A stretch of DNA of 64,000 nt, from IMG/VR virus record IMGVR_UViG_3300010885_077086, positions 1 through 64,000 of that record; one strand, 5' to 3'. The DNA comes from a virus. The notes beneath the pieces were generated by a model. It made no database searches, was not told where the DNA came from, and worked only from the letters and a program-made list of their open reading frames with translations. The position numbers were made by a program, and so were the translations under genes. Of the stretch, positions 1-64,000 are shown piece by piece. How positions within the stretch are numbered: position 1 is the first letter of the stretch; each line of letters starts with the position of its first letter.

Positions 1-494
1 GAACGTGCCCAATCAATCCATTCCTTTGGAGTAGGATCGAAATCGATCATAAACCAACGGTCAAGAAGAGCTGGATCCATCTCGACAACATCGTAATCAT
101 CATCGGCGTTAACTGCCGCTACAACACGCCAACCATCGGGAAGCTTCTCACCATCGAGGCGACGGTCGAGACAAATCTCGAATACCGCCTGAAGAACATC
201 CTTGCTGGCACGGTTAAGCTCATCGAAGAAGAGAATACCCTTGCTCTGAGGATCGCGAGGCCACCAATAAGGCTTAAGGAAGGTGGTGATACCCTTCTCT
301 GCATCAAGGTGAGGCAGACCCTTGATATCACCAACCTCACACTGAGAAAGGCGAACATCGAAGAAGGAGACACCTTGATCGGCAGCAGCCTGCTTGATTA
401 CAGAGGACTTACCGACACCGTGCTTAGCGCGAAGCATGATGGACTTGTCGATAGGCATTTCACGAAGGACGCGCTTGGTATGAGAGACGTTCAT
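1..494 (-). CDS. MoxR-like AAA+ ATPase (runs off the window edge; missed by the ORF track)
   Basis: Manual translation from ATG 494: MNVSHTKR...AKHGVGKS (Walker A), ILFFDELNRA (Walker B), VVAAVN, MDPALLDRW; GGAG RBS upstream. Confidence 0.9.
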   Translation of the reverse strand, partial: MNVSHTKRVLREMPIDKSIMLRAKHGVGKSSVIKQAAADQGVSFFDVRLSQCEVGDIKGLPHLDAEKGITTFLKPYWWPRDPQSKGILFFDELNRASKDVLQAVFEICLDRRLDGEKLPDGWRVVAAVNADDDYDVVEMDPALLDRWFMIDFDPTPKEWIDWAR

Positions 495-604
495 ATTGTT
501 TTTACTCCAGTTTGTACGATTATTGAGTTAGAACGATTGTTGACGATTGATTGTTGTTGTGGGGCTTTCCCCGTTTGCGTACCGTGGCAACCTCGCCACG
601 CCTA

Positions 605-640
605 CTCTATATCATAGATCGGTGCTATTTTTAGAATTTT
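605..640 (-). promoter_or_regulatory. Putative promoter, near-identical to 9645-9680
   Basis: - strand TAAAAATAGCACCGATCTATGATATAG vs TAAAAATAGCACCGACCTATGGTATAG; extended -10-like TGnTATAG. Confidence 0.6.
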
Positions 641-653
641 TGAGTTTTCCAAT

Positions 654-968
654 CTATCCTTGCTGTGAGCCGACGCTCTCTGCGTTTTGTAGAGCCTCAT
701 TTAAGCTGCCCAACGAAGCGAGAGAGGCTCTTAGCTTAAGGAGATTATCCTTAAGTGACTGAACATCTGGCGACTCAGAATCCCATTGTGCCTTGAATTC
801 CTCATATTCTGCTCTTAGACCATCTGTTGTATTCTCCCCGGTTGTCTGTCTAACGCTAAGAGAAGATACATCTGCTCTTAGTGCCTGAACTTCTGCTTCT
901 ACATTTGATAGCTTTCGGTAAATATCATCTAAAGCATTTCTAAGAAAAAGAAATTGTGAATTGTCCAT
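654..968 (-). CDS. Coiled-coil hypothetical protein
   Basis: 104 aa, heptad pattern, GGAGG RBS. Confidence 0.7.
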   Translation of the reverse strand: MDNSQFLFLRNALDDIYRKLSNVEAEVQALRADVSSLSVRQTTGENTTDGLRAEYEEFKAQWDSESPDVQSLKDNLLKLRASLASLGSLNEALQNAESVGSQQG

Positions 969-1007
969 CCATCCTCCTTTGTTGGCTACCTTGCCGCCAG
1001 CCCCTAT

Positions 1008-1035
1008 AGCTTAACCACCTAGCGGCTAGCGGCAA
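1008..1035 (-). promoter_or_regulatory. sigma70-type early promoter variant
   Basis: TTGCCG-N16-TAAGCT with GGTGG in spacer. Confidence 0.5.
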
Positions 1036-1128
1036 CCTATTTTTTAAATCCAATCTTTTATTTTTCAAATCGGCTTTCTTTTTGCCGTTGAGTCGTTCGC
1101 CTTATGCCTTTCGGCTGGCGACATTAGA

Positions 1129-1156
1129 AATATAGGCACCGAACCGTATTGGTCAA
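1129..1156 (-). promoter_or_regulatory. sigma70-type early promoter
   Basis: TTGACC-N16-TATATT with CGGTGC in spacer. Confidence 0.7.
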
Positions 1157-1174
1157 GTGCCAATATTAAAAACT

Positions 1175-1465
1175 TTAGTCTAAATTCTGAACACCCAATC
1201 CAACGACATGAATCTGATATCCCTTGTTATCTAAAAGCTCAACTTCCTCCTGGTCTTCCCTTCTAACAACAAGAGTCTTTTTCTGTGTAGGCGTAGGATT
1301 TGAAACCTGCTCTTCCTTTATATTTGAAACAGTCTGCTGTGATGCCAATATTGATCTAAGCTCTTCAAGCTGAGAATGAATCTTTTCAAGCTCTTTTGAG
1401 AAAAGACCTATGCCACTTTTTAGCTCTATTACAGACTTTATAGTTGAGTTTATCTGATCATTCAT
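1175..1465 (-). CDS. Hypothetical protein
   Basis: 96 aa, start overlaps the guaB stop. Confidence 0.7.
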   Translation of the reverse strand: MNDQINSTIKSVIELKSGIGLFSKELEKIHSQLEELRSILASQQTVSNIKEEQVSNPTPTQKKTLVVRREDQEEVELLDNKGYQIHVVGLGVQNLD

Positions 1466-2535
1466 TATTCCTTCCTTGTTCCAAAAGCATGAGACTCAAG
1501 GAGTCCAGCGTGAGTTATTCTTACAAACTTAGCATTTCTTCTCAGTTCTTCAAGATTTTTTGCATTAGCATAAGTCATTCCAGACCTTAGACCACCAGCA
1601 AATTCTCCTAGAATTGGAGCAACTGATCCTTTTGCTGGGATTCTTGTTGATACACCCTCTGCACAGGTTAGAGGCTTTAAGCCTCCTCGATGATCTTTCT
1701 GAACTTCTGCTGATGCCATGCCGCGATAGACTTTGTATGTTATGCCGGCATTTTCATCGCGCATCAAGGCTCCCGGAGTTTCATCGGTTGCAGCAAAAAG
1801 ACTTCCGCACATTACAGCGTCAGCACCAGCGGCAATTGCCTTAACAACATCTGATGGATAGCGAATTCCTCCATCTGCTATAATTGCTATCTTTTTATGG
1901 TCATAAACTGCGTTTCTCATATATAAGCACTGCATTATAGAATGAAGGAGTGGTACACCAAATCCTGTCTGAATTCTTGTAGAGCAGATACTTCCTGATC
2001 CTATTCCAACCCTTACAGCATCTACCATTCCTGTATTTGCAAGAAAATGAAATCCCTCTCCAGTAGCAACATTTCCAGCAATTATCTTTATGTCTGGTGC
2101 AATATCCTTTATCTTGCCAAGTCCATCTGCCATATAAGATGAATGACCATTTGCAACATCAACTAAGACTGCATCGAGTGGGGCTGAGTTCCATAGCTCT
2201 TTAAATCTTGATACCTCATCAGTACCGAGTCCAACAGCAACAACCTTTGGAATCTCTTTCTTATTTTCCTGTTCGGCTCTAACAATAGACCTAACGTTAT
2301 CTATCTGCTCTGAGGGAGACATAAAGCGATGTATTACTCCCATACCTCCGGCAAGACCAATTGCTATTGCCATCTTTGATTCTGTTACTGTATCCATTGG
2401 AGAGGCTATCATTGGAAGAGTAAGATTAACTCCTGCAATATTTGTATCTAGTGTTGGAACCGATCTAGATCTTACTTCTGTATAAGTAGGTACTAAAAGT
2501 ACATCATCAAAAGCTAATGCTTCAGTAATATTCAT
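1465..2535 (-). CDS. guaB: IMP dehydrogenase / GMP reductase family, without CBS domains
   Basis: FDDVLLVP, SPMDTVTE, catalytic GSGSICSTR, IIADGGI, YRGMAS, EGV. Confidence 0.9.
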   Translation of the reverse strand: MNITEALAFDDVLLVPTYTEVRSRSVPTLDTNIAGVNLTLPMIASPMDTVTESKMAIAIGLAGGMGVIHRFMSPSEQIDNVRSIVRAEQENKKEIPKVVAVGLGTDEVSRFKELWNSAPLDAVLVDVANGHSSYMADGLGKIKDIAPDIKIIAGNVATGEGFHFLANTGMVDAVRVGIGSGSICSTRIQTGFGVPLLHSIMQCLYMRNAVYDHKKIAIIADGGIRYPSDVVKAIAAGADAVMCGSLFAATDETPGALMRDENAGITYKVYRGMASAEVQKDHRGGLKPLTCAEGVSTRIPAKGSVAPILGEFAGGLRSGMTYANAKNLEELRRNAKFVRITHAGLLESHAFGTRKE

Positions 2536-3076
2536 AGTTATTAAGCTCCTTTAATGAAAATTGTATCTTCTGTGCAAACTCTTCAGATGTCATGCTAGTG
2601 TAATCCTCAAGGCAGTAATAAGAATACCAATGATGGGCTAGCTCATGAGTAATTATTTGAAAATTTATAAACTGAGAGTTCTTTGTCAAAACAATTGAAT
2701 CAACATTTACTTCTTCTATTCTTGGGTCAAAATAGCCTAGCATACCCTCTGTTACAGTCAATTCCTTTGGAACAAGCCCTTCATCGTTTAGCTGATTGTA
2801 GTCAACTTCAAAAAATTCTACTTTCTGCTTTGACTTACATGGAACAATATCTGGCTTTATTTTTCTTATTTCTATCAGGCTTGCAGTAGATGATGCCGTT
2901 ATACCCTTTTTTGTAAGTCCAACCGGATAGCCTGTTTTATTTTGCCTGTGGAAAGAATACTGTATAGAATTTTTTCCATCAATCTTTATAAAATCCTCCT
3001 GAATCCAGTTTTGAAAGCTTAATCCATCAAGTGGATAATATGCTAGCGCAGCAGATATTAATAATGTATATAGCAT
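2522..3076 (-). CDS. Exported zincin-like metallopeptidase (tandem paralog 1)
   Basis: Signal peptide MLYTLLISAALA; GYFDPR; HELAHHW; SEEFA. Confidence 0.65.
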   Translation of the reverse strand: MLYTLLISAALAYYPLDGLSFQNWIQEDFIKIDGKNSIQYSFHRQNKTGYPVGLTKKGITASSTASLIEIRKIKPDIVPCKSKQKVEFFEVDYNQLNDEGLVPKELTVTEGMLGYFDPRIEEVNVDSIVLTKNSQFINFQIITHELAHHWYSYYCLEDYTSMTSEEFAQKIQFSLKELNNYEYY

Positions 3077-3624
3077 TATTTTATCTTTACCCTCTCTTGT
3101 ATTTTAACTGCAAACTCTTCTGAATCTAAATTTGTAAATCTTTCAAGACAGAATTCAGAGTACCAGTGGTGTGCTATCTCATGGACCATAACTCTATAGT
3201 TAGATTTATCTGCATGAGGAGTAATTACTATTGCATTGTAGCCTGGCTCTGCTGGCCTTGGATCAAAATAACCCCAGAGAGAATCTCTTCCTGTATTACC
3301 ACCGCCTACATACTGTGATGGGAATCTGGAAGAATCATTTAGCTGATTTTCTGAAATTTCATATATTTCAATAAAATCATCTTTTCCACATTTCTTATCA
3401 ATTGCCCCTAATGACCGGATTTCCCTGAATGAAGCCAATGTTGATGCATAAATTGCGCCATAAATTAGCATATCATCATAACTAGAGTTAGCTTGTCTAT
3501 AAATTCTATATCTTAGATTTATATTGTGATAAAAATTATATTCTTCTATCTCTGATGTGTTTGGAAAGTTAATGCCTTCAACCGGTTCATAAGCTAGAGC
3601 AAATCCGGCCATTAGAAGAAACAT
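3076..3624 (-). CDS. Exported zincin-like metallopeptidase (tandem paralog 2)
   Basis: Signal peptide MFLLMAGFALA; GYFDPR; HEIAHHW; SEEFA. Confidence 0.65.
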   Translation of the reverse strand: MFLLMAGFALAYEPVEGINFPNTSEIEEYNFYHNINLRYRIYRQANSSYDDMLIYGAIYASTLASFREIRSLGAIDKKCGKDDFIEIYEISENQLNDSSRFPSQYVGGGNTGRDSLWGYFDPRPAEPGYNAIVITPHADKSNYRVMVHEIAHHWYSEFCLERFTNLDSEEFAVKIQERVKIK

Positions 3625-3627
3625 TTT

Positions 3628-3807
3628 TTACTCCTGGTCTTCTCTCTGTGTTCTAGAATCTCTGCCTTGTGGCTCGTGTGATTCAGATCGAATCTCTACA
3701 ACTAGATTGCTATTGCACTGTATCCATCCAATCTCCTCTTTTGTAAGGCCATCGTGATACCATACTGTCTTTGTTTCTTTGTTAGTTACTCGGATGTTGT
3801 ATCTCAT
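3628..3807 (-). CDS. Small hypothetical protein (59 aa, below track cutoff)
   Basis: MRYNIRVTNKETKTVWYHDGLTKEEIGW...; fills the gap; GGAG RBS. Confidence 0.6.
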   Translation of the reverse strand: MRYNIRVTNKETKTVWYHDGLTKEEIGWIQCNSNLVVEIRSESHEPQGRDSRTQREDQE

Positions 3808-4532
3808 TTTTCTCCTAAATTACTCATTCTTTTCTGAAGGATTGAATTAATGAAGCTTTCTTTTAGATGCCTACTTCCTAGCATCATTGGAATTTTTGAC
3901 TTATCAACCTTTTTCAATACAGAATAAAAAACCCATTTTGATCTATCATGGATCATGTTTTCTAATATTGGATTACTATGCGGTAAAACCAAGCATATTG
4001 AGGCCCTAATCTTTGCCGACTTATCCTTCGACATTTCTTCGGCGCAGGATAGCATCCCCTTTCTATGGTACGCTTCCATGCGGACTTTATCAGAGGGATC
4101 TTTTAAAAATCTTTCTACTTCTTCTGAGGGGCAAACTTTTAGGTACTCTACCTTGGCAACATTGTCATAGTCTTTAAAAACAGATGGATCTATTTTATCA
4201 ACGTATAGTCCGCCTGATATTACAGATTGCTTATATGGAAAGAGATTGCTTTTCTTATCAGCAGATAAAATCTCTGTAGCCAATTCTGGATGAAGTGAGA
4301 CACCGTGAAGAACTACCGCCCTAAAAGCATAGGCAGATCCTGTCTTTGCTGAAATAAATCTAGAAAAAGATTTATCGGTAAAGAGAGTTAGGCACTCATC
4401 TTTTGAAATATCAAAAGAGTTCCATATAGACCAACCAACTCCAATTGGGTATTTTGAACCCTTTGGGGTTAGGCTGGTTATATATCTTGATATTTTTTCT
4501 TTTAAATCTCTTGATTTATATTCATTGCCCAT
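3804..4532 (-). CDS. HEAT-repeat-like protein, paralog of 31825-32670
   Basis: DPSDKVR / DKSAKIR / DRSKWVF repeats; IPMMLGS. Confidence 0.65.
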   Translation of the reverse strand: MGNEYKSRDLKEKISRYITSLTPKGSKYPIGVGWSIWNSFDISKDECLTLFTDKSFSRFISAKTGSAYAFRAVVLHGVSLHPELATEILSADKKSNLFPYKQSVISGGLYVDKIDPSVFKDYDNVAKVEYLKVCPSEEVERFLKDPSDKVRMEAYHRKGMLSCAEEMSKDKSAKIRASICLVLPHSNPILENMIHDRSKWVFYSVLKKVDKSKIPMMLGSRHLKESFINSILQKRMSNLGEK

Positions 4533-5355
4533 TTAGTTCCTTAAGATCTTTAACCTTAAAACCGGAAGCCGCCTTATGGCCCCCTCCTCCAAATTTTACC
4601 GCAATTGCAGAAACGTCAAAATCTTTTTCCTTTCCACATCTAATTGAGAAAACATAGCCGTCTCCATCAAAATAATATGCTAGGCCATATTTTGTGCCAG
4701 CTTCCTCGGCAACTCTTTGTGCTAGCTCAGACTGATATAATGGAGAATTTACTGCTGGAATTTCTTCTCCAAAAACAGTTAGAGTATGTCTTTTGGCATA
4801 AATTTCTTTTATTTTCTTTTCTCTTTGACGAAGAAGTGCTGAGCCTTCCTCTAGAAACTCTGAGAACTTTTGATCATCCATCAGCCTAGCATTTAGCTCT
4901 TCCCATAGTCTAAAAGAATAATCATAACTATCTATTACTGCTAGAATTTCCTTTGCAAATGGCATCTGCCACTTCCAGAGATCTTGATCTTCTATATATT
5001 TTAGAAGTATTGGAGGCTCTTTGTTTAGACCATTGCAATAATACCAAGAGAGTATTGATCCGCAATGAGACATATCAAAGTGACAAAAATCTAAATCTTT
5101 TAAAGCTTCTTCTGCAGTTTTGTGATGATCTATTACTGTTATAGATCTATTCTTTTCTTTTAGGCCCAAAAGGATTTCTTTTGAGTATGAGAAATCTGCT
5201 ATCCAAATATCCTTATCTTCTAATCCTTCTGGTGGTGGAGATCCGTGGGATACAGGAATATAAGTCATTTCCTCTCCCCATTTCTTCTCAAAGCACCAAC
5301 GAGATCCATAACCATCTGGGCAGTTTTTGTGATATAGTAAAACTTTGTCTTTCAT
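4522..5355 (-). CDS. DHH/DHHA1 family phosphoesterase
   Basis: YHKNCPDG, ADFS, IDHH, GGGGHKAASG. Confidence 0.9.
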   Translation of the reverse strand: MKDKVLLYHKNCPDGYGSRWCFEKKWGEEMTYIPVSHGSPPPEGLEDKDIWIADFSYSKEILLGLKEKNRSITVIDHHKTAEEALKDLDFCHFDMSHCGSILSWYYCNGLNKEPPILLKYIEDQDLWKWQMPFAKEILAVIDSYDYSFRLWEELNARLMDDQKFSEFLEEGSALLRQREKKIKEIYAKRHTLTVFGEEIPAVNSPLYQSELAQRVAEEAGTKYGLAYYFDGDGYVFSIRCGKEKDFDVSAIAVKFGGGGHKAASGFKVKDLKELNGQ

Positions 5356-5362
5356 ATTAAAC

Positions 5363-6424
5363 CTAAATTGTTAATCCTTCTACAACCTCTGGTGAAGAAG
5401 AATAATAGATTCTCTCTAACTCTGGGCACTCTATATTTAGTCTTACGCTAATAAAATTTTTCATTTTCTCAAGAGATTCAAATGCTATCAATTCATTTCT
5501 GTAGAATAGCTTGAAAACTCCTGCTTCCTCTAAGACATCGCACTTTGAAACAACTAGATTGTTTCCTCCGCCAGTATTTAATGCAAAGATTACGCGATCA
5601 AGATTAAGATAGTTTACCTTACGGCGGCGACCAGTAGTTACTCCAAACTCTTGACCGATCTCTCCAATTCTTGATAATTCTGGATTATCAAAAAGTGACT
5701 CTGGAAATAGTGAATCTTCTCCAGAACGAGTCTCATAAATCTTTGCTACAGCATAAATATTATTTATTTTCTTTGGAGAAAATCCAACGGAGCAAGCGGC
5801 ATATGGCAGTGTCTCACTGCTAGTTACATATGGATAATTTCCCCAATTTATATCAAGATAAAATCCCTGAGCACCTTCGCAAAGTATGTTGCCATAGAGT
5901 CTGCCGTCAAATAGGTAGCTCTTCCAGAAAGAATCTTTTGCCGCAACATCTTTAAACTGAGTTCCTACTCTGGCATACTTATCAGAGTATGCTGGAGCAA
6001 TTCCTCTAGAGGTTGTTCCAAGCTTTCCTGCAAGATTCTTTTTGTCAAAGTCAATATGATCTGAGGTTACAATGTGTGCCATTGGAGAGATTCTAACTAG
6101 GGAGCTATCAAATCCATTTTCTTCTAAATAAGAAAGCTCTTCCTTTAGCGACTCAAGATTTAAGACACAACCTGGTCCTATTAAAGACTTAATTCCATGA
6201 AATACTCCGGATGGAACAAGGTGTGTTTTATACTTCTTATCTCCAACATAAACTGTGTGCCCAGCGTTTGCTCCTCCTCCCCATCTTACTACAAACTCAT
6301 AGTGATTAAAGAGTCCTGTAGCGCGACTTTTCTGAGAAGAAAGATAGGCTGAAACCTTACCCTTTCCACTGTCACCGGCTTGTACGTCATATATAATATC
6401 AGCGGAAATAACTTCGTGGCCCAT
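5363..6424 (-). CDS. purA: Adenylosuccinate synthetase (short form)
   Basis: GDSGKGK, GGANAGHT, EGAQG, YPYVTSS, EFGVTTGRRR, SKCD. Confidence 0.9.
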   Translation of the reverse strand: MGHEVISADIIYDVQAGDSGKGKVSAYLSSQKSRATGLFNHYEFVVRWGGGANAGHTVYVGDKKYKTHLVPSGVFHGIKSLIGPGCVLNLESLKEELSYLEENGFDSSLVRISPMAHIVTSDHIDFDKKNLAGKLGTTSRGIAPAYSDKYARVGTQFKDVAAKDSFWKSYLFDGRLYGNILCEGAQGFYLDINWGNYPYVTSSETLPYAACSVGFSPKKINNIYAVAKIYETRSGEDSLFPESLFDNPELSRIGEIGQEFGVTTGRRRKVNYLNLDRVIFALNTGGGNNLVVSKCDVLEEAGVFKLFYRNELIAFESLEKMKNFISVRLNIECPELERIYYSSSPEVVEGLTI

Positions 6425-6452
6425 TTGCCCTCCGTAGCAATTATACCGATTG

Positions 6453-6731
6453 CTACTCAGCTGCCTTGCGGCTCGCTTTCTTTTTTCTTCTCATTTTTAA
6501 GAGGTACTGAAAATACTTTGCAGCAGCTGGATCTTCTTCATATCCAGCATCCTCTGGAACCTCATGCCTTTTCTTTACTATGGGTAGAGCATTTTCGTTG
6601 TGATCGTCTGAAAATTCTTTTCCAAAGAATCTGTTTGATATTGCGGAATTTGCGGGGTCAACACCAGTCCTATTTTCATATGGTGCTCCAGGTATTGCAA
6701 TATCATTTAGTCCTAAGGCAGTTTTTTTCAT
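6453..6731 (-). CDS. Hypothetical protein (KTA motif, basic tail)
   Basis: 92 aa, overlaps upstream stop. Confidence 0.6.
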   Translation of the reverse strand: MKKTALGLNDIAIPGAPYENRTGVDPANSAISNRFFGKEFSDDHNENALPIVKKRHEVPEDAGYEEDPAAAKYFQYLLKMRRKKKASRKAAE

Positions 6732-7408
6732 TTTGAGAAAAGCTTTTCTAAGTCCTTCTTAAGAATGTCCAAATCTCTATTTGCCATTTTCTTTGGAAGA
6801 GCTTTTTCTTCTTGTTCTTTTGGAAGAAGTGATGCAATACGATAAACATCCTTAACGAAAGATGTTTCGCCAAGATCATCTAGCTTTGATGCTAGCTTCT
6901 TTAGCTCTAGCTTTGGATCTACACTTGAATTAACCTTAAAACTCTGCATGGCCCTATCTGCCTCCCCTTCTGCAAATTCTTCTGACTGCAATTTACCTGT
7001 ATCCCTAAAACCTTTCTTGTGACCTTTTTCATGAGAAAAAATATGTAACATTGATGATAACAAAATAATAATAGTATTTATTTTTGGATTATTATCTAAG
7101 TTTGAAAGATCTAAAGAAGAAAGCTCATTTGGATCAAGTTTTTGATTTCTCATTTCTTCTTGGATTGCTTTTTCTATTGCAGGCAAAACAAGATGAATAT
7201 CATCGCTCTTTTTTGGATCTGGATCATTTGTAACATATGCTAAGGCATTTGGATTATCACTTGGTGGTGAATTTTCAATAATAATCTTATCTATTGCTGG
7301 AAGTTCAGACTGTGGATTGAACTTAATCTTTCCACCACCGCCAGATCTTAGTAGTTCCAGAATTCTGTTTATTTTTGATTGATCTAAAAATCCAGCTCTT
7401 TTTATCAT
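6728..7408 (-). CDS. HExxH protein, probable virion zincin-like
   Basis: HEKGH...SEEFA; C-terminal KKLASKLDDLG helix. Confidence 0.55.
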   Translation of the reverse strand: MIKRAGFLDQSKINRILELLRSGGGGKIKFNPQSELPAIDKIIIENSPPSDNPNALAYVTNDPDPKKSDDIHLVLPAIEKAIQEEMRNQKLDPNELSSLDLSNLDNNPKINTIIILLSSMLHIFSHEKGHKKGFRDTGKLQSEEFAEGEADRAMQSFKVNSSVDPKLELKKLASKLDDLGETSFVKDVYRIASLLPKEQEEKALPKKMANRDLDILKKDLEKLFSK

Positions 7409-8193
7409 CTTAGGTAATCTCCACTACGAGTCCTTTCGCCTTTTCCAAGTCTTGATGGAGTCCAATCTGCCTTGACTGAACTTTCTCTGTATTTCTTTAT
7501 TCTTTCTGATAGCCACTGACCCTGAACAGAAACTATATCGCAATATTGTTCGCTAATAATAGTTACAAAAAACTGATTTGAACCAAATGTACGAATCTCC
7601 ATAACATTTTCAGATTTAGAAGGATTCTTCCAAACATGATTTATTTTATTAGCACTTTTTGCATAAAGATCAGCAATATATTTGCTAAGCTCAAGGATAC
7701 CTGCATTTTCAAAAGTCTTTATTGTATTTGGGGGAAAGGCCATTGTTTTATAGTCTTGTTTAAAAATCTTTCTAACGGTTGTATTTACCCTTATTTCTTT
7801 TCCACGAGCAGGATCTGTTATGCCAGTTGATACTCTTGATCCAAATTCTGGAGCAGGAGGACCCTCTTTAATTGATTCTTTTACTGAAATAAGTCTATTT
7901 TCTGAATCAGCTGCTATACAAATATAATATATTCCAAAAGATTTTGATTTGTATATTATTCCAAGCTCTCTTTTTTTACCAGAAGTTGAACTTGATCCTG
8001 GAATAAATGTTTTTACATTTTCAGAATTAGCAACATCACTTGCTATAATATTATTTAACTCATCATTATTTGTACCTGAAAAGTCTTTTGCAAATTTTTC
8101 TCTAAAAAACATTCTTGGTCCGGTAGAAATATGTATTTTTCTTCCTGACTCATCTGAGAAATCTGTAGGATCTATTGAAGCTAGCTTTTGCAT
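7405..8193 (-). CDS. Hypothetical protein with internal two-domain duplication
   Basis: DESGRKIHISTGPRMFF vs DPARGKEIRVNTTVRKIF. Confidence 0.6.
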   Translation of the reverse strand: MQKLASIDPTDFSDESGRKIHISTGPRMFFREKFAKDFSGTNNDELNNIIASDVANSENVKTFIPGSSSTSGKKRELGIIYKSKSFGIYYICIAADSENRLISVKESIKEGPPAPEFGSRVSTGITDPARGKEIRVNTTVRKIFKQDYKTMAFPPNTIKTFENAGILELSKYIADLYAKSANKINHVWKNPSKSENVMEIRTFGSNQFFVTIISEQYCDIVSVQGQWLSERIKKYRESSVKADWTPSRLGKGERTRSGDYLR

Positions 8194-8200
8194 GGATAAT

Positions 8201-8229
8201 AAAAAAGGCCCCTACTAAGAGGAGCCTTT
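8201..8229 (-). terminator. Putative rho-independent terminator
   Basis: Imperfect AAAGGC/GCCTTT stem plus U-tract on - strand. Confidence 0.5.
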
Positions 8230-8242
8230 ATTACCAGATATT

Positions 8243-8503
8243 TTAAAGTTCAACCATCATGGCTACCAACTTTAGAAGATCGTCCATATTTTCAATCTTC
8301 ATCTTCTTTGGTGGCTTCTCGTATCCAAGCCGAATATTCTGAATCTCTGGAGTTGAGATAAGATTCTTTACCGCCGATTCTCGAACTGCCTGAATTGCAC
8401 CTTCAAATGAGAAGAGAAATAGATCTCGGGACTCGTCTGGAATCTTGAAGGAAACAAAATGATTTGTATGAAGTGGGGACTGTAGATAAAGAAAGTCAGA
8501 CAT
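8243..8503 (-). CDS. Hypothetical protein
   Basis: 86 aa, coupled to upstream gene. Confidence 0.65.
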   Translation of the reverse strand: MSDFLYLQSPLHTNHFVSFKIPDESRDLFLFSFEGAIQAVRESAVKNLISTPEIQNIRLGYEKPPKKMKIENMDDLLKLVAMMVEL

Positions 8504-9377
8504 TTTTTGACTCCTGCATACGGTTGACTACAATGTTTCTTACACCTAGATCTTGGCAGACTGCCATAAATGGAAGATACTCTACGGGAATAGTATTTGC
8601 AAGATGTGATGCAACGCCAATATGTTTGGTATCCATGACTTGACTCAATACCTCTGCTGCATTTTTAAATTTGCCAATATTTGCAGCAATAGCACGAATT
8701 CCCTTTTCTGAAGCCTCAGCAGAAGAGTCGGATCTAATCTTTCTTGCTGCCTTTGCAGTTAGCGTTCCTGTTGACGCTAGTGCAACAAAGATTTCACCTC
8801 TAAATGGGTGAGATACCTTCGATGTAAACTCAGTATCCTCTACCGCACTAATCATTCCTGCGGTAGACCTTCTTGCAATAGCGTGAAGAAGCTCCACATC
8901 AAGAGGATTTATGTAAGAGTTTTTATTTCTATAGTATCTCTCTCTATAGATTTTTTCTGGATCTGAATTACCCGTTATAAAGCCAGCCTCAATAATACCA
9001 ACAAAATCTGCTGGTGGACGCTGCCAATAAGAGGAGTAAGAGCCACTAGCAATAAGCTGATTTAGAACCTTGCCATTAGAATTGATCCACTTATTAAAAC
9101 CCGAATACTCTGTTAGGCTTAAATTATTTTGAATAGAGTATGCAAAGATGTTTGAAACAAGCTCTCCCCAAACATCCTTATTCATTGGAGCAAAGTCTGC
9201 AAACAAAATTTCATCGACTGCACCAGTCGTAATCATTTCTGTTCTAAGATTTTCTAGTCCAAAAAAAGCAGAAGAACGCCTATTATGAGCAAAAATATCA
9301 TAGAGAGCATCAACCAAAAGCTGATTTGCCTTTGCAATACCCCAACTATCTGACGTAATCTTTAGAAGGTTCTTCAT
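8496..9377 (-). CDS. Alpha-helical (HEAT-like) hypothetical protein
   Basis: 293 aa; KAARKIRSDSS...YLPFM tail resembles other HEAT-like ORFs here. Confidence 0.55.
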   Translation of the reverse strand: MKNLLKITSDSWGIAKANQLLVDALYDIFAHNRRSSAFFGLENLRTEMITTGAVDEILFADFAPMNKDVWGELVSNIFAYSIQNNLSLTEYSGFNKWINSNGKVLNQLIASGSYSSYWQRPPADFVGIIEAGFITGNSDPEKIYRERYYRNKNSYINPLDVELLHAIARRSTAGMISAVEDTEFTSKVSHPFRGEIFVALASTGTLTAKAARKIRSDSSAEASEKGIRAIAANIGKFKNAAEVLSQVMDTKHIGVASHLANTIPVEYLPFMAVCQDLGVRNIVVNRMQESKNV

Positions 9378-9602
9378 TTACTCTACCTTTTGATGGGACT
9401 TGATCCAAGAAAGAAGTTCATCTTGGTGAGAATTGATGACTTGAAGCTTTGTCTGATCTGAAAAACTACCCCAGAAATCTGCCAAGTCTCCTAGCGGAAG
9501 TGAGCAGAAACCCTTTAGAATTCCTGTATCACGGTGAGGAGACTGAGCAAGACCATTGATTGCGACTGTAATTAGCTGGTTAAAGATCTCTTCTTTTGTC
9601 AT
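9378..9602 (-). CDS. Hypothetical protein
   Basis: 74 aa, AGGAG RBS. Confidence 0.65.
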   Translation of the reverse strand: MTKEEIFNQLITVAINGLAQSPHRDTGILKGFCSLPLGDLADFWGSFSDQTKLQVINSHQDELLSWIKSHQKVE

Positions 9603-9644
9603 TATACACTCCTGCTATAAAGCGCAGGGGATACCTGCGCTATT

Positions 9645-9680
9645 CCTATACCATAGGTCGGTGCTATTTTTAGATTTTTT
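9645..9680 (-). promoter_or_regulatory. Putative promoter, copy of 605-640
   Basis: TAAAAATAGCACCGACCTATGGTATAG followed by hairpin AGCGCAGG/CCTGCGCT. Confidence 0.6.
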
Positions 9681-11300
9681 CTATTCTTGGATTAGGTCGG
9701 AAAGATCTTGGTAGACACAAACTTCTGTTGTAAGGAGAGTGCCTGCGGCTGATACTGCATTTTCTACGCCCTTTCTGACTACCTTTACAGGATCAATGAT
9801 GCCTCTTTCCATCATATCTTCTACAAATTCTCCTCTTAGAGCATCAAATCCAACAAAGCCTCCCGTTGAGGTGATCTTCTCCTGTGGGCCGTGATAATCA
9901 AATCCTGCATTACGCATAATCTGAATGAATGGCTCTCTAAGAGCAGTACGGAGAATGTTTAAACCTGCAACTTCCTCTGGAAGAAGCTTTCCTGCTGGCT
10001 GAGCATTTATATAATCTCCAACAACTCTTGATGCCTGAAGAAGAGCTGAACCACCACCTGGAACAATTCCCATTTCAATTGCGGCGCGAACGGCATTTAG
10101 AGAGTCCTCTACACGATCTTTTCGCTCTCTCATTTCTCCTTCGGTAGAGCCACCAACACGGAATACTGCTGCTCCACCAGCCAACTTTGAAAGTCTGTCT
10201 TTTAGTGACATCTTCTGGTGATCAAAGATTGTTGAATCTCCCATTTGAGATTTAATCATTCTTACTCTAAGATCAACAGACTCTTTGCCACCAGCACCAT
10301 CAACAATTAGTGTTGTATTTCTTGTGCAGAGGATTCTTCTTGCTCTACCAAGATCCTCTAATTCTGCATCGCGTAGTGCTCTTCCATTAGAATTGTCAAA
10401 TACTTTTCCGCCAACAACTGCTGCAATATCTTCTAGCATATCGCGTCTAACGTCACCAAATCCTGGTGCTTTGATTGCACAACAAAGAAGATTTGCTTTC
10501 TGTCTGTTTAGAACAAGAGTTGCAAGTGCTTCTCCTTCAACGTCACGAGCAATAATAAAGAGTGGCTTACCTACTTTGTGTGCCTTCTGAATAATCTCTA
10601 GAAATTCTGTTGAGGAAGAAATCTTATCATCATAAAGAACAATATAAGCTCCTTCAAATTCACAAGATAGCTTCTCTGCATTAGTTACAAATGCTGGTGA
10701 TAGCCATCCCTTTGCAACTTGCAAACCTTCAGTATAAGTTACCTGAGTTTGTCCGCCCGTTGATTCTTCAAGAGAGATTACGCCGTCCTCTCCTACGTTT
10801 GATACAACCTCTCCAATCATTGATCCAAGCTCATGATCATTGTTTGTTGAAATAGTTGCAACATGCTTTAGTGTTTCTTCTGAATCAATGCTACGAGATA
10901 GTGATGACAGAAATGTTGTAACCTGAGAAAGACCAATATCTAAGCCTCTTTTTAAGAGAACTGGATTGTGTCCTGCAGCAACCATCTTAAGACCATCATT
11001 AAAAATGGCTTGCGACAAAACTGTTGCAGTAGTTGTTCCGTCACCAGCCATAGAGTTTGTTGCAGAAGCAGCAGTCTTAATTAGTTGCGCTCCAATATTT
11101 TGGAGAGGATCTTTTAACTCAATTGCTCTTGCGACGGATACTCCATCCTTTGTAATTACGGGAGGACCATAGCCTCTCTCTAATGCTGCATGACGACCTC
11201 TTGGACCAAGAGTGCATTTTACTGCATCTGCCACAATATTTACGCCCTTCTGAATCTCTGCTCTTGCCTCAGAACCAAACTTAACTTCTTTTGCTGACAT
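9681..11300 (-). CDS. groL: Chaperonin GroEL
   Basis: TLGPRGR, ITKDGVSVA, GDGTTTATV, APGFGDVRR, GIVPGGG, GIIDP. Confidence 0.97.
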   Translation of the reverse strand: MSAKEVKFGSEARAEIQKGVNIVADAVKCTLGPRGRHAALERGYGPPVITKDGVSVARAIELKDPLQNIGAQLIKTAASATNSMAGDGTTTATVLSQAIFNDGLKMVAAGHNPVLLKRGLDIGLSQVTTFLSSLSRSIDSEETLKHVATISTNNDHELGSMIGEVVSNVGEDGVISLEESTGGQTQVTYTEGLQVAKGWLSPAFVTNAEKLSCEFEGAYIVLYDDKISSSTEFLEIIQKAHKVGKPLFIIARDVEGEALATLVLNRQKANLLCCAIKAPGFGDVRRDMLEDIAAVVGGKVFDNSNGRALRDAELEDLGRARRILCTRNTTLIVDGAGGKESVDLRVRMIKSQMGDSTIFDHQKMSLKDRLSKLAGGAAVFRVGGSTEGEMRERKDRVEDSLNAVRAAIEMGIVPGGGSALLQASRVVGDYINAQPAGKLLPEEVAGLNILRTALREPFIQIMRNAGFDYHGPQEKITSTGGFVGFDALRGEFVEDMMERGIIDPVKVVRKGVENAVSAAGTLLTTEVCVYQDLSDLIQE

Positions 11301-11309
11301 GATTACCTC

Positions 11310-11936
11310 TTAGGTATAAATATTACTATAAGATGCGCCAATTTTTTGCATTAAATTTTGATTGTTATTCAATGCAATTGAAAGAGGATCGGAACCTGCG
11401 AATGGGTCGCAAACCACCTCCATTTCTTTGAGCTGTTGCTCCATGATTGTCTCCCATATTTTGGGTGGCTTTGCAGACAATCCGGCAGGCTTTTTCTCAT
11501 GAAAAATGTTTGGCATACCTGTGACGTATTTCTTTGTTGCACCCTTTGTGCAATAGACAATATATTCAACTTGATTACGCCAATGATATCCCATTGTCAT
11601 ATTGATCTTGTCCCAAACAATTATATTTCGAAACGTCCATCCTGCTTTTTCAAGTGAATCTTTTGTTGGAAATAAACCATCACGATTGGCAAAGACATAG
11701 CAGCCAGATCCAGAGTTTGAGATCTGAAACATTTCATTATAACATGACTCTAGATTTTTGTATGTTAGCCTAACATACATATCATCTTTGCCATCTTCAA
11801 ACTTCATTCTTCCTGTTCCATTTTGGTTTTCAAATGGGTAAGGAGGATCTGTAATCCAAAGATCAACTTTAGAGGTTGCTTTTAGGTGATTAAAAAAATC
11901 TTTAATTTCTAAGTTGGTAATATTTATTTTTGACAT
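11310..11936 (-). CDS. DNA methyltransferase (N6A/N4C, beta class)
   Basis: ITDPPY precedes DPFAGS; IIVWDK. Confidence 0.8.
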   Translation of the reverse strand: MSKINITNLEIKDFFNHLKATSKVDLWITDPPYPFENQNGTGRMKFEDGKDDMYVRLTYKNLESCYNEMFQISNSGSGCYVFANRDGLFPTKDSLEKAGWTFRNIIVWDKINMTMGYHWRNQVEYIVYCTKGATKKYVTGMPNIFHEKKPAGLSAKPPKIWETIMEQQLKEMEVVCDPFAGSDPLSIALNNNQNLMQKIGASYSNIYT

Positions 11937-11943
11937 TTAAACC

Positions 11944-12942
11944 TTAAAATGGAATCAAATCAATAATAGCTTCCTGCTTATTTTGCTCAGCAAGCTTTCT
12001 CTCTATAATACTCTTTACCGGAAACAAATCTGAGTCTCCAACAAAAAGCGCATGAGAAACATCCCAATGCGACATTTTTTGCATATCGGCAAAATGAGTT
12101 GCCAGCCGCTTAATCATGCTGTTGGTACTTTCTTTTGTGACTACTTCCTGCTCATAATTATCGCTGGTAGTAATCTTAACTTTTACACCAGCAGTAGTTC
12201 CGCCCCACTGAGAAACTAGACCAAGCTTCTTGCACTCCTGCCAATAGGTATTGGAATCAGACATTACCTCTAGGGTTCTCTGATATAGCTCTTTTGAAAA
12301 CTCAAAGTTTGTTTTTTCATAGTATTTAAAGTGTCTTAGGGCCTGAAATACTTTTGATGCAAGACTCTTTCTCATTAAGCCTTCATTATTTATTGTCAGC
12401 TGTTTTTTATTCATGGAATCCATGAATGATTGATGAACAATAAATTCACCATTATGAATTGCAACAGAGCAAACACCAAGATCAAAAGAAGATAGGAGTG
12501 ATTCTACAGAATCTTGCTTCCTAACAATACACTGAATTGGCTTTAGCTTTACTTTGCGCTTTTGCTTATAGTCGGAAAGTATAAATGTATTTGCCCAATC
12601 AGATGCTCTGTCTAGGCGAATAGTTTCTCCGCTTGAAAATGATACAGGCTCTGCAGTAAATTTATCTTTTCTTAAAAATAAATTTTGCAAACCAGAATCA
12701 TTACAATCATTTGTTATCCATAAATCAACATCGGAAAATGGAACTACGGGATTTTGAAATAAGTTTTTTACAACTAATGAGCCAGCAGCCCTATCATTTA
12801 GACTTTCCAGTATTTCATTTACAACAAATGCATTTAAAGCAAACCCACCGGCAATGATAACGTCTTTGTTATTTGCAAGATCCTCAGGAAGATATGTTTT
12901 AATTAAATCTACTACTAATTTTGCATCTTTTTTGATAAACAT
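11944..12942 (-). CDS. Pol beta-superfamily nucleotidyltransferase-like protein
   Basis: IAGGF...SDVDLW; FDLGVCSVA. Confidence 0.6.
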   Translation of the reverse strand: MFIKKDAKLVVDLIKTYLPEDLANNKDVIIAGGFALNAFVVNEILESLNDRAAGSLVVKNLFQNPVVPFSDVDLWITNDCNDSGLQNLFLRKDKFTAEPVSFSSGETIRLDRASDWANTFILSDYKQKRKVKLKPIQCIVRKQDSVESLLSSFDLGVCSVAIHNGEFIVHQSFMDSMNKKQLTINNEGLMRKSLASKVFQALRHFKYYEKTNFEFSKELYQRTLEVMSDSNTYWQECKKLGLVSQWGGTTAGVKVKITTSDNYEQEVVTKESTNSMIKRLATHFADMQKMSHWDVSHALFVGDSDLFPVKSIIERKLAEQNKQEAIIDLIPF

Positions 12943-12960
12943 TATTACTCCGAGGTTATA

Positions 12961-14196
12961 ATGAGAAATTTAAAGAAAATTAAAAGATTACTAAAGGTTG
13001 CACAGGAAGGAAGCTTAGAAGCTTGGCAGCAAGTAAAGGCTGAAGCTGAAAGTGAAGCTCTTCCTCCAGAGTTAGATGTTTCTGGCGTTGAAGAGTCTGC
13101 TGGTGTTGCAGAGGATCTAAGTGAAAAAGCTGAGGCTGCAAGGCAGTCACTAGAGTCTCTTACTTCAGAAGAAAAGAGCACATTACAAGAGGCATCTTCT
13201 GAACCGGGATTTATTGATAAGGTAATAGCCTCTGGAAATATAAAATCCGCAGCATCGTCCATTATTGATACGCTATTTTTAAAAGCGGCTTCTAAAAAAA
13301 TTGGCAAAAATGCTGCTGCCGCAATAATAAGGGATATAAATATATATTCTTCATTAGAGAATTTTGAAATAAAGATTGCATCAAGAAATTCTTTTGAAAC
13401 AACACTGATTAGAAAAAAAGAAGCTTTTGATAGAATGCTTTCTGATGAGAACTTTTTGAAAGAAGCATCATCAAAATACCTGATGGTAAAAAATAGCAAT
13501 TTTATGTCAGGATTAGCTGAAGGAATCTCTGGTGCTGCTGGTGCAATAGGCAGAGGACTAAAGGCCGCTCTCTCTGGCGTATGGAGTTTTATATGGAAAG
13601 TCTTTCCGATATTTACACTTATTTATTCGGTACAAGACGGATATAATTCGTACAATATGGTTGAAGCGTCTGTCAAAAAAGTTGTTTCTAACTTTTCAGA
13701 TCTCGGAACAGAAGAATCTCTGTTAGATCCAGAATATATTTCTAAATTAATTGAAGAATTTGGAAATATTCCAGAAAAAATTCTAAGAGTAACAAGACTA
13801 AACAAAATTGCAATATTCTATAAGAAGCATTGGTACAACATGTGGTATTCTGTTGCTTCAGCAATAGAAGATATAATATCCATTATACTCACGTTTTTTA
13901 CAGCTGGTGTGGCCACTGTAGCAACAAGGGTAGCATCTATTGTATCAACTATACTTGGATTTGGATCTTTTTTTGGCAGCTTAGGCACATCATTTTTGGA
14001 TATTGGAGTTTCAGGCTATGTCTCAAACAATAAAACAATATCTACAATTGCTGGAACTCATATTTCTGAGCTTAAGAGTGATATGCCATCTGAATCTGAT
14101 CTTGGTGAGCTACCTGCCGACAACAAACGTGAAGAAGCACTTAGAACATTTAGACTTCTGCAAGATTCTATGTCAGCAGCAAAGGCACTTTCCTAA
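12961..14196 (+). CDS. Probable virion protein with hydrophobic membrane-insertion segments
   Basis: 411 aa; KVA/KIA/KEA motifs; hydrophobic IISIILTFFTAGVATVA...LGFGSFFG. Confidence 0.55.
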   Translation: MRNLKKIKRLLKVAQEGSLEAWQQVKAEAESEALPPELDVSGVEESAGVAEDLSEKAEAARQSLESLTSEEKSTLQEASSEPGFIDKVIASGNIKSAASSIIDTLFLKAASKKIGKNAAAAIIRDINIYSSLENFEIKIASRNSFETTLIRKKEAFDRMLSDENFLKEASSKYLMVKNSNFMSGLAEGISGAAGAIGRGLKAALSGVWSFIWKVFPIFTLIYSVQDGYNSYNMVEASVKKVVSNFSDLGTEESLLDPEYISKLIEEFGNIPEKILRVTRLNKIAIFYKKHWYNMWYSVASAIEDIISIILTFFTAGVATVATRVASIVSTILGFGSFFGSLGTSFLDIGVSGYVSNNKTISTIAGTHISELKSDMPSESDLGELPADNKREEALRTFRLLQDSMSAAKALS

Positions 14197-14223
14197 TTAA
14201 TATAGCCTATTGAAGATAATATA

Positions 14224-14631
14224 TTAAGAAACTTTATCTTCAATAATTAAAAATTCTCTATCTAACCAGGAAAACTTCGTGCCTTGCGTAAGTAGGACTG
14301 CCATACTTTTTGCAAAGTCTATTTGCAGTTTTAGATCTTCTAATTCAGTATTCAGATCTCTAATTTTTAGCAAAAAGTCTGCTGGACTAGATGCCGCCGT
14401 AACTGCAAAGAAGCTTATATAATCATCCTTTGTGGCTATGGTTACTTCTCCCTTTGACTTTTTTGCTGGTCTACAGATAATAAGATCTTTTCCTGTTGGC
14501 AATTCGTTTCGCTCCTCCCAGCCAACAATAATCTTTCCGTCTTTCTCTGGTGGAAGCTGACGATAGCCAAGTATCTTGTCTACCTTATAAGTTTTCAAAA
14601 TTTTAGGTAATGTTGCCAACCTTTCCTCCAA
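14224..14631 (-). CDS. Hypothetical protein
   Basis: 135 aa ORF. Confidence 0.6.
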   Translation of the reverse strand: MEERLATLPKILKTYKVDKILGYRQLPPEKDGKIIVGWEERNELPTGKDLIICRPAKKSKGEVTIATKDDYISFFAVTAASSPADFLLKIRDLNTELEDLKLQIDFAKSMAVLLTQGTKFSWLDREFLIIEDKVS

Positions 14632-15271
14632 TCTTCTTTAATGTAGCGGCATTTCCATGAACCTCAAACATTACAGTCTTTTCTGCCGTCTTTCCATCAA
14701 CGCGACAAAGAGTGCAGTCGTTACAGGTAATGTCCTTCTTTCCTTCTACGCCATGACGAGCGGGGCACATAAATGCCTTCTCACCATTTGGCAAGGAAAG
14801 TGACTTCTGTGTTCCCTTTGGGACGATTAGTGTTGCAGACCAGCCCATAGACCGTGCCTCCATCACTTCATCGAGGTTTGCACAGGAAGCTCTAAAGTAG
14901 CTCTTTAGAGGCTGGGCTTCATCTGCTCGCCAATTATGAGTATAGCCGATGTTGATAAGACCTTCGCTCTCAACTAGCTTACACTCATTAAGCGTTTCTT
15001 TTACATCTCCAACAATATCTCCGGCAATTCTATGCCGAACAATTCTTGCCGTATGTAGTCGCTCTCCTAGAGCATCCGTGATAGACTTAAGCTTAATTGT
15101 TCCCTTGTCAATCTTTGAGGAAAGAACACCAAGGTAAAACAATCCCCAAGCGTAACACCCACCTTCTTTTAGTGAGCAGGAGTCTGGGCAGCTTTCTTTT
15201 GTAGAATAGGATGCAACAACCTTTCCTGTCTTTTTGTCATTAGAAGAAGAAACCCAATGAACCTTTCGCAT
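14603..15271 (-). CDS. Cys-rich phage protein (Gp88-like, radical-SAM-related)
   Basis: CPDSC...GCYA, RHRIAGD, YTH, CPA...CNDCTLC. Confidence 0.55.
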   Translation of the reverse strand: MRKVHWVSSSNDKKTGKVVASYSTKESCPDSCSLKEGGCYAWGLFYLGVLSSKIDKGTIKLKSITDALGERLHTARIVRHRIAGDIVGDVKETLNECKLVESEGLINIGYTHNWRADEAQPLKSYFRASCANLDEVMEARSMGWSATLIVPKGTQKSLSLPNGEKAFMCPARHGVEGKKDITCNDCTLCRVDGKTAEKTVMFEVHGNAATLKKIGGKVGNIT

Positions 15272-15284
15272 TTGTCTACCACGG

Positions 15285-15315
15285 AAAATGCCGGAGAGGC
15301 GTAAACCTCTCCGGC
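15285..15315 (-). terminator. GC hairpin / possible terminator
   Basis: GCCGGAGAGG-6nt-CCTCTCCGGC perfect 10-bp stem. Confidence 0.55.
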
Positions 15316-15327
15316 TAATTTAGAGAA

Positions 15328-15585
15328 TCACTCTGTTGGAAGATACTGATTCAAGAATGTCTGAAGGGCACGAGCCTCTCTTACTGTCATCTTGATTACA
15401 GACTCGCTACGAGAATCTGGAACAGTAATTGTAAGTCGATTGGAAAGCTTCTTCTTTCCTACGGAATCGCGAGAGAGTCGAACTCGAAATCCTGAAAAAT
15501 CTCGACTTACTACCTTCTCTCGATCTGCAAGTGCTGGAACTTTGCTGCGTGAATTTGTCTGCTGAGTAGTGGTATCGGTATTCAT
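15328..15585 (-). CDS. Hypothetical protein
   Basis: 85 aa, AGGAG RBS. Confidence 0.65.
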   Translation of the reverse strand: MNTDTTTQQTNSRSKVPALADREKVVSRDFSGFRVRLSRDSVGKKKLSNRLTITVPDSRSESVIKMTVREARALQTFLNQYLPTE

Positions 15586-15594
15586 TTTTTCTCC

Positions 15595-15768
15595 TTAAAA
15601 AAGTTTCTTAATGCGAATATAGGATTTGCCTTCTTTCTTCATCTTTTCTAGAAGGTCTGCTGCGCTCTGTACGTCCTCTACCTCTTCTGTCTTTTTTGCG
15701 GGGGTCTCTTCTGTAGTTGACTCAAATAACTTTGAGATATCTTTATCAGTATTTTTTGCTTTTGCCAT
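15595..15768 (-). CDS. Hypothetical protein
   Basis: Start re-called at MAKAK behind AGGAG. Confidence 0.6.
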   Translation of the reverse strand: MAKAKNTDKDISKLFESTTEETPAKKTEEVEDVQSAADLLEKMKKEGKSYIRIKKLF

Positions 15769-15778
15769 TATAAACTCC

Positions 15779-16072
15779 TTAGTTATTTTCAGTAGTTGTC
15801 TTTGTATTTCCGACCCAGCCATGATCTTGGCCTACGACTAGCACTTTCTTTTCTGGCTCACTTTTAACTCCAAAGTCTCCACCAAAAATCTGCTTTGCTA
15901 GCCTATAGCGCAATTGATCTGGGTTGATATTTTGAGCGGCGGCAACTCTTTCAACCGAAGTTTGAAATATTTCCTCTGCAATCATAAGAGCGTCATATGG
16001 TGAAACTTTTTCTTCATTCAAGAGGATGAAGATTTTCTTCATAACTTCATCCATCCTCTTTTCATCAGACAT
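15779..16072 (-). CDS. Hypothetical protein
   Basis: Start re-called at MSDEK. Confidence 0.55.
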   Translation of the reverse strand: MSDEKRMDEVMKKIFILLNEEKVSPYDALMIAEEIFQTSVERVAAAQNINPDQLRYRLAKQIFGGDFGVKSEPEKKVLVVGQDHGWVGNTKTTTENN

Positions 16073-16313
16073 TTCCAAGCCAACCTCGCTCTGAGTCTGA
16101 AAGAAATACGACATCATTAATGTTGCATACTTCAGTTCCAGAGCGGTGACGATAGAAGATTGTTCCACTCTTCTGAACTACCTCCTTAACTAGACCACGA
16201 ACCTTTCCATCATCTGTCTTAACTAGGATTGCGTTTCCTACCTCAAAATCACTAATGTGAAAACAACCAAACTCATCAAAGCCTGCTGCAAAAGCTACGC
16301 TTGCGTTATCCAT
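16065..16313 (-). CDS. Small SH3/KOW-like beta-barrel hypothetical protein
   Basis: FEVGNAILVKTDDGKVRGLVKEV. Confidence 0.5.
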   Translation of the reverse strand: MDNASVAFAAGFDEFGCFHISDFEVGNAILVKTDDGKVRGLVKEVVQKSGTIFYRHRSGTEVCNINDVVFLSDSERGWLGNV

Positions 16314-16521
16314 ATTTAATCCCTTTTTAAAATCGTAAAATTAATTAAACTTGAAATTTTCAAAAGACAAATGTAATTTACACTCTACACGGTTTCTCCG
16401 GGGAATGGGGTTATTGTCGGGGTAGCGGCGCAACCTCCCGACCCTATATTTATACCCCGCTGGACTCTTGCCGTCTATAAAATCTTTTAATCCTAAATTT
16501 TATTTTTTACTGGCAAGCGTA

Positions 16522-16833
16522 TTAGCAAAAACTTTCTGGACAATTTGGGTGATTTTGCAGAATCTCAACAATCTTCCACCTAATATCTCTTATATTTATT
16601 TGCTTATCATAAGAGAAGTAGTTATATGTTGATTTGTTTATACTTTTAACTAGCCTTGATTCTGCAATATTCCTGCCTCTATTTTTTGAAAACTGATCTT
16701 TATCAGAGCAGAATGAGGCATCCCAAATAACTATGCCATGAACTTGATCGACTCTAAATACAATCGTAGCCGGAGAAGATCCGGCCCGATAGTGAAAGAA
16801 ATAAGATTTGCTTAACATTTTTTTCCTCTTCAA
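16522..16833 (-). CDS. Conserved phage protein
   Basis: SFCSDKDQFSKNRGRNIAESR motif. Confidence 0.6.
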   Translation of the reverse strand: MKRKKMLSKSYFFHYRAGSSPATIVFRVDQVHGIVIWDASFCSDKDQFSKNRGRNIAESRLVKSINKSTYNYFSYDKQINIRDIRWKIVEILQNHPNCPESFC

Positions 16834-16842
16834 AATATTTTA

Positions 16843-17058
16843 CTATTTTGAAAGATGTTCCCCAATTCTATTATAAAGATCTTCTAATTGCTCTTCTGTC
16901 AGATCATCAATTAATGATTCAAATACTTCATCTACTTGAATATCAGATTCTGAAAATCCATCCTCAAAGTCTTCATCATCATAACCATCGTCAAATTCAC
17001 TGTAAGATTCTTCGTCATCTGAAAAGAAGTCATCATCGTCATCATCATAACTTGGCAT
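16843..17058 (-). CDS. Highly acidic small protein
   Basis: 71 aa D/E-rich, AGGAG RBS. Confidence 0.6.
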   Translation of the reverse strand: MPSYDDDDDDFFSDDEESYSEFDDGYDDEDFEDGFSESDIQVDEVFESLIDDLTEEQLEDLYNRIGEHLSK

Positions 17059-17085
17059 AAACTATCTCCTTGTAATTTATTTTAT

Positions 17086-18015
17086 CTATGTAGTAGATTT
17101 TTGTCTATTATAATAATTAATTACAGCGAGATCTTTCATTTTTGCCTCTACCATAACATCTACTTCCATTCCGTAGGTGTTAATTTCTTTTCTGATGTAA
17201 TCGGAATGTGCTTGTGGCTTGATCTTTGGATCACCAACTTCTTCAGAGAGTGACTCTGAATAATGAATTACAGGCCTAATTCCTGCTGGCCATGTTGTAG
17301 CAGCAAGTCTCATGGCCTCTTCTTGTGTTAGGCCACCATCACAGAATAGATGATGGTGCTGATCATGAACTACAGGAATTCCGGTGTGTGGGAAAAGATC
17401 TTCAACAAGCTCTTTTGTTGAATAAAGAGAAGCCTTATCATCATTCTCGATGGTAAGTCTCTTGCTTACAGCATCGGGCAGTCTTTTGAAGTTCTTGATA
17501 AATCTTGCGATTGCCACCTCTTTTTCACCATATGCACCACCAAGATGGATGTTAATTTTTGCATAATGTGTATTTGGTAGACCTAGAAGATCAAAAACCT
17601 CTCCGTGAATCTTTAGATCTGTAATTGTATTGTTTACTACAGATTCTGACTCAGAACAGAGTTTATTGAATGGCCCTGGATGACTTGTAATTCTAATGCC
17701 ATTATCCCTTGCAAAATCTCCAGCCTCTTTTAGTGCAAGGGAAATACCCTGATAATCCTTTAGACTTTCAATTTCATACTCTGAGGCCCAAGGAAAAAGA
17801 TTAGATGAAAGTCTAAAGAAAAATATATTATTTTGAACATTTGACTTTAGAATAGGAAGAAGGTCTTTGCAATTCTGCAAGGCAAGATCTGATGCGTAAT
17901 TTACACCCTTCTGATCAAAAGTCTTTCTGATCATTGTTCTGTTTGTTGTTGGAGCCGACTTGCCGAGCTTTTGCTCTAGAAAAGACGAAATACAGGCGTA
18001 ACCGTAGCGAACCAT
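17086..18015 (-). CDS. uvsE: UV DNA damage endonuclease
   Basis: GYAC, FRLSS, HPGPF, IHLGG, IENDD, HYSE, AHSD, VEAK. Confidence 0.93.
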   Translation of the reverse strand: MVRYGYACISSFLEQKLGKSAPTTNRTMIRKTFDQKGVNYASDLALQNCKDLLPILKSNVQNNIFFFRLSSNLFPWASEYEIESLKDYQGISLALKEAGDFARDNGIRITSHPGPFNKLCSESESVVNNTITDLKIHGEVFDLLGLPNTHYAKINIHLGGAYGEKEVAIARFIKNFKRLPDAVSKRLTIENDDKASLYSTKELVEDLFPHTGIPVVHDQHHHLFCDGGLTQEEAMRLAATTWPAGIRPVIHYSESLSEEVGDPKIKPQAHSDYIRKEINTYGMEVDVMVEAKMKDLAVINYYNRQKSTT

Positions 18016-18102
18016 GCTGCCTCCTTGCCCCGATAAGCTAATCACGGTGAGGCCCTTCGTCTATAGCTGGCTTAAAAACTATGAATTTTTTTTCTATCAA
18101 GA

Positions 18103-18651
18103 GTGAAATCACCAAAAAATAATCATCCATTTCTCAGCGAGATAAACCATAGGGTTGAGATTATAGGGGCTGCAAAATCTTTTTTAGAGAAAAATTTTGA
18201 ATTAAAAATTAATCAAGCCCTAATTGGACATCTTTTTTTCGGACAAAGAGCGTTTGCCCTACCAGGAAGAGATATAGGCCTTATGTATGGTGAAGAGACC
18301 AAATATTATCCAGAAGGATTTGAAGAAACAATTTTTCCTGGGCCAGTAGTTCTTATTGATGAAACTGGAACATCTTTTGATATTGGAATTGGTGAGATAT
18401 TAAAAGATGATATTGGATTTTATTTTAAAAATATTCTAATAAATATCAGGATAAATAAAAATGATTCACATGATATGAGTGGATTCTTTTCTGATAATTT
18501 TTTTATTCAAATCTATAAAATAGATAGCTACGGACTATTAAAAGAAGTTAATTTAACTGCTGTTTTAGAAACAAAAAAATTGTGCTCAGATTTTATCCTA
18601 AACACAATTTTTTTTAATTTAGAAAAGCTTTCCAGTTCTAGAGTTGTATGA
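18103..18651 (+). CDS. Hypothetical protein with degenerate 'LFN' tail
   Basis: 182 aa ending CSDFILNTIFFNLEKL... Confidence 0.6.
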   Translation: MKSPKNNHPFLSEINHRVEIIGAAKSFLEKNFELKINQALIGHLFFGQRAFALPGRDIGLMYGEETKYYPEGFEETIFPGPVVLIDETGTSFDIGIGEILKDDIGFYFKNILINIRINKNDSHDMSGFFSDNFFIQIYKIDSYGLLKEVNLTAVLETKKLCSDFILNTIFFNLEKLSSSRVV

Positions 18652-18861
18652 CGAAATTCCATATCTCTCTTTGTTTATTGGCTTTGGCTTCCAGCCCGCC
18701 CAATCTTCGAGATATTTCTCTGGAATCTCAGAGAGATCTTCTACCTTTCTACAATATGTAAATCTATCTTCTTCAAACTTCTCAAACCAAAATCCTCCAA
18801 AGATAAAAAACTGATCTCTTATCTCTGGACCCTTTCTTTTCTTTTTATCTAAAAGTCCCAT
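18619..18861 (-). CDS. Hypothetical protein
   Basis: 80 aa, GAGG RBS. Confidence 0.6.
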   Translation of the reverse strand: MGLLDKKKRKGPEIRDQFFIFGGFWFEKFEEDRFTYCRKVEDLSEIPEKYLEDWAGWKPKPINKERYGISSYNSRTGKLF

Positions 18862-18868
18862 TTTAACC

Positions 18869-19039
18869 TCACTCTTCTTCTGCTTTTATTAAGAATTTTT
18901 CGGAATAGCTGACTACTTTTATTATACCGGATAGGCTCTTTAAACCAACTAAATTTGTTACGCCAGAATCATCAATCCATTCAACTGTGAAAAATTCCCC
19001 AGAATAAAGAACTACATCACCTACTTTTATTTTTTTCAT
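18869..19039 (-). CDS. Small hypothetical protein (56 aa)
   Basis: MKKIKVDDVVLYSGEFFTVEWID... Confidence 0.5.
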   Translation of the reverse strand: MKKIKVGDVVLYSGEFFTVEWIDDSGVTNLVGLKSLSGIIKVVSYSEKFLIKAEEE

Positions 19040-19082
19040 TGAGAATCCCTGCTATTATTTTTTTATTTAATAGAGGAATTTT

Positions 19083-19832
19083 ATGGATAAAATAAAGAGG
19101 GGCCTTGGCTATATAAACATTATAGTATCAATTCTTATTTTAATCATTTTTAACAAAGAGCTTTTAATTCCAAAAGATGGCCCAGTCAGTATCTTAGAGG
19201 AAAAAAGAAATTTTGCAGAGAAAAGAACAGTTTTAGTTGAGTGGAAAACTGCAAGCTGGAGCGGCGTTCTTTTTGATTCAAATAATAAGTCATCAAGAAT
19301 TTTAACCATAATTCATGAAGATTCTATGAAAAAAATAAAAGAATCTGGAAATATTAGTCTAAAAATTTCAGATCGAGAAGGCAAAAAGCATACTGCATCA
19401 ATAAAGGGTTGGAATAGTTGCAATGAATTAGCAATGTTAGAAATTACAAATGGCTCAATAGCTTATAATAGCTCTTTAAACATTGAGCAAAGACAAGAAA
19501 ACCTTTCGCAGAGCTTATTTTCATTTGGCCATCCACTTGGACTAAATCTACATTATGCAGAAGGATATCTTAGTTCTACTGGAAATAAAATAAAACCATG
19601 TGGAATGATAACAAATGGCTTTTCTGGAGGAACAATTCCTGGTCAAACAGGGTCTGGGGTCTGGAATACAAATGGAGAGCTTGCTGGACTTATAGTTGCA
19701 ACATCTGCCATGCCAGTAAAGTCATATGATTCAAGTGGTAATCAGTCTGGAATATCTGTTATTCCCGTTACATTTCTTGGAAGATTTGTTCCTGCTTCAG
19801 AAATAAAAGTATTTTTAAAAAAATTACTTTAA
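19083..19832 (+). CDS. Membrane-anchored trypsin-like serine protease homolog (atypical active site)
   Basis: N-terminal TM; SGV, ILTIIH, ELAML, FGHPLG, PGQTGSGVWN..GELAGL. Confidence 0.7.
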   Translation: MDKIKRGLGYINIIVSILILIIFNKELLIPKDGPVSILEEKRNFAEKRTVLVEWKTASWSGVLFDSNNKSSRILTIIHEDSMKKIKESGNISLKISDREGKKHTASIKGWNSCNELAMLEITNGSIAYNSSLNIEQRQENLSQSLFSFGHPLGLNLHYAEGYLSSTGNKIKPCGMITNGFSGGTIPGQTGSGVWNTNGELAGLIVATSAMPVKSYDSSGNQSGISVIPVTFLGRFVPASEIKVFLKKLL

Positions 19833-20039
19833 AGGTTTTGAATTTAAATCATAAAGATAGACTATAACGTAGTATTTTAAATTTTCTGCATAATCTAAAA
19901 TATAATCTATGTCTTGTGCCTCAAAGCCTCTTATTATCTTATGCTCTTCTGAAAGTTTTAAATTTGAAAATATTTCAACTACAGCATCACACTTTGCAGT
20001 ATTTCTATAAAATCTATTATCTATCACTTTCTTTATCAT
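19824..20039 (-). CDS. Hypothetical protein
   Basis: 71 aa ORF. Confidence 0.5.
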   Translation of the reverse strand: MIKKVIDNRFYRNTAKCDAVVEIFSNLKLSEEHKIIRGFEAQDIDYILDYAENLKYYVIVYLYDLNSKPLK

Positions 20040-20351
20040 TAAATTTTAAAAAATATATTATTAGAAATAATGCATTAAAAGTAAAAAATATTGACCATGC
20101 TGTCAGAAATCTTTCTTTATCAAATATAATCCAAAATATAAAGTTAAATACTGGATTAAGTATTTCAAAAAGAAAGTCTTCCATCACATTCTATCTATCT
20201 TTATAAATTCCAAAAGATGGGCCGGAACATAAAGCTCTTCTTGCTCTATCCCTATCCACTCAATTGGATGTACTTTGTACAGGTTTCCAACTCTTTCTAA
20301 TACATTAACCAAGATCCATGATTTATCAGGACAAATATATCTAGCTTGCAT

Positions 20352-20708
20352 TTATTCTCCTTTTTTAAGATCTATCAGTGCTTTTGCTAATAGGCTCATT
20401 CCATGAGCTTTTCTTTTCTCTAATTCTTCAAAATATTCGGAAAGGTTCATTCCAAGTATTTTTAATGATTCGGACTCCGTTATTCCAAATATAGAATTTG
20501 AAGAATCAAATTTAATAAGAATTCCATTATTTAGTTTCTTTTTTATTTGAAACTTAGATCCTGCTGGAAATCTAGGATTCTTTCTTTCTGTTGGAATAAG
20601 AAACCCGCGAGATCCAAGCGGAAGCACAGAGCAATTTACAAGAATTTCATTTAGCTTATTCATTTTATTCTGCCTAAAAAATGGTACTGCAAAAAGAAGA
20701 GCCACCAA
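20352..20708 (-). CDS. Hypothetical protein (true start probably the internal MNKLN)
   Basis: ORF track. Confidence 0.55.
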   Translation of the reverse strand: MVALLFAVPFFRQNKMNKLNEILVNCSVLPLGSRGFLIPTERKNPRFPAGSKFQIKKKLNNGILIKFDSSNSIFGITESESLKILGMNLSEYFEELEKRKAHGMSLLAKALIDLKKGE

Positions 20709-20729
20709 GAGATTTATTTCTTGGTGGCT
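20691..20729 (-). terminator. Rho-independent terminator
   Basis: AGCCACCAAGA/TCTTGGTGGCT 11-bp stem plus U-rich tail. Confidence 0.75.
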
Positions 20730-20751
20730 AAACTTACTTAAGTTATTTAAG

Positions 20752-20865
20752 TTACTCTGCGCTATCTACAGCTGATGCGCTATCTGCACTGTCTGACTTT
20801 CCACCAGTGCAAGCTGCGAGTGTTGCTACTGCTGCTACGAGAACCATTGTTACTACTTTTTTCAT
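20752..20865 (-). CDS. Mini-lipoprotein (37 aa; not in track)
   Basis: MKKVVTMVLVAAVATLAA-C-TGGKSDSADSASAVDSAE; LAAC lipobox; AGGAG RBS; own terminator. Confidence 0.75.
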   Translation of the reverse strand: MKKVVTMVLVAAVATLAACTGGKSDSADSASAVDSAE

Positions 20866-21116
20866 TTTGTCTCCTCTGTACTCTTGATTTCTTTTATTCT
20901 CATTCCGCTGGAAGCAAATCTCCACATTCTTGGCCAGCCCATTTCAAAAAAATAATGAGCAACATAGCCAATAATATTAGAGATTATTGTTAATCCAACT
21001 ACAACCGTAAAGGAATGAAAATATATATAGTTTACTAACATTGTCAATGGCATTGAGAATAAAACTCTCCATACCAATACTTTCCAAAATATTTCTTTTT
21101 CATAGGAATGCTTCAC
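20862..21116 (-). CDS. Small two-TM membrane protein (DUF2061-like)
   Basis: KVLVWRVL...HYFFEMGW. Confidence 0.55.
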   Translation of the reverse strand: MKHSYEKEIFWKVLVWRVLFSMPLTMLVNYIYFHSFTVVVGLTIISNIIGYVAHYFFEMGWPRMWRFASSGMRIKEIKSTEETK

Positions 21117-21187
21117 TCTATATAAAGAAATATTAGTCGGTGTCGTCCGACTAACGCTGACATTTTAATTCTTCAGTGAATTCTTTT

Positions 21188-21460
21188 TTAGTGAGCTGCG
21201 GTTGAGCTTGAGCTGGAAGTGCTGCTGCTTGACTGAGTTGCTGGTGCAGTGGTTACAGTTGAGGTGGTTCCAGCGGTGCTCTCAGTTGTAGAGGTTACTA
21301 CTGAGGTAGCTGCTGCTGCATCAGTGGTTACTGTTGCCTCGGTGGTTACTGCAGTTGTCTCAGTTGAAGTTGGTGTGGTTGCAGCCTCAGTTGCGGCTGG
21401 AGCCTCTACCTTCTCTGCTGTTGAGCAAGCAAGTAGTGCAGATAGTACTAATGTTAACAT
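21188..21460 (-). CDS. Thr/Ala/Ser-rich lipoprotein
   Basis: MLTLVLSALLA-C lipobox, low-complexity body, AGGAG RBS. Confidence 0.7.
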   Translation of the reverse strand: MLTLVLSALLACSTAEKVEAPAATEAATTPTSTETTAVTTEATVTTDAAAATSVVTSTTESTAGTTSTVTTAPATQSSSSTSSSSSTAAH

Positions 21461-21553
21461 TTTAACTCCTATTTGTCGTTTAAATCGCTGCAACGATGAA
21501 TTTCGTTGGGCAGCATAATAATACCCTTGTCGAGTAATACTGTCTAAAAATTC

Positions 21554-21772
21554 TTATATCCTTTTTTGATCTGTATTATGAAAGACGACTGTTCTCCATC
21601 CTTCATAATTTAAAGGAATAAGCTTTCTAATTTCTTGCGATGATTCTTTTCCTTGCACATAAACTTCCAAAACAGAACCCCCATCATCGGAAGAAGTTTT
21701 TGTTGTGATATCTCTATCTCCAAATTCTCCTAATATTAATTTTTCTATTTCCTCTGGCGAAGGCTTTTTCAA
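21554..21772 (-). CDS. Hypothetical protein
   Basis: 72 aa. Confidence 0.55.
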   Translation of the reverse strand: MKKPSPEEIEKLILGEFGDRDITTKTSSDDGGSVLEVYVQGKESSQEIRKLIPLNYEGWRTVVFHNTDQKRI

Positions 21773-22038
21773 ACCGTAAATACCTTTATTTTGTGGGCCA
21801 TTATTTTTTCACCTTGTTCTAACTTTATCTTTACGGGTTCTGGCTCATATTGCTTTAATAAAACAATAACTGGAGAGCTTGTCTTTTGATCTAGAAAAAC
21901 CTCAATTAGTTTTCCTTTTATATTTTGACCAAAAGAATCTTTTATAGATATTTCTATAAAATCAGAATCATCTAAAGATGATTTTAATTTTTCAACAAAA
22001 GCTTCGGATTTTGAATTAATAATTTTTTCTAACTTCAT
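21769..22038 (-). CDS. Hypothetical protein
   Basis: 89 aa. Confidence 0.55.
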   Translation of the reverse strand: MKLEKIINSKSEAFVEKLKSSLDDSDFIEISIKDSFGQNIKGKLIEVFLDQKTSSPVIVLLKQYEPEPVKIKLEQGEKIMAHKIKVFTV

Positions 22039-22104
22039 GATAGTGAAAAAATATATAAGTAGAAAATTAATATGGTAATAATAATTTTTTAACTGGAGGT
22101 TAAT

Positions 22105-22287
22105 ATGTCAGAGCAAGTAAAGATAAAGATTCCTTTTGGTAAAGTTGCTGCTTTTGCTGCAAGCTTAGTAGTAAAAGCTCGCGGCGGATTCACAAAAGAT
22201 GAAGGACATCAGATTCTAGCTGAGTTTATGGAATTACTAGCCGATGTTCTCGCTGAAAATGCAAGCACAGTTGCTGGAAAAAAGTAA
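22105..22287 (+). CDS. Small hypothetical protein
   Basis: GGAGG RBS, own terminator. Confidence 0.7.
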   Translation: MSEQVKIKIPFGKVAAFAASLVVKARGGFTKDEGHQILAEFMELLADVLAENASTVAGKK

Positions 22288-22307
22288 TTTTTTAAAAAAA
22301 TAAAATT

Positions 22308-22332
22308 GGAGGGTTTCTGCCCTCCTTTTTTA
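22308..22332 (+). terminator. Rho-independent terminator between convergent genes
   Basis: GGAGGG/CCCTCC stem plus T-tract. Confidence 0.7.
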
Positions 22333-22605
22333 TTAGCTTAATCTTTGAATTTCTCTCTGAATATACCAAAGAGCTTTTTGTAAATCTTCTACTTCAGTAC
22401 TCTTATCTTTTAGTCCAGCTCTTGCAATATATTTTATTGCATTTCCTCTGCTAAAGTTTAGGTTCCAATCTTCAATTGCATCAATAACTTCAATTTTACC
22501 TGAGTTATAATGAGCAGGATGATCTACTCTCACTGACTCTTTATTGCTTTTTTGTACTATTTTCTTTTGTGAGCTATCATCTTCAAAAATATCATCTGAA
22601 GCCAT
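22333..22605 (-). CDS. DUF3310 (SaV-like / T7 gp1.7-like) protein
   Basis: VDHPAHY...EVID...GNAIKYIARAG.K...EDLQKALWYI. Confidence 0.85.
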   Translation of the reverse strand: MASDDIFEDDSSQKKIVQKSNKESVRVDHPAHYNSGKIEVIDAIEDWNLNFSRGNAIKYIARAGLKDKSTEVEDLQKALWYIQREIQRLS

Positions 22606-22658
22606 TTTGCACCTCTAGGATGATATTACCAACAGCAATAGTTTGCTTAAATTAAATA

Positions 22659-24173
22659 TTAATTTATTGTTTCTTTCATTATTTTAAATGCTTCTGATGG
22701 GGTTGATGGTGGTGGCTCTGTTTTTGATAGAGCATTTAGTATCGGCCTAACATCTTGCTCTGTTAGGTACTTTACTTCTTTTCCTGTAAGATGTGTCAAA
22801 TATTTGTGAATCATATCTTTATCTGGATATTTCATTACTGAGTTAGGAGATATTGTATCTTCTTTTAAGTTAATGTGGTTTGGATTTTCTGGAAGAAGTA
22901 TTCCTCTGGCAGCTAATAAGCTGCCCATTCTATCTATTATGATTCCTTTTACATTTTCTTTGTCTTGTACTTTTGTCCAACCAGATATTTCTTTTGCAAA
23001 AAGATCTGAAGACAAATTTCCTGATTCATCTTTTATATTTGAAATAAACCGTACAAGATTTCTATGTCCAAAATTAAAAGATAATCTAGTTAGAGCATCA
23101 TATAGAGACCTTGGAATTTTTGCATTACTATCTAACCCAGCATTATCAATTGCGTGATTTATTATATCATCTGCCTTTATTCTTTCTGCATCTTCTTTTT
23201 TTAATTTTTTCTTCCAGTTTATTTTTCTACCATTTTTAAGCTTAATTATGCCGGTTTTAAATTCATCTTCGGTTATTTTATGACCGTATCCTATTGTCCA
23301 TCCGGTTTTTACCCTATCTTTATCTCTTTTCCAATTAAGAGATTTATTATCATTATATGGAGTATCTTGAAATCCTTCATCTGATTTTAATCCACTTATT
23401 GCAATATCTGAAAAATCCATTTCACCAACTGTTCCAACTTCATCTACAAAATAATCATTTCCAATTCTTCTTGCAAATTTTGCCATTATCTCTTTTAGAT
23501 CTGGATAGGCAACCTGTGCTCTTTCGGTATGTGGAAATAATTCAGTTTGTTTTAGCTGTAAACCAGATTCTTCAAATGTAAGATTTTGATTATATTCTTT
23601 TAAAAACTCAATAATTATATCTTTTTTATCTTCAACCTGAATATCTGGATATATTTCTTTTATTATGGTATCGGTTTGTGTTCCAATTGGAAATTCTTTT
23701 TTTAACTTTATTAAGTTTGGTGATTCTTCAAGAGAAAAATCAGCAATTTTTTCTTCAAGAATTTCTTTTCCACCAAGATTATATCCCAATGCTCCAGCAA
23801 GGCCCAATCCCAAGAAAGCACTAAGAAGCATTGACTTTATGCTGCTCTTTATTGCCGCAGCCTCTTTTCTAAATCCAAATCCCTGTAGTGCAGCCTTAAC
23901 TGACTTTAGCTTTGATAGCCTTTTCTTTAGTGCGCTATTTCTTTCGCCATAATCAAGGTTCTTTCTGAAAAATTCTGGAACATCACCTTTTCCACCGCGA
24001 GGAAAAACATGACTATCATCCGAAGAGTTTTGGTGTTTGAAATATTCTATCTGACGAAGTCTTTTTTTTGCACCGGCCATTGTTTTATAGGTTCCCATGT
24101 TTCTTCCCTTTTCGGAAAAAACACGAAATTTTTCTTTACCAATTTGTTTTATATAAGATTCTTTGATAAACAT
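22659..24173 (-). CDS. Virion-associated lysozyme (GH24-like domain) with TM segment
   Basis: DEGFQDTPYND...WTIGYGH...YDALTRLSFNFG; LLSAFLGLGLAGALG. Confidence 0.65.
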   Translation of the reverse strand: MFIKESYIKQIGKEKFRVFSEKGRNMGTYKTMAGAKKRLRQIEYFKHQNSSDDSHVFPRGGKGDVPEFFRKNLDYGERNSALKKRLSKLKSVKAALQGFGFRKEAAAIKSSIKSMLLSAFLGLGLAGALGYNLGGKEILEEKIADFSLEESPNLIKLKKEFPIGTQTDTIIKEIYPDIQVEDKKDIIIEFLKEYNQNLTFEESGLQLKQTELFPHTERAQVAYPDLKEIMAKFARRIGNDYFVDEVGTVGEMDFSDIAISGLKSDEGFQDTPYNDNKSLNWKRDKDRVKTGWTIGYGHKITEDEFKTGIIKLKNGRKINWKKKLKKEDAERIKADDIINHAIDNAGLDSNAKIPRSLYDALTRLSFNFGHRNLVRFISNIKDESGNLSSDLFAKEISGWTKVQDKENVKGIIIDRMGSLLAARGILLPENPNHINLKEDTISPNSVMKYPDKDMIHKYLTHLTGKEVKYLTEQDVRPILNALSKTEPPPSTPSEAFKIMKETIN

Positions 24174-24196
24174 GCCCTATTTTGAAAAAGTAATAG

Positions 24197-24225
24197 AAAA
24201 GGCGGGAAGTTTTCTCTTCCCGCCT
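24197..24225 (-). terminator. Rho-independent terminator
   Basis: AGGCGGGAAG/CTTCCCGCCT 10-bp stem plus U-tract. Confidence 0.75.
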
Positions 24226-24234
24226 ATCTATTGG

Positions 24235-25197
24235 CTAGTAGCGATAGCGTCCTTTCCAATCGCTATAATCACCATCCTTCCTTGCTATACACTGCTCAAC
24301 CAAGCGATTAAGACCAAGCTTCGATGCTACAGGAGCAGCAAACATTAGGTCTTGACGCCTTAGGTGAGGCAGAATCATCTGCTGAACACCGTAATCATCG
24401 CAGGAAGCAAACTTTCCAATGACGGACTGAGGATAAGCAATTCTTTCAGTAATGACTTCATCTGGAATTGATAGACGCTTTGCCTCTTCAATCTTATTGA
24501 CAAAGATTCTGACAAGCGATTGCTTATTCTTTGCGTGGCCAGAAGAAATTAGCTCAGAAATAATATCCTCTGGAAAGATAGGACACTTCTCTGCGCAGCC
24601 AATAACATTACTCCTCTTGTCGGTATATCCCTTGCTACGCTCAATCCTAGACCATACCATAGAATAGAAGGCCGGATCTACTGAACTGGAGAGTCCAGAA
24701 TCCATCCAGAATCTGATATTCTCTTTGTTGTTCTCAATATAAGCTTGAGTTAGACGCTTTGTATAGTCAATTGTAAACTTAGGATCAGACAAAAGAGTCG
24801 AGATTGTTACTTTTGCTTGCTTTATCTCAACAGAATCAGAATCATCTGGCAGCTTATCCCAAATCTCAGAAAAAAGATTCTGAATAAACATCTTATTTTC
24901 TGAGCCAATGCCATTCTTAAACTTGGGAGAATAATAATCTGTCCAAGTGTAATAGCGACAATAAAGATCAAAAATTCCCTTTCTATTCTCAGAAAAATTA
25001 TTCCAAGTCCAAGCAAGGGCATTTGTATTCATCAGAATAGCAAACTCGTTACCTCGCTCGCCACGACTATAATATGAATTGCTATCACAAAAAGTAGTCT
25101 TAACAGAGGCAGTAAAGAGGGCCATTAGAGTTTCATGGTCTGGCTCCCAATTGGATTCAACAGAAACAGTAGACAAAATATCCTTAAGCTGCGACAT
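24235..25197 (-). CDS. Alpha-helical (HEAT-like) hypothetical protein
   Basis: 320 aa, AGGAG RBS. Confidence 0.6.
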   Translation of the reverse strand: MSQLKDILSTVSVESNWEPDHETLMALFTASVKTTFCDSNSYYSRGERGNEFAILMNTNALAWTWNNFSENRKGIFDLYCRYYTWTDYYSPKFKNGIGSENKMFIQNLFSEIWDKLPDDSDSVEIKQAKVTISTLLSDPKFTIDYTKRLTQAYIENNKENIRFWMDSGLSSSVDPAFYSMVWSRIERSKGYTDKRSNVIGCAEKCPIFPEDIISELISSGHAKNKQSLVRIFVNKIEEAKRLSIPDEVITERIAYPQSVIGKFASCDDYGVQQMILPHLRRQDLMFAAPVASKLGLNRLVEQCIARKDGDYSDWKGRYRY

Positions 25198-25205
25198 TTT
25201 AACTC

Positions 25206-25584
25206 CTAATAGTTAAGAACTTCTTTTACCCAATTACCATCAGAATCAACATAGTGAATCCTCTTAATTCCTGCACGACGAATATGAGTCATGCAGTAAT
25301 GACAAGGACGAGAAATGCAGAGAGAACCATCCTTTCGGAAACGAGCAACCCAAAGAACATCCCTTGAGTTAGCCTTTGCCTTCTCAATTGCCTGCATTTC
25401 AGCATGACAGCAATAGGCAATTTCCTTCTTGTCTGCAAAGAACCTGCGAAACTTAGGAGAGGACTTTTCTCCGTTCGTTCCATAAATAACCGAATTACCT
25501 CGCGGAATCCACGCAATAAGGTGGAAAGGCTGGCCGTTAGAAAGGGCCGTTTCGCGAAGGAACTCCTAGAGACACCCTTGGCAT
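25206..25584 (-). pseudogene. Cytidine/dCMP-deaminase-family gene with a 1-nt frameshift after codon 6
   Basis: GGAGG RBS + ATG 25584 (MPRVSL); the frame with CHAE...SRPCHYC opens after TAG at 25566-25568; span 379 nt. Confidence 0.7.
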
Positions 25585-25623
25585 GAAAACCTCCTTATAT
25601 CTTTGAGCACCGTGCTCACCTAT

Positions 25624-25651
25624 AATGTACGCACCGGGAGGATAAGGTCAA
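25624..25651 (-). promoter_or_regulatory. Early promoter
   Basis: TTGACC-N16-TACATT with CGGTGC. Confidence 0.7.
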
Positions 25652-25695
25652 TTGGCTAAGTGAGATTTTTTATATTTGGTGTGTAGCGGGATATA

Positions 25696-26337
25696 CTAGG
25701 ATATGTTAGTTGAAATAATTTTGTTTGATTTTTTCATATTTTCTATTTTTTCTAATGGCCTAAGATTTTCAAGGCACCAGGCCTTTATAAAATTTTCATG
25801 CTCCATGCCATCATACTCTAGCAAAGAGTGTGGATAAATATGATCGACATGCCAATAAGAACCATAATTATTCCAATTCATTTCTTCATCAAAATGAGAT
25901 TCAAGATGTTGTTTAAGCTGAGGCAAAGTAAATGGCAAATATGACATACAAGAGCCTGACTTTTGATTGCCTTTTAGCATTTTTCTTATGGTTCGAGAAA
26001 TATTTGTTCTTAATTTATAAGCACTATTATTATTTCTTTTTTCTATTTCTTTTTTATTTTTACAAGATCTACATACGCTAGTTAAACCACTTGGCTGTAT
26101 TTTATTTTTATAAAACTTATCTTTTTCTAATAAGAGATTGCAATTAGGGCACCACTTGTGGGTTTCTGTATTTAATCTTGTACCCTTAAATTTTAGCTCA
26201 TTCAATGGCTTTGCTTTTCTAATTGATTCGCATCTTTTACATTGGCTAGCGTAACCAGAAGCCGTATCATTTCTAGTGTAAAAGTTATAAATTGGCAAAT
26301 TTTGATTACATTTTGAACAATTCTTATTTTCTAACAT
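25696..26337 (-). CDS. HNH homing-type endonuclease with CxxC zinc fingers
   Basis: CSKC/CKRC/CPNC/CRSC; WHVDHIYP...ENLRPL...EN; start re-called at MLENK behind GGAG. Confidence 0.8.
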   Translation of the reverse strand: MLENKNCSKCNQNLPIYNFYTRNDTASGYASQCKRCESIRKAKPLNELKFKGTRLNTETHKWCPNCNLLLEKDKFYKNKIQPSGLTSVCRSCKNKKEIEKRNNNSAYKLRTNISRTIRKMLKGNQKSGSCMSYLPFTLPQLKQHLESHFDEEMNWNNYGSYWHVDHIYPHSLLEYDGMEHENFIKAWCLENLRPLEKIENMKKSNKIISTNIS

Positions 26338-26400
26338 TTTGGCGGAACTCCAAACCATATAAAAAAATTAGTATATGATTTTGATTTCCGCCAAAATTAA

Positions 26401-26769
26401 TCAATAAAGCTTCTTTCCGTTGTGGTTCCCATTACCACCAAACTCACCCACCATCTTTCCTCCAAATGAATCAGTATGCATGATGTTTGTTGAGCCCAAA
26501 TGGCAGCTCTTACCCTTATTAAACCCGGTAGAGTTTTTGTAAGCCTTCATATAAGCATTGGCATTAGTCTTATTATCAAAGCGCATTACGGTGATCATGG
26601 TGGTCTTTCCATCCCCTGCTCCAACACCAATTGAGACGGGGGCCTTTTCTGTCTTGAGAGAGACAACGCAATCGGAACACTCGTTGATTTTTCCGCCAAC
26701 CATAATCTTCTGAGCGGACTTTGTATCAAACTCTTCGCCACAATGAACGCAGGACTTAATCATTTGCAC
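26401..26769 (-). CDS. Zn-finger hypothetical protein
   Basis: CVHC...CSDC. Confidence 0.6.
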   Translation of the reverse strand: MQMIKSCVHCGEEFDTKSAQKIMVGGKINECSDCVVSLKTEKAPVSIGVGAGDGKTTMITVMRFDNKTNANAYMKAYKNSTGFNKGKSCHLGSTNIMHTDSFGGKMVGEFGGNGNHNGKKLY

Positions 26770-26781
26770 CTCGACCCTATT

Positions 26782-26809
26782 AATATATCCACCGTAGGGC
26801 GAAGATCAA
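26782..26809 (-). promoter_or_regulatory. Early promoter
   Basis: TTGATC-N16-TATATT with CGGTGG. Confidence 0.65.
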
Positions 26810-26826
26810 GTGGGGAACAAAAATTT

Positions 26827-27252
26827 CTAAGTTTTTTTCACGGCGTCAATTAGCCAAGAGGAAGATTGGGTCTTTCCACCGCCAACATTCCACAACATTT
26901 CTATTCCAAGCTCGGCACAAACCTCGCCCTCTGGTGTATTTCCAGCCTTTCTATCACCACCATTTGCAAAATAATCTGGACAAATACGACGAAGGGCTTC
27001 ACAAACAGTTCCATCTGAATCATCAACTGGAATTACGGATACAACTCCTTTAAATGCCATAATAATCTCTGCCCTTTCCTCCCAAGACATAAATTTATAG
27101 CCCTTCTTCCTCATGAGCCAATCGTCAGAATTAAGGATGACTACTACATCGCCATAGGTTGCTGCCTCAAGAATCATTTTGACATGACCAGAGTGACATG
27201 GATCACAACCACCCGATACAGCTACTATTTTTCTTTTATTATCAATATTCAT
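26827..27252 (-). CDS. Cytidylyltransferase-like HxGH nucleotidyltransferase (TagD/RfaE-II family)
   Basis: VSGGCDPCHSGH, LNSD, RKKG, FANGGDR, QSSS. Confidence 0.85.
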   Translation of the reverse strand: MNIDNKRKIVAVSGGCDPCHSGHVKMILEAATYGDVVVILNSDDWLMRKKGYKFMSWEERAEIIMAFKGVVSVIPVDDSDGTVCEALRRICPDYFANGGDRKAGNTPEGEVCAELGIEMLWNVGGGKTQSSSWLIDAVKKT

Positions 27253-27405
27253 ATTATATATCCTGTTGGAAGTATTATCTATTAACTTAGTTACTATATA
27301 TAGAGGGTTTTATATATATACTGCAAAATTTTTAAAAAGCTTAACCAAAAATAATTTTTTCTATTATTTTATTGAGAAGTGTATAAACAGTTTTATGGAG
27401 ATTTT

Positions 27406-29355
27406 ATGAGAAAAGTAGATAACAGAAGTGGCATCTCAAAAAGAGCATTACTAACACCAACTTCCGCAGCAGACATTGTTTACGCTATAGTTGGTGGCGA
27501 TAGAACAGGATCTATGACTGGTGCATTTTCAAATTTAGTAAGAAATAATCCAGCAGAATTTAACAGAATTTATAATACACTAAGTTCTGCAGAGAGAACT
27601 GCTCTTGGCAGTCATATGTCAGAAACCGGACTACTTAGAGAAATTGGATTTAGACCAGCAACAACCACTATGCCAATTTCATATAGACCCGGAACAACAG
27701 CACTTAGGGGTGCAGGAACAGCATTGACAGGAACTGCAGAGACAGCAACTGTTGCTGCTCCTGTCGCAACAGAGGCGGCAACAGTTGCAGCGGCACCTGT
27801 CGCAACAGAAGTAGCGGCAGCAGGAGCAGGAACTGCCGCAACAGGAGCAGGAGTAACAGCCGCAGGAGCAATATCAATAGGTGCGGCAGCAGCAGCATTA
27901 TTGGCATATCCAAAGATTGGACAGTTAATATATGGCGGAATTGATGAGGATCAGTTAAAAACAGGAGACCCATCTGATATATTAAGAACTGGCTTAATCA
28001 GAACTGTTCAGAATTATTGGCAGCCAATAATTGAGTGTGATGTAGCAGACTGGGACTACGGTGGAGATCTTTCAGACATTGCAGATTTTGAAAATGCAAG
28101 AATAATAAAAAATTATGCTGACATTCTTCATGCCTCAACAACAAGCATTAGAATGAGAGATTATGCATTAAAGCAGATAACACTTGACAATATTTCTAGA
28201 GAGCTTGCCAATGCACAAGATCAGAGTGGTGGAAGTTGGGCCGCAAGATTTATAGTCGGAGGAAGAGACGATAGATCTTATGATATGATAAGGAAAAGCC
28301 CCTGCGTAGCAAAGGGTGTGGCAGATTTCACAGGATGGGTTGCGCAGTATATTTCCACACTAAAGAGCCATGATCCTATCTTGGCAGCAAAGAGTGGTGG
28401 TGGAGAAGATAAACCAAATGTTCCACAGGGCGGTGGTAACGGCGGTGGTAATGGTGGCGGTGGAGGAGGAGTTCCAAGAACAACAAGAAACGAGAGTCTT
28501 GATTATGTTGGTGCATCAGAGATAATGATTGAAAAGGGATTCCTCGATACAGTTCAAACAAGCTGGACTCCAAAATTCGATAGTGCATTTAGAGGCTTTG
28601 TTGATGCTGCAACAAAAGCAGCAGAAAATATTAATGATACAAAATTAGTTTCAGGTCAAACTTGGGGAGAGGCTTCTGATGAAATTGGATTCACACCAGA
28701 TGCTCGCGGTGGAATAATTGCAGTAAAGAGATTGGCAAAGTTTATTGGAACAGAAAAAGTACCATCTACAACTGGAGAAGATAAGCCTGCTACACCAGAA
28801 GCACCAAAGGGAGAGGCTCCAGCAGTATCTGGAAAGGTAAATGTCTTAGCAGAGATGATTGGAATTCTTTATAACGAAAGACTTGTTGAGGGAGGCGGAT
28901 TCTTATCTTATGAAAAGAAACAAACTCAGAGTCTCGTTGATGCAATTGGTGGCGCTGGACCTTCTGGATTTCCAAATGCTGCCAAGGTTCTTCTAAAGAG
29001 AAATCCTCAATTAGAATCAGTTGTTCCAGACAAACTAGCTACTCCAATCACAAAGAAGACAATAAAGGGAACAGAATTGGCTACAGCCTTTAAGATGGTT
29101 CAGCAGACAATTCACGACATTTATGAGTCAGCAAATCCAGGTATGATAAATCCAGGAAAGAACAAGGCAACTGAAAATGTTAAGAAGTACCTCGGAACAA
29201 TGGCTGGTGGTAGCTGGAAAGAAGCAAGCTTTTCTCAGAACCGTTTTGTAAAATTAGCCGAAGAGCGTAGAGAAAGAATTAGAAGAGAAATCGAGGCTAA
29301 TTTAACTCCAGCTGAAAGAGCAGCAATGAGAAGACTAAGAGTTAGAGGAGCATAA
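27406..29355 (+). CDS. Large probable virion (internal/ejection) protein
   Basis: Ala/Thr-rich hydrophobic stretch, Gly linker, C-terminal KLAEE...RRLRVR. Confidence 0.6.
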   Translation: MRKVDNRSGISKRALLTPTSAADIVYAIVGGDRTGSMTGAFSNLVRNNPAEFNRIYNTLSSAERTALGSHMSETGLLREIGFRPATTTMPISYRPGTTALRGAGTALTGTAETATVAAPVATEAATVAAAPVATEVAAAGAGTAATGAGVTAAGAISIGAAAAALLAYPKIGQLIYGGIDEDQLKTGDPSDILRTGLIRTVQNYWQPIIECDVADWDYGGDLSDIADFENARIIKNYADILHASTTSIRMRDYALKQITLDNISRELANAQDQSGGSWAARFIVGGRDDRSYDMIRKSPCVAKGVADFTGWVAQYISTLKSHDPILAAKSGGGEDKPNVPQGGGNGGGNGGGGGGVPRTTRNESLDYVGASEIMIEKGFLDTVQTSWTPKFDSAFRGFVDAATKAAENINDTKLVSGQTWGEASDEIGFTPDARGGIIAVKRLAKFIGTEKVPSTTGEDKPATPEAPKGEAPAVSGKVNVLAEMIGILYNERLVEGGGFLSYEKKQTQSLVDAIGGAGPSGFPNAAKVLLKRNPQLESVVPDKLATPITKKTIKGTELATAFKMVQQTIHDIYESANPGMINPGKNKATENVKKYLGTMAGGSWKEASFSQNRFVKLAEERRERIRREIEANLTPAERAAMRRLRVRGA

Positions 29356-29356
29356 T

Positions 29357-30817
29357 ATGAGTAGCTTGAGATTGGCAAAATTAGCACAGTTAATGAAGGA
29401 AGCAAAAGAACAATATTTTAATCTATATAATAATATGGATGACCCAATATATGTAAACCAGAAGGGTCGCACAATAAGCGATGTTGAGGTTTTGCCAGGA
29501 AAAACACTATCTGGCTGCATTACAAGTTCCGATCTAACTGTCTATTATAGAAACTTGATGAAAGGAAAAGACTCAAAGGTTATTAGCTCAAATGAACTAA
29601 TAGCACTACTCCCATCCTTAACTACAAAAAAGGGCGAGCTAAGTCCAACTTTAAATGTATCTAAAGTTCTAATTAATGTTGTTATTGAGAAATATAACTC
29701 TGCTAATAAATTGGCTGGAATGAGAAAAGTTGCTGAAGATGGGCAAAGCTATGATGATACAGAATATCCAGAAGTAACTGCCGCAGAAACAAAAGAAAGT
29801 TATATTGCAAGAGCAAAAGGATTAGGATCATCACAAAGTGATGCTCAACTTGGGGCAAATTATGATAGATCTGTTGCTTCTTATTCTGCACAAAATTCTG
29901 GTTCAAGTAATAGTACAACCAAAAAGATTCAGACAACAAGAAAAGCACCAGCAAGAGCATATTCTGATGTAATAAAAAGAGATCTTTGGAAAAAAACAGT
30001 AAAAGATAATGCTGGATATACATTTGTAATAGGTGCAGATGGAAAAAGCCTAACATATAGCAAAAATAACTCTCCGGCAAAAACACTAAATCAGTCCTAT
30101 GGAAATTGGCCTCAGTTAGTTAAAAATATAGATGGACTTACTCCTGTTGCTGGATCAGATTCTGCTGCAGCAACAACTGGTGCTACAGATGCTGCAAGGC
30201 CAGCAGAAGCGGCAACACCAGCAAAGACTGAAGAGGCAAAGCCAGCTGCAACAGACTTTAGCGCAAAAGAAACAGTTTTAGGCCAAGTACTACAAAAAAT
30301 GTATGACAATAAGCTTGTTGGAACGCCAGGCATTGATTTTGTAAAAGAGTCAAGAAGAGCAAAGATAATTATGGATGGTGCAGGATCTGGCCCAGGAACT
30401 GGAAAATCTGCTGCATATGCAGTTGCAAAGCTGATTTTAAATGAGAATGCAGGATTAGAGGCCTCAATTCCTAGTTCATATGCAGAGGCAATATCAAGCA
30501 AACAATTTCTAACTCCTCTTCAAGAGGCTATAAATGCATTTTATGATAATGCATTTAAATGGTCAAGAACAGCAGCAGGCCCAGAACATGCAGGATTCTG
30601 GAAGAGATTAGGAGGAAGAACTCTTGATGATAAGGCGGCAACAACAATATTGGCCGGATATATAAGAAGTGGTCTTGGCGCAAGAATAACAAGATCATCA
30701 AGCCACGTTGATCCAAAGATAAAAAAGCTTGCAACACTTCGCAGACTAAGGGTTCGCTCTCAGATGGAAGCTGCAACAGAATCATCAACCAGATTTGGTC
30801 GCTCTAGAATTTCTTAA
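29357..30817 (+). CDS. Large probable virion protein, partial paralog of upstream gene
   Basis: Shared C-terminal domain and KLATLRRLRVR. Confidence 0.6.
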   Translation: MSSLRLAKLAQLMKEAKEQYFNLYNNMDDPIYVNQKGRTISDVEVLPGKTLSGCITSSDLTVYYRNLMKGKDSKVISSNELIALLPSLTTKKGELSPTLNVSKVLINVVIEKYNSANKLAGMRKVAEDGQSYDDTEYPEVTAAETKESYIARAKGLGSSQSDAQLGANYDRSVASYSAQNSGSSNSTTKKIQTTRKAPARAYSDVIKRDLWKKTVKDNAGYTFVIGADGKSLTYSKNNSPAKTLNQSYGNWPQLVKNIDGLTPVAGSDSAAATTGATDAARPAEAATPAKTEEAKPAATDFSAKETVLGQVLQKMYDNKLVGTPGIDFVKESRRAKIIMDGAGSGPGTGKSAAYAVAKLILNENAGLEASIPSSYAEAISSKQFLTPLQEAINAFYDNAFKWSRTAAGPEHAGFWKRLGGRTLDDKAATTILAGYIRSGLGARITRSSSHVDPKIKKLATLRRLRVRSQMEAATESSTRFGRSRIS

Positions 30818-31076
30818 TCTTTAAGATTAGCTCTCCAGAGCCCTTAACCAAACGATGCCACTCACCCTTACGGATTGAGTGGCAATCTCCTTTCATAAGT
30901 AATACGGGAAGGGCATTGTCTCTCTGAAACTCCCAACCATCGCCAGCGACTAGGCTAATCTCCCTGTCCTCTCCATCCCTGTGCCATGTAAGCTCTTCGT
31001 CGTGAACACTATCAGAAAAGCGACGGATAAACCACCCGTCGCCCTCTTCAACCTCTTTAAAAGGTAAGCCTACCAT
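30804..31076 (-). CDS. Cupin-like conserved phage protein
   Basis: WHRD.EDR, GWEFQRDN.LP, WHRLVKG. Confidence 0.7.
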   Translation of the reverse strand: MVGLPFKEVEEGDGWFIRRFSDSVHDEELTWHRDGEDREISLVAGDGWEFQRDNALPVLLMKGDCHSIRKGEWHRLVKGSGELILKIKKF

Positions 31077-31732
31077 CTACCCTCAAACTTTAGGCCTAGC
31101 TGCTTCTTATAGCGGTGTAGATTGCAAGACCAATATCTTGCACCGGTCTTTGGGCCGGGATTATCGCAGTTATGTCTGGCAAGGAATGACTTTCTTCTCT
31201 CTGGATTATTTGCCTTAACAGAAAGATTTGCATCACCAAAGGTTATTGTTTTTACGTTGCCTGTTGCAGGATTTTTAACGTGAACAATAAATTTCTTTTT
31301 GCCGTGACCAGGATCATTCTTTCCAATTCTTCTTGGAGAATTTAATCTTCCTGGGCTTTTCTTTTTCTTTTTATCAGCAGCTGTCTTAACATAATAAGAT
31401 TCATCGTCATCAATCTCTATTGGAAGATCGAGAGGAACCTCAACTCCATCTAGCATGGCAGTCTTGCCAATGTCGGTATTTAGGAGCCATTCGTCCTCTT
31501 CGCAAACAGAGAGTGCTCCCATCTTCCAAAGATCCCTTGCCTCATTGAATAGTGAGAGATACTCTGAAGAGTGAATACGGAATGTATTTGAAGCAAGCTT
31601 AATTCTGTTGTCAAGATGATACTTTAAAGCTGCTGATACTTGAAGCTCTGGAATAAGCAGAACTGCTCCCTTGCTCTTTTCAATTTTATCTGAAAGTGAT
31701 GCTATTTTTTGAATTCTTTCTGCCCTATCCAT
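31070..31732 (-). CDS. Conserved large-phage protein
   Basis: KKFIVHVKNP...TFGD...RRKSFLARHNC...RYWSC. Confidence 0.7.
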   Translation of the reverse strand: MDRAERIQKIASLSDKIEKSKGAVLLIPELQVSAALKYHLDNRIKLASNTFRIHSSEYLSLFNEARDLWKMGALSVCEEDEWLLNTDIGKTAMLDGVEVPLDLPIEIDDDESYYVKTAADKKKKKSPGRLNSPRRIGKNDPGHGKKKFIVHVKNPATGNVKTITFGDANLSVKANNPERRKSFLARHNCDNPGPKTGARYWSCNLHRYKKQLGLKFEGRW

Positions 31733-31769
31733 TCTTTCTCCATTTAAAATTATAGAGAAGTATTAGTAC

Positions 31770-31795
31770 AAAAAAGGCGGGGTCAATGCCCCGCC
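31770..31795 (-). terminator. Rho-independent terminator immediately followed by TACTAATA motif
   Basis: GGCGGGG/CCCCGCC stem plus 6 U. Confidence 0.75.
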
Positions 31796-31824
31796 AAATT
31801 AATTCTTTTAGAATTTAAATTAAA

Positions 31825-32670
31825 TCAACTACTTGATCCAAGTAGCCGATTATTCAGAATCTCCTTTGCGCGCTTCTTCTTAAGGTGGGTACTACCAAGC
31901 ATCATCGGAATAAGAGCTGCATCAATCTTTTGAAGAGCCTGACAGAAAATATCTGCGGAACGGTCATTTATAAAGGAAGCAAGTCGAGCATCGCCAGCAG
32001 CAAGAATATTGATAGCATAACGCCTTACGGGGGCATGAGGATCTTTAATCATCTTGTCCACATTTGATACGGGGCCAAGCTTAATATAGGCAGCAAGCCG
32101 AACCTTATCGTAATCTGAATCCAAAAAAATTGGAGCATCAGAAGGATCGCAAAGCTCCAAAGCATGAGACTGCATATTTAGCGGAAGAGATAGGATCATC
32201 TTGTTTTTTACGGACTCAAAAAGAAAGTCCATATTTATTAGATTTCTAGATACAATCCTAGCCTTAATATCGTCGCTGGTTGTTTTAGAAAAAAGAGCCT
32301 TCTTTGCAAGCTCTGGCTTTGAGACAAGCCAAGAAGATATATTCTCTAGCAGCTGCCAATCCATATACCTTGAGTTATTATTTCCCTGTAGTGCCCCAGA
32401 TACAAGCAAAAAAGAATTAACATTAAAAAGCATTGAGATATAATGTGCTTCGGTTAATAGTGTTTGCTGATAGAGAACGTCTCCACTATTAATATAAACA
32501 TACCTACTTGGATTACCAGCTGCGACATTTGCAGCCCTCTGCTTTGTCTCAAGGTTTGATCGAATTGTTGAAAAGTTATTCCAAATTCTAGAATATTCAT
32601 TGTTGTCAATTTGAACGAGCTGAGGATTAAAGGTATCAAGAAGAACATCGTTAACAGTTAGGCTGTGCAT
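31825..32670 (-). CDS. HEAT-repeat-like protein, paralog of 3804-4532
   Basis: SDYDKVR / DPHAPVR / DRSADIF; IPMMLGS. Confidence 0.65.
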   Translation of the reverse strand: MHSLTVNDVLLDTFNPQLVQIDNNEYSRIWNNFSTIRSNLETKQRAANVAAGNPSRYVYINSGDVLYQQTLLTEAHYISMLFNVNSFLLVSGALQGNNNSRYMDWQLLENISSWLVSKPELAKKALFSKTTSDDIKARIVSRNLINMDFLFESVKNKMILSLPLNMQSHALELCDPSDAPIFLDSDYDKVRLAAYIKLGPVSNVDKMIKDPHAPVRRYAINILAAGDARLASFINDRSADIFCQALQKIDAALIPMMLGSTHLKKKRAKEILNNRLLGSSS

Positions 32671-32909
32671 TACTTATTTTCTCCTAAAATAATGTTCATA
32701 AGCTTATTGTAGAATTTAATATCGGCAAGAGCTTCTTTAAAAATATATATTGTAACAATGAAATTTAAAATTGGCATTAGGGTGAATGGAAAAAGTCCTT
32801 CTGCATCGTCCCTAGTCATAACATTTCTTTGACAAGCCCTACGAAGAGCTAGCCAAAGCGTAAGCATTGGCAAAAGGTAAAAGAATCCAATTACTGAAAA
32901 TATAATCAT
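32670..32909 (-). CDS. Small membrane protein
   Basis: Two hydrophobic segments. Confidence 0.6.
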   Translation of the reverse strand: MIIFSVIGFFYLLPMLTLWLALRRACQRNVMTRDDAEGLFPFTLMPILNFIVTIYIFKEALADIKFYNKLMNIILGENK

Positions 32910-33319
32910 TTATCACCAACTTTTGTAACATTCACTCCAAATTCTCTTAGAAGATCTATTCCAGAAGAATCTCTATAATCCTCTAGATAGAATACCTCAT
33001 CAATTGAAGCATTTAGAATTAACTTTGCACAGGCCAAGCAGGGAGAGAGTGTAACATACATCTTTTTTCCCTTTGGATTATTATAGTCCATTTTAATCAG
33101 CGCATTATTTTCTGCATGAATAAAGCCAGACTTTCCCGGTTCATCGGACTCAACTATGTTCTTTCCGCCACGATGATTTCCATTGTAGCCAACGGCAAGA
33201 ACCTGTGTATTGTCGTCAGTTACGATAACTGCGCCAACCTTAAATCTAGGGTCATAAGACCTCTGCGCTATGATCTTTGCAAAGTCGGACCAAATCTGAT
33301 CCCAAGTGGGTCGTTCCAT
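32906..33319 (-). CDS. dCMP deaminase
   Basis: RPTWD, VGAVIV, GYNG, HAE, SPCLAC. Confidence 0.93.
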   Translation of the reverse strand: MERPTWDQIWSDFAKIIAQRSYDPRFKVGAVIVTDDNTQVLAVGYNGNHRGGKNIVESDEPGKSGFIHAENNALIKMDYNNPKGKKMYVTLSPCLACAKLILNASIDEVFYLEDYRDSSGIDLLREFGVNVTKVGDK

Positions 33320-33325
33320 GCTCAT

Positions 33326-33353
33326 AACTTATGCACCGCTGGAGAAAAGTCAA
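33326..33353 (-). promoter_or_regulatory. Early promoter (probably leaderless transcript)
   Basis: TTGACT-N16-TAAGTT with CGGTGC; ATG 33319 lies 7 nt downstream. Confidence 0.65.
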
Positions 33354-33889
33354 TCCCTAGTATCAACTTTTTCAAATTTAAATAGAGAGTCCATATTATA
33401 ATAGGTTGTATCTTGGATAAAATCGCTTTTATTTTCTCTAAGAAAAACCTTTGTATGGATTGAATAGAGTCCAGATGAAGGCGGAATACCTACGGTAAAC
33501 CTATACTCAACCTCTCCTCCACCATCTACATATGAATATTTCCAATCTGGAGGAAAAAGCGGTGTCTTATCTACTGCTTTAATTGGAAATTCTACCGCTT
33601 TAATACCATCAATATCTATTATCTTATATTCAGAATTAGATGGAAGATGTCTTACAAAAAACTCTGCTTTATCAAAATATAGTCTAACTGACCCGTTATT
33701 CTTTACCCTAACCCAAACAATAGCCACCAATCCTGTATTGGATCTTCTAATGGTTTTTATACCTGACTCTAGTTTTGGCTTTGGGTAAAGCTCTCTTTTT
33801 AAAAGAAAGTCTTTTAAGATCCAGATACCGGCAGCAAAAGAAGTAATTGTTGGAAAAAGCACCTTTGGATCAGAGAATATCTCTATCAT
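33350..33889 (-). CDS. Membrane-anchored hypothetical protein
   Basis: N-terminal TM, beta-rich domain. Confidence 0.6.
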   Translation of the reverse strand: MIEIFSDPKVLFPTITSFAAGIWILKDFLLKRELYPKPKLESGIKTIRRSNTGLVAIVWVRVKNNGSVRLYFDKAEFFVRHLPSNSEYKIIDIDGIKAVEFPIKAVDKTPLFPPDWKYSYVDGGGEVEYRFTVGIPPSSGLYSIHTKVFLRENKSDFIQDTTYYNMDSLFKFEKVDTRD

Positions 33890-34218
33890 GTTAGTTTTAG
33901 CTCCGACAGCCTAAATAATATCCAATCCATGCATTGTGGCGTGTTTTCTTGGGCATAGGCAAACCATTCTTGCTTTGATGACTCAATCATTTCTTCATCT
34001 TTGAAGGTGTAGAATATTAGTTCATTTCCAGAGGCATGATAATGCTCTAAAAGCCAAATTATCTCTTTTCCATCCCACCACCCAAGAGAAGCAACATCAG
34101 AAGTTCCTTTTATTGGTATAAAAAAGAACATTCTGTGCTCTGGAAAATCAAAGCTATCGCTATCCCAAAAATTCCAAGGTAATGGCAAAGGCTCTAAGAT
34201 TGAGTCAGGCATTACCAT
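33886..34218 (-). CDS. 'WxLF(N)' tail family protein
   Basis: QENTPQCMDWILFRL. Confidence 0.65.
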   Translation of the reverse strand: MVMPDSILEPLPLPWNFWDSDSFDFPEHRMFFFIPIKGTSDVASLGWWDGKEIIWLLEHYHASGNELIFYTFKDEEMIESSKQEWFAYAQENTPQCMDWILFRLSELKLT

Positions 34219-35005
34219 TTCCTGTCAATTTTGCAAGAAAGATCTTCTTTGTTTCCTTATCATACTGAGAGAGCTTATTAAATAGATCAAGATAAAATGG
34301 AATTTCATCTGCAGAAAGATGATATGCTAGCTTATTAAAGATATCTCGCTCATAAAATGGAATTTTGTCACCGGCCTCCTTCTTTTGAACAAGCTCTCTG
34401 ATCTCTTCGGCGTTAAACTCATCATTAAGAAATGCTCGGCTTCTATTGTAGCGATAGCCGGACGACTTCTCTACGTCAAGCATATTGATGTAGCCAATGC
34501 GGATAGAGAGCCTATTTAGAATAGCTGCATTCTTTTCTGTGTTTACTATTTCAAGAAGATCCTTAACGGGAAGAATATTTACTGCAAGCTTCCTAGCGCG
34601 AGTGTCGCGTGACTTAAGGCCAATCCTTGCAGCCTTAAGCTTATCCTTGCCAAGTGCTGAGTTAATAGTTGCAATACGAAATACCCCAGCAGAAAGTGTA
34701 ATAAGATCCTTCTTATGCTTTGCTGATGTATAAATAAGCTTCTTTACTGCCTTAGAAATTATAGAATAATAATTCTTAAGGTTTACAACTGGCGGTGTAT
34801 TATAGCTACAGGTATATATCGGATAAGAGTTCCAATGGCGATCAGAAATTACTGCACGAAATTCTGTTGTGTTGAGAGACTTCATGTGCTCAAAAAGCTT
34901 ATCTGATGTACCCCCAAGTGCATCACTATTAGAATAACGACTCCTTCCAATTTCTGGATAATTTGTGGAAAGATGATCGTAAAAATCTGAGATATGCTTC
35001 TTCAT
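34205..35005 (-). CDS. HEAT-like hypothetical protein
   Basis: KAARIGLKSRDTRARKLAVNILP...EIPFYL; start re-called at MKKHI. Confidence 0.6.
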   Translation of the reverse strand: MKKHISDFYDHLSTNYPEIGRSRYSNSDALGGTSDKLFEHMKSLNTTEFRAVISDRHWNSYPIYTCSYNTPPVVNLKNYYSIISKAVKKLIYTSAKHKKDLITLSAGVFRIATINSALGKDKLKAARIGLKSRDTRARKLAVNILPVKDLLEIVNTEKNAAILNRLSIRIGYINMLDVEKSSGYRYNRSRAFLNDEFNAEEIRELVQKKEAGDKIPFYERDIFNKLAYHLSADEIPFYLDLFNKLSQYDKETKKIFLAKLTGNGNA

Positions 35006-35055
35006 TCTCGCCTCGCCATTTAGGGTTGCGCCGAATATGCTCTTCCGGCCTGCAT

Positions 35056-35083
35056 AATCTAAGCACAAAAAGAAGAAGGTCAA
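35056..35083 (-). promoter_or_regulatory. Early promoter
   Basis: TTGACC-N16-TAGATT with GTGC. Confidence 0.65.
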
Positions 35084-35136
35084 GTGGCAGTCTGATTTTT
35101 TTCAGCTAATATCTATTGAAAATAAGAAGAGGAACT

Positions 35137-36396
35137 ATGAAGTTTGGTACCGATGGACTAAGAGGAAAATTTGGCGAAGTAATCACAACCGATCTTGCCT
35201 ACGATTTTGGGCTTGCCTTTGCTGTCTCTAGAATAGCCTCCAGCGCATCCGTTACGCTGGCCGTAGCGAAAGATACCCGAACCTCTGGCGACCGCCTAGA
35301 GGCTTACCTAGTGGCCGGAATGAGGCGTACCGGGGCCAATGTGATCTCTATAGGAGTTACTCCAACGGCAGCTCTAAGTCATTTTGTCCTAGAGAAAGGA
35401 TTGCAGGGAGGCATAATGATAACAGCCTCTCACAACCCACCAGAAGATAATGGGCTGAAGCCACTAAATCATCTTGGCGAAAAGTTAAGCGCACAAGAAA
35501 GAGCGTCAGTTGAGGACTACTTTGGATTTAAACCAGGAAATACTAGCTTATCGGGCACTTCTCATGAAATTTCATCAGGCTGGATACCTTGGATGACAAA
35601 GATTTGGTCATTCATAAAGGAATCTGGCGCAGAAAACTCTCTAATTGGAGAGAAGATAGTTGTAGATGGTGCAAATGGAGCAGGAAGATTCCTTATTGGA
35701 CAAGCTCTTTCTCCATTTGGCGCAAAGATATTAAGCATTGGAACGGGAGATGGAGAGAGGATTAATGTTGGTTGTGGCTCACTTCATCCAGAGAAGATGG
35801 TCAATACCGTATTAGCATCGGGCGCGATTGCCGGAATAGCCTTGGATGGGGATGGAGATCGTATTCAGATCTGCGATAGATGGGGCAAATTATACGATGG
35901 TGACGACATACTTTGGCTACTAAAAGGAAAATCAAAAGTAATTGTAGGTACAGTAATGAGCAATGAAGGACTCTTTCAATCATTACGTGGAAATGGAGTC
36001 TCTCTTCATAGAGCTGCAGTTGGTGATGCAAATGTTGCTATATCAATGAAAGAGCTTGGTGCAAGAATAGGAGGCGAACCATCTGGCCATATCTTAATTG
36101 ACGGTGGTATGCCAACAAGCTGTGGTGTATTTACTGCTGCAAAATTATTGACATTAGATCCAAAAAAATGGATGAATAGCCTGGAAGGATTTAGCAAAAC
36201 TTATCAGTCAATAGAAAAAATTAAATTACAAGATATATCACATTTAGACAAAAAGATTGCCGAACTTTCAGTACATGGATTAAGAGTTGTAATTAGAGAA
36301 AGTGGAACAGAACCAGTAATTAGAATCCTTGTTGAAGGAGAAAAATCTATTTGTATTTCTGCAATGAATGATCTATTAAGTATGGTGAAAAAATGA
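35137..36396 (+). CDS. glmM: Phosphoglucosamine mutase
   Basis: FGTDGLRG, TASHNP, DGDGDR, GTVMSN, GGEPSGH, SGTEP. Confidence 0.9.
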   Translation: MKFGTDGLRGKFGEVITTDLAYDFGLAFAVSRIASSASVTLAVAKDTRTSGDRLEAYLVAGMRRTGANVISIGVTPTAALSHFVLEKGLQGGIMITASHNPPEDNGLKPLNHLGEKLSAQERASVEDYFGFKPGNTSLSGTSHEISSGWIPWMTKIWSFIKESGAENSLIGEKIVVDGANGAGRFLIGQALSPFGAKILSIGTGDGERINVGCGSLHPEKMVNTVLASGAIAGIALDGDGDRIQICDRWGKLYDGDDILWLLKGKSKVIVGTVMSNEGLFQSLRGNGVSLHRAAVGDANVAISMKELGARIGGEPSGHILIDGGMPTSCGVFTAAKLLTLDPKKWMNSLEGFSKTYQSIEKIKLQDISHLDKKIAELSVHGLRVVIRESGTEPVIRILVEGEKSICISAMNDLLSMVKK

Positions 36397-36950
36397 AAAA
36401 TGAAAAATTATTTCAAATATTTGCTTCTTCAAAAGAAAAATGGCAGCACATTAAGCTGCCAGTAAAAAAAGAGGGATTATCTCCAGTGATGTCTAAAGAA
36501 ACCTTGGATTATCACTGGGGCAAGCTATACAAGGGATATGTTGAAAAAGCAAATAACGGTATTGGTGGAGACTTTCAAAAGGCTGGTGCTTTTCTACATA
36601 CAATATTTTTTGATCAATTTAAGGAGCCAAGCGGAAAAAATAATCCGACCGGATTAATTTCTGAATTAATTGACAGAGAATTTGGTGCTCTTAATAATCT
36701 AAAAGACAAAATGAAAGAAGAAGCTATGAAGATCCAAGGCTCTGGCTGGGTTTATCTTTCGCAATCAGGAAAAATAAAGGTCATAAAAAATCATGAAATA
36801 AAAAATGATATATTGTTGCTGATAGATTGGTGGGAACATGCTTGGGCTTTGGATTACCAATCTGATAAAGAAGCTTATTTTGATAATATCTGGAAGATTA
36901 TCGATTGGGATAAGATAAATAAAAAGATAGGGAAAAAAGATGAACAATAA
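36393..36950 (+). CDS. sod: Fe/Mn superoxide dismutase
   Basis: LSPVMS.ETLDYH, FLH, QGSGW, DWWEHAW. Confidence 0.9.
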   Translation: MKNEKLFQIFASSKEKWQHIKLPVKKEGLSPVMSKETLDYHWGKLYKGYVEKANNGIGGDFQKAGAFLHTIFFDQFKEPSGKNNPTGLISELIDREFGALNNLKDKMKEEAMKIQGSGWVYLSQSGKIKVIKNHEIKNDILLLIDWWEHAWALDYQSDKEAYFDNIWKIIDWDKINKKIGKKDEQ

Positions 36951-37575
36951 GATTAGAGCATTAATTAAAATTTTAAAGACATCAGGAATGATTGATGTTG
37001 CAAATAATATAATAAAAATTGCACAAGACAGATCTTCTGGAATCTTTTATCACGGATCTCCAAAGAAATTTGATACATTTGATAGAAGTAGAAGTAACTA
37101 TAGGGGATTGACTTACTTTACGCCAAAAAGAGAATTTGCAGTTGCATTTGCAGGAGGAAGAGGGCTTGATAAAGGATATGTTTACAGCATTTCATTTGCA
37201 AAGCCACTTAATCTTTTTGATGCAACAGATTTAACCAATATAGAGTCGCTTAGGCCAATAATAAAATCGCTTGTTGATGGTGGAGTAAAAGATTCTGTTA
37301 CGGGAGTTGACTTTAATCCAGCTGGAAAAACAATAAATTTAAATGGTGAAGAAATAAAAAATCCAAACTCAGATCAAATGACAGAATGGATGATATGGAG
37401 GATTAAGAATAAATCCTGGAGAATTTTAGAAGGAGAAGCCGTAACCAGCTTCATAGAAGGAGCTGGTTACGACGGCATTGTAACTCAAGAAAGCGCAATA
37501 GACAATATTGGAGTTTTTGATACTTCTTTAATTAAGATAGAAAATATTGAGGAAATAGAGGTAGATCCAGATTAA
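36940..37575 (+). CDS. ADP-ribosyltransferase-like (YHGS) virion protein
   Basis: FYHGS, YFTP...A..FA, GYVY, GYDGI, IGVFD. Confidence 0.6.
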   Translation: MNNKIRALIKILKTSGMIDVANNIIKIAQDRSSGIFYHGSPKKFDTFDRSRSNYRGLTYFTPKREFAVAFAGGRGLDKGYVYSISFAKPLNLFDATDLTNIESLRPIIKSLVDGGVKDSVTGVDFNPAGKTINLNGEEIKNPNSDQMTEWMIWRIKNKSWRILEGEAVTSFIEGAGYDGIVTQESAIDNIGVFDTSLIKIENIEEIEVDPD

Positions 37576-38702
37576 TCCCAATCTGGTCGAACATGAAGTC
37601 CTACGGGGAATCTTGGGCGTCCCTCATCTGTAAGTCCTTGATATCTTACGGTAAGTGGTTTGCCAATATAAGACTCTAGATTAGCCCACATTTCACTTCG
37701 CTCTTCAACAGAGCCGCGAGGTCTAACATCAAACTCCAATCCAGAGTCCATCTTGCACTTAAAGATTACAGTGCCAGACTCTCTACCCTGTCCTTCTTTG
37801 CCGCCAATAATCTCAAACTCCGCATCATCGAAAGACTTTATTTTTAAAAGTGACGTGCTACGATATTTGAAAGAATATAGTCCATCAAGATTTCTTATCA
37901 TTGCTCCTTCGTAGCCAGCCTCTATTGCCTCTGCTTGACCTGCCAGAGCCTCCTCTGAAGAAGAGACGATTTTAGTTGGACAAATAACAATTCTTGTGGT
38001 TCCCGCCACAAAGAGAATGTCAGAAGTTAGCTCTCTTGATTGTGGAGAGAATCTATCTAGAAAACGCTCCTTAAAAGTTTTGGTTGTAGATGGGGCATCG
38101 TAAATATAATAATGAAGGTTTGGAGTATCTGAATTACGCTTCTTGATTGCGGAGCCAATTCTCTGAAATGTCCATCCGTGATGGTAAAGCTCTCCGTCAA
38201 GAGATTCTCCTTCACTTAGGATCTTAGAGAGTTCTTCTTTGATTTCGATTGGAATGTCAAGAGACTTTCCTTTTCTAGACCAAAGATGAACGACTCCATC
38301 TTCTTTTTTAGAAAGACATCTGAACCCATCCAGCTTGTTCTGAAGTGCAGCTTTATACTTTATTTTAGAGCTATGGTCAGACCACTTGTGAGCCAGCATT
38401 GGAAGAAAGAATCCAGAAGATTCATCTTTGATGTCCTCAACTTTCTCCGCATAGCCTTCGTCCCTCTTCTTGTTGAGGTCAGAGCGAGCTTCAGATAGAG
38501 CCTGCTCATAAGGAGTGGTCTCATTTATCTTGCCAATATTCTTACCAGACTGAATTATTCTATCATCAGTCTGCTTTTTTCCATCATCATAACCATGTTG
38601 AATACGAAGAGTGGCGGTTCCATCTGAATTTTGAATAACTTCAGCTGACCACATCTTGATCTTGCCAAGAGTGGACTTTCCATATAGGATCGGCAGTTGC
38701 AT
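37572..38702 (-). CDS. ATP-dependent DNA ligase
   Basis: PMLA, KLDGFR, LDGELY, YEGAMIR, LLKIK, PRFP. Confidence 0.93.
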   Translation of the reverse strand: MQLPILYGKSTLGKIKMWSAEVIQNSDGTATLRIQHGYDDGKKQTDDRIIQSGKNIGKINETTPYEQALSEARSDLNKKRDEGYAEKVEDIKDESSGFFLPMLAHKWSDHSSKIKYKAALQNKLDGFRCLSKKEDGVVHLWSRKGKSLDIPIEIKEELSKILSEGESLDGELYHHGWTFQRIGSAIKKRNSDTPNLHYYIYDAPSTTKTFKERFLDRFSPQSRELTSDILFVAGTTRIVICPTKIVSSSEEALAGQAEAIEAGYEGAMIRNLDGLYSFKYRSTSLLKIKSFDDAEFEIIGGKEGQGRESGTVIFKCKMDSGLEFDVRPRGSVEERSEMWANLESYIGKPLTVRYQGLTDEGRPRFPVGLHVRPDWD

Positions 38703-38721
38703 TTTATTACTCCATTATTAG

Positions 38722-39480
38722 TTAGGAAATTCCGAGAATATCATAAACAGTTGATTCTGTTGACACTTCAACTGCATAAATTACAAGATTACCCCCAGTT
38801 GAGGCAGATCTTTGAATCTTTACAAATAAAAGATCATCTTTAGAATCAAATGAAATATTTGCAGAAAGTGTTATTTTTCTTCTTGTATTATCTACAAATG
38901 ATGTTGATGCAGCGGTGGATATAGTTCCAGTTACTGATGGTGATGTTGATGTTCCAATTTTTGATACTTTTGTATAAATAAGATTTATTGGATAGCTTGT
39001 AAATGTTGTTGCATTTTCAAACTCACATGTTATAATTACAGATATTTTAGACCCTTTATTCAGCAGCTCATGAGCAGGTATGGTTATTGAGTCAAAAGAT
39101 GCCTGCATTAGAAGTCCTGGGGTATCAAAGGTAAATGACGCAGATGTAGTATCTGCAACATTTATTACAGGCTGAAAGAGAGGGGAAACTGCAGCAGAAG
39201 AATATCCGTTTGAGTCAAGCCACTCCAATAGGGACATTGGAACTTGCCTTGTTACAATAATAGAAGAGCTAGAAAAATCAATAACTCCAGATGGAGTTGA
39301 TATAGAGACATCTCCAGAAAAATCTGCAGTTCCAGAAAAGGACATTGATCCTCCACCAGATAAATCTAGATTAGTGCTAGATAGAAGTCCAGTAACAACT
39401 AAATCTGAGTCAACTGTCAGAGTTCCACTGCCATTACCAACGACTATTTTATGATCATCAGAATATCTATCGGTTGCCAT
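38722..39480 (-). CDS. Beta-rich structural (fiber/decoration-like) protein
   Basis: S/T/G-rich repetitive beta N-terminus. Confidence 0.45.
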   Translation of the reverse strand: MATDRYSDDHKIVVGNGSGTLTVDSDLVVTGLLSSTNLDLSGGGSMSFSGTADFSGDVSISTPSGVIDFSSSSIIVTRQVPMSLLEWLDSNGYSSAAVSPLFQPVINVADTTSASFTFDTPGLLMQASFDSITIPAHELLNKGSKISVIITCEFENATTFTSYPINLIYTKVSKIGTSTSPSVTGTISTAASTSFVDNTRRKITLSANISFDSKDDLLFVKIQRSASTGGNLVIYAVEVSTESTVYDILGIS

Positions 39481-39494
39481 ATTTTTATCCTAAT

Positions 39495-41651
39495 TTAAAT
39501 TAATTTTTTTAATTCTGAGTTATTTATACCTAAAGATTTTAGAACAGATATTAGTCTTGCAACTTTAAATATCTTCCTGTCAAGAGATGCTGTAGTTGTA
39601 TCTGGTGGTGCTGGGGGTAATGGAGGCAGCTGACGCGGAGGCACAACAGAACCTATCGGCTGAAAATCTCTTGCAATTATCCAGTTATTATCTATATAAA
39701 TCATTGGCTCTATTGCTGGATTGTTTTTTATATTTTCAATAATTTCATTTATTGAAAGCTTGCTCATTGCACCATCAATATAATAATCGAATTTTGCACT
39801 TTGAATGCAAAGGTCATCAGCATATGAGAGTATCTCTTTTGCAACTTGCTTTTTATCATCTTCTGCTTGTTTAAATATAAATCTGTTAAGATTTAACTCA
39901 CTGCAGAATTTATCTATGCCCAAAGAGTTGCTCAAAGATAATATTAAGTTTTTTATATTTTGAATAACATCACTTGAAATTAAATTTGAAGGTACTTTTT
40001 CGTCAAATAAAAATCCTATTTCACTTAATTTAGATATGCTTTTTATGCTTGATATTGCGACAGGTACTAGCTCAGGGTAAACCTCTGTAATTGATTTATT
40101 TTTTGAAAAAACTCTGTTTTCAAAACTTGAAGATATATCTGGAACAAAATTGACTTTAGTAAAAAAATCAATTGGATAATTTTTTGCAATAAATTCAGCG
40201 TTATCTTTATATAATTTTTTTATTTCTTCTTCAGATAACATATATGATATTTTTTCTTGATTTGATTCTCTAGAGGCAAATGAACTAAGATTTTTTTGAT
40301 TTTCAGGATAACTAAGTGCATTAAGAAAATTTTCTTTTAATTCTTTAGAGCCATAACCAAAGGCGCTACAGTCGAGAGAAAATATTGAAGCGTGCGGAGG
40401 ATCAAAATAGTTTGTTTGAACTAAATTTCTATTATCATCTCTCCATTTTAAATATGAATCAATAAATATTTTTGCATTCTCAGGATAGTGAAGTATTTTT
40501 CCAATATAGCTTAAATCTACTTTTGCAATTTTATCAAATAATTCTTTTAATAAATCAACATTTTGATGATTAGGATCTGATAATCTTGTATTTACAAAAT
40601 TATTCATCATATCATGGTCAACTTTTTTTTCAGATTTTATTTTTAATTCTATAATTTTTAAAAAATGTTCTTTTTCAGTATCAAAGGCTTTATTGCTTCG
40701 CAGGCTATTTGTTAATGCTTCATCATCCAATATGATGTCAAGATTTTTTCTCGTTCTTCCTCTTACTTGCTCTTCGCCGCCTTTCTGGTTATACTCACCA
40801 GAATACGTCATATAATCAGATTGATCTGACGGATTCCAGCTGGTATTTTCACTAGAACCAAAATCAATATTTTCTTTTATTTGCCCTGTTTCTTTATCAA
40901 AATAACTATAGCTTAATATTTTTAAACTATCGTAATCATAAATTACAGCAACGTCTCCATCACGAGAGCCATTGAAGAGCAGTCCTCTTACCTTTGGATA
41001 CAACATATTCCAAACATTAAGTGCAACATTTGAAGTATGTTCTGGCTCATAATATGGAAGTTGCTCTTCAAACTGCCAGCCTATATCTTTTAAGCCCAAT
41101 AGCTTTGCTTGTGCAGCAAGAATACTTTTATATGATCCATATCTGAAGTACTTTTTAGATGGATCATATTTTCTGAATGATAATTCCTCTTTTGTTAGCG
41201 GTATATTAGTTTTTGATACCGGAACGGATCTTCCATCTTCAAAAAATACCTTAGGACTATTATCATATGGAGGAATTAATGAAGATCCATCTTCATTATC
41301 AATTCCAACATATTTTTCAAAATTTTCTTTTGAAATTTCTTCTCTGTTTAGCTCTTTTAATAGCTGAGGATAAAGAACAGATATTGTATCTACATTAAAA
41401 GAAAAGAATCCGGTTGTATCAATTGCAAGTTTATAAATGTAGCTTCCATAGTTTCCTGCAAAAGTATTATACACTTTTTTATTATAAACTGAATATATAC
41501 CAGGACCGTACATATTACCTGCACCAAGTCCGGTTATAAAATTACCAGAGGTAAGTTGCTTTTTAAAGTCATCAGGAAGAGTCTTTCCACCAGTATATAC
41601 TGTTCCTAGTCTTCCATATATTTCAGCAAATTTTGATATTGGTCTATTCAT
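39495..41651 (-). CDS. Large virion protein with putative N-terminal ADP-ribosyltransferase-like domain
   Basis: GAGNMYGPGIYSVY, YGSYIYK, GLLFNGSRDGDVAVIYD; C-terminal KVARLISVLKSLG. Confidence 0.5.
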   Translation of the reverse strand: MNRPISKFAEIYGRLGTVYTGGKTLPDDFKKQLTSGNFITGLGAGNMYGPGIYSVYNKKVYNTFAGNYGSYIYKLAIDTTGFFSFNVDTISVLYPQLLKELNREEISKENFEKYVGIDNEDGSSLIPPYDNSPKVFFEDGRSVPVSKTNIPLTKEELSFRKYDPSKKYFRYGSYKSILAAQAKLLGLKDIGWQFEEQLPYYEPEHTSNVALNVWNMLYPKVRGLLFNGSRDGDVAVIYDYDSLKILSYSYFDKETGQIKENIDFGSSENTSWNPSDQSDYMTYSGEYNQKGGEEQVRGRTRKNLDIILDDEALTNSLRSNKAFDTEKEHFLKIIELKIKSEKKVDHDMMNNFVNTRLSDPNHQNVDLLKELFDKIAKVDLSYIGKILHYPENAKIFIDSYLKWRDDNRNLVQTNYFDPPHASIFSLDCSAFGYGSKELKENFLNALSYPENQKNLSSFASRESNQEKISYMLSEEEIKKLYKDNAEFIAKNYPIDFFTKVNFVPDISSSFENRVFSKNKSITEVYPELVPVAISSIKSISKLSEIGFLFDEKVPSNLISSDVIQNIKNLILSLSNSLGIDKFCSELNLNRFIFKQAEDDKKQVAKEILSYADDLCIQSAKFDYYIDGAMSKLSINEIIENIKNNPAIEPMIYIDNNWIIARDFQPIGSVVPPRQLPPLPPAPPDTTTASLDRKIFKVARLISVLKSLGINNSELKKLI

Positions 41652-41706
41652 AATATTTTCTATAACTATTAGTATTTTTTTAACTACTAATTTTAGATTA
41701 ATTGTT

Positions 41707-42411
41707 ATGACCACAATAACTAAAGATCAAAAGAAAGTAATTGACTCTGTACTCTCAATATTTGAAACAGGGAGAGTGCCTACACCAGCATCGTATTCTA
41801 CATGCGCCATACTTACTGATGGAGCCGGTATTTCCTATGGAAAACATCAGGCAACAGACCGCGCAGGATCCTTAGATAAGATTGTTGACCTTTATATTCA
41901 GCAGGGTGGAAAGCATGGCGAGGAGCTAAAGCAATTCGTTCCAAAGCTTGCTAGCAATGAAACAGCAAAGGTAGATCCAAGGAATCCACCATCTTGGGCA
42001 AGATATCTTATGGGTGTGTTAAAAGAAGCTGGTAAAGACACTGTTATGCAGGAGGCACAGGACGCAATCTTTGACTCAGGCTATTGGATACCAGCAGTTG
42101 GCCTAGCATCAAACATAGGATTGAAGACTGCCTTAGGACACCTTGTTATTTATGATTCCTGTATTCACTCTGGACCCGGTGGAGTTGCAGTAATAAGAGC
42201 ACGTTTTCCAGAGGCTTCTCCAGCAAACGGTGGAGACGAAAAGACCTGGGTAAAAGCTTATATTTCTGCCAGAAGAATTTGGTTAGCAGGAAATGCGAAT
42301 CCATTAGTGCAAAAAACAGTATATAGAATGGATGCACTAATGGAGATTGTAAAGACTGACAACTGGGATCTTAAAACACCGCTAGTTGTCAGAGGCGTCA
42401 AGATCGCTTAG
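41707..42411 (+). CDS. GH46 chitosanase-fold lysin
   Basis: SIFETG, DGAGISYG..Q.T, YWIPA, YDSCIHSG. Confidence 0.8.
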   Translation: MTTITKDQKKVIDSVLSIFETGRVPTPASYSTCAILTDGAGISYGKHQATDRAGSLDKIVDLYIQQGGKHGEELKQFVPKLASNETAKVDPRNPPSWARYLMGVLKEAGKDTVMQEAQDAIFDSGYWIPAVGLASNIGLKTALGHLVIYDSCIHSGPGGVAVIRARFPEASPANGGDEKTWVKAYISARRIWLAGNANPLVQKTVYRMDALMEIVKTDNWDLKTPLVVRGVKIA

Positions 42412-42585
42412 CTTTTTCCTAATGATTTCTTCAAACAAATCATCCTCTAGATAATATGGATCACTAGAGAAATTAGTGCCTATTGCAAGATTTGAAACTA
42501 TTTGGCATAGTCTCATATCTGGATTCTGCTCCCAATATGACTCAAGCATAGATATTAGACGAGGAATTCTAGATGGATCTCTCAT
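42382..42585 (-). CDS. YihD/DUF1040-like protein
   Basis: MRDPSRI...W...PDMRLCQ...YYLED. Confidence 0.7.
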   Translation of the reverse strand: MRDPSRIPRLISMLESYWEQNPDMRLCQIVSNLAIGTNFSSDPYYLEDDLFEEIIRKKLSDLDASDN

Positions 42586-42689
42586 TTTTATCACCTTCTT
42601 TTTTTGGTCTAAGCACAATTTCCAATGCACAAAATGCCGCTATTAAGAGTGCTAATCCAATGCCAAATGTTTTTTCTTTAAGGGATCTT

Positions 42690-42920
42690 TTAGCCATTTT
42701 GGTTTGGCGCAGGATAGCGATAAATAATTCTTCCTTTGGATAGATCGTATGGAGAAACCTCTACCTTAACACGATCACCAAGGACGATGCGGATATTATT
42801 CATCTTTTGACGGCCAGCAAGGTATCCAAGAACCTTGCCATTTGGAGTTTGAATTACAAAGCGTTCGCGCTGAACATCAACAACTTCACCATCAATTTCA
42901 ATGAGATCTGATTTTGCCAT
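42690..42920 (-). CDS. infA: Translation initiation factor IF-1
   Basis: IEIDGEV...[26 protein letters not shown]. Confidence 0.95.
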
Positions 42921-43004
42921 TTTTCCTCTTACTAATATTATTTTATTATATACAGTTGCAGTTAAAATAAGTTAATTAAAAACTAAATAAAACACGGACT
43001 TATT

Positions 43005-43346
43005 TTGAAGCCAACACCATTTACAATAGGTGGTAAAAAATATTACCTTCATGATGTTATAAGTATAACAAATAGTTATGCTGATGTTAACTTTTTTGAA
43101 TTTCAAATTTTAAAACCAGGAGAATATGAGCCAGATAAGATTTTAGTTTGGGTATCTGGCAAAACAAAACACGAAAGAAAGTGGACTTGGTTTATATATT
43201 TGAAAAGAGAAGGCCCAATAAAGGGAATATCATATCATTACTCTGACATAATATCTCCAGAAAGAGACACGGGGTTGTTTTTAAGGTACGTCAGAAGAAA
43301 AACTCCAGATGCCATTCCACATATCCTTTTTAATTATTTGATTTAG
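43005..43346 (+). CDS. 'LFN' tail family protein
   Basis: FLRYVRRKTPDAIPHILFN. Confidence 0.6.
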   Translation: MKPTPFTIGGKKYYLHDVISITNSYADVNFFEFQILKPGEYEPDKILVWVSGKTKHERKWTWFIYLKREGPIKGISYHYSDIISPERDTGLFLRYVRRKTPDAIPHILFNYLI

Positions 43347-43355
43347 CCGTTTAAT

Positions 43356-43415
43356 CGGTGACGCTGCTCGGCTTCCCTATAATAAAGAGGGAGAAGCAGC
43401 AGAAATCCCTCACCG
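43356..43415. terminator. Long imperfect inverted repeat between convergent genes
   Basis: CGGTGA/TCACCG, GCTGCT/AGCAGC, TCCCT/AGGGA arms. Confidence 0.45.
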
Positions 43416-43432
43416 GCTCCTAAAATTATACT

Positions 43433-43729
43433 TCAAGGATATTCGGTTGGTGGATTAAACTTTCCATCCCTCATAGATTTTTGAATCCATGGAGTAATTG
43501 GAGCAAAAAATGCAAGCGAATCACTAATTGCTGCAAAATATTCTGCGCCATTCTTATGGTATGGAGCAAGAAATTCTCCTTCGCAGCACTGAAGAAGTCT
43601 CATCTTTTGAATTGGAATCATAAGATGATCTCCATCCATTTTGTATGCAAAGTGGGAATGAGAGTAGGAAACAGGGTTTGGAAGGCTACCACAATGAGGA
43701 CAGCAATATGTTGACTTTATATTTTGCAT
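43433..43729 (-). CDS. Hypothetical Cys-containing protein
   Basis: CPHC. Confidence 0.55.
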   Translation of the reverse strand: MQNIKSTYCCPHCGSLPNPVSYSHSHFAYKMDGDHLMIPIQKMRLLQCCEGEFLAPYHKNGAEYFAAISDSLAFFAPITPWIQKSMRDGKFNPPTEYP

Positions 43730-44460
43730 TTTATTTCTGGCTCAAAATTTAGAAGAAGATCAAATCCCTTTCCATAAACAAGATAGAATGATCTATCTTC
43801 ATGCTGAATTAGTACCTGCTTATAGGTTAGAAGATTAGTTTTTTCTGGCTCAATAGACAAAAGAGTCGGCAGAGCCTCAGCAATCCTAAAGATATCATAC
43901 CTTGCTGCATTAATATCTCTTGACATATCAATTATAGATTCTATTATTTCAGACTCTACAACGGAGTCCATATCGTGAACTACCGTAAGCCAACCTCTCC
44001 TAACATTATTACTCTTAACCGGAGTTGTTGAGCTAACGGTAAAGCTTTTCCCTCCAAACTTATTCCAAATCTTTGTCGGGAGGCTACTTATTGTTGGCTC
44101 ATGCTGAAAGAGGTTGTAGTCATATGGTTCAATTGAAAAGATTTCTTTTCTCTTTTTTGAATAGTGATAGATTTTTTTATCTACGACTTCTTTTAGAGCA
44201 GTTTCAACAATTGAAAGATATTCATCTTCTTTTTTATCCAAATCAACAAGAATAGAATAAACCTTATCAAAAATATAGCTTTTGCTAAAGCCAACCGAAG
44301 AAAGGCCTGACTTCTTAACCTTTTCCTGCACCATCTCAAAGGTTGCAGGATCAGAAAGTGGAGACTCTATATCTGGAAGAAGAGAGATTGGTATGGACTT
44401 TAGCTTCAGCAGTATATTAAAATAATTCTGCGGAATAAAGAATAAACCAACACCGCTCAT
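43717..44460 (-). CDS. Hypothetical protein
   Basis: 247 aa. Confidence 0.65.
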   Translation of the reverse strand: MSGVGLFFIPQNYFNILLKLKSIPISLLPDIESPLSDPATFEMVQEKVKKSGLSSVGFSKSYIFDKVYSILVDLDKKEDEYLSIVETALKEVVDKKIYHYSKKRKEIFSIEPYDYNLFQHEPTISSLPTKIWNKFGGKSFTVSSTTPVKSNNVRRGWLTVVHDMDSVVESEIIESIIDMSRDINAARYDIFRIAEALPTLLSIEPEKTNLLTYKQVLIQHEDRSFYLVYGKGFDLLLNFEPEIKCKI

Positions 44461-44816
44461 TCTGAAGCCTCCTGCCTAATCTCATCAAAAATAGGCCAAG
44501 CGTTTAGAAGATCGTCGCGGATTCTTTTTACTACAAGATTATTCCTTCCGCCGATATTCCACTCCTTAATTTTCTCTACAGGAAGCCCATCGTCTCCAAG
44601 ATAATTTTTGCCATTCTTCCAATTATAAAGCGTTCCAACCTGACCATCTTCCCACTTGATAATCCACTCTGCATCAATCTTATATCCATCACTAGTGGTT
44701 GGCTCACCATATTTAGTTACGATAGTCTTGTAGTCTACGCTGACATAACCCTGTAGACAGGTTCCATCGGCATCGGCTTGATTAATTGACTTAATTCTTG
44801 GCATCTTAAGCTCCAA
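44457..44816 (-). CDS. Conserved phage protein
   Basis: LQGY...GEP...KIDAEW...YNWK...WNIGG. Confidence 0.65.
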   Translation of the reverse strand: MELKMPRIKSINQADADGTCLQGYVSVDYKTIVTKYGEPTTSDGYKIDAEWIIKWEDGQVGTLYNWKNGKNYLGDDGLPVEKIKEWNIGGRNNLVVKRIRDDLLNAWPIFDEIRQEASE

Positions 44817-45264
44817 TATTAAAAAGAATATGCTTTACAAAAAAGTCTCGCAGCTCTGGTGTGGCCTCTTCCATGAATTGGTCTGGGCCAGATTGCTTTT
44901 TGATAAATTCATCATTAGGAATACGGTGTGGATGAACCAAAGTTGTACCATATTGAGGGTCGAGAGAGACACCACTTATAAAATAAAGAGCACCAATACC
45001 AGTCCTATCTCTCCAATCGGTATAGTTCCTATCGGAAAGAACAAGGTTGACAGACTCAGATAGTCGCTTTTCTCCAGAAGAAACCCAAAAAGCCTCCATA
45101 CCACAATCAAGAATCTGATGAATTTTTGGCCCATCATATTTCTTTGATAGAGTATGGGTAAAACTTAAAGTTTGACGCCAATGGCCGCTACACTTTCCCC
45201 AATTATTTCCAAGCTCCATAAGAATTTCGTTGTAGTTAGAAAGGACTAGGTGTGGCCTTGCCAT
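44806..45264 (-). CDS. 'LFN' tail family protein
   Basis: FMEEATPELRDFFVKHILFNI. Confidence 0.6.
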   Translation of the reverse strand: MARPHLVLSNYNEILMELGNNWGKCSGHWRQTLSFTHTLSKKYDGPKIHQILDCGMEAFWVSSGEKRLSESVNLVLSDRNYTDWRDRTGIGALYFISGVSLDPQYGTTLVHPHRIPNDEFIKKQSGPDQFMEEATPELRDFFVKHILFNIGA

Positions 45265-46146
45265 TTAGACTCCAAAAAGCTCTTGCTTTAGTTGCAGCAG
45301 ACGATCAGAATTATAGTTAAACTTTTCTTCTGGAGTAATAAGATTCTTTTTATCTGGATCGGAATTCCTCAGAAAACGATCCCGCTCTGAGATGTTTTTT
45401 CTTACCTCCGTAAGCTTTTCATTCAGCTCCTCGGCTTGATGGTATAGCTCATCTGAAGTATGAATAAGCTCTTGGTATTTAATGTCAGAAACATAAAGAA
45501 TTGGCATCCTGTTCTTTTCGTATTCTGATTTTAGCTCGGTAACTCTTTTTTCAAAGTTAGACTTTTTATCCGCAAGGTCAAGAGATTCAATGTATTTTTC
45601 TAGAAGTGAGGGAAATTTTTCTACATAAAGTTGAATATTGTAAGAAAAGTCCTCTACTCCACCGCCACTTCCAGTACCAAGACCGGCAATCAATCTAACA
45701 AAGTCACCAAAGAGAGGCCTCTTTGATTTGAGAGATTCAGAAAGATAATGCGAACAACCCTTTGGAACGTCAATCCCATCAAACTCTGATATTACACCTC
45801 TGGTAATCTTTCCAGATACATCAAATGTAATTACTAAATTGTTGTAGTGGTCTTTTCTTGGGAATGAGCCATTAAACTTAGTAAAGATAAGCTCTAATCC
45901 AAGTATTTTTGCTACTGCAATAAGGTGAGAATGAATTTCTGTCTGCTTAAAGGAAGTCAGGTTTTCAACCATATAGTTTGATACCTTAGAAGAAATCGCA
46001 TTAAATTTGGCTTCTTTCTCCTCCTTAAGCTCTTGGGTGCGATGCTTTTTAAGACACTTTAGGATATCTCCTTGCTCCTTAGAGATACCACCGCACTTGT
46101 GGCACTCAAAGACTTCGACCTTAGTTATTTCCATTGGAAGCACCAT
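45265..46146 (-). CDS. Hypothetical protein (Zn-finger plus coiled coil)
   Basis: CHKC...C...H; coiled-coil C-terminus. Confidence 0.6.
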   Translation of the reverse strand: MVLPMEITKVEVFECHKCGGISKEQGDILKCLKKHRTQELKEEKEAKFNAISSKVSNYMVENLTSFKQTEIHSHLIAVAKILGLELIFTKFNGSFPRKDHYNNLVITFDVSGKITRGVISEFDGIDVPKGCSHYLSESLKSKRPLFGDFVRLIAGLGTGSGGGVEDFSYNIQLYVEKFPSLLEKYIESLDLADKKSNFEKRVTELKSEYEKNRMPILYVSDIKYQELIHTSDELYHQAEELNEKLTEVRKNISERDRFLRNSDPDKKNLITPEEKFNYNSDRLLQLKQELFGV

Positions 46147-46312
46147 GAGTAGAGTTTAGGGAGTTAGCGCAAACAACATGAGGGCCACCTTCGCGCCTCC
46201 AGCATTGAAGGTCTGGTCGAGGAGACTTAATCTCGACCCATCCATTCCTTTCTGCATAAGACTCAACCTTAGTTGGAACACAGGCAAGAAGAAAAATAAG
46301 AACGGCAATCAC
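46121..46312 (-). CDS. Small lipoprotein
   Basis: MIAVLIFLLA-C. Confidence 0.55.
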   Translation of the reverse strand: MIAVLIFLLACVPTKVESYAERNGWVEIKSPRPDLQCWRREGGPHVVCANSLNSTHGASNGNN

Positions 46313-46590
46313 CTTGTAGTCTCCTTATCTTCAATGGCTCGGGTCAAATAATCTCGCAGAAGCTTTCCTTGCTTAATGTCGATTGCCGTACAGTCCCAAT
46401 GACCATAACGGCACTCGTAACCGAAAAGATACTTAGCCGCAACAACCAAACGCTGCCAAAAAGAGCGATGCTGGTGAAGCTGAACCTGTGTCCAACAGAT
46501 TTCATCACCATCCATATCATCCATGTGGCTAAACTGAAGGACATGATCTGGAGAATGGCACTCACAAATAACGTGATGAGTCTCTTTCAT
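46309..46590 (-). CDS. Conserved phage protein
   Basis: CECHSPDH...FWQRL..A.KYLFG. Confidence 0.65.
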   Translation of the reverse strand: MKETHHVICECHSPDHVLQFSHMDDMDGDEICWTQVQLHQHRSFWQRLVVAAKYLFGYECRYGHWDCTAIDIKQGKLLRDYLTRAIEDKETTR

Positions 46591-46913
46591 TCTTCCTCCT
46601 CGTCAAAGTCAAAGCGAGTCTTAGTTGGTGCCTCTTCCTCGACCTCTTCTTCGACAACAATGCCGGAGATAAGATCGGAATGTTCATCCATTTCAACAAA
46701 GAGGTTCATTGAAGAGGTATAAATCTGAGCCAACTTAATTGTCTTTTTTGTGAAGAAACGCTTTGCGGTTGTTGGATCGGCAGAAATAGAGTTTGCAATA
46801 TCAACCCAAGCAATCTTAATATCGCTTTCAAGAGATTCGACAAACTTAGCAGACATAAGGTTGGCGGTTTGCTCTACTAGGCTTTGAGGATCTGTTGTAT
46901 CTGAATCAGACAT
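46587..46913 (-). CDS. Hypothetical protein
   Basis: 108 aa. Confidence 0.6.
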   Translation of the reverse strand: MSDSDTTDPQSLVEQTANLMSAKFVESLESDIKIAWVDIANSISADPTTAKRFFTKKTIKLAQIYTSSMNLFVEMDEHSDLISGIVVEEEVEEEAPTKTRFDFDEEEE

Positions 46914-47112
46914 CTTTTACTCCAGAATTATCGAGATAATGGCGGATAGCATCCTCAAAAAAGATCTGAAACCGCTCAGAAAATAATGGAGAGGAATAAT
47001 CAATTTGAAGTGCATCTTGAAGCTCCTTTAAAGTCTCTTCACTGAGATCAAAGATAATTGTTGTGTGACCATCGCCACCCTCAATGATTTCCATATTTGA
47101 AAAGTCTATCAT
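46906..47112 (-). CDS. Hypothetical protein
   Basis: 68 aa, GGAGG RBS. Confidence 0.6.
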   Translation of the reverse strand: MIDFSNMEIIEGGDGHTTIIFDLSEETLKELQDALQIDYSSPLFSERFQIFFEDAIRHYLDNSGVKDV

Positions 47113-47343
47113 TTAAGCCTCCCTGTCATTAAAATAACCTTCTTCAAACCTTTCCCATTCCAGCAGCAAAGACTCTATTGCCTCCCGCTGGTTGTCAAAT
47201 GGCCCCCACGGTGGGCTATCAGAAACTTGAACATACCATCCTTCGCCACCAGAAGGCACGATATAATCTCCCTCCTCACTAAAGAACGATGGAAAGGAAT
47301 CATAATACGAGATAAGATAATCATTCTTCATGGTATGCTCCAA
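47113..47343 (-). CDS. Hypothetical protein
   Basis: GWY...WGPFD motif. Confidence 0.6.
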   Translation of the reverse strand: MEHTMKNDYLISYYDSFPSFFSEEGDYIVPSGGEGWYVQVSDSPPWGPFDNQREAIESLLLEWERFEEGYFNDREA

Positions 47344-47374
47344 CGGATATAGGGCGACCCTGCCCCACGGCTAT

Positions 47375-47402
47375 AATCTAGGCACCGGGAGGGCAGGGTC
47401 AA
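47375..47402 (-). promoter_or_regulatory. Early promoter inside an inverted repeat
   Basis: TTGACC-N16-TAGATT with CGGTGC. Confidence 0.7.
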
Positions 47403-47430
47403 TTGGCAGGGATTTATTTTTTAGAAGAAA

Positions 47431-48090
47431 TCAAAGGGAGAAAAGAGACTTCGAAGAAAGATCCTGCATGAGTTCTTTTCTTTTTTTAAGATCTAATTCC
47501 ATTTTTTCAAGATCGGAAATCTGCATTGAAATATCAAGTGGAATCTCCAGCTTTCTTATGGCAGAGTAAATATCATCCATGTTACCATAAGATGATGAAA
47601 TTCTTACTCTGCTATAGCTAAATGATATGTAGACCATTCCATATGAAAAAGATGAAACATCCCATCTTTCAGAAATTGACATAAAATCTCTAAAGTTTTT
47701 TATATCATTTGCAGGCTTTGATCTCCATCCTTTTTTCATCATTGACTTGGCTCTATATCTAGAGCCATTCTTTGAAATTCCCCTTAGAGGATTTGAGGTA
47801 TTAAGTGCAGCTGCAGTTTTTGATAAAATTATTCCACCGCTCTTTTCTTCATCACCTACAATCTCAAGAAAAATTTCTTGAATTTTAGATTCTCTTTTTT
47901 CATAGTAATCATTATCAGCACTAGATAGTTTCCACTTATGTGCTCCTAGTGCAGTTTTTAATTTTGACCTTAGGACCCTTTCAACTCCAAGATTTACCTT
48001 ATTTGAAACGGCCCTTAGCTGCTTCTGAAGCAGATCTTTTTGCTTTAGAAGCTCTTCAATCTTTGGATCTTTTGAAATAATATCTTTCAT
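47431..48090 (-). CDS. Hypothetical protein
   Basis: 219 aa, coiled-coil termini. Confidence 0.6.
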   Translation of the reverse strand: MKDIISKDPKIEELLKQKDLLQKQLRAVSNKVNLGVERVLRSKLKTALGAHKWKLSSADNDYYEKRESKIQEIFLEIVGDEEKSGGIILSKTAAALNTSNPLRGISKNGSRYRAKSMMKKGWRSKPANDIKNFRDFMSISERWDVSSFSYGMVYISFSYSRVRISSSYGNMDDIYSAIRKLEIPLDISMQISDLEKMELDLKKRKELMQDLSSKSLFSL

Positions 48091-48097
48091 TTAATTC

Positions 48098-48787
48098 TCA
48101 GACAATGATATCTGCAATTCCCATCTTTACAGCTTCCTCTGCTGAAAGATAAACATTTACTTTGCGATTAATCACTCTCTTTAGCTGAGCAACAGACATG
48201 TTTGACTCATCAGAAAGTGCCCTTAGGTAAGCCTCCTGCATATATCGCATTTCTGCCATCTCATTTTCTAGATTATGGAATGAGCCAGATGTTCCGCCAA
48301 TTACAGAGTGAATCATTACTCTACAATTCTTTCCAATCTTACGCTGACCCTTTGTTCCTGCCGCAAGAAGGAGAACACCGGCAGACATTACCTTTCCAAT
48401 TCCAAATGTAACAATTGGGCACTTTTCCTTTACAACACGCATAATGTCGTAAAGAGCAAACATATCATCTGCTGAGCCGCCTGGAGTTGAGAGAAGAAAC
48501 TCAATAGGAAGAACCTCTACTTCAACCTCTTTCTTTTCCTCCTCTCCATCCTTACCTTCGGCTATTTCTGCATCAGACTCTACCTCTGCGGTTTCAGCCA
48601 TATCAAGCATCATGCCGATAATCTGAGCAACCTTATTCTCTTCAACCTCACCAAATAGTCCGATGATGCGAGAATCTTCATCTTTTGGAAGCAGAATCAT
48701 CTTTGGATCTAGGGATCCTTCTGACTCTACCTCTTCTTCGTCGCCGTGATCATGACCATCGTTTAGTTTCTTAGATTTAAATAACAT
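48098..48787 (-). CDS. clpP: ClpP-family protease
   Basis: STPGGS, VMSAG (catalytic Ser), VMIH, YLSAEEAVKMGIAD; acidic insertion. Confidence 0.88.
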   Translation of the reverse strand: MLFKSKKLNDGHDHGDEEEVESEGSLDPKMILLPKDEDSRIIGLFGEVEENKVAQIIGMMLDMAETAEVESDAEIAEGKDGEEEKKEVEVEVLPIEFLLSTPGGSADDMFALYDIMRVVKEKCPIVTFGIGKVMSAGVLLLAAGTKGQRKIGKNCRVMIHSVIGGTSGSFHNLENEMAEMRYMQEAYLRALSDESNMSVAQLKRVINRKVNVYLSAEEAVKMGIADIIV

Positions 48788-48795
48788 TTTTTCTC

Positions 48796-49212
48796 CTAGT
48801 ATGAATCGTCAAGTTCTATATCGTATCTGAATCCAATCGTTGCCTGAGGTATGCCGTTATGTTTTGTTAAAAATTTTAATATCGTCTTTTTGTCGTCAGA
48901 CATTGTTGAAAACTGTCCATTATTATCAACCCATATATTTAATTCTGGAAATAGAGAAGAATATTTTAAAAACTTGTGGTGACAATCTCTTACTAGACTG
49001 AAATTTGCAACCCAAATTATTGTATTTTTTCTTTCAAAAAGATTTTGTATTCCAAGCATCATAATGCTTGTTGTCTTACCAAGCCTTCTTTTATAACCTA
49101 TTACATTTTTTACTTTTTCATGGTCTGAAAACAATGCAGAAGTTATTACCTCTGTTTTGAATTCATCGGGGTCTTTTAGACCGCATCGTCTGTAAATTTC
49201 CTTCAATTCCAT
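48796..49212 (-). CDS. Short P-loop-containing hypothetical protein
   Basis: KRRLGKTT. Confidence 0.5.
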   Translation of the reverse strand: MELKEIYRRCGLKDPDEFKTEVITSALFSDHEKVKNVIGYKRRLGKTTSIMMLGIQNLFERKNTIIWVANFSLVRDCHHKFLKYSSLFPELNIWVDNNGQFSTMSDDKKTILKFLTKHNGIPQATIGFRYDIELDDSY

Positions 49213-49234
49213 GGTAATATTATACCAATTGAAT

Positions 49235-49960
49235 ATGAACAACAGAATTCAAATTTTAAAGAGGGCTCTTATAAAAATGGGAAAGGATACCGAGTCTGAT
49301 AGACTAGAGGCCATAGAGGATAAGGTTCATCCCGGCGCAGTTATTGCAATTGGTGGAGCAGAGGACAAAACTTATCATGGAAAAATTCTAAAAAGAGTTT
49401 TTGACCTTGCTGGTGGTAAGGATATTGATATTACCGTAATTCCTTGGGCATCAAAAAAGAAAGATGCTGGAGAAATTTACAAAAAAATATTTGAACACTT
49501 TGGGGCAAAAAAAGTTTTCTTGCTCAAAGAGAGAGATAGAAAGGAAGCTCTTGACGCCTTTGAGAGAACAGCTCTAATATTTTTTGTAGGTGGAGATCAA
49601 AAAAGACTTCTAGATGCATTAGAAGATCTAGATCTTATTAATGAAATAAGAAGAAACAACAAGAAAGGATTAGTTGTTGCTGGAACATCTGCTGGAGCCT
49701 CAATACTTGGAGAGCATATGCCATATTATTCTGAGGAAGAAGAGAAGGTTCTTTATTACAAAGGCCTAAATCTAGTTCCAAACTCAATAATTGACCAGCA
49801 TTTTTCTCAAAGACACAGAATAAAGAGGCTTCAAGATGCTGTCAAGAGGTTTGACGGTGCAACAGGTTATGGTATTGATGAAGATACCGCAATTGGATTC
49901 CAAGATGGAAAGGAAACATTCCAAATGGGAAGCGGCAGAATTAAAATTCTTCCAGAGTAG
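49235..49960 (+). CDS. Cyanophycinase-like peptidase (S51)
   Basis: IGGAEDK, GGDQ, GTSAGA, IDQHF, GIDEDT. Confidence 0.85.
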   Translation: MNNRIQILKRALIKMGKDTESDRLEAIEDKVHPGAVIAIGGAEDKTYHGKILKRVFDLAGGKDIDITVIPWASKKKDAGEIYKKIFEHFGAKKVFLLKERDRKEALDAFERTALIFFVGGDQKRLLDALEDLDLINEIRRNNKKGLVVAGTSAGASILGEHMPYYSEEEEKVLYYKGLNLVPNSIIDQHFSQRHRIKRLQDAVKRFDGATGYGIDEDTAIGFQDGKETFQMGSGRIKILPE

Positions 49961-50149
49961 TCATTCTTTATCTGGCGTCCAAAGGTGATAGCCAGAGCAA
50001 AGCGGACAGTGATAAAACTTTTTTATCTCACTATAATCACGCTTTGCTCTCGCTACTGCACGTTCTGCTTTCTCTCTTGTTCCGTAGCGCTTCTTTGTAA
50101 GGCAGCCTCTATCTATCCACTTTCCACCGGCTACCTTCTTTCCCTTCAC
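49961..50149 (-). CDS. Small Zn-binding phage protein
   Basis: C..KKRY...A...YHCPLCSGYHL. Confidence 0.65.
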   Translation of the reverse strand: MKGKKVAGGKWIDRGCLTKKRYGTREKAERAVARAKRDYSEIKKFYHCPLCSGYHLWTPDKE

Positions 50150-50484
50150 TTTATCTTATCCAAATGAAAGGTTATATCTTCTACTGCGGAAGGTCTAAAT
50201 ACCCTTATCTTTGTCTTTAGAAGAGCTTCAGTCCATTCATCCCTTGAGACTCTCTTTCCATAAAGATCGAGCACCATTCCGTTACGATAGTGACTGGGAG
50301 AAGATTCAATAACTTTTATTGCGTTGCGAATAGCCGTAAGGGCAGCAGCTTTGCTTTGATAAATCTTGCCAACTCTAGAATTAACAATTGATGATTGAAA
50401 ACCAACCTTAATTCTAATTGGCTTATCAAATTGATCTAAAATTTGATAAAGTTCTTGAATCTTTTCTTTCTTTGCCCCAGCCAT
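50146..50484 (-). CDS. Hypothetical protein (resembles 63615-63905)
   Basis: GKIYQSKAAALTAI. Confidence 0.6.
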   Translation of the reverse strand: MAGAKKEKIQELYQILDQFDKPIRIKVGFQSSIVNSRVGKIYQSKAAALTAIRNAIKVIESSPSHYRNGMVLDLYGKRVSRDEWTEALLKTKIRVFRPSAVEDITFHLDKIK

Positions 50485-51791
50485 TAGAAGCCAGTACCAG
50501 ATCTTGTTGACTTAATGTCTTTACCAAGATTTGATAGGAATTCAGAAAGTGACAGCTCAATATCTTCATCTGAGATAATCTGAGAGGAGCGGGCAAATGC
50601 CTTGTTGGCAGCTGCAAGGTAAATTCCCTTAACAAAAGCAAGGGAGTGTCCTTTTGCTGCATCTGCAATACGATCAACCATAGAGTCTGAGATTGAATCT
50701 TCTTCTGATAGTTTACGCATAAAAGATCTGATTCCATCACGGCTTGGTGCTTCAAAAGGAATTCTCAAGTCAAATCTACCGGGACGGAATAGAACCTGCG
50801 AATCGATCTTCTCTGGGTTATTTGCAGTAGCAATAAGAATTGAATTCTTACGCTGAGCAACACCATCAAGTGCGTTTAGAATTGCTGAGAAGGAAACAGG
50901 AGTTTTAAAACCCTCTTCTTTTGAGAAGAAACGATCAATATCCTCTAGAAGAAGAACTCTAATTCTTGGATTTGATTCCTCTTCTTCATCACCAATATCA
51001 AAGATACGAGAATGTCTTAATGGCCTTGGATTCTCGTCATACATATCATCTTCATGATCTCCTCCGCTCACCCAAGATAGAAATGCAGAATCTGGATCTT
51101 CATAGCGGCCTGTGAAAGAGAATTGGCTTGGTGATGAATGAAAAAACTTTGATATTGCTCTGATTGCAGAGGTTTTTCCATTTCCGGGTGGGCCATAAAG
51201 AAGATAAGAGCGAGAGTAAGGAAGATCTCTTTTGTCAAACCATTCCTTTGACTTTGAGAAGAAAAGAACGTCATTCTTAAGGCTTTCTGTCTTTGAATCC
51301 CAGAATACTTTATCAAGAGATTTTTCGTTGTATAGCGATGGAGAAAGCTGAACCTTAGAGATTAAGAGTCTAATCTTTGACCAATCTCTCTTGCGAGCAA
51401 CAAATCCAAAGTCGGTATTGAAAAATACAACGTCTTCTCCTGGAATTCTAAAGATTGAACCTTTTCTTTCTTTCCAGCGATTTCCAGAAACAGAAAATGT
51501 TCTTACCAAGAATAGATCTTCCACTTCCTCTAGTTTTGAGATAAGTGGTGATAGTTCTTCAGACAAAGAAAATACTATTGCTTCATCCCAATTTACACCA
51601 AGAATTCTTTTAATCTCGTCTCTATCTGCAAAAAGAAACTTTGCAACAGAGACTGGTGGCCTATATACAAAACTATCAACTGAGCCATGTCCAGATATTG
51701 CCGGATTAATTAAGCCTTTTTCCTCATCAGCTTGCTGATCGATAATCTTTCTTATTGAAAGAATTGCATCGTTATTTGAAAATTTATTCAT
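50484..51791 (-). CDS. AAA+ ATPase (BCS1-like)
   Basis: YGPPGNGKT, LLEDID, LNALDG, RPGRFD. Confidence 0.88.
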   Translation of the reverse strand: MNKFSNNDAILSIRKIIDQQADEEKGLINPAISGHGSVDSFVYRPPVSVAKFLFADRDEIKRILGVNWDEAIVFSLSEELSPLISKLEEVEDLFLVRTFSVSGNRWKERKGSIFRIPGEDVVFFNTDFGFVARKRDWSKIRLLISKVQLSPSLYNEKSLDKVFWDSKTESLKNDVLFFSKSKEWFDKRDLPYSRSYLLYGPPGNGKTSAIRAISKFFHSSPSQFSFTGRYEDPDSAFLSWVSGGDHEDDMYDENPRPLRHSRIFDIGDEEEESNPRIRVLLLEDIDRFFSKEEGFKTPVSFSAILNALDGVAQRKNSILIATANNPEKIDSQVLFRPGRFDLRIPFEAPSRDGIRSFMRKLSEEDSISDSMVDRIADAAKGHSLAFVKGIYLAAANKAFARSSQIISDEDIELSLSEFLSNLGKDIKSTRSGTGF

Positions 51792-51802
51792 GGTATCTCC
51801 AA

Positions 51803-52027
51803 TTAGTGCTCTGTATGCCAGTCCCAAAAATGATCTGTTAAGATTTTTTCCCATTCTTTATCTGAGAGTCCAGACTCTTTTGCAAGTTTATGGGCTTCTT
51901 CTTCCATCTTTTTATCAAGAAGTCTGTAGATCTTATCATAAATATCTACCATTAAGTATCCCACTCCTTTGTGATCAAGAGCAAAACAGTTGCAGTCCAA
52001 GTGATCCAAGCCAAATATTTTAGCCAA
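51803..52027 (-). CDS. Hypothetical protein
   Basis: 74 aa ORF; start uncertain. Confidence 0.45.
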   Translation of the reverse strand: MAKIFGLDHLDCNCFALDHKGVGYLMVDIYDKIYRLLDKKMEEEAHKLAKESGLSDKEWEKILTDHFWDWHTEH

Positions 52028-52046
52028 TCCATTAGTTCAAGGCTAG

Positions 52047-52367
52047 TCATAGGTGGGCCACGTTAAATAATACCCATTCCAAAACATCCGGAGAATTCTC
52101 CTTTACAAAATCAATAAAGTATTCTTTTGTAGAAGATAACCGCGAACAATGGCTAAATCTTACAGAATAAGATGTTTCTTGAACAGAGCCATTGTCTGTT
52201 ACGACCCAAACTGCCGATGGAAATATTCCATCGAAAAAGTAATATTCAACCTTATTTACGATCCATCCGTTATCCTCTCCCTCTTTGTATCTCGTTACAT
52301 AAATGCCGCGAGGGAAAATTTTATCAGAATATAATTGATCGTAAGTTATTTCTTCTATCTTTTGCAT
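52047..52367 (-). CDS. 'EWxLFN' tail family protein
   Basis: FIDFVKENSPDVLEWVLFN. Confidence 0.65.
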   Translation of the reverse strand: MQKIEEITYDQLYSDKIFPRGIYVTRYKEGEDNGWIVNKVEYYFFDGIFPSAVWVVTDNGSVQETSYSVRFSHCSRLSSTKEYFIDFVKENSPDVLEWVLFNVAHL

Positions 52368-52885
52368 TAGTCAAGCCTAATTTTAAGGCCCATATCCTGC
52401 ATCTTTAGTATTGCTTCGGCATTACCCTTTGCATCGTCAAGAGCATTATGAGAATGATTGGTTTCTCTTAGATGCTTCCACTTTGCAAAGGTATCAAGCT
52501 TTGCTCCGCAGTAAAGATCTCCAATCCTACGACTAGAGAATCCAAATGGATTTCTTCCTAGGAAAGCATGAAAGTAATAGTTGATGAAGGCAAAGTCAAA
52601 TCCTGGATTGTCCGCAATAAAGATTGGGCGACCCTTGGAGTTTGCATTAATCCATTCCTCAAAGCGAGTCATAACAGGAATAGGATCTTCAAAGCGAATC
52701 ATCTGCTCTCTAGTAAACCCAGAGACAGCAAGAGACTCTGGAATCCATCGGTCAGAAATGGGCTTTAGTTCTGCATAGAATGTTCTATTGAGACCGGCCT
52801 CTACAACTACTGCTCCAAAGGAAACCATAGAGTAAAGACCGGGAGCTGGCCCGTCTGCCTCAATATCAACAGAAAAGTAGCTCAT
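52367..52885 (-). CDS. DEDD 3'-5' exonuclease (Rv2179c-like)
   Basis: VDIEADGP, FDFAF, HNALDDA. Confidence 0.85.
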   Translation of the reverse strand: MSYFSVDIEADGPAPGLYSMVSFGAVVVEAGLNRTFYAELKPISDRWIPESLAVSGFTREQMIRFEDPIPVMTRFEEWINANSKGRPIFIADNPGFDFAFINYYFHAFLGRNPFGFSSRRIGDLYCGAKLDTFAKWKHLRETNHSHNALDDAKGNAEAILKMQDMGLKIRLD

Positions 52886-53166
52886 TAAAACTCCGTATCC
52901 TCATCAAGCATAGAATAGTGCGGCTCTTCTTTTGTCATTTTTTGCTTAAATGCAGAAGAAAAGTAATGACGATTAAGGGAATCTACTCGCTCAATAGCTT
53001 CTTTACAGGCATTTGTCCAGCCGGATTTGTTAATTACATCTGTAGAGTCTGGAACAATATGAGATATAAGTTTTCTAATAAAATAGAGATCCTCCTCAGT
53101 AACCGGTGGAAATCCATCGATCTTAACGGTATTCTTCTTGCTCACTTTTATCCTCCGCTCCATCAA
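52885..53166 (-). CDS. Hypothetical protein
   Basis: 93 aa directly behind a promoter. Confidence 0.55.
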   Translation of the reverse strand: MMERRIKVSKKNTVKIDGFPPVTEEDLYFIRKLISHIVPDSTDVINKSGWTNACKEAIERVDSLNRHYFSSAFKQKMTKEEPHYSMLDEDTEF

Positions 53167-53169
53167 CAG

Positions 53170-53197
53170 AATATAACCACCTATTCAGAAAAGTCAA
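53170..53197 (-). promoter_or_regulatory. Early promoter
   Basis: TTGACT-N16-TATATT with GGTGG. Confidence 0.65.
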
Positions 53198-53227
53198 GGA
53201 GGAGGTTACACCGGCCTGTTTTTAGTT

Positions 53228-53440
53228 TTAAAGCCTTGAGTTAAACTTTAGATCACCAATGTATTTCATACAAAGTTCGACAGATTCACCAAATCCAGAC
53301 TCAGAATAAATTCCAAATGTTTCGTATCGAAATGGATAAGAATTCTTTGGTGTGCCCCAAATAAACCCAAGCACATCGCCTTCTTCTGAGGTTATAATCC
53401 AACCGACATTTCCATAGATCTTTGCTTCAATTTTTTTCAT
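53228..53440 (-). CDS. Hypothetical protein
   Basis: 70 aa. Confidence 0.55.
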   Translation of the reverse strand: MKKIEAKIYGNVGWIITSEEGDVLGFIWGTPKNSYPFRYETFGIYSESGFGESVELCMKYIGDLKFNSRL

Positions 53441-53738
53441 CTTTTACCTTCTTAAAAATAACGGTTTCATCTGATTCGTTGCCACGCATAAAAGCGGAAG
53501 GATTTAGCCATTCTTCGGCAATCTTTTTCTCAGAGTTATCATCTGATTCTGGCCAGCCTCTAGACTCCCAATCTTTAATCATGGCCCTCCAAACCTTTAT
53601 TGGAATTTGAATCATTGCAGATTTATTATTTACTTCAAATTCGTGTCCTGATATTTCAAAATAAACATTTGAAACATCAAATATTTCCTGATAAAGATGA
53701 TGATCTTTGCTGTATGAAATTGAAACTTTTGTGCTCAC
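53427..53738 (-). CDS. Conserved phage protein
   Basis: MSTKVSI...HLYQE...IP..VW. Confidence 0.6.
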   Translation of the reverse strand: MSTKVSISYSKDHHLYQEIFDVSNVYFEISGHEFEVNNKSAMIQIPIKVWRAMIKDWESRGWPESDDNSEKKIAEEWLNPSAFMRGNESDETVIFKKVKDEKN

Positions 53739-54370
53739 TCTATCTCCAATATTATTGGTTTATTAACAGGACGATACTTTCTATCGCAAGAAGAGGCATT
53801 AACAAATGTAATTCCATCAACCACTTTTGTTCCGTACCCTTCATGGATATGGCCTGATATATGGTACTTTGGCTTAATCCTATTTTGAATTTCATGCAAA
53901 AGAATATTGCATCCTGCCTTCACACCCTCCTCTGTTTCATCTAGAATTCCAAAAGGAGGGCCATGAGTTACAAGAATATCTATTCCCTCTGGAATAGAAC
54001 TCCATACTTCAATTAGTTTATCTGGATCTGCATTAAAAGCCCAGTCATAAAATCTTGGAGTCCAAGGAGAACCCCAGATTCTAAGGCCCATTACCGTAGC
54101 CTCAGAGTTCTCAATATATGTAATTGAGGGATGCTCAGAAAGAAGCATCCTTGTAAGACTTGGGTTAGTCTCTGGCAAAAAGTCATGGTTGCCAAAGCAA
54201 AGAACTTTATGCTTTGCTGGCTGCTGAGAAAACCAAAAAAGAAATGAAGTAATTTCTTGAAGAGTTCCCCGACCTGTTGCATCGCCAGCATGAATAAGAA
54301 TGTCGCACTCTGGAATTTTTATTTTAGAGTGCAAATTATGTGTATCGGATATACAAACTATTTTTGGCAT
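53735..54370 (-). CDS. Calcineurin-like metallophosphoesterase
   Basis: SDTH, HAGD, GNHD, THGPP, GHIHE. Confidence 0.92.
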   Translation of the reverse strand: MPKIVCISDTHNLHSKIKIPECDILIHAGDATGRGTLQEITSFLFWFSQQPAKHKVLCFGNHDFLPETNPSLTRMLLSEHPSITYIENSEATVMGLRIWGSPWTPRFYDWAFNADPDKLIEVWSSIPEGIDILVTHGPPFGILDETEEGVKAGCNILLHEIQNRIKPKYHISGHIHEGYGTKVVDGITFVNASSCDRKYRPVNKPIILEIE

Positions 54371-54385
54371 GTGGCCTCCAAGGAA

Positions 54386-54757
54386 TTATACTCTATCCGA
54401 CGAATTCCAAAGATCCTGATTAAAAAGAAGCCACTCGGTTGCTGGATGATTTATATCTATTGTACGACTACAAAATTCATCAAGGTTAGTGTAGAGAAGC
54501 TGGCCTCTTTCGTATGGAATATTTGAAGCAAGATAGGTTGCATTTAAGGCAACCATCTTTAGATTTTTATCAGAAAAAATAAAAATTGCAAAATATGGAA
54601 TAGAATCATTTAACCAAAAATAAAGCTTATTAGACTCTAGAGAATCATCATACTGACAAAAATCAGCATAATAAAGCCCCGTTGGACTATGATTTTTTCC
54701 ATGATAAATTGCCTCAAGTGAGTCTCGAAACAATCCAAGATAAACTGGCTCAATCAT
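54386..54757 (-). CDS. 'EWxLFN' tail family protein (tandem copy)
   Basis: HPATEWLLFNQDLWN. Confidence 0.65.
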   Translation of the reverse strand: MIEPVYLGLFRDSLEAIYHGKNHSPTGLYYADFCQYDDSLESNKLYFWLNDSIPYFAIFIFSDKNLKMVALNATYLASNIPYERGQLLYTNLDEFCSRTIDINHPATEWLLFNQDLWNSSDRV

Positions 54758-54779
54758 GATTCCAAAGATCCTGATTAAA
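54404..54779. repeat. 21-bp direct repeat (54404-54424 and 54759-54779)
   Basis: ATTCCAAAGATCCTGATTAAA, encoding FNQDLWN in both tandem genes. Confidence 0.85.
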
Positions 54780-55133
54780 TAGTAGCCAGCCTGTTGCAGG
54801 GTGTTGGTTTAAAAGGAATCGATCTATAAATGTCTGAATGGGAACATAGACTAGATTATTTTCAGTGGCTAAATACATTTTAGGCATAATTAGATTGTTG
54901 TTAATGGCGATTTTTATGGATGAATAATGATCTATTTCTCTTGGCATATAATATATAATAAATTCAACAAAAGAATCTCCGGCATAAAACCAAATCTCAT
55001 CAAACTTACCATTTGGATTATATTTGGATGAAGGAGTTTCAATCAATGCATGATATAAGCCAACTTTAGAAATACAAGTTATTGCATAATAGCTGCTGCT
55101 AAATGTTCCGATGTTTATTGGTTCCATCTTCAT
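54750..55133 (-). CDS. 'WxLFN' tail family protein (tandem copy)
   Basis: HPATGWLLFNQDLWN. Confidence 0.65.
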   Translation of the reverse strand: MKMEPINIGTFSSSYYAITCISKVGLYHALIETPSSKYNPNGKFDEIWFYAGDSFVEFIIYYMPREIDHYSSIKIAINNNLIMPKMYLATENNLVYVPIQTFIDRFLLNQHPATGWLLFNQDLWNHD

Positions 55134-56419
55134 CCCATCATAGGAAAGAATGTTACCTCACGAAGAGACTTCTTGTTGGCAAGAATACAAATCAATCTTT
55201 CCACGCCAAGCCCAAGGCCGCTACATGGGGGACAGCCGTACTCCAGAGCCTCTAGGAAGCCTTCATCAAGCATCATAGCCTCCTCGTCCCCTCCAGCCTT
55301 CTGTGTCGCTTGCTCCTCCAGCAGAGTGCGCTGGAGAACGGGATCGACAAGCTCAGTATAACACTTGACGATTTCCCACCCACCAACAATAAGCTGCCAT
55401 TGTTCGACAGTATTAGGATCGTCTGCCTTTCTTGCCGCCATAGGAGACATATGGGCTGGATAATCCTCAACATAGATTGGCTGGATTAGAGTGGGTCGAA
55501 TCTTCTTCTTAAAGATTTCATCTGCATCAGAAGCAGACATTGAATCTGGAGAGGGCAGTCCAGCGCGAGAGAAAAGCTCTCGATACTTTACAGTTGGAAT
55601 GATATTAAAATCTAGAGTAACTCCATCCCATTCTACACTTCTTGCGTCAAATCCAAGTCGCCAAAGAAGTCCTGCAATAAAGTTGCCAAAATATTCCTTG
55701 TTGTCCTGATAATCAGCGTAAGCCCGATACCATTCCATTGAATTAAATTCCTGCAAATGAGAGCGATCCAGACCCTCATTTCGGAAAGACTTATTCAGCT
55801 CAAAAATCTTATCAAATCCGCCAACCATCATCATCTTAAGATGAGTCTCTGGTGCTATACGGAGATAAAGATCCTTATCAAGAGCGTTGTGGTGAGTAAC
55901 GAACGGTCGAGCTATTGCCCCAGATGCTTGGGCAGTAAGCATCGGAGTATCAACCTCCAAATAATCATCCTCTGTAAGAATCTGTCGAATGGTCGAGATT
56001 ACCTTGGAGCGAAGTCGAAAGATTGCGGCAGCTTCAAGATCAATTGAAGTCTCCAGATAACGCTTACGAAGCCTTACCTCATCATCAGAGACGCCATAAA
56101 AGGTACTTGGGATTCCTCGCATTGGTCGATTGAGAACCTTTGCCTGATGAGCTAAAATAGACTTTTCACCAGTAGAGGTATACCAAATTACACCACAAAT
56201 ATGAATATGACAGCCGATGATTATTTGGGATACAGTTGACTTGTAGTCCTCTGTTACTCCATTCTTTAGTACAATTTGGATTTTTGATTCAGAATTTTGC
56301 AAATGTAAAAAAGAAATATTTCCCATCTTACGAAAGCTAACAACTCTTGCTGCCAGATTTGCAGATTCCCAATTTGAGGTCTCAACAAGGTTCTTTATGG
56401 AATCGTTATTTTGGTGCAT
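55130..56419 (-). CDS. lysS: Lysyl-tRNA synthetase (class II)
   Basis: OB-fold, EVDTPML, ARPFVTHHN, YLRIAPE, FRNEG, ALEYG.PP.SGLGLGVERL. Confidence 0.93.
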   Translation of the reverse strand: MHQNNDSIKNLVETSNWESANLAARVVSFRKMGNISFLHLQNSESKIQIVLKNGVTEDYKSTVSQIIIGCHIHICGVIWYTSTGEKSILAHQAKVLNRPMRGIPSTFYGVSDDEVRLRKRYLETSIDLEAAAIFRLRSKVISTIRQILTEDDYLEVDTPMLTAQASGAIARPFVTHHNALDKDLYLRIAPETHLKMMMVGGFDKIFELNKSFRNEGLDRSHLQEFNSMEWYRAYADYQDNKEYFGNFIAGLLWRLGFDARSVEWDGVTLDFNIIPTVKYRELFSRAGLPSPDSMSASDADEIFKKKIRPTLIQPIYVEDYPAHMSPMAARKADDPNTVEQWQLIVGGWEIVKCYTELVDPVLQRTLLEEQATQKAGGDEEAMMLDEGFLEALEYGCPPCSGLGLGVERLICILANKKSLREVTFFPMMG

Positions 56420-56453
56420 TTTAAATTCCTTGAATTTATAATACTTAAAATTA

Positions 56454-57395
56454 CTAAGGATCTTGCTCTTGAATTTGCTTTTGCATTCTTGCCTCAGCAC
56501 GTTGAGCCTTTCTTTTTTCATTTCTATTTTTATTATTTTTATCCCTCAAGGTCTTCTTTCTTTCTGCGAGAGCAATAAGTTCTTCTTCTGATAAGAGATT
56601 TTTCTTTGCCCTATTTTGCTCAGCAACTCTTTTTTGTGCCTCACTCATTCTTTTTCTTGCTTCATCAGACCTCTTTGTTGGTCCATTCAAAATACGGTTT
56701 TGTCGCATGGTATTTGCCATTTTTTTCAAAGTTTCTTCAGAATGAGGAGGTCTGGCTAGCTTTTTTTCTCTAATTTTATTTTTAGTTTCTTCGGTATGAC
56801 TGCTTCCAATTCTATTTTTGGAAGCTTCCTTTGCCATTAGTAACAGTTCTCCAAGTGCGGCCGGATTTTCTGCTAGTCTTTTTTTCTGAGCAATGCTCAT
56901 ATTCAATCTTGCTTCGTCAGAGAATTCTGCTGGAGGATTTTCTATATTTCTCTTTATTTGGGCAGCACTCATATTTCTTTTTGCCTCATCGGAGTGCTTT
57001 CTTCCAGAATTAATCAATCTTAATTTTTCTCTTGTCTCTTCTGAAACTATTCTGCCACGCATCTTTTGCTTTTGCTCATCTGTTCTTTTTGTTCCAGCCA
57101 TCGATCTAACTATTAGACCAACATTAAAACCACTATCTGTGGCATCAAGAGTATCTGCCCAATATTGTTCCTTTTCCGTTAAGACTTCTTGAGAGCATAT
57201 TTCTATGATCTCAAAACTAAAAACATCACCACCATATTTTGTATAAGAATTCTGTAATTTTTGGTTGTAATGTTCATTTCTCTCTAGCATATTTTTATGA
57301 GCTATAAATCTTTTAAAGATATTAATGCTCTGTCCAACGTAAAATTGGTCATCCTTTCTTATGCAATATATACCGCAAAGCTTGCTCTTCTTCAT
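56454..57395 (-). CDS. GIY-YIG homing endonuclease with NUMOD3 repeats
   Basis: GIYCI...YVGQS...R...E; repeats HSDEAKRNMS, HTEETKNKIR, HSEETLKKMA. Confidence 0.9.
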   Translation of the reverse strand: MKKSKLCGIYCIRKDDQFYVGQSINIFKRFIAHKNMLERNEHYNQKLQNSYTKYGGDVFSFEIIEICSQEVLTEKEQYWADTLDATDSGFNVGLIVRSMAGTKRTDEQKQKMRGRIVSEETREKLRLINSGRKHSDEAKRNMSAAQIKRNIENPPAEFSDEARLNMSIAQKKRLAENPAALGELLLMAKEASKNRIGSSHTEETKNKIREKKLARPPHSEETLKKMANTMRQNRILNGPTKRSDEARKRMSEAQKRVAEQNRAKKNLLSEEELIALAERKKTLRDKNNKNRNEKRKAQRAEARMQKQIQEQDP

Positions 57396-57461
57396 AATAA
57401 TATGAAGAAATATTAGCATAAAATTACTTGATTATTAGCATATTATTGAATAGTCTGGTTC

Positions 57462-57728
57462 TTAAGCATTTTCTTCCTCCGTGTCGCAATCTTGCCACTT
57501 TTCTTCTTCGTAATTCCAATGGCGATTATCGTAAATATCTATTCCAAGAAAATAAGACATTACCTCAAAGGTAAAGCTGATTCCGGCATGATGAGTTTTT
57601 CGAGTCCATTTTAGTGACAGCTCAAAATAACTCCATCCATCCTTAAATTTATCAAGCTGGACTTCAAGGTACTTATTTTTAAGTAGCGGAAAATACTTGC
57701 GATGAAATAGTGGAACACAAAAGTTCAT
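57462..57728 (-). CDS. Conserved phage protein
   Basis: HAG...IYDNRHWNYE. Confidence 0.6.
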   Translation of the reverse strand: MNFCVPLFHRKYFPLLKNKYLEVQLDKFKDGWSYFELSLKWTRKTHHAGISFTFEVMSYFLGIDIYDNRHWNYEEEKWQDCDTEEENA

Positions 57729-57752
57729 TGTAAATCCTCCCGCTACGCCTAG

Positions 57753-57780
57753 AATATAAGCACAGAATACGCCTAGTCAA
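57753..57780 (-). promoter_or_regulatory. Early promoter
   Basis: TTGACT-N16-TATATT with GTGC. Confidence 0.65.
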
Positions 57781-57804
57781 TCGGCCTTCTAAAATATTTT
57801 ACCG

Positions 57805-58011
57805 CTAATTAAAGAAAAGTGTAAAGATTGCTTCTTCTTCCTTCTCTGGAGAAAGACCCATGATAGAAGGCTCTGCCTCAATCACCTTTTGTGGTAGAAT
57901 AACATCTACTTCAAGGATTTCTGCCCTAATCGAATCAACGTAAAATTCAAGTGGGTCAAGAAAATCATTCTTCATTGGATACCTCTTCGGGCTTTGGGTT
58001 GGCTGTTTCAA
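57805..58011 (-). CDS. Hypothetical protein (true start probably the internal MKNDF)
   Basis: ORF track. Confidence 0.5.
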   Translation of the reverse strand: MKQPTQSPKRYPMKNDFLDPLEFYVDSIRAEILEVDVILPQKVIEAEPSIMGLSPEKEEEAIFTLFFN

Positions 58012-58324
58012 ACTCTGACTTTGCTACAAAAAGCTTTGCAAACTTGCCTTGGTTTAGGCTAAATTCAATGTTATCGATCTTAATGAGTTGATTGGAGGGA
58101 ACTCCATTTTCAGCATACTGCACAGTCAGGTAGGACTGATAATTATATTTGTCCCTAAATCCCTTATAATAAACCCTAACTGTCTTTGGACAATTCTTTA
58201 TCTCTGTTACAAGGCTTAGAGATAGGATTGGTGTTCTATAATCTACTCTGGCAATTACAATTGTATCTCCGACAACTACTTCTTCGCCCTTTAGATCAAT
58301 TAGCTTAAACTTTGCATCCTGCAT
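57965..58324 (-). CDS. Hypothetical protein
   Basis: 119 aa. Confidence 0.6.
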   Translation of the reverse strand: MQDAKFKLIDLKGEEVVVGDTIVIARVDYRTPILSLSLVTEIKNCPKTVRVYYKGFRDKYNYQSYLTVQYAENGVPSNQLIKIDNIEFSLNQGKFAKLFVAKSEFETANPKPEEVSNEE

Positions 58325-58648
58325 TTAGGACTCCTTCACGCTAATTATCATAACATCATGCTTGCAGTCTTTTGTCTGACAGGCACCATAGGCTAAAAAC
58401 TTTGCGTTACCAGACCACTGATTAACAACTTCTATAATCTCGGATGGAAGCTTTCCTTTTGATAGAGCCTTCTCTTGATCTGGTGTAAAATAAAATGAGC
58501 CTGACTTATTTAGTGAGACTGACTTTCCCTCTCCCCACTTTGGAAGCGGAATGGAAAGATCAATTATAGCAGAGGAAACTTCGCCACAACCCGATGTTGT
58601 GATCGGATTACCATTCTTATCAGAACCCTGACAAACAAACCTAAACAT
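58325..58648 (-). CDS. Hypothetical Cys-containing protein
   Basis: Start re-called at MFRFV behind AGGAG. Confidence 0.6.
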   Translation of the reverse strand: MFRFVCQGSDKNGNPITTSGCGEVSSAIIDLSIPLPKWGEGKSVSLNKSGSFYFTPDQEKALSKGKLPSEIIEVVNQWSGNAKFLAYGACQTKDCKHDVMIISVKES

Positions 58649-58682
58649 AAAGCTCCTTATAGCAGGACTCCCCGCTACGGAT

Positions 58683-58710
58683 AATATAAGCACCGTGAGC
58701 GGGGAGTCAA
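58683..58710 (-). promoter_or_regulatory. Early promoter inside an inverted repeat
   Basis: TTGACT-N16-TATATT with CGGTGC. Confidence 0.7.
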
Positions 58711-58728
58711 CAGGCTGTGTTTAAAAGA

Positions 58729-58965
58729 TCAATCGCCAGTGTGACGGAAGCCTTCCGTTGAACAAGTAACCGGAGGAACGTATGATGGTAGACTTGGAAA
58801 AAGAGGAAGCTGAGTTGGCAAATTTGGAGTTACCTTTGTCAAAACAAGATTAAGATGACTCTTAATCTCTTCAACCTGTCGCTCATTCAAGTCCTTTGGG
58901 CCATTTAGATGTTGAGAAAGCTCAAGATATCCCTGAAGCCAAAAAACAAACTGATCGCTAGTCAT
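58729..58965 (-). CDS. Conserved phage protein
   Basis: FVFWLQGYLEL...HLNLV..KVTP. Confidence 0.65.
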   Translation of the reverse strand: MTSDQFVFWLQGYLELSQHLNGPKDLNERQVEEIKSHLNLVLTKVTPNLPTQLPLFPSLPSYVPPVTCSTEGFRHTGD

Positions 58966-58966
58966 T

Positions 58967-59299
58967 TCAGCCTCCTACCTTTTCTAGCTCAGAGTTTAGC
59001 CAAGCATCAAGAGCACCCTTTGCCATATTGCCAGACTTACGAGCAACCTCTACTCCATTGTGAAATAGAACCATAGTTGGAACGCCCATTATCTTTAAGG
59101 ATTGGGCGGCAGATGGACTATCATCAATATCAAGATCAAACACAGGAAGAGAGGCTAACCTCTCTTCAGCTACTTTTTCTAGTGTTGGTGCCAATGCTCT
59201 ACAGGGATTACACCAGGTAGCACCAGCCTTTACAAGAGCAGTTTTATTAGTTCCAATAGAATTCTTTAGAGTTTTATCAGTTGCAGTTTTAACAAACAT
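58967..59299 (-). CDS. trxA: Thioredoxin
   Basis: WCNPC, GVPT. Confidence 0.9.
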   Translation of the reverse strand: MFVKTATDKTLKNSIGTNKTALVKAGATWCNPCRALAPTLEKVAEERLASLPVFDLDIDDSPSAAQSLKIMGVPTMVLFHNGVEVARKSGNMAKGALDAWLNSELEKVGG

Positions 59300-59308
59300 T
59301 TTATCTCC

Positions 59309-59746
59309 TTATTTTAGCTCAAAACCGTGATCTTCTTTAAGTTTGCTTTTAATATGACAGGCACTGCAGATGTTTCTAATCCAGCCCTTTGTCTGATAGG
59401 TGGCTTTATCTCCACAGGTCTCACAAATCTTGCCAGACATCGCTTCTGCCATATGAATTAATCCATCGGTATAGTCATCACCACCAGATCTGTAGAAGCG
59501 AAGTGTTCCAAATTTTTCTTTAACCTGCGTTGCAATCAGCTGAAGAGCTTCTTTTGCTTCATCCGTTTTAAGATCCCTACTTTTAAAATCAATATGACCT
59601 TGGATATTTCTGCATAATACATCTAGAAGATCATACCATCCATCGCCACACTCTATACCATAGGTTGTATATGGCTCGGAAAGATCGGATGTTCCAAATA
59701 TTTTAGGATACTTATCTTTTAAGGCCTTTTCTTTTTCTGGTGACAT
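59309..59746 (-). CDS. Conserved phage protein
   Basis: ECGDGW...QVKEKFGTLRFY...CETCG. Confidence 0.75.
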   Translation of the reverse strand: MSPEKEKALKDKYPKIFGTSDLSEPYTTYGIECGDGWYDLLDVLCRNIQGHIDFKSRDLKTDEAKEALQLIATQVKEKFGTLRFYRSGGDDYTDGLIHMAEAMSGKICETCGDKATYQTKGWIRNICSACHIKSKLKEDHGFELK

Positions 59747-59760
59747 AATATTATACCTTG

Positions 59761-60024
59761 TTAATCCGTTGGGTTTATTGATAGTAAATATATTGGATCT
59801 TTTATGTCTAGATAGGCGCTACAGTAATGGCCTGTTTCATCGCCCAATCCATCTCTGCCATTAACACCGTTACAGATAAGACATTCGTCTGCATAAGTTC
59901 CACCAACATCATTTAGCCATGGATTTTCTTTTGCAAAGCTGGCGCTAGAAACAATCATTTTATGATGCGATTGGTAGTGGTGACCACAAATACATTGTCC
60001 AGAAAAATACTGCTTAGTAAGCAT
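59761..60024 (-). CDS. Cys/His-rich hypothetical protein
   Basis: CICGH...H. Confidence 0.55.
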   Translation of the reverse strand: MLTKQYFSGQCICGHHYQSHHKMIVSSASFAKENPWLNDVGGTYADECLICNGVNGRDGLGDETGHYCSAYLDIKDPIYLLSINPTD

Positions 60025-60054
60025 ATTTTGTTGCTTCTTCTTTTTCTGGGAACA

Positions 60055-60561
60055 TTACTCTACCTTGGCGTCAATTTTGTTATCTTCTAGAATCTGCTTC
60101 TTTAGCTCATAAGAATGTCTGTAGTCTGTCTTGCCATTCTGATGGTAGAAAGCAATATAGGATGAGAAGTAGCTTTTTTCTACAGCATGATTCTCAACAA
60201 AGAACCAGGTTCCTTCTGCTAGATTTTTCTGAATCTCATCAAAGAGAGAGATAGGATCTTCGTCATAGTAATCCTCATCTTCCTCTTCTTCATCTAGCTC
60301 TTCGTCACCCTCTTCAGAAGATTCTTCATTAAGTGCTGAGGCTCTGATCTCTGGACCGGAATCACAGAATCCATCACCAATAAATTTGAAGGTTCTATCG
60401 CCATATTCATAGAGCTTGATATAGGCATCGCTAGCTAGATAGCCAGACTGAAGATTTCCTTCCTCGGCTAGAAGATCAACGATCTTATTAATATACTCTA
60501 CTGCTGCATCATCTTTTAGAATGAACTTTGAGGTGGTATAGCGATCAACTGTAACAGACAT
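60055..60561 (-). CDS. Acidic hypothetical protein
   Basis: 168 aa, AGGAG RBS. Confidence 0.65.
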   Translation of the reverse strand: MSVTVDRYTTSKFILKDDAAVEYINKIVDLLAEEGNLQSGYLASDAYIKLYEYGDRTFKFIGDGFCDSGPEIRASALNEESSEEGDEELDEEEEDEDYYDEDPISLFDEIQKNLAEGTWFFVENHAVEKSYFSSYIAFYHQNGKTDYRHSYELKKQILEDNKIDAKVE

Positions 60562-60689
60562 TGTTATTTCTCCTATGGTTTAAATTGAGCAATAAAGGCA
60601 GATGTGGCACAGATATCAATTCCCTCTGAACACCTTGATATTATTATCAGCCATGATAAATTATACGCCTAGCTGGAGATTGAACGAGA

Positions 60690-61055
60690 TTAATCTTTTA
60701 GCTGCTTCTTTCTTTCTTCAAATCGCTTCTGCCAACGCTTAACATCGTCAAGAAGATGAAGGTTTTCTGTCTTGTAATTCCCAAGGTGACCAAAGAATAG
60801 ATGGCAGTTTACGCCATACTTCTTTGTCTCGCAGAGTGAGATTAAATTGGAAGGCTCCAGCTCAAGCTCTGGTGCAATATGAAATGGCTTTATGTGATGA
60901 ACTTCGACATCAACATTACAGCCACAAACAGCACAGACCGGAAACTCTTTTAGATGGGCTTCTCTTACTTTTGGCCAATCTTTAGATCTTTTTTGGCTCC
61001 AGTCTCTCTTTTTGTCAATAAGGACTTCTTTTATTTCTTTTATTTTAGATATCAC
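60690..61055 (-). CDS. Small HNH endonuclease
   Basis: CAVCG, VHHIKPF, NLISLC...NCH. Confidence 0.85.
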   Translation of the reverse strand: MISKIKEIKEVLIDKKRDWSQKRSKDWPKVREAHLKEFPVCAVCGCNVDVEVHHIKPFHIAPELELEPSNLISLCETKKYGVNCHLFFGHLGNYKTENLHLLDDVKRWQKRFEERKKQLKD

Positions 61056-61079
61056 AACTATATGCTATGATATTAGTAA

Positions 61080-61280
61080 CTACCTTGTAGTTCCAACTCT
61101 TCCAATCTTTCCATCAGAAAGAATCTTTTTTATATCCTTTCCAAGATCTTCCACTCCAGCTCGAAACGGTTCTATAAAAACGAACGCGGCTGCAACGATT
61201 GCAATAACAATTACTGAGATTAGTAGCATATATTCTACGGTGGATTGACCCTCTTCGTCTTTTAAAAGCTCTTTTAACAT
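61080..61280 (-). CDS. Flp (type IVc/Tad) pilin
   Basis: DEEG|QSTVEYMLL prepilin site, E+5/Y+6, hydrophobic helix; 66 aa. Confidence 0.85.
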   Translation of the reverse strand: MLKELLKDEEGQSTVEYMLLISVIVIAIVAAAFVFIEPFRAGVEDLGKDIKKILSDGKIGRVGTTR

Positions 61281-61537
61281 TATTTTATCTCATCAACAGA
61301 CTGATCAATCTCTGGATTCCAGTCAGTTCTCAATTTGATGAGAGGATTAAAGTTTGCCTTCTTTCTCTCTAAGACAAGCTGTGACTGCGGCTTCTGAAGA
61401 ACGCCTTCTATCTCTAGCTCTTCAAAGTCAATCTCAGTTTTATTTTTATAAACTATTTTTGCTTCACCATCTTCGGCAGCATGAGCAGCATGTGGCGGAA
61501 GAAGGATTAGGGATAAAATTAAAGCTTTTCTTAGCAT
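61280..61537 (-). CDS. CglF/GltF-like adventurous gliding-motility protein
   Basis: Signal peptide (AHA) then YKNKTEIDFEELEIEGVLQKP...RKKANFNPLIKLRTDWNPEIDQS. Confidence 0.7.
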   Translation of the reverse strand: MLRKALILSLILLPPHAAHAAEDGEAKIVYKNKTEIDFEELEIEGVLQKPQSQLVLERKKANFNPLIKLRTDWNPEIDQSVDEIK

Positions 61538-61570
61538 TGAGCCTCCAGCAATATATAAATATATTACCAG

Positions 61571-61936
61571 CTACTCCTTGCTAGACTCTAGCCAATTTTC
61601 AATGTCTTCATCTGACATTGTTTGAAGCTGCTCAATTGTAAGAGAGTTAAGATCTCTCTTTCCGTCCCAAGGAGCCTTTTCATAAGGCCCATCAATATCA
61701 AAAATGGGATACTTCATACAATCTCTCAATATTCTTTCTAGATCCAGCTTTAGACCGTCTTTAACAGCCTCCTCTGTATCTCCCTCCTCAGCATCAGCAT
61801 AAGATTCAACAGGCTCTTTGGTGCAAGAATGTGGAGCAAGAGGATCTTTATCATAATAAAGCTCTCCAACACCATAAAATCTATGCTCTGGTTTTAGTTT
61901 ATTTCTGTATCTTACAATTCCATAACGCCAACGCAT
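61571..61936 (-). CDS. Conserved phage protein
   Basis: MRWRY...ELYYD. Confidence 0.6.
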   Translation of the reverse strand: MRWRYGIVRYRNKLKPEHRFYGVGELYYDKDPLAPHSCTKEPVESYADAEEGDTEEAVKDGLKLDLERILRDCMKYPIFDIDGPYEKAPWDGKRDLNSLTIEQLQTMSDEDIENWLESSKE

Positions 61937-61944
61937 TATTCCTC

Positions 61945-62127
61945 CTAGCAGCTAACTCTTGGATCTGAAAGACTATCCTCTCTTGACTTTATATCGGCGG
62001 ATCTCAAAATAGACTCCCTTGAAAATGAGATTATAGATCCATCTTCAAGAATTCCTTTTATAGTAGGAGTATTCTCTGAGGTTTCGTCAATTTCTACTGT
62101 AAGAATTACCTTTACTTTCTTTTTCAT
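61945..62127 (-). CDS. Hypothetical protein
   Basis: 60 aa. Confidence 0.5.
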   Translation of the reverse strand: MKKKVKVILTVEIDETSENTPTIKGILEDGSIISFSRESILRSADIKSREDSLSDPRVSC

Positions 62128-62130
62128 TTT

Positions 62131-63189
62131 TCACCCGTTGTATTTGCAAAATTCATCATAAGCAATAGATAGCGGCTCGATATTTAGCATGGCGCTAGAC
62201 AGAACATGGCGAAGCTTTGGATGATTGATTGCAATATCCTTTCTTGACATGCCAGATCTGATCAACTCTTTTGTCTCTTCCCACTCGGATTCTACCGATG
62301 CCTTATATTTTACCCATCGTTCATCAATGGCATCAATCTTTTGATTTATCTCAGCAAAAAATTCATCTGGAATACCATCCATTGAGAACTTTCCTGCTTC
62401 CTTTCTTTGCATCCAAAGATTAAAAATTCCAGAGTCAGATAGGCCGGTGACTACCTTATGAAGCTGAACATAAGTTTCGGTCTTAATCTTGCAGCGTTTT
62501 CCCTTAATATTTTTAAGAACGACACCTTCAAAGTTTGGATTAAGCTCCTTCTTGATTAGATCATAAGAAAACTCTTCTGCGGTCCAAAGCTTTGGCATTT
62601 GGAATCCAAAGCCGTCTGCATAAGACCTGATCTCTTCTTCGGTTGCTTCAGCGGCAGATTGAGTATCAACAATTCCAAGAAGGATTAGGGAATCCTTCTC
62701 ATAATTTCTTACAACATTGATATTTGATGGGCCAACCAACTCAAAAAGATAGGTCTTTTTGTGATCCGCACCAGAAATAAAGCGTTTGCTGAGAAGATTT
62801 GGAGCGGAGAGAGCCTGGTCTGATGCCCAGCTTCCACGAGTAATAGTGTGCCAAGATCCTTCCCACCAAAATGCTACAATTAGCGATCCATCTTCCTTAG
62901 TCCAAATCTCTGAGATTTTATCTGGAGAGAATTCTGAAGATGAGGCTCCAAGCTCTTCAAAATTAAAGAACTTCTCAAATGGTCTGGCAACAACCTTTCC
63001 TTCATTGGAGATTACGAGGCCACGACAAATAGAATTGACTTCGTTAAAAGCTTTTGAGAACTGAGTTTGCTCAGTGTAGTTATAAATAGAAAGCGGGAGG
63101 TTTGAGTGGGGAATTCTGCGAACTCTACCCAACTCAACCTCTACCGCTAAGTTTGCCAAAAATTCTGCGCTTAACATTAGTGTAGCCAC
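62131..63189 (-). CDS. T4 Rnl1-like RNA ligase
   Basis: CRGL, RPFEKFFN, KEDGS, TRGS, FEL, EGVV, KIK. Confidence 0.88.
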   Translation of the reverse strand: MATLMLSAEFLANLAVEVELGRVRRIPHSNLPLSIYNYTEQTQFSKAFNEVNSICRGLVISNEGKVVARPFEKFFNFEELGASSSEFSPDKISEIWTKEDGSLIVAFWWEGSWHTITRGSWASDQALSAPNLLSKRFISGADHKKTYLFELVGPSNINVVRNYEKDSLILLGIVDTQSAAEATEEEIRSYADGFGFQMPKLWTAEEFSYDLIKKELNPNFEGVVLKNIKGKRCKIKTETYVQLHKVVTGLSDSGIFNLWMQRKEAGKFSMDGIPDEFFAEINQKIDAIDERWVKYKASVESEWEETKELIRSGMSRKDIAINHPKLRHVLSSAMLNIEPLSIAYDEFCKYNG

Positions 63190-63485
63190 TCCGAATTAAA
63201 TAGAAACCATTCCATATACTCTGGATATTCTTTAGAAATATGTGATACAAACTCTTCTTGGGTACATCTCAAATCCCCAATATAAAAAAAGCTTTTATAA
63301 CCTATTCTATCCTGCGGGCTGTCTATTTGCCACAAAATAGAATAATCATGATCTGGAGGCTTATATACTCTAATATGTGATAGAGAAATTACTGAGCTAT
63401 TTCTAATGAACACTTTATTTCCAACGTTTTCTTTTGCAATATCATTCCAATGCTCTAGGCCATTCAGTGTTATAAGCTTAATCAT
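63177..63485 (-). CDS. 'EWxLFN' tail family protein
   Basis: FVSHISKEYPEYMEWFLFNSEWL. Confidence 0.65.
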   Translation of the reverse strand: MIKLITLNGLEHWNDIAKENVGNKVFIRNSSVISLSHIRVYKPPDHDYSILWQIDSPQDRIGYKSFFYIGDLRCTQEEFVSHISKEYPEYMEWFLFNSEWLH

Positions 63486-63618
63486 CCTTGCCTTCCTTCT
63501 TGTGCTTTACCTTTCTAGAAGATCCTTTCTTTATAGAAAGGATCCTGTTTCGGTGAGGGCCAGCACCAGCACCACCGCGAAGAGAATGTGCAACAGAGAT
63601 TGGATTCTTCTTTTTCAT
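63478..63618 (-). CDS. Small basic protein (46 aa; ArfA-like motif)
   Basis: MKKKNPISVAHSLRGGAGAGPHRNRILSIKKGSSRKVKHKKEGKDD; overlaps both neighbours. Confidence 0.55.
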   Translation of the reverse strand: MKKKNPISVAHSLRGGAGAGPHRNRILSIKKGSSRKVKHKKEGKDD

Positions 63619-63905
63619 AACTTTTCCAAATTGAATTGTGCAGAATAGACCGGAGCTTCTAGCACAGGAGAGACTTCTACCTCAACAACTTCAAGTCCTA
63701 AGACAAACTCAATGCTACCCTCAACCTTCATTCTTCTTGCTTCTTTTGAAGCATTTGTTATAAATGCTTTTGCTGGGCCAACATTACCAAAAAGCTTAGT
63801 CTTTCTTCCGAATGGAAAAAACTGATTTTTATAAGCTGGAGTATAAAAGCGTCCTGACTCAGAAAAAGTCTGAGTTGGACGATGATAAATTGCATAAAGT
63901 TTCAT
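63615..63905 (-). CDS. Hypothetical protein
   Basis: LYAIYH...KLFGNVGPAKAFI. Confidence 0.6.
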   Translation of the reverse strand: MKLYAIYHRPTQTFSESGRFYTPAYKNQFFPFGRKTKLFGNVGPAKAFITNASKEARRMKVEGSIEFVLGLEVVEVEVSPVLEAPVYSAQFNLEKL

Positions 63906-64000
63906 GGCTTACTCTTGCGATAGATTTGTCAAAAACTCAACAAGAGTAGTGACAGGCACATCAGTTGAGTTTCCATACCTTGGTTGATGATCTGAGATCC

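What the first reader, a model, noticed from the sequence alone, without database searches (positions are those of the whole stretch)
18103..63485. Eight dispersed proteins share one C-terminal tail (F..F....P...[ED]W.LFN) on mostly unrelated N-termini
Seen: 33886 (TPQCMDWILFR), 43005 (TPDAIPHILFN), 44806 (TPELRDFFVKHILFN), 52047 (SPDVLEWVLFN), 54386 (HPATEWLLFN), 54750 (HPATGWLLFN), 63177 (YPEYMEWFLFN) and, weaker, 18103 (CSDFILNTIFFN). All are 100-180 aa and aromatic-rich, occur on both strands, and lie between unrelated enzymes. Inference: a variable-head / constant-tail family docking on one shared partner, for example substrate adaptors for the phage ClpP, AAA+ ATPases or GroEL, or a diversified anti-defence panel.
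Basis: partly seen in the sequence, partly recalled or inferred. Interest (0 to 1): 0.8.

Follow-up and report, generated by a model that had tools for sequence, protein, structure and literature searches.

The report
Expanded small phage protein family
Six of the eight small proteins are diverged copies of one undescribed 100-130-residue phage protein; their shared "tail" is predicted to be the helical core of one compact fold, not a docking tag, and related uncultured freshwater and groundwater phage contigs carry the gene in tandem arrays of up to 19 copies per stretch.

Summary
The motif is real for six of the eight ORFs: 33886, 43005, 52047, 54386, 54750 and 63177. A strict form of it occurs 6 times against 0.0045 expected in shuffles. 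ORFs 44806 and 18103 are not supported by profile comparison (probability about 1%). Two more members lie outside the window, at genome 66046-66447 and 67562-67942.

The N-termini are not unrelated. Each subfamily profile aligns over 79-102 columns to the rest of the family with its own subfamily removed (probability 95.7-99.4%). Two AlphaFold models built from independent alignments (pLDDT 93 and 91) give the same compact single domain. The "tail" forms its last three helices.

The family has no match in Pfam, PHROGs, NCBIfam, PADLOC, PDB, BFVD or 50,697 GenBank phages. About 40 cluster representatives exist in metagenomes. In groundwater and lake contigs the gene forms tandem arrays of 7-19 copies with ATGA stop/start overlaps. 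Orthologues are under purifying selection (dN/dS 0.07-0.13).

My reading is an undescribed, heavily expanded single-domain accessory family, probably a panel of binders of host or defence proteins. That function is inferred, not shown.

The parts
63177..63485 (-). Family member, 102 aa, the closest in the window to the array-type consensus. The conserved C-terminal helices are encoded at 63180-63266. A TAATG stop/start overlap joins it to the Rnl1-type RNA ligase gene downstream.
   Evidence: hhalign against the independent 98-sequence array profile gives 99.4%, E 2e-21, 89 columns. AF2 gives pLDDT 93.2 and pTM 0.83 for a single domain. Junction sequence.
54750..55133 (-). Family member, 127 aa, upstream copy of a tandem pair. 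Conserved C-terminal module at 54753-54845. ATGA overlap with the class II aaRS gene upstream. Absent from the related contig G001.
   Evidence: BLASTP to 54386 gives 30% identity over 126 aa, E 1.9e-15. Family HMM E 7.6e-20 over the full length. In G001 the aaRS gene directly abuts the 54386 orthologue. Junction.
54386..54757 (-). Family member, 123 aa, downstream copy of the tandem pair. Conserved module at 54389-54490. The 8-nt overlap ATGATTGA with 54750 is the same junction type as in the metagenomic arrays.
   Evidence: Subfamily against the rest of the family: 98.1%, E 1e-13, 102 columns. AF2 with the independent alignment A7 gives pLDDT 91.1, pTM 0.85 and the same element order as the 63177 model. 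dN/dS 0.13 against the G001 orthologue.
52047..52367 (-). Family member, 106 aa, between a DEDD exonuclease gene (TAATG overlap) and an AAA ATPase gene. Conserved module at 52050-52133.
   Evidence: Subfamily against the rest: 99.4%, E 1.9e-21, 101 columns. Orthologue at 91% identity in G001 with dN/dS 0.07.
43005..43346 (+). Most divergent member, 113 aa, pI 9.4, TTG start, H in place of the conserved W. It is a solitary + strand gene among - strand genes. Conserved module at 43263-43343.
   Evidence: Subfamily against the rest of the family (own subfamily excluded): 95.7%, E 1e-8, 79 columns. dN/dS 0.08. pI. A promoter-like site at 42914-42941 is a consensus match only.
33886..34218 (-). Family member, 110 aa, LFR instead of LFN, net charge -12. 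Conserved module at 33889-33981. ATGA overlap with the downstream gene 33350-33889.
   Evidence: Subfamily against the rest: 98.6%, E 1e-15, 80 columns. dN/dS 0.12. Junction.
44806..45264 (-). It is a separate, well-conserved 152-aa family whose last ~20 residues resemble the motif with a 4-residue insertion.
   Evidence: hhalign of A6 against the family gives probability 0.7-1.6% over 13-17 tail columns only. No link to the 43005 subfamily. Twelve homologues at 61-92% identity.
18103..18651 (+). Not a member.
   Evidence: Tail HMM E 33. hhalign probability 0.8-1.4%.

Best explanation
The six ORFs, plus two just outside the window, are old, strongly diverged paralogues of one undescribed small phage protein family of about 90-135 aa.

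Shown or directly computed:
- Each protein is predicted to be a single compact alpha+beta domain with the order b1-a1-b2-b3-b4-b5-b6-a2-a3-a4.
- The shared 'tail' is helices a2-a4. Its conserved positions are aromatic or aliphatic residues (F, W, L, F, W/L) and helix N-cap patterns.
- The N-terminal M-I-x-[DE]-P-I strand and the alternating hydrophobic positions of b2, b4 and b5 are also conserved.
- Helix a1, strand b3 and the b3-b4 and b4-b5 loops vary freely in sequence and length.
- Conservation acts on the protein, not the DNA.
- Orthologues are under purifying selection.
- The genes are translationally coupled to their neighbours.
- In related uncultured freshwater and groundwater phage contigs the gene is amplified into head-to-tail arrays of 7-19 copies.

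Inferred:
- The tail is conserved because it is the scaffold of the fold, not because it docks on a common partner.
- The family works as a repertoire of stand-alone binding modules. The constant scaffold presents variable surfaces, and each paralogue binds and blocks or redirects a different host protein or a variant of one. Defence or toxin effectors are the likeliest targets, by analogy with other expanded accessory-gene panels.

I put about 0.85 on the structural and evolutionary part, and about 0.35-0.4 on the binder or anti-host function.
For: Family reality. A profile from external sequences only hits all six window members at E 9e-13 to 5e-23. An exhaustive hmmsearch of 1.84 billion representatives finds 41 hits, nearly all 91-130 aa, with matches ending at or near the C-terminus. 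The only longer hit is one probably spurious 2,240-aa protein.

Single domain. Subfamily-against-rest hhalign gives 79-102 aligned columns at 95.7-99.4%. The AF2 model of 63177 (alignment A4) has pLDDT 93.2 and pTM 0.83. The AF2 model of 54386, from the independent alignment A7, has pLDDT 91.1 and pTM 0.85 with the same order of elements. Against 48,161 chains both models pick the same two weak top hits over the same chain range: 5m9f_A at Z 4.8 and 9euf_5 at Z 4.3 and 4.7. That indicates they share one fold.

Tail as core. The per-position conservation map is. pLDDT of the tail blocks is 95-98 in the 63177 model and 88-96 in the 54386 model.

Protein-level selection. Among 32 paralogues with identical E-W-L-L-F-H-P-E-W, every synonymous codon class is used. 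dN/dS is 0.07-0.13.

Expansion. L010 holds 19 copies in 11.2 kb, L024 15, L025 10, L012 9. The three pieces of contig ERZ1292625.1044 (L013, L024, L030) hold 27 together. ATGA-type overlaps are shown.

Turnover. 54750 is absent from the close relative G001, which has two other members instead.

Precedent from the literature. Expanded or arrayed small accessory proteins that act as inhibitors in conflicts include T4 internal proteins (PMC3012670), SUKH immunity arrays (PMC3113570) and tifA amplification in T4 (PMC9391042).
Against: - No functional evidence of any kind exists. There is no characterised homologue, no fused domain and no known fold.
- Orthologue pairs show ordinary purifying selection, not positive selection. 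The paralogues are old (about 20-30% identity), so a current arms race is not demonstrated.
- The tail also carries conserved acidic positions (E77, E92 and E/D99 in 63177 numbering).
- The two models could not be superposed directly.
- The membership of 43005 rests on profile comparison alone.
- The host is unknown and both this record and G001 are fragments, CheckV about 40% and 37% complete.
Confidence: 0.6

Rival explanations
1. One reading: variable, unrelated heads fused to a constant C-terminal docking tail that delivers them to one shared partner, such as the phage ClpP (48098-48787), the AAA ATPase (50484-51854) or GroEL (9681-11300).
For: The C-terminal ~30 residues are by far the best conserved segment, and pairwise BLAST sees little else. 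Head-only profile comparisons are mostly insignificant. Conserved acidic residues in the tail could make a common surface. ClpP, AAA and GroEL genes are present.
Against: Full-length profile alignments give 79-102 columns. Both AF2 models fold the tail into helices of one compact domain at pLDDT 88-98. The N-terminal strand and core strand positions are conserved too. Residues after the motif vary in length from 3 to 10. No fused or tail-only forms were found, apart from one 36-aa fragment and one probably spurious 2,240-aa hit, among 1.84 billion representatives.
Confidence: 0.08
2. A phage-borne immunity or antitoxin repertoire in the strict sense, analogous to bacterial polyimmunity loci. 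Each paralogue would neutralise one variant of a polymorphic toxin or abortive-infection nuclease. The RNA-repair context hints at RNA- or tRNA-targeting effectors. This is a specific sub-case of the best explanation.
For: The proteins are small, mostly acidic alpha+beta proteins in tandem arrays of divergent paralogues. Tandem arrays and lineage-specific expansions of divergent SUKH immunity genes show the same pattern (PMC3113570). Rnl1-type RNA ligase genes are flanked by family genes in the window and in L011, L014, L023 and L025. A metallophosphatase, an exoribonuclease and a class II aaRS sit beside window members.
Against: No SUKH or other immunity Pfam family is matched by any of 60 members. 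No toxin gene is linked. The adjacency to Rnl1 may be plain synteny among related phages. The complex prediction gave no verdict and is not counted either way.
Confidence: 0.15
3. Virion or tail-fibre-associated modules, for example exchangeable knob-like tips or assembly accessories.
For: The best, though weak, structural hits of both models are C-terminal domains of receptor-binding or tail-fibre proteins. These are phage K gp144, the phi812 baseplate, R2 pyocin fibre, Mu tail fibre and two Acinetobacter tailspikes, at Z 3.7-4.8. From my own knowledge, T4 RNA ligase 1 (gp63) also promotes tail-fibre attachment, and Rnl1 homologues neighbour the family.
Against: Z below 5 is under the tool's stated noise level of 7-8 for unmatched models. 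The genes sit among nucleic-acid and protein-metabolism genes, not structural genes. Fifteen to 27 alternative fibre tips per contig would be without precedent.
Confidence: 0.07
4. A chance motif, or non-coding ORFs.
For: None beyond the shortness of the motif.
Against: Six matches against 0.0045 expected. dN/dS 0.07-0.13. About 40 cluster representatives and more than 140 array copies elsewhere.
Confidence: 0.01

Closest known systems
T4-type internal proteins (IPI, IPII, IPIII and relatives) with a conserved capsid-targeting sequence (PMC3012670)
   Same: A set of small, highly diverse phage accessory proteins that share one short conserved segment. They are known to act as inhibitors of host defence enzymes.
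   Different: The T4 tag is N-terminal and serves encapsidation, and the bodies are otherwise a highly diverse set. Here the conserved segment is C-terminal and predicted to be folded helices of the domain core, and the bodies are homologous over their full length. No evidence of encapsidation.
SUKH (Smi1/Knr4, Syd) immunity proteins in tandem arrays and polyimmunity loci (PMC3113570, PMC3482391)
   Same: Stand-alone small alpha+beta proteins, with tandem arrays of divergent paralogues and lineage-specific expansions. These are interpreted as a repertoire against variant toxins. SUKH has also been recruited by DNA viruses.
   Different: No sequence match: 0 of 60 members hit any SUKH Pfam model. 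SUKH structures did not appear among the listed fold hits. The arrays here are in phage-like contigs, not next to toxin genes, and are longer: 7-19 copies per fetched stretch against up to six in a SUKH tandem array.
Segmental amplification of the anti-ToxN gene tifA in phage T4 (PMC9391042)
   Same: Tandem multiplication of a small phage counter-defence gene within the accessory genome.
   Different: The tifA copies are recent, identical amplifications selected for dosage. The copies here are old and only about 20-35% identical, which implies diversification rather than dosage.
Multigene families of large eukaryotic DNA viruses, such as ASFV MGF110/360/505 and poxvirus host-range families (from my own knowledge; not checked in the library)
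   Same: Tandem arrays of diverged paralogues in variable genome regions, with copy number differing between close relatives.
   Different: Unrelated proteins, hosts and virus lineages. This is an analogy only.

Membership tests
This undescribed family (signature M-I-x-[DE]-P-I ... S-[KR]-E-x-F ... P-[DE]-x-[FL]-[ED]-W-h-L-[FW]-[HN]-x-[ED]-h-[LW]) | Profile match over most of the length to family members outside the protein's own subfamily | tested here: met
   Met for 33886, 43005, 52047, 54386, 54750 and 63177: 95.7-99.4% over 51-102 columns. The genome copies at 67562 and 66046 are also hit by the family HMM.
This undescribed family, applied to ORFs 44806-45264 and 18103-18651 | The same profile match | tested here: not met
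   44806: probability 0.7-1.6%, 13-17 tail columns. 18103: probability 0.8-1.4%. The structure of 44806 was not predicted, so very distant kinship is not excluded.
This undescribed family | A common fold of order b-a-b5-a3 with the C-terminal motif in helices a2-a4 | tested here: met
   Two models from independent alignments (63177, 54386) have the same element order and the same top structural neighbours. The other four members were not modelled.
SUKH / SMI1_KNR4 immunity superfamily | Match to a SUKH Pfam model | tested here: not met
   None of 60 family members matches at E 0.1 or better.
SUKH / SMI1_KNR4 immunity superfamily | SUKH fold (solved examples 2PRV, 3FFV, 2ICG per PMC3113570) | tested here: inconclusive
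   Not among the listed hits of either model in PDB Foldseek or VIA-wide searches. The best Z is 4.8, to unrelated chains.
Cleavable or unstructured targeting tags (T4 CTS-type; ssrA-like C-terminal degrons or adaptor tails) | The conserved segment is a terminal, exposed peptide that is separable from the folded body | tested here: not met
   In silico only. The tail is predicted helical at pLDDT 88-98 and is part of a domain with pTM 0.83-0.85. Three to ten variable residues follow the motif.
Any curated family (Pfam-A, PHROGs v4, NCBIfam 20, PADLOC 2.0, PDB sequences) | Significant profile match | tested here: not met
   Searches gave only scattered single hits at E above 1e-3 (one at 9.9e-4 to a nematode GPCR family).

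The most novel reading that the evidence does not exclude
A previously unrecognised protein fold that a lineage of uncultured freshwater and groundwater large phages has amplified into arrays of 15-27 diverged copies per contig. It would work as a combinatorial repertoire of inhibitors against variable host defence or toxin effectors, a phage counterpart of bacterial polyimmunity loci. The dispersed copies in this window would be the remnant or seed of such arrays.
Probability: 0.3. Interest if true: 0.8.

Novelty: new variant of a known kind. Interest (0 to 1): 0.55.

Why it matters
Phage accessory genomes are the main reservoir of undiscovered counter-defence and host-takeover proteins, and expanded paralogue panels are a hallmark of molecular conflict. 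This family is compact and confidently modelled. It matches no curated family or solved fold. It is copied 8 times in this 81-kb fragment and up to 19 times in 11 kb elsewhere, which is rare in prokaryotic and phage genomes (PMC3113570 calls such arrays of linked paralogues relatively rare in bacteria).

If the paralogues are specific inhibitors, each copy points to a host target, and the family would give a new scaffold for binder evolution. For the scan itself the result is a correction. A 'constant tail on unrelated heads' seen by eye can be the best-conserved core helices of one fast-diverging domain.

Tried and rejected
- Complex prediction of 63177 with the adjacent Rnl1 ligase gave no verdict (score 0.00, controls not run). 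It is not used as evidence either way.
- DNA-level cassette or recombination-junction idea. The tail plus the next gene's M-I-x-D-P start might have been a conserved DNA repeat. This is rejected: synonymous sites vary freely among 32 paralogues with identical peptides.
- Head-only hhalign between subfamilies gave mostly insignificant results (best E 8e-4). Full-length subfamily-against-rest comparisons superseded it.
- A link between 44806 and the 43005 subfamily was rejected (probability 2.4%).
- Fold searches found nothing:
  - PDB Foldseek: best E 0.07-0.11, TM about 0.35.
  - VIA-wide: best Z 4.8.
  - BFVD: best E 0.07.
  - ESM Atlas: nothing usable.
  - PDB sequence profile: nothing.
- tblastn of two members against 50,697 GenBank phage records gave no match. 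blastn of 6 kb of the window found only two short matches.
- IMG/VR holds only one related contig. GTDB genomes hold only one 1.5-kb MAG contig.
- The sigma-70 promoter scan was not above shuffles: 45 sites against 37 +/- 7.
- The first literature search gave nothing relevant.
- Tools that could not be used:
  - The genome search draws no relatives for a virus record and does not hold the metagenome records.
  - The search for related loci found no conserved stretch in alignment A3.

Full report
**Observation**

The record is a virus contig of 80,775 bp, of which the window is the first 64,000 bp. CheckV rates it about 40% complete and GC is about 38%.

The strict motif P-x(3-5)-[WH]-h-L-F-[NR] lies within the last 25 residues of 6 of the 241 ORFs of at least 60 aa. 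In 2,000 shuffles the mean was 0.0045 and the maximum 1.

Leave-one-out HMMs built on the 28-residue tail alone recover five members as top hit among 438 ORFs, at E 3.7e-7 to 2.5e-3: 52047, 54386, 54750, 33886 and 63177. 43005 only ties for top at E 0.67.

44806 carries a 4-residue insertion in the motif, and 18103 has only an 'FFN'. Neither is recovered. Profile-profile comparison gives them probabilities of 0.7-1.6%.

A larger profile finds two more members in the same genome beyond the window's end: 67562-67942 (E 4.9e-10) and 66046-66447 (E 2.4e-3).

**Is it one family or a shared tail on unrelated heads?**

Pairwise BLAST sees little outside the last ~30 residues. The exception is the tandem pair 54386/54750, at 30% identity over 126 aa. 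Head-only profile comparisons are mostly insignificant.

External data change the picture.
- A word-seeded search returned 59 metagenomic proteins, all but one 106-132 aa.
- An exhaustive hmmsearch of 1.84 billion cluster representatives returned 41 hits. Nearly all are 91-130 aa, and the match runs to or nearly to the C-terminus.
- Many of these share an N-terminal M-I-x-[DE]-P-I as well as the C-terminal S-[KR]-E-E-F-I-D ... Y-P-D-x-F-E-W-L-L-F-[HN]-P-E-W-L.

I then compared each window subfamily with the rest of the family, with its own subfamily removed:

| Subfamily | Probability | Aligned columns |
|---|---|---|
| 54386/54750 | 98.1% | 102 |
| 52047 | 99.4% | 101 |
| 33886 | 98.6% | 80 |
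| 43005 | 95.7% | 79 |
| 63177 (against an independent array-only profile) | 99.4% | 89 |

**Structure**

AlphaFold2 on 63177 with the 60-sequence family alignment gives pLDDT 93.2 and pTM 0.83. The element order is b1-a1-b2-b3-b4-b5-b6-a2-a3-a4.

AlphaFold2 on 54386 used a separate alignment holding only its own LFNQDLWN-type relatives. It gives pLDDT 91.1 and pTM 0.85, with the same order plus a short insert before b6.

I could not superpose the two models. Against 48,161 PDB chains, however, both pick the same two top hits over the same residues. 5m9f_A 247-337/339 scores Z 4.8 with both models. 9euf_5 scores Z 4.3 and 4.7. Several lower hits are also shared. I take this as indirect evidence that the two models share a fold.

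No hit approaches significance in PDB or BFVD. The ESM Atlas gives nothing usable. The fold is therefore unmatched, though not proven new.

**Why the tail is conserved**

A per-position map over 236 sequences shows the following, in 63177 numbering:
- The highest information is at W93, L95, F96, H/N97, P88 and F79.
- Then come E77, E92 and E/D99.
- Conserved positions also occur at P4, in b2, at F/W52 and I54 (b4), and at Y67 and I69 (b5).

The polar conserved residues fall in S-x-x-E, P-[DE]-x-x-E and [NH]-P-E patterns. From general knowledge of helix capping, I read these as N-caps of a2, a3 and a4.

Variable positions are a1, b3 and the b3-b4 and b4-b5 loops.

The tail is predicted helical at pLDDT 95-98 in the 63177 model and 88-96 in the 54386 model. 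I infer that it is the scaffold of the fold. Burial could not be computed because coordinates are not exposed.

**Distribution and anatomy**

No member matches Pfam, PHROGs, NCBIfam, PADLOC or PDB sequences. None of 50,697 GenBank phage records encodes a relative.

IMG/VR holds one related contig, G001 (72 kb, about 37% complete). It has orthologues of four window members plus two others in tandem, and it lacks 54750.

A metagenome scan gave 29 loci from Hainich groundwater (0.1 um fraction) and from other metagenome records whose names and other genes suggest freshwater lakes. Scanning them with the family HMM shows head-to-tail arrays:

| Locus | Copies |
|---|---|
| L010 (11.2 kb) | 19 |
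| L024 | 15 |
| L025 | 10 |
| L012 | 9 |
| L013, L014, L017 | 7 each |

The three pieces of one 36-kb contig (L013, L024, L030) hold 27 copies together.

Genes abut with ATGA-type stop/start overlaps. The window's tandem pair shows the same junction type (ATGATTGA). The junctions with the aaRS gene, the exonuclease gene, the RNA ligase gene and gene 33350-33889 are ATGA or TAATG overlaps.

Conservation is at protein level. Among 32 paralogues with identical E-W-L-L-F-H-P-E-W, all synonymous codons are used.

dN/dS between this genome and G001 is 0.07-0.13 for family members, like their neighbours.

Members are mostly acidic (pI 4.3-5.7), except 43005 at pI 9.4. They are aromatic-rich, at 16-18% against 9.6%.

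**Context**

Pfam matches of the genes around the family members:

| Coordinates | Match |
|---|---|
| 9681-11300 | GroEL-type chaperonin |
| 17086-18045 | UvdE |
| 22659-24173 | lysozyme |
| 35116-36396 | phosphoglucomutase |
| 37572-38702 | DNA ligase |
| 48098-48787 | ClpP |
| 49211-49960 | S51 peptidase |
| 50484-51854 | AAA ATPase |
| 52367-52885 | DEDD exonuclease |
| 53735-54370 | metallophosphatase |
| 55130-56521 | class II aaRS |
| 56454-57419 | GIY-YIG endonuclease |
| 62131-63189 | Rnl1-type RNA ligase |

Rnl1 homologues are flanked by family genes in four other loci as well. This may be synteny.

A complex prediction of 63177 with Rnl1 gave no verdict.

**Mechanism**

Shown:
- one homologous family;
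- a single predicted domain;
- a conserved core with variable a1 and loops;
- protein-level purifying selection;
- translational coupling;
- massive tandem expansion;
- copy turnover between relatives.

Inferred:
- The proteins are stand-alone binding modules whose constant scaffold presents variable surfaces. The repertoire serves to bind different host proteins or variants, most plausibly defence or toxin effectors.
- The inference rests on analogy with T4 internal proteins (PMC3012670), SUKH immunity arrays (PMC3113570, PMC3482391) and tifA amplification (PMC9391042).
- An enzymatic role seems unlikely. The polar conserved positions are less conserved than the hydrophobic ones, and H and N interchange at position 97.
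- I give the structural and evolutionary statement about 0.85 and the binder or anti-host function about 0.35-0.4.

**Rivals**

- The docking-tail model: about 0.08.
- A strict immunity or antitoxin repertoire tied to RNA-targeting effectors: about 0.15. This is a sub-case of the main reading.
- A virion or fibre-associated role, suggested only by sub-threshold fold hits to fibre domains: about 0.07.
- Chance: about 0.01.

**Novelty and verdict**

The family is undescribed and its fold unmatched. Arrays of this size are unusual for phage-like contigs. The kind of thing, an expanded and fast-diverging accessory protein family, is known.

The modular head/tail interpretation is not supported. 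The finding is worth following for the arrays rather than for the tail.

I can confirm eight by profile.

Noticed in passing
window 63615-63905 (-); L010:3715-5349; L012:3640-5486: A second, unrelated small-protein family (about 90-140 aa, with motifs Y-x-I/L-Y/R-H-R and L-E-I-V-E-V) has one copy directly upstream of 63177. It has five tandem copies each in L010 and L012, sandwiched between arrays of the main family. This suggests a shared hyperplastic region.
   Followed up: partly
window 5363-6424 (-): This 353-aa protein matches phrog_1211, annotated '2-aminooxy adenylosuccinate synthetase', at E 4e-63. From memory I take that annotation to correspond to PurZ-type enzymes. A PurZ-type enzyme would suggest 2-aminoadenine (Z) DNA, but an ordinary PurA homologue was not excluded.
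   Followed up: no
window 52367-63189: RNA-handling genes cluster around the family members. They are an Rnl1-type RNA ligase (62131-63189), a calcineurin-like phosphoesterase (53735-54370), an Rv2179c-like 3'-5' exoribonuclease (52367-52885) and a class II Asp/Lys/Asn-type aaRS (55130-56521). Rnl1 is embedded in family arrays in L011, L014, L023 and L025.
   Followed up: partly
window 56454-57419 (-) and 54750-55133 (-): The GIY-YIG/NUMOD3 homing-endonuclease gene that overlaps the start of the aaRS ORF has no counterpart in the close relative G001. Neither does family copy 54750. There the aaRS gene directly follows the orthologue of 57462-57728 and directly abuts the 54386 orthologue.
   Followed up: partly
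window 44806-45264 (-): This is a separate, strongly conserved 152-aa family: 12 homologues at 61-92% identity, with an invariant C-terminal P-E-L-x-D-F-F-V-K-H-I-L-F-N. dN/dS is 0.30 against G001. Its end mimics the motif, but kinship is undetectable.
   Followed up: yes
window 48098-48787 (-), 49211-49960 (+), 9681-11300 (-): The phage carries ClpP, an S51 (dipeptidase E-like) peptidase and a GroEL-type chaperonin. Several large ORFs have no Pfam or PHROG match: 27379-29355, 29357-30817 and 39495-41714.
   Followed up: no
window 50429-50755, 54257-54523, 55757-56044, 61354-61581: ORFs that overlap real genes, on the opposite strand or in another frame, show dN/dS of 2.3-7.6 against G001. That marks them as non-coding shadows.
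   Followed up: no

Follow-up and report, generated by a model that had tools for sequence, protein, structure and literature searches.

Predicted genes for a gliding-motor linker and an Flp-type pilin carried together by a large freshwater phage

Introduction

Cyanophage psbA is a host-derived replacement-part gene, believed to let a host machine go on working in the infected cell. Genes of the psbA type resemble the phage gene pair described here in being copies of a host subunit under purifying selection and with phage codon usage. The machines addressed by the present pair, however, would be motility and adhesion devices rather than metabolism. The closest precedent that we found for a phage-borne pilin is archaeal. 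The type IV pilins of the haloarchaeal provirus SNJ2 use the host secretion machinery and form surface filaments, and experiments have demonstrated that they alter host motility and biofilm (PMC12426801). Like the phage described here, SNJ2 has pilin genes but no assembly machine (PMC12426801); it differs in being an archaeal temperate virus with archaeal pilins and no gliding part, and in having an effect that is experimental rather than proposed.

In bacterial gliding clusters, GltF (= CglF) is a periplasmic or inner-membrane component of the focal adhesion (PMC4488436). A structural model depicts GltF as largely disordered and as bridging GltC to GltD and GltG, its beta-strand pairing with GltG at the TonB-like C-terminal domain and its C-terminal helix lying in a crevice of GltC (PMC11761067). 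Myxococcus xanthus also has the Kil system, whose pilin is KilK (PMC8460266). A preprint survey of 790 myxophages reported metabolic and envelope-sugar genes and no Flp gene, and gliding is mentioned there just in general terms (10.64898/2026.09.14.751636).

Here we describe two genes within a stretch of 64,000 nucleotides (the window) from the IMG/VR virus record IMGVR_UViG_3300010885_077086. Judged by homology, this large freshwater phage and about a dozen related fragments carry a conserved linker of the GltF/CglF family and an Flp-type pilin. A preliminary description, made from the letters of the window, had proposed both identities and is revisited below.

The phage and the arrangement of the locus

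The window covers positions 1 to 64,000 of an 80,775-bp record rated as ~40% complete, and the genome should therefore be near 200 kb. The phage fragment contains 138 ORFs, of which 115 lie on the same strand. Matches to PHROG families include DNA ligase, T4-type RNA ligase, endonuclease VII, exonuclease, dCMP deaminase and DNA methyltransferase, together with endolysins, GroEL and HNH endonucleases; virion genes were not found in this fragment. The DNA ligase is at most 37% identical to that of any isolate, and a megablast search with 9 kb of the window returned no match among deposited phages. In addition, the window encodes an adenylosuccinate-synthetase-like protein (5363-6424, minus strand) that matches the PurZ-type family phrog_1211 (E 4e-63) and may be PurA or PurZ, the latter with a 2-aminoadenine genome, and near it an IMPDH-like dehydrogenase (1465-2535, minus strand; phrog_9582, E 5e-98).

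The locus and its neighbours comprise the following features, in window coordinates:

60690..61055, minus strand: HNH endonuclease gene, 24 nt downstream of the Flp gene (PF01844 23.5 bits, phrog_144 E 3.4e-13)
61080..61280, minus strand: predicted Flp-type prepilin gene, 66 aa; leader MLKELLKDEEG, then QSTVEY and a ~20-residue hydrophobic helix
61280..61537, minus strand: predicted GltF/CglF-family gene, 85 aa; putative signal peptide at residues 1-20, mature part ~65 aa
61538..61570, minus strand: leader or promoter-like spacer, 33 nt, holding TGGTAATAT and GGAGG
61571..61936, minus strand: hypothetical phage gene upstream, 121 aa; a neighbour of the pair by position

The stop codon TAA of the GltF-like gene and the start codon ATG of the Flp gene have one base in common, in a TAATG at 61278-61282, through which the Flp gene would be translationally coupled to the GltF-like gene as one mini-operon. 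A GGAGG ribosome-binding site lies at 61542-61546 (plus-strand numbering), 4 nt ahead of the GltF-like ATG, and TGGTAATAT is found at 61561-61569, 15 nt further upstream than GGAGG. The layout given in the preliminary description, with two genes overlapping at TAATG behind GGAGG and TGGTAATAT, is thus correct, on the minus strand. The TGGTAATAT nonamer occurs four times in the window against an expectation of 0.52, a count reached in 0 of 100 shuffles. A looser form, TG[CG]TAATA, stands 26-43 nt 5' of five same-strand gene starts and is a candidate extended -10-type phage promoter. Sites of the looser form are at window positions 8236, 22073, 22631, 57418/57440 and 61569, and also at position 70711 of the full record. 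Between the window and the sister contig IMGVR_UViG_3300043427_004450 (L002), the 33-nt spacer agrees at 32/33 positions although the GltF-like gene has a dS of ~1.1, and the spacer therefore looks like a conserved expression signal; TGGTAATAT itself would be an extended -10-like element with a presumed promoter role.

The 121-aa upstream protein, which has no match in Pfam or NCBIfam, is 86% identical in L002 and 52% identical in a further contig (L004), and its gene adjoins the GltF-like gene in both. The HNH endonuclease gene is conserved in L002 only, and the endonuclease is a possible mobilising element.

The preliminary description took the carrier to be a phage and named a mis-assembled host segment as one of two findings that would refute its reading. 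The sister contig is syntenic over ~12 kb with 86-100% amino acid identity and has the pair at the same place. A Logan contig of 1,509 bp from the probable source run covers 60080-61588 across the junctions with zero mismatches, and in a different study a contig of 1,098 bp, ~90% identical, joins the HNH gene to Flp, GltF and the gene upstream of them (two of the runs are labelled 'RNA-Seq' but are probably DNA). GC3 is 0.38 for the GltF-like gene and 0.26 for Flp, as compared to 0.89-0.93 for cellular Flp orthologues in metagenome-assembled genomes (MAGs). Synteny, spanning contigs and phage-like GC3 together exclude mis-assembled host DNA and identify the carrier as a phage. In the ESM Atlas, the nearest clusters are 100% viral.

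No other genes of a glt cluster were found in the 80.8-kb record. Similarly, Peptidase_A24, the T2SSE ATPase and TadE were not found on five phage fragments (this record and four related ones, 27-40% complete). The earlier statement that Glt and pilus-assembly genes do not accompany the pair thus extends from the window to the whole 80.8-kb record. Because no assembly parts are present on the fragments searched, both products could act only via host machines.

A homologue of the gliding protein GltF/CglF

The 85-aa protein matches the NCBIfam model NF033764 (gliding_CglF) with an E value of 3.6e-16 and 59 bits over model positions 9-88 of 88. The resemblance to CglF/GltF, noted in the preliminary description, is therefore borne out over nearly the full model. 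The score is below the equivalog cut-off of 90 bits; however, the syntenic GltF proteins of aquatic Myxococcota MAGs, encoded in gltC-D-E-F-G clusters, reach 51-57 bits and are also under the cut-off. Within that phylum, 145 of 201 sampled genomes match the family and just three reach the cut-off or exceed it. Since syntenic GltF proteins score alike, the cut-off divides Myxococcaceae CglF from other members of the family, not the phage protein from genuine GltF. By profile match and by the blocks described below, the 85-aa protein is a real homologue of the GltF/CglF family.

The N-terminus, MLRKALILSLILLPPHAAHA/AEDGE..., is hydrophobic and ends in AHA/A, and reads by eye as a putative Sec-type signal peptide. 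When the phage protein was aligned by blocks with 47 cellular and 11 Myxococcaceae sequences, all conserved blocks of cellular GltF were found in it; its own are VYKxKTEIDFExLEIEG, LQKPQS, LERKKAxFNPLIKLR and DWNxEIDQSVDEIK. Like GltF (= CglF) of the M. xanthus Agl-Glt system, the phage protein is small, exported by prediction and without an autonomous fold, and the two have the blocks YKxKTExDFE, GxLxKP, LIxLRxxF and an acidic C-terminal helix in common. AlphaFold2 with a 19-row alignment gave no autonomous fold (mean pLDDT 59, pTM 0.17). Conservation is highest in two blocks, VYKNKTEIDFEELEIEG and, at the C-terminus, LRTDWNPEIDQSVDEIK, which may correspond by position to the modelled GltG-pairing strand and the helix in the GltC crevice. 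When residues 21-85 of phage GltF were modelled in complex with the C-terminal domain of a MAG-encoded GltG, the prediction scored 0.21 at best against a mark of 0.32 and carries no weight either way as to binding.

Among species-representative genomes, 48 cellular GltF-like loci were found, nearly all of them in aquatic MAGs of 60-70% GC titled Myxococcota or Deltaproteobacteria. In 37 of these loci a GltG-like gene follows the GltF homologue, and one locus (L052) has the order OMP beta-barrel, GltC, a TPR protein at the GltD position, GltE, GltF-like and GltG. The aquatic Myxococcota orthologues, located between gltE and gltG, are of the same size as the phage protein. The phage gene, unlike GltF (= CglF), has no other glt genes nearby, being flanked by an HNH endonuclease and hypothetical genes, and it is coupled to a pilin gene, a linkage that is absent from the cellular loci examined. 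Its product is ~35-39% identical to Myxococcaceae CglF, and phage-type GltF is 50-68% identical to any cellular copy. The phage copies, in a further departure from GltF (= CglF), form a viral clade with fixed substitutions of its own (LEIEG-VLQKP against cellular LDVxG-ELVKP, and DWN against DFN). Homologues of the GltF-like protein number 395, and some are encoded on metagenome contigs as long as 119 kb, 136 kb and 260 kb.

Two observations concern the cellular clusters themselves. In several Myxococcota MAGs a divergent second GltF-like gene lies directly upstream of the syntenic gltF (L020:7515-7808, L046:7274-7639 and L051:7027-7815; 22-75 bits on a phage-type profile), which looks like a tandem duplication. 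Also, several MAGs with complete glt clusters and 60-70% GC (L020, L022, L030, L035, L036 and others) bear NCBI titles that are evidently wrong, namely Klebsiella pneumoniae, Enterobacterales, Rickettsiales and Alphaproteobacteria.

An Flp-type prepilin outside the tad loci

The second gene encodes a 66-aa protein that starts MLKELLKDEEG/QSTVEYMLLISVIVIAIVAAAFVF and contains the processing motif G/XXXXEY as MLKELLKDEEG/QSTVEY-MLLISVIVIAIVAAAFVF. It shows the Flp-type layout of 50-80 residues, G/XXXXEY and a ~20-residue hydrophobic helix. Flp/Tad pilins (COG3847) such as KilK (PMC8460266) likewise have a short charged leader that ends in G, E5 and Y6 of the mature protein and a ~20-residue hydrophobic helix. 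Among 553 homologues, the best 120 are 85-94% identical, and many are named Flp pilin by JGI. These features point to an Flp-type prepilin. On the Pfam models Flp1_like, DUF4244, Class_IIIsignal and Flp_Fap, however, the protein scores about 15-17.5 bits, in each case sub-threshold; the gathering scores are missed for Flp1_like (PF16982) at 17.5 against 33.5 bits and for Flp_Fap (PF04964) at 14.8 against 32.2 bits. Of the earlier wording 'canonical Flp prepilin', the Flp type stands on the motif and the JGI-named homologues, and 'canonical' is a slight overstatement.

Three of the five MAGs with syntenic GltF also encode a full-length Flp that is 70-71% identical to the phage protein. Across mature residues 1-24, phage and MAG Flp differ by one I/L change; the window copy in addition has F at position 24 in place of the Y of the MAG copies and the other phage copies. 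The orthologue is an orphan gene in two MAGs, between aldehyde dehydrogenase and metallophosphoesterase genes. The MAGs with the closest Flp each have two to three RcpC/CpaB Tad markers, and these are adjoined by more distant flp paralogues. The phage Flp thus differs from typical Flp/Tad pilins in falling under the Pfam scores, in being phage-borne and in having cellular orthologues that are orphans outside tad loci. Close homologues of it occur in 9 of 201 sampled genomes of the phylum. Because no close homologue was found in five Myxococcus-type genomes, the tie to the Myxococcus Kil pilin in particular, which the preliminary description had drawn, is not supported, and the identity of a Kil pilin was set aside.

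Recurrence among phages

IMG/VR contains 13 loci with the GltF-like gene (54-91% identity over the best aligned segment) and 17 with Flp (80-94%). The carrier contigs have a GC content of 37-57% and CheckV completeness of 4-53%, and therefore would be fragments of genomes of ~180-600 kb; several have further genes in common with this record. Flp lies within 5 kb of window-type GltF in 8 of 12 phage genotypes, a set that includes one phage-like MAG contig (L015). The arrangement varies: GltF may overlap Flp downstream, Flp may precede GltF by 18 bp, or the two may be 0.5, 2.2 or 4.7 kb apart. No such linkage was found in the cellular genomes examined, and on contigs with one of the genes the other was not found elsewhere, these fragments being 4-53% complete. 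The check proposed earlier, whether the pair is conserved in related phage contigs, thus gave recurrence.

A second viral group (L009-L014, 38-40% GC) carries a GltF-like gene that is ~56% identical and has no Flp nearby. In this group (for example L013:5451-7092), the gene lies amid small transmembrane and coiled-coil genes. Two neighbours have weak Rz-like spanin matches (E ~1e-3), and another is a conserved signal-peptide protein of 132-166 aa with a GQKAPFDGRLFN motif.

A tblastn search of 50,697 deposited phage genomes found neither protein, and no description of such a phage module was found in the deposited phage records or the literature searched, in agreement with the earlier statement that none is described.

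The sister contig encodes, ~37 kb from the pair, a 264-aa protein (69822-70616 of IMGVR_UViG_3300043427_004450; L111:3823-4617, minus strand); by synteny, the equivalent position is past the end of the 80,775-bp record. Its ~75 C-terminal residues match the AgmX/PglI (GltG/GltJ, TonB-C-like) domain NF033768 with 38.8-41 bits against a cut-off of 40, and it has no signal peptide. Eight metagenome homologues were found, and five of the six scanned score 34-39 bits on NF033768. One is on a contig of 119,466 bp, which is also the length of the longest contig with a 95%-identical GltF-like protein. A ~30-aa N-terminal module, MIKNLVKIAxxLDxAGFxKEAD.ID.IIR, heads this protein and two otherwise unrelated ORFs of the record (full-record 68417-68719 and 73974-74297; L104:4417-4719 and 9974-10297), and could be a targeting or packaging leader.

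Origin and selection

In a tree of 60 GltF columns, all viral sequences and one 8.9-kb MAG contig labelled 'Bdellovibrionota' form one group. The viral group is nested among aquatic-MAG GltF and well apart from Myxococcaceae CglF, with weak support (SH-aLRT 80). The 8.9-kb contig is phage-like and has two other genes in common with this phage; in the phylum of the MAG so labelled, 1 of 124 genomes matches, solely through that contig. A Bdellovibrio origin was rejected on this ground, and the Bdellovibrio connection in the preliminary description is unsupported: the closest cellular relatives of both genes are high-GC aquatic Myxococcota MAGs. The origin of both genes is most likely in Myxococcota, as far as homology can tell.

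For GltF, dN/dS is 0.04-0.13 where dS is measurable, dS being saturated in most pairs; for Flp it is ~0.04 in comparison with L002. GC3 of GltF ranges from 0.23 to 0.80 between contigs, following each contig, and Flp shows a similar pattern. Both are old, functional phage genes under strong purifying selection. The traits by which host-derived auxiliary phage genes are recognized were found for the pair, namely phage residence, composition, purifying selection and relatives in one lineage, the lineage being assigned by homology only. Separately, Flp GC3 is high in two contigs of low GC (40-42%), at 0.74 in L075 and 0.81 in L077 against 0.26 in the window, which hints at a more recent transfer from a high-GC source.

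Possible function and competing explanations

The homology, phage residence, recurrence, linkage and purifying selection described above are observations on which a functional reading can be built. With a probability of about one half, a freshwater jumbo phage clade took two envelope subunits from Myxococcota-type hosts and uses them as working substitutes via the host Glt and Tad machines. In this scheme the GltF-like protein would be exported by Sec to the periplasm of the infected cell, where it would be a short, largely unfolded linker that presents a beta-strand to the TonB-like C-terminal domain of GltG and its C-terminal helix to the GltC crevice. The host prepilin peptidase would cleave phage Flp after the G of G/QSTVEY, and the cleaved protein would join the host Tad-type pilus machine. 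The purpose may be to maintain or re-tune gliding, together with adhesion or contact through Tad, as host expression fails in a long jumbo-phage infection. Among these steps, we infer that the products are exported and processed, that they enter host machines and that they sustain rather than block these. Working substitutes are favoured because both proteins are full-length, retain all blocks and are constrained like the cellular versions. The preliminary description had offered jammed or masked receptors and altered motility as possible effects; full length, kept blocks and purifying selection fit working subunits slightly better than poisons. Several findings count against this explanation: the GC mismatch between the window (38%) and the MAGs with the closest cellular homologues (60-70%); the scores under the CglF and Pfam cut-offs; the clade-specific changes in GltF at 50-68% identity, which could mean a changed partner or an antagonistic role; and the GltF-like gene without Flp amid spanin-like matches in L009-L014, which hints at another use.

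In Pseudomonas, the phage proteins Tip and Aqs1 turn off type IV pili and so bring about exclusion. With these pilus-blocking proteins as precedent, the pair may instead encode decoys or dominant-negative subunits, the main alternative, which we consider rather unlikely: a GltF look-alike that floods the periplasm would uncouple the Glt transducer and a variant pilin in the membrane would clog or re-coat the Tad pilus, so that motility stops and receptors for this phage or its competitors are hidden (superinfection exclusion). It would fit the separate clade of the phage copies, whose strand-like block has fixed substitutions, and the lack of assembly genes on the five phage fragments searched. 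Further, if the 264-aa TonB-C-like protein of the sister contig belonged to the virion or served in entry, it could have a decoy in a secreted mimic of GltF. However, both proteins are full-length, neither looks capped or truncated, both modelled GltF interfaces and the whole pilin N-terminus are kept, and conservation is as strict as for a working subunit. A use internal to the phage is improbable, with the GltF-like protein as an envelope uncoupler in lysis or a ligand of the phage's own TonB-C-like protein, and the Flp-like protein as, for example, a holin-like factor. The surroundings of the GltF-like gene in L009-L014, with small transmembrane and coiled-coil genes and two Rz-like spanin matches, would suit it, as would the GltG-CTD-like protein on the sister contig and the nature of Flp as a 66-aa single-helix protein. 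The spanin matches are weak, however, the window neighbours are an HNH endonuclease and a hypothetical gene rather than lysis genes, and the exact G/XXXXEY together with a chromosomal, syntenic cellular orthologue of Flp suits a pilin better than a holin.

An artefact or a passenger, whether mis-assembled or mis-binned host DNA or a recent neutral hitch-hiker beside the HNH gene, we consider barely credible. The HNH endonuclease 24 nt downstream and the high Flp GC3 in L075 and L077, which fits recent transfers, would favour it, but the window genes are phage-like in GC3, contigs from two sources cross the junctions, gene order is the same on the sister contig, the two genes occur at 13 and 17 viral loci, and dN/dS is far below 1.

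Implications for phages and their hosts

GltF is, to our knowledge, the least understood part of the focal-adhesion motor, known solely via genetics and a structural model. The phage version, a mature peptide of ~65 residues, is nearly unchanged across phages of 38-57% GC and points to residues that matter. It is also a possible probe for the GltG/GltC interface, as a rescuer or an inhibitor. If the domain of the 264-aa protein is confirmed, these phages mimic both sides of the modelled GltF-GltG contact.

More broadly, we propose as a tentative view that a widespread freshwater jumbo clade steers the surface behaviour of predatory or gliding Myxococcota with a mimic kit of a GltF-like linker, an Flp pilin and, in close relatives, a TonB-C-like protein. 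In that case a virus would govern gliding, adhesion or contact with prey, and the functional core of GltF would be marked by a naturally minimal form of ~65 aa. The pair also gives a clue to the host of a large group of jumbo phages, namely uncultured aquatic Myxococcota. Host-derived phage genes are known as such, and what is notable here is a motility motor as the target, which extends these genes from metabolism to bacterial motility and adhesion machines. These observations suggest that phages supply or tamper with the movement and adhesion machines of their hosts.
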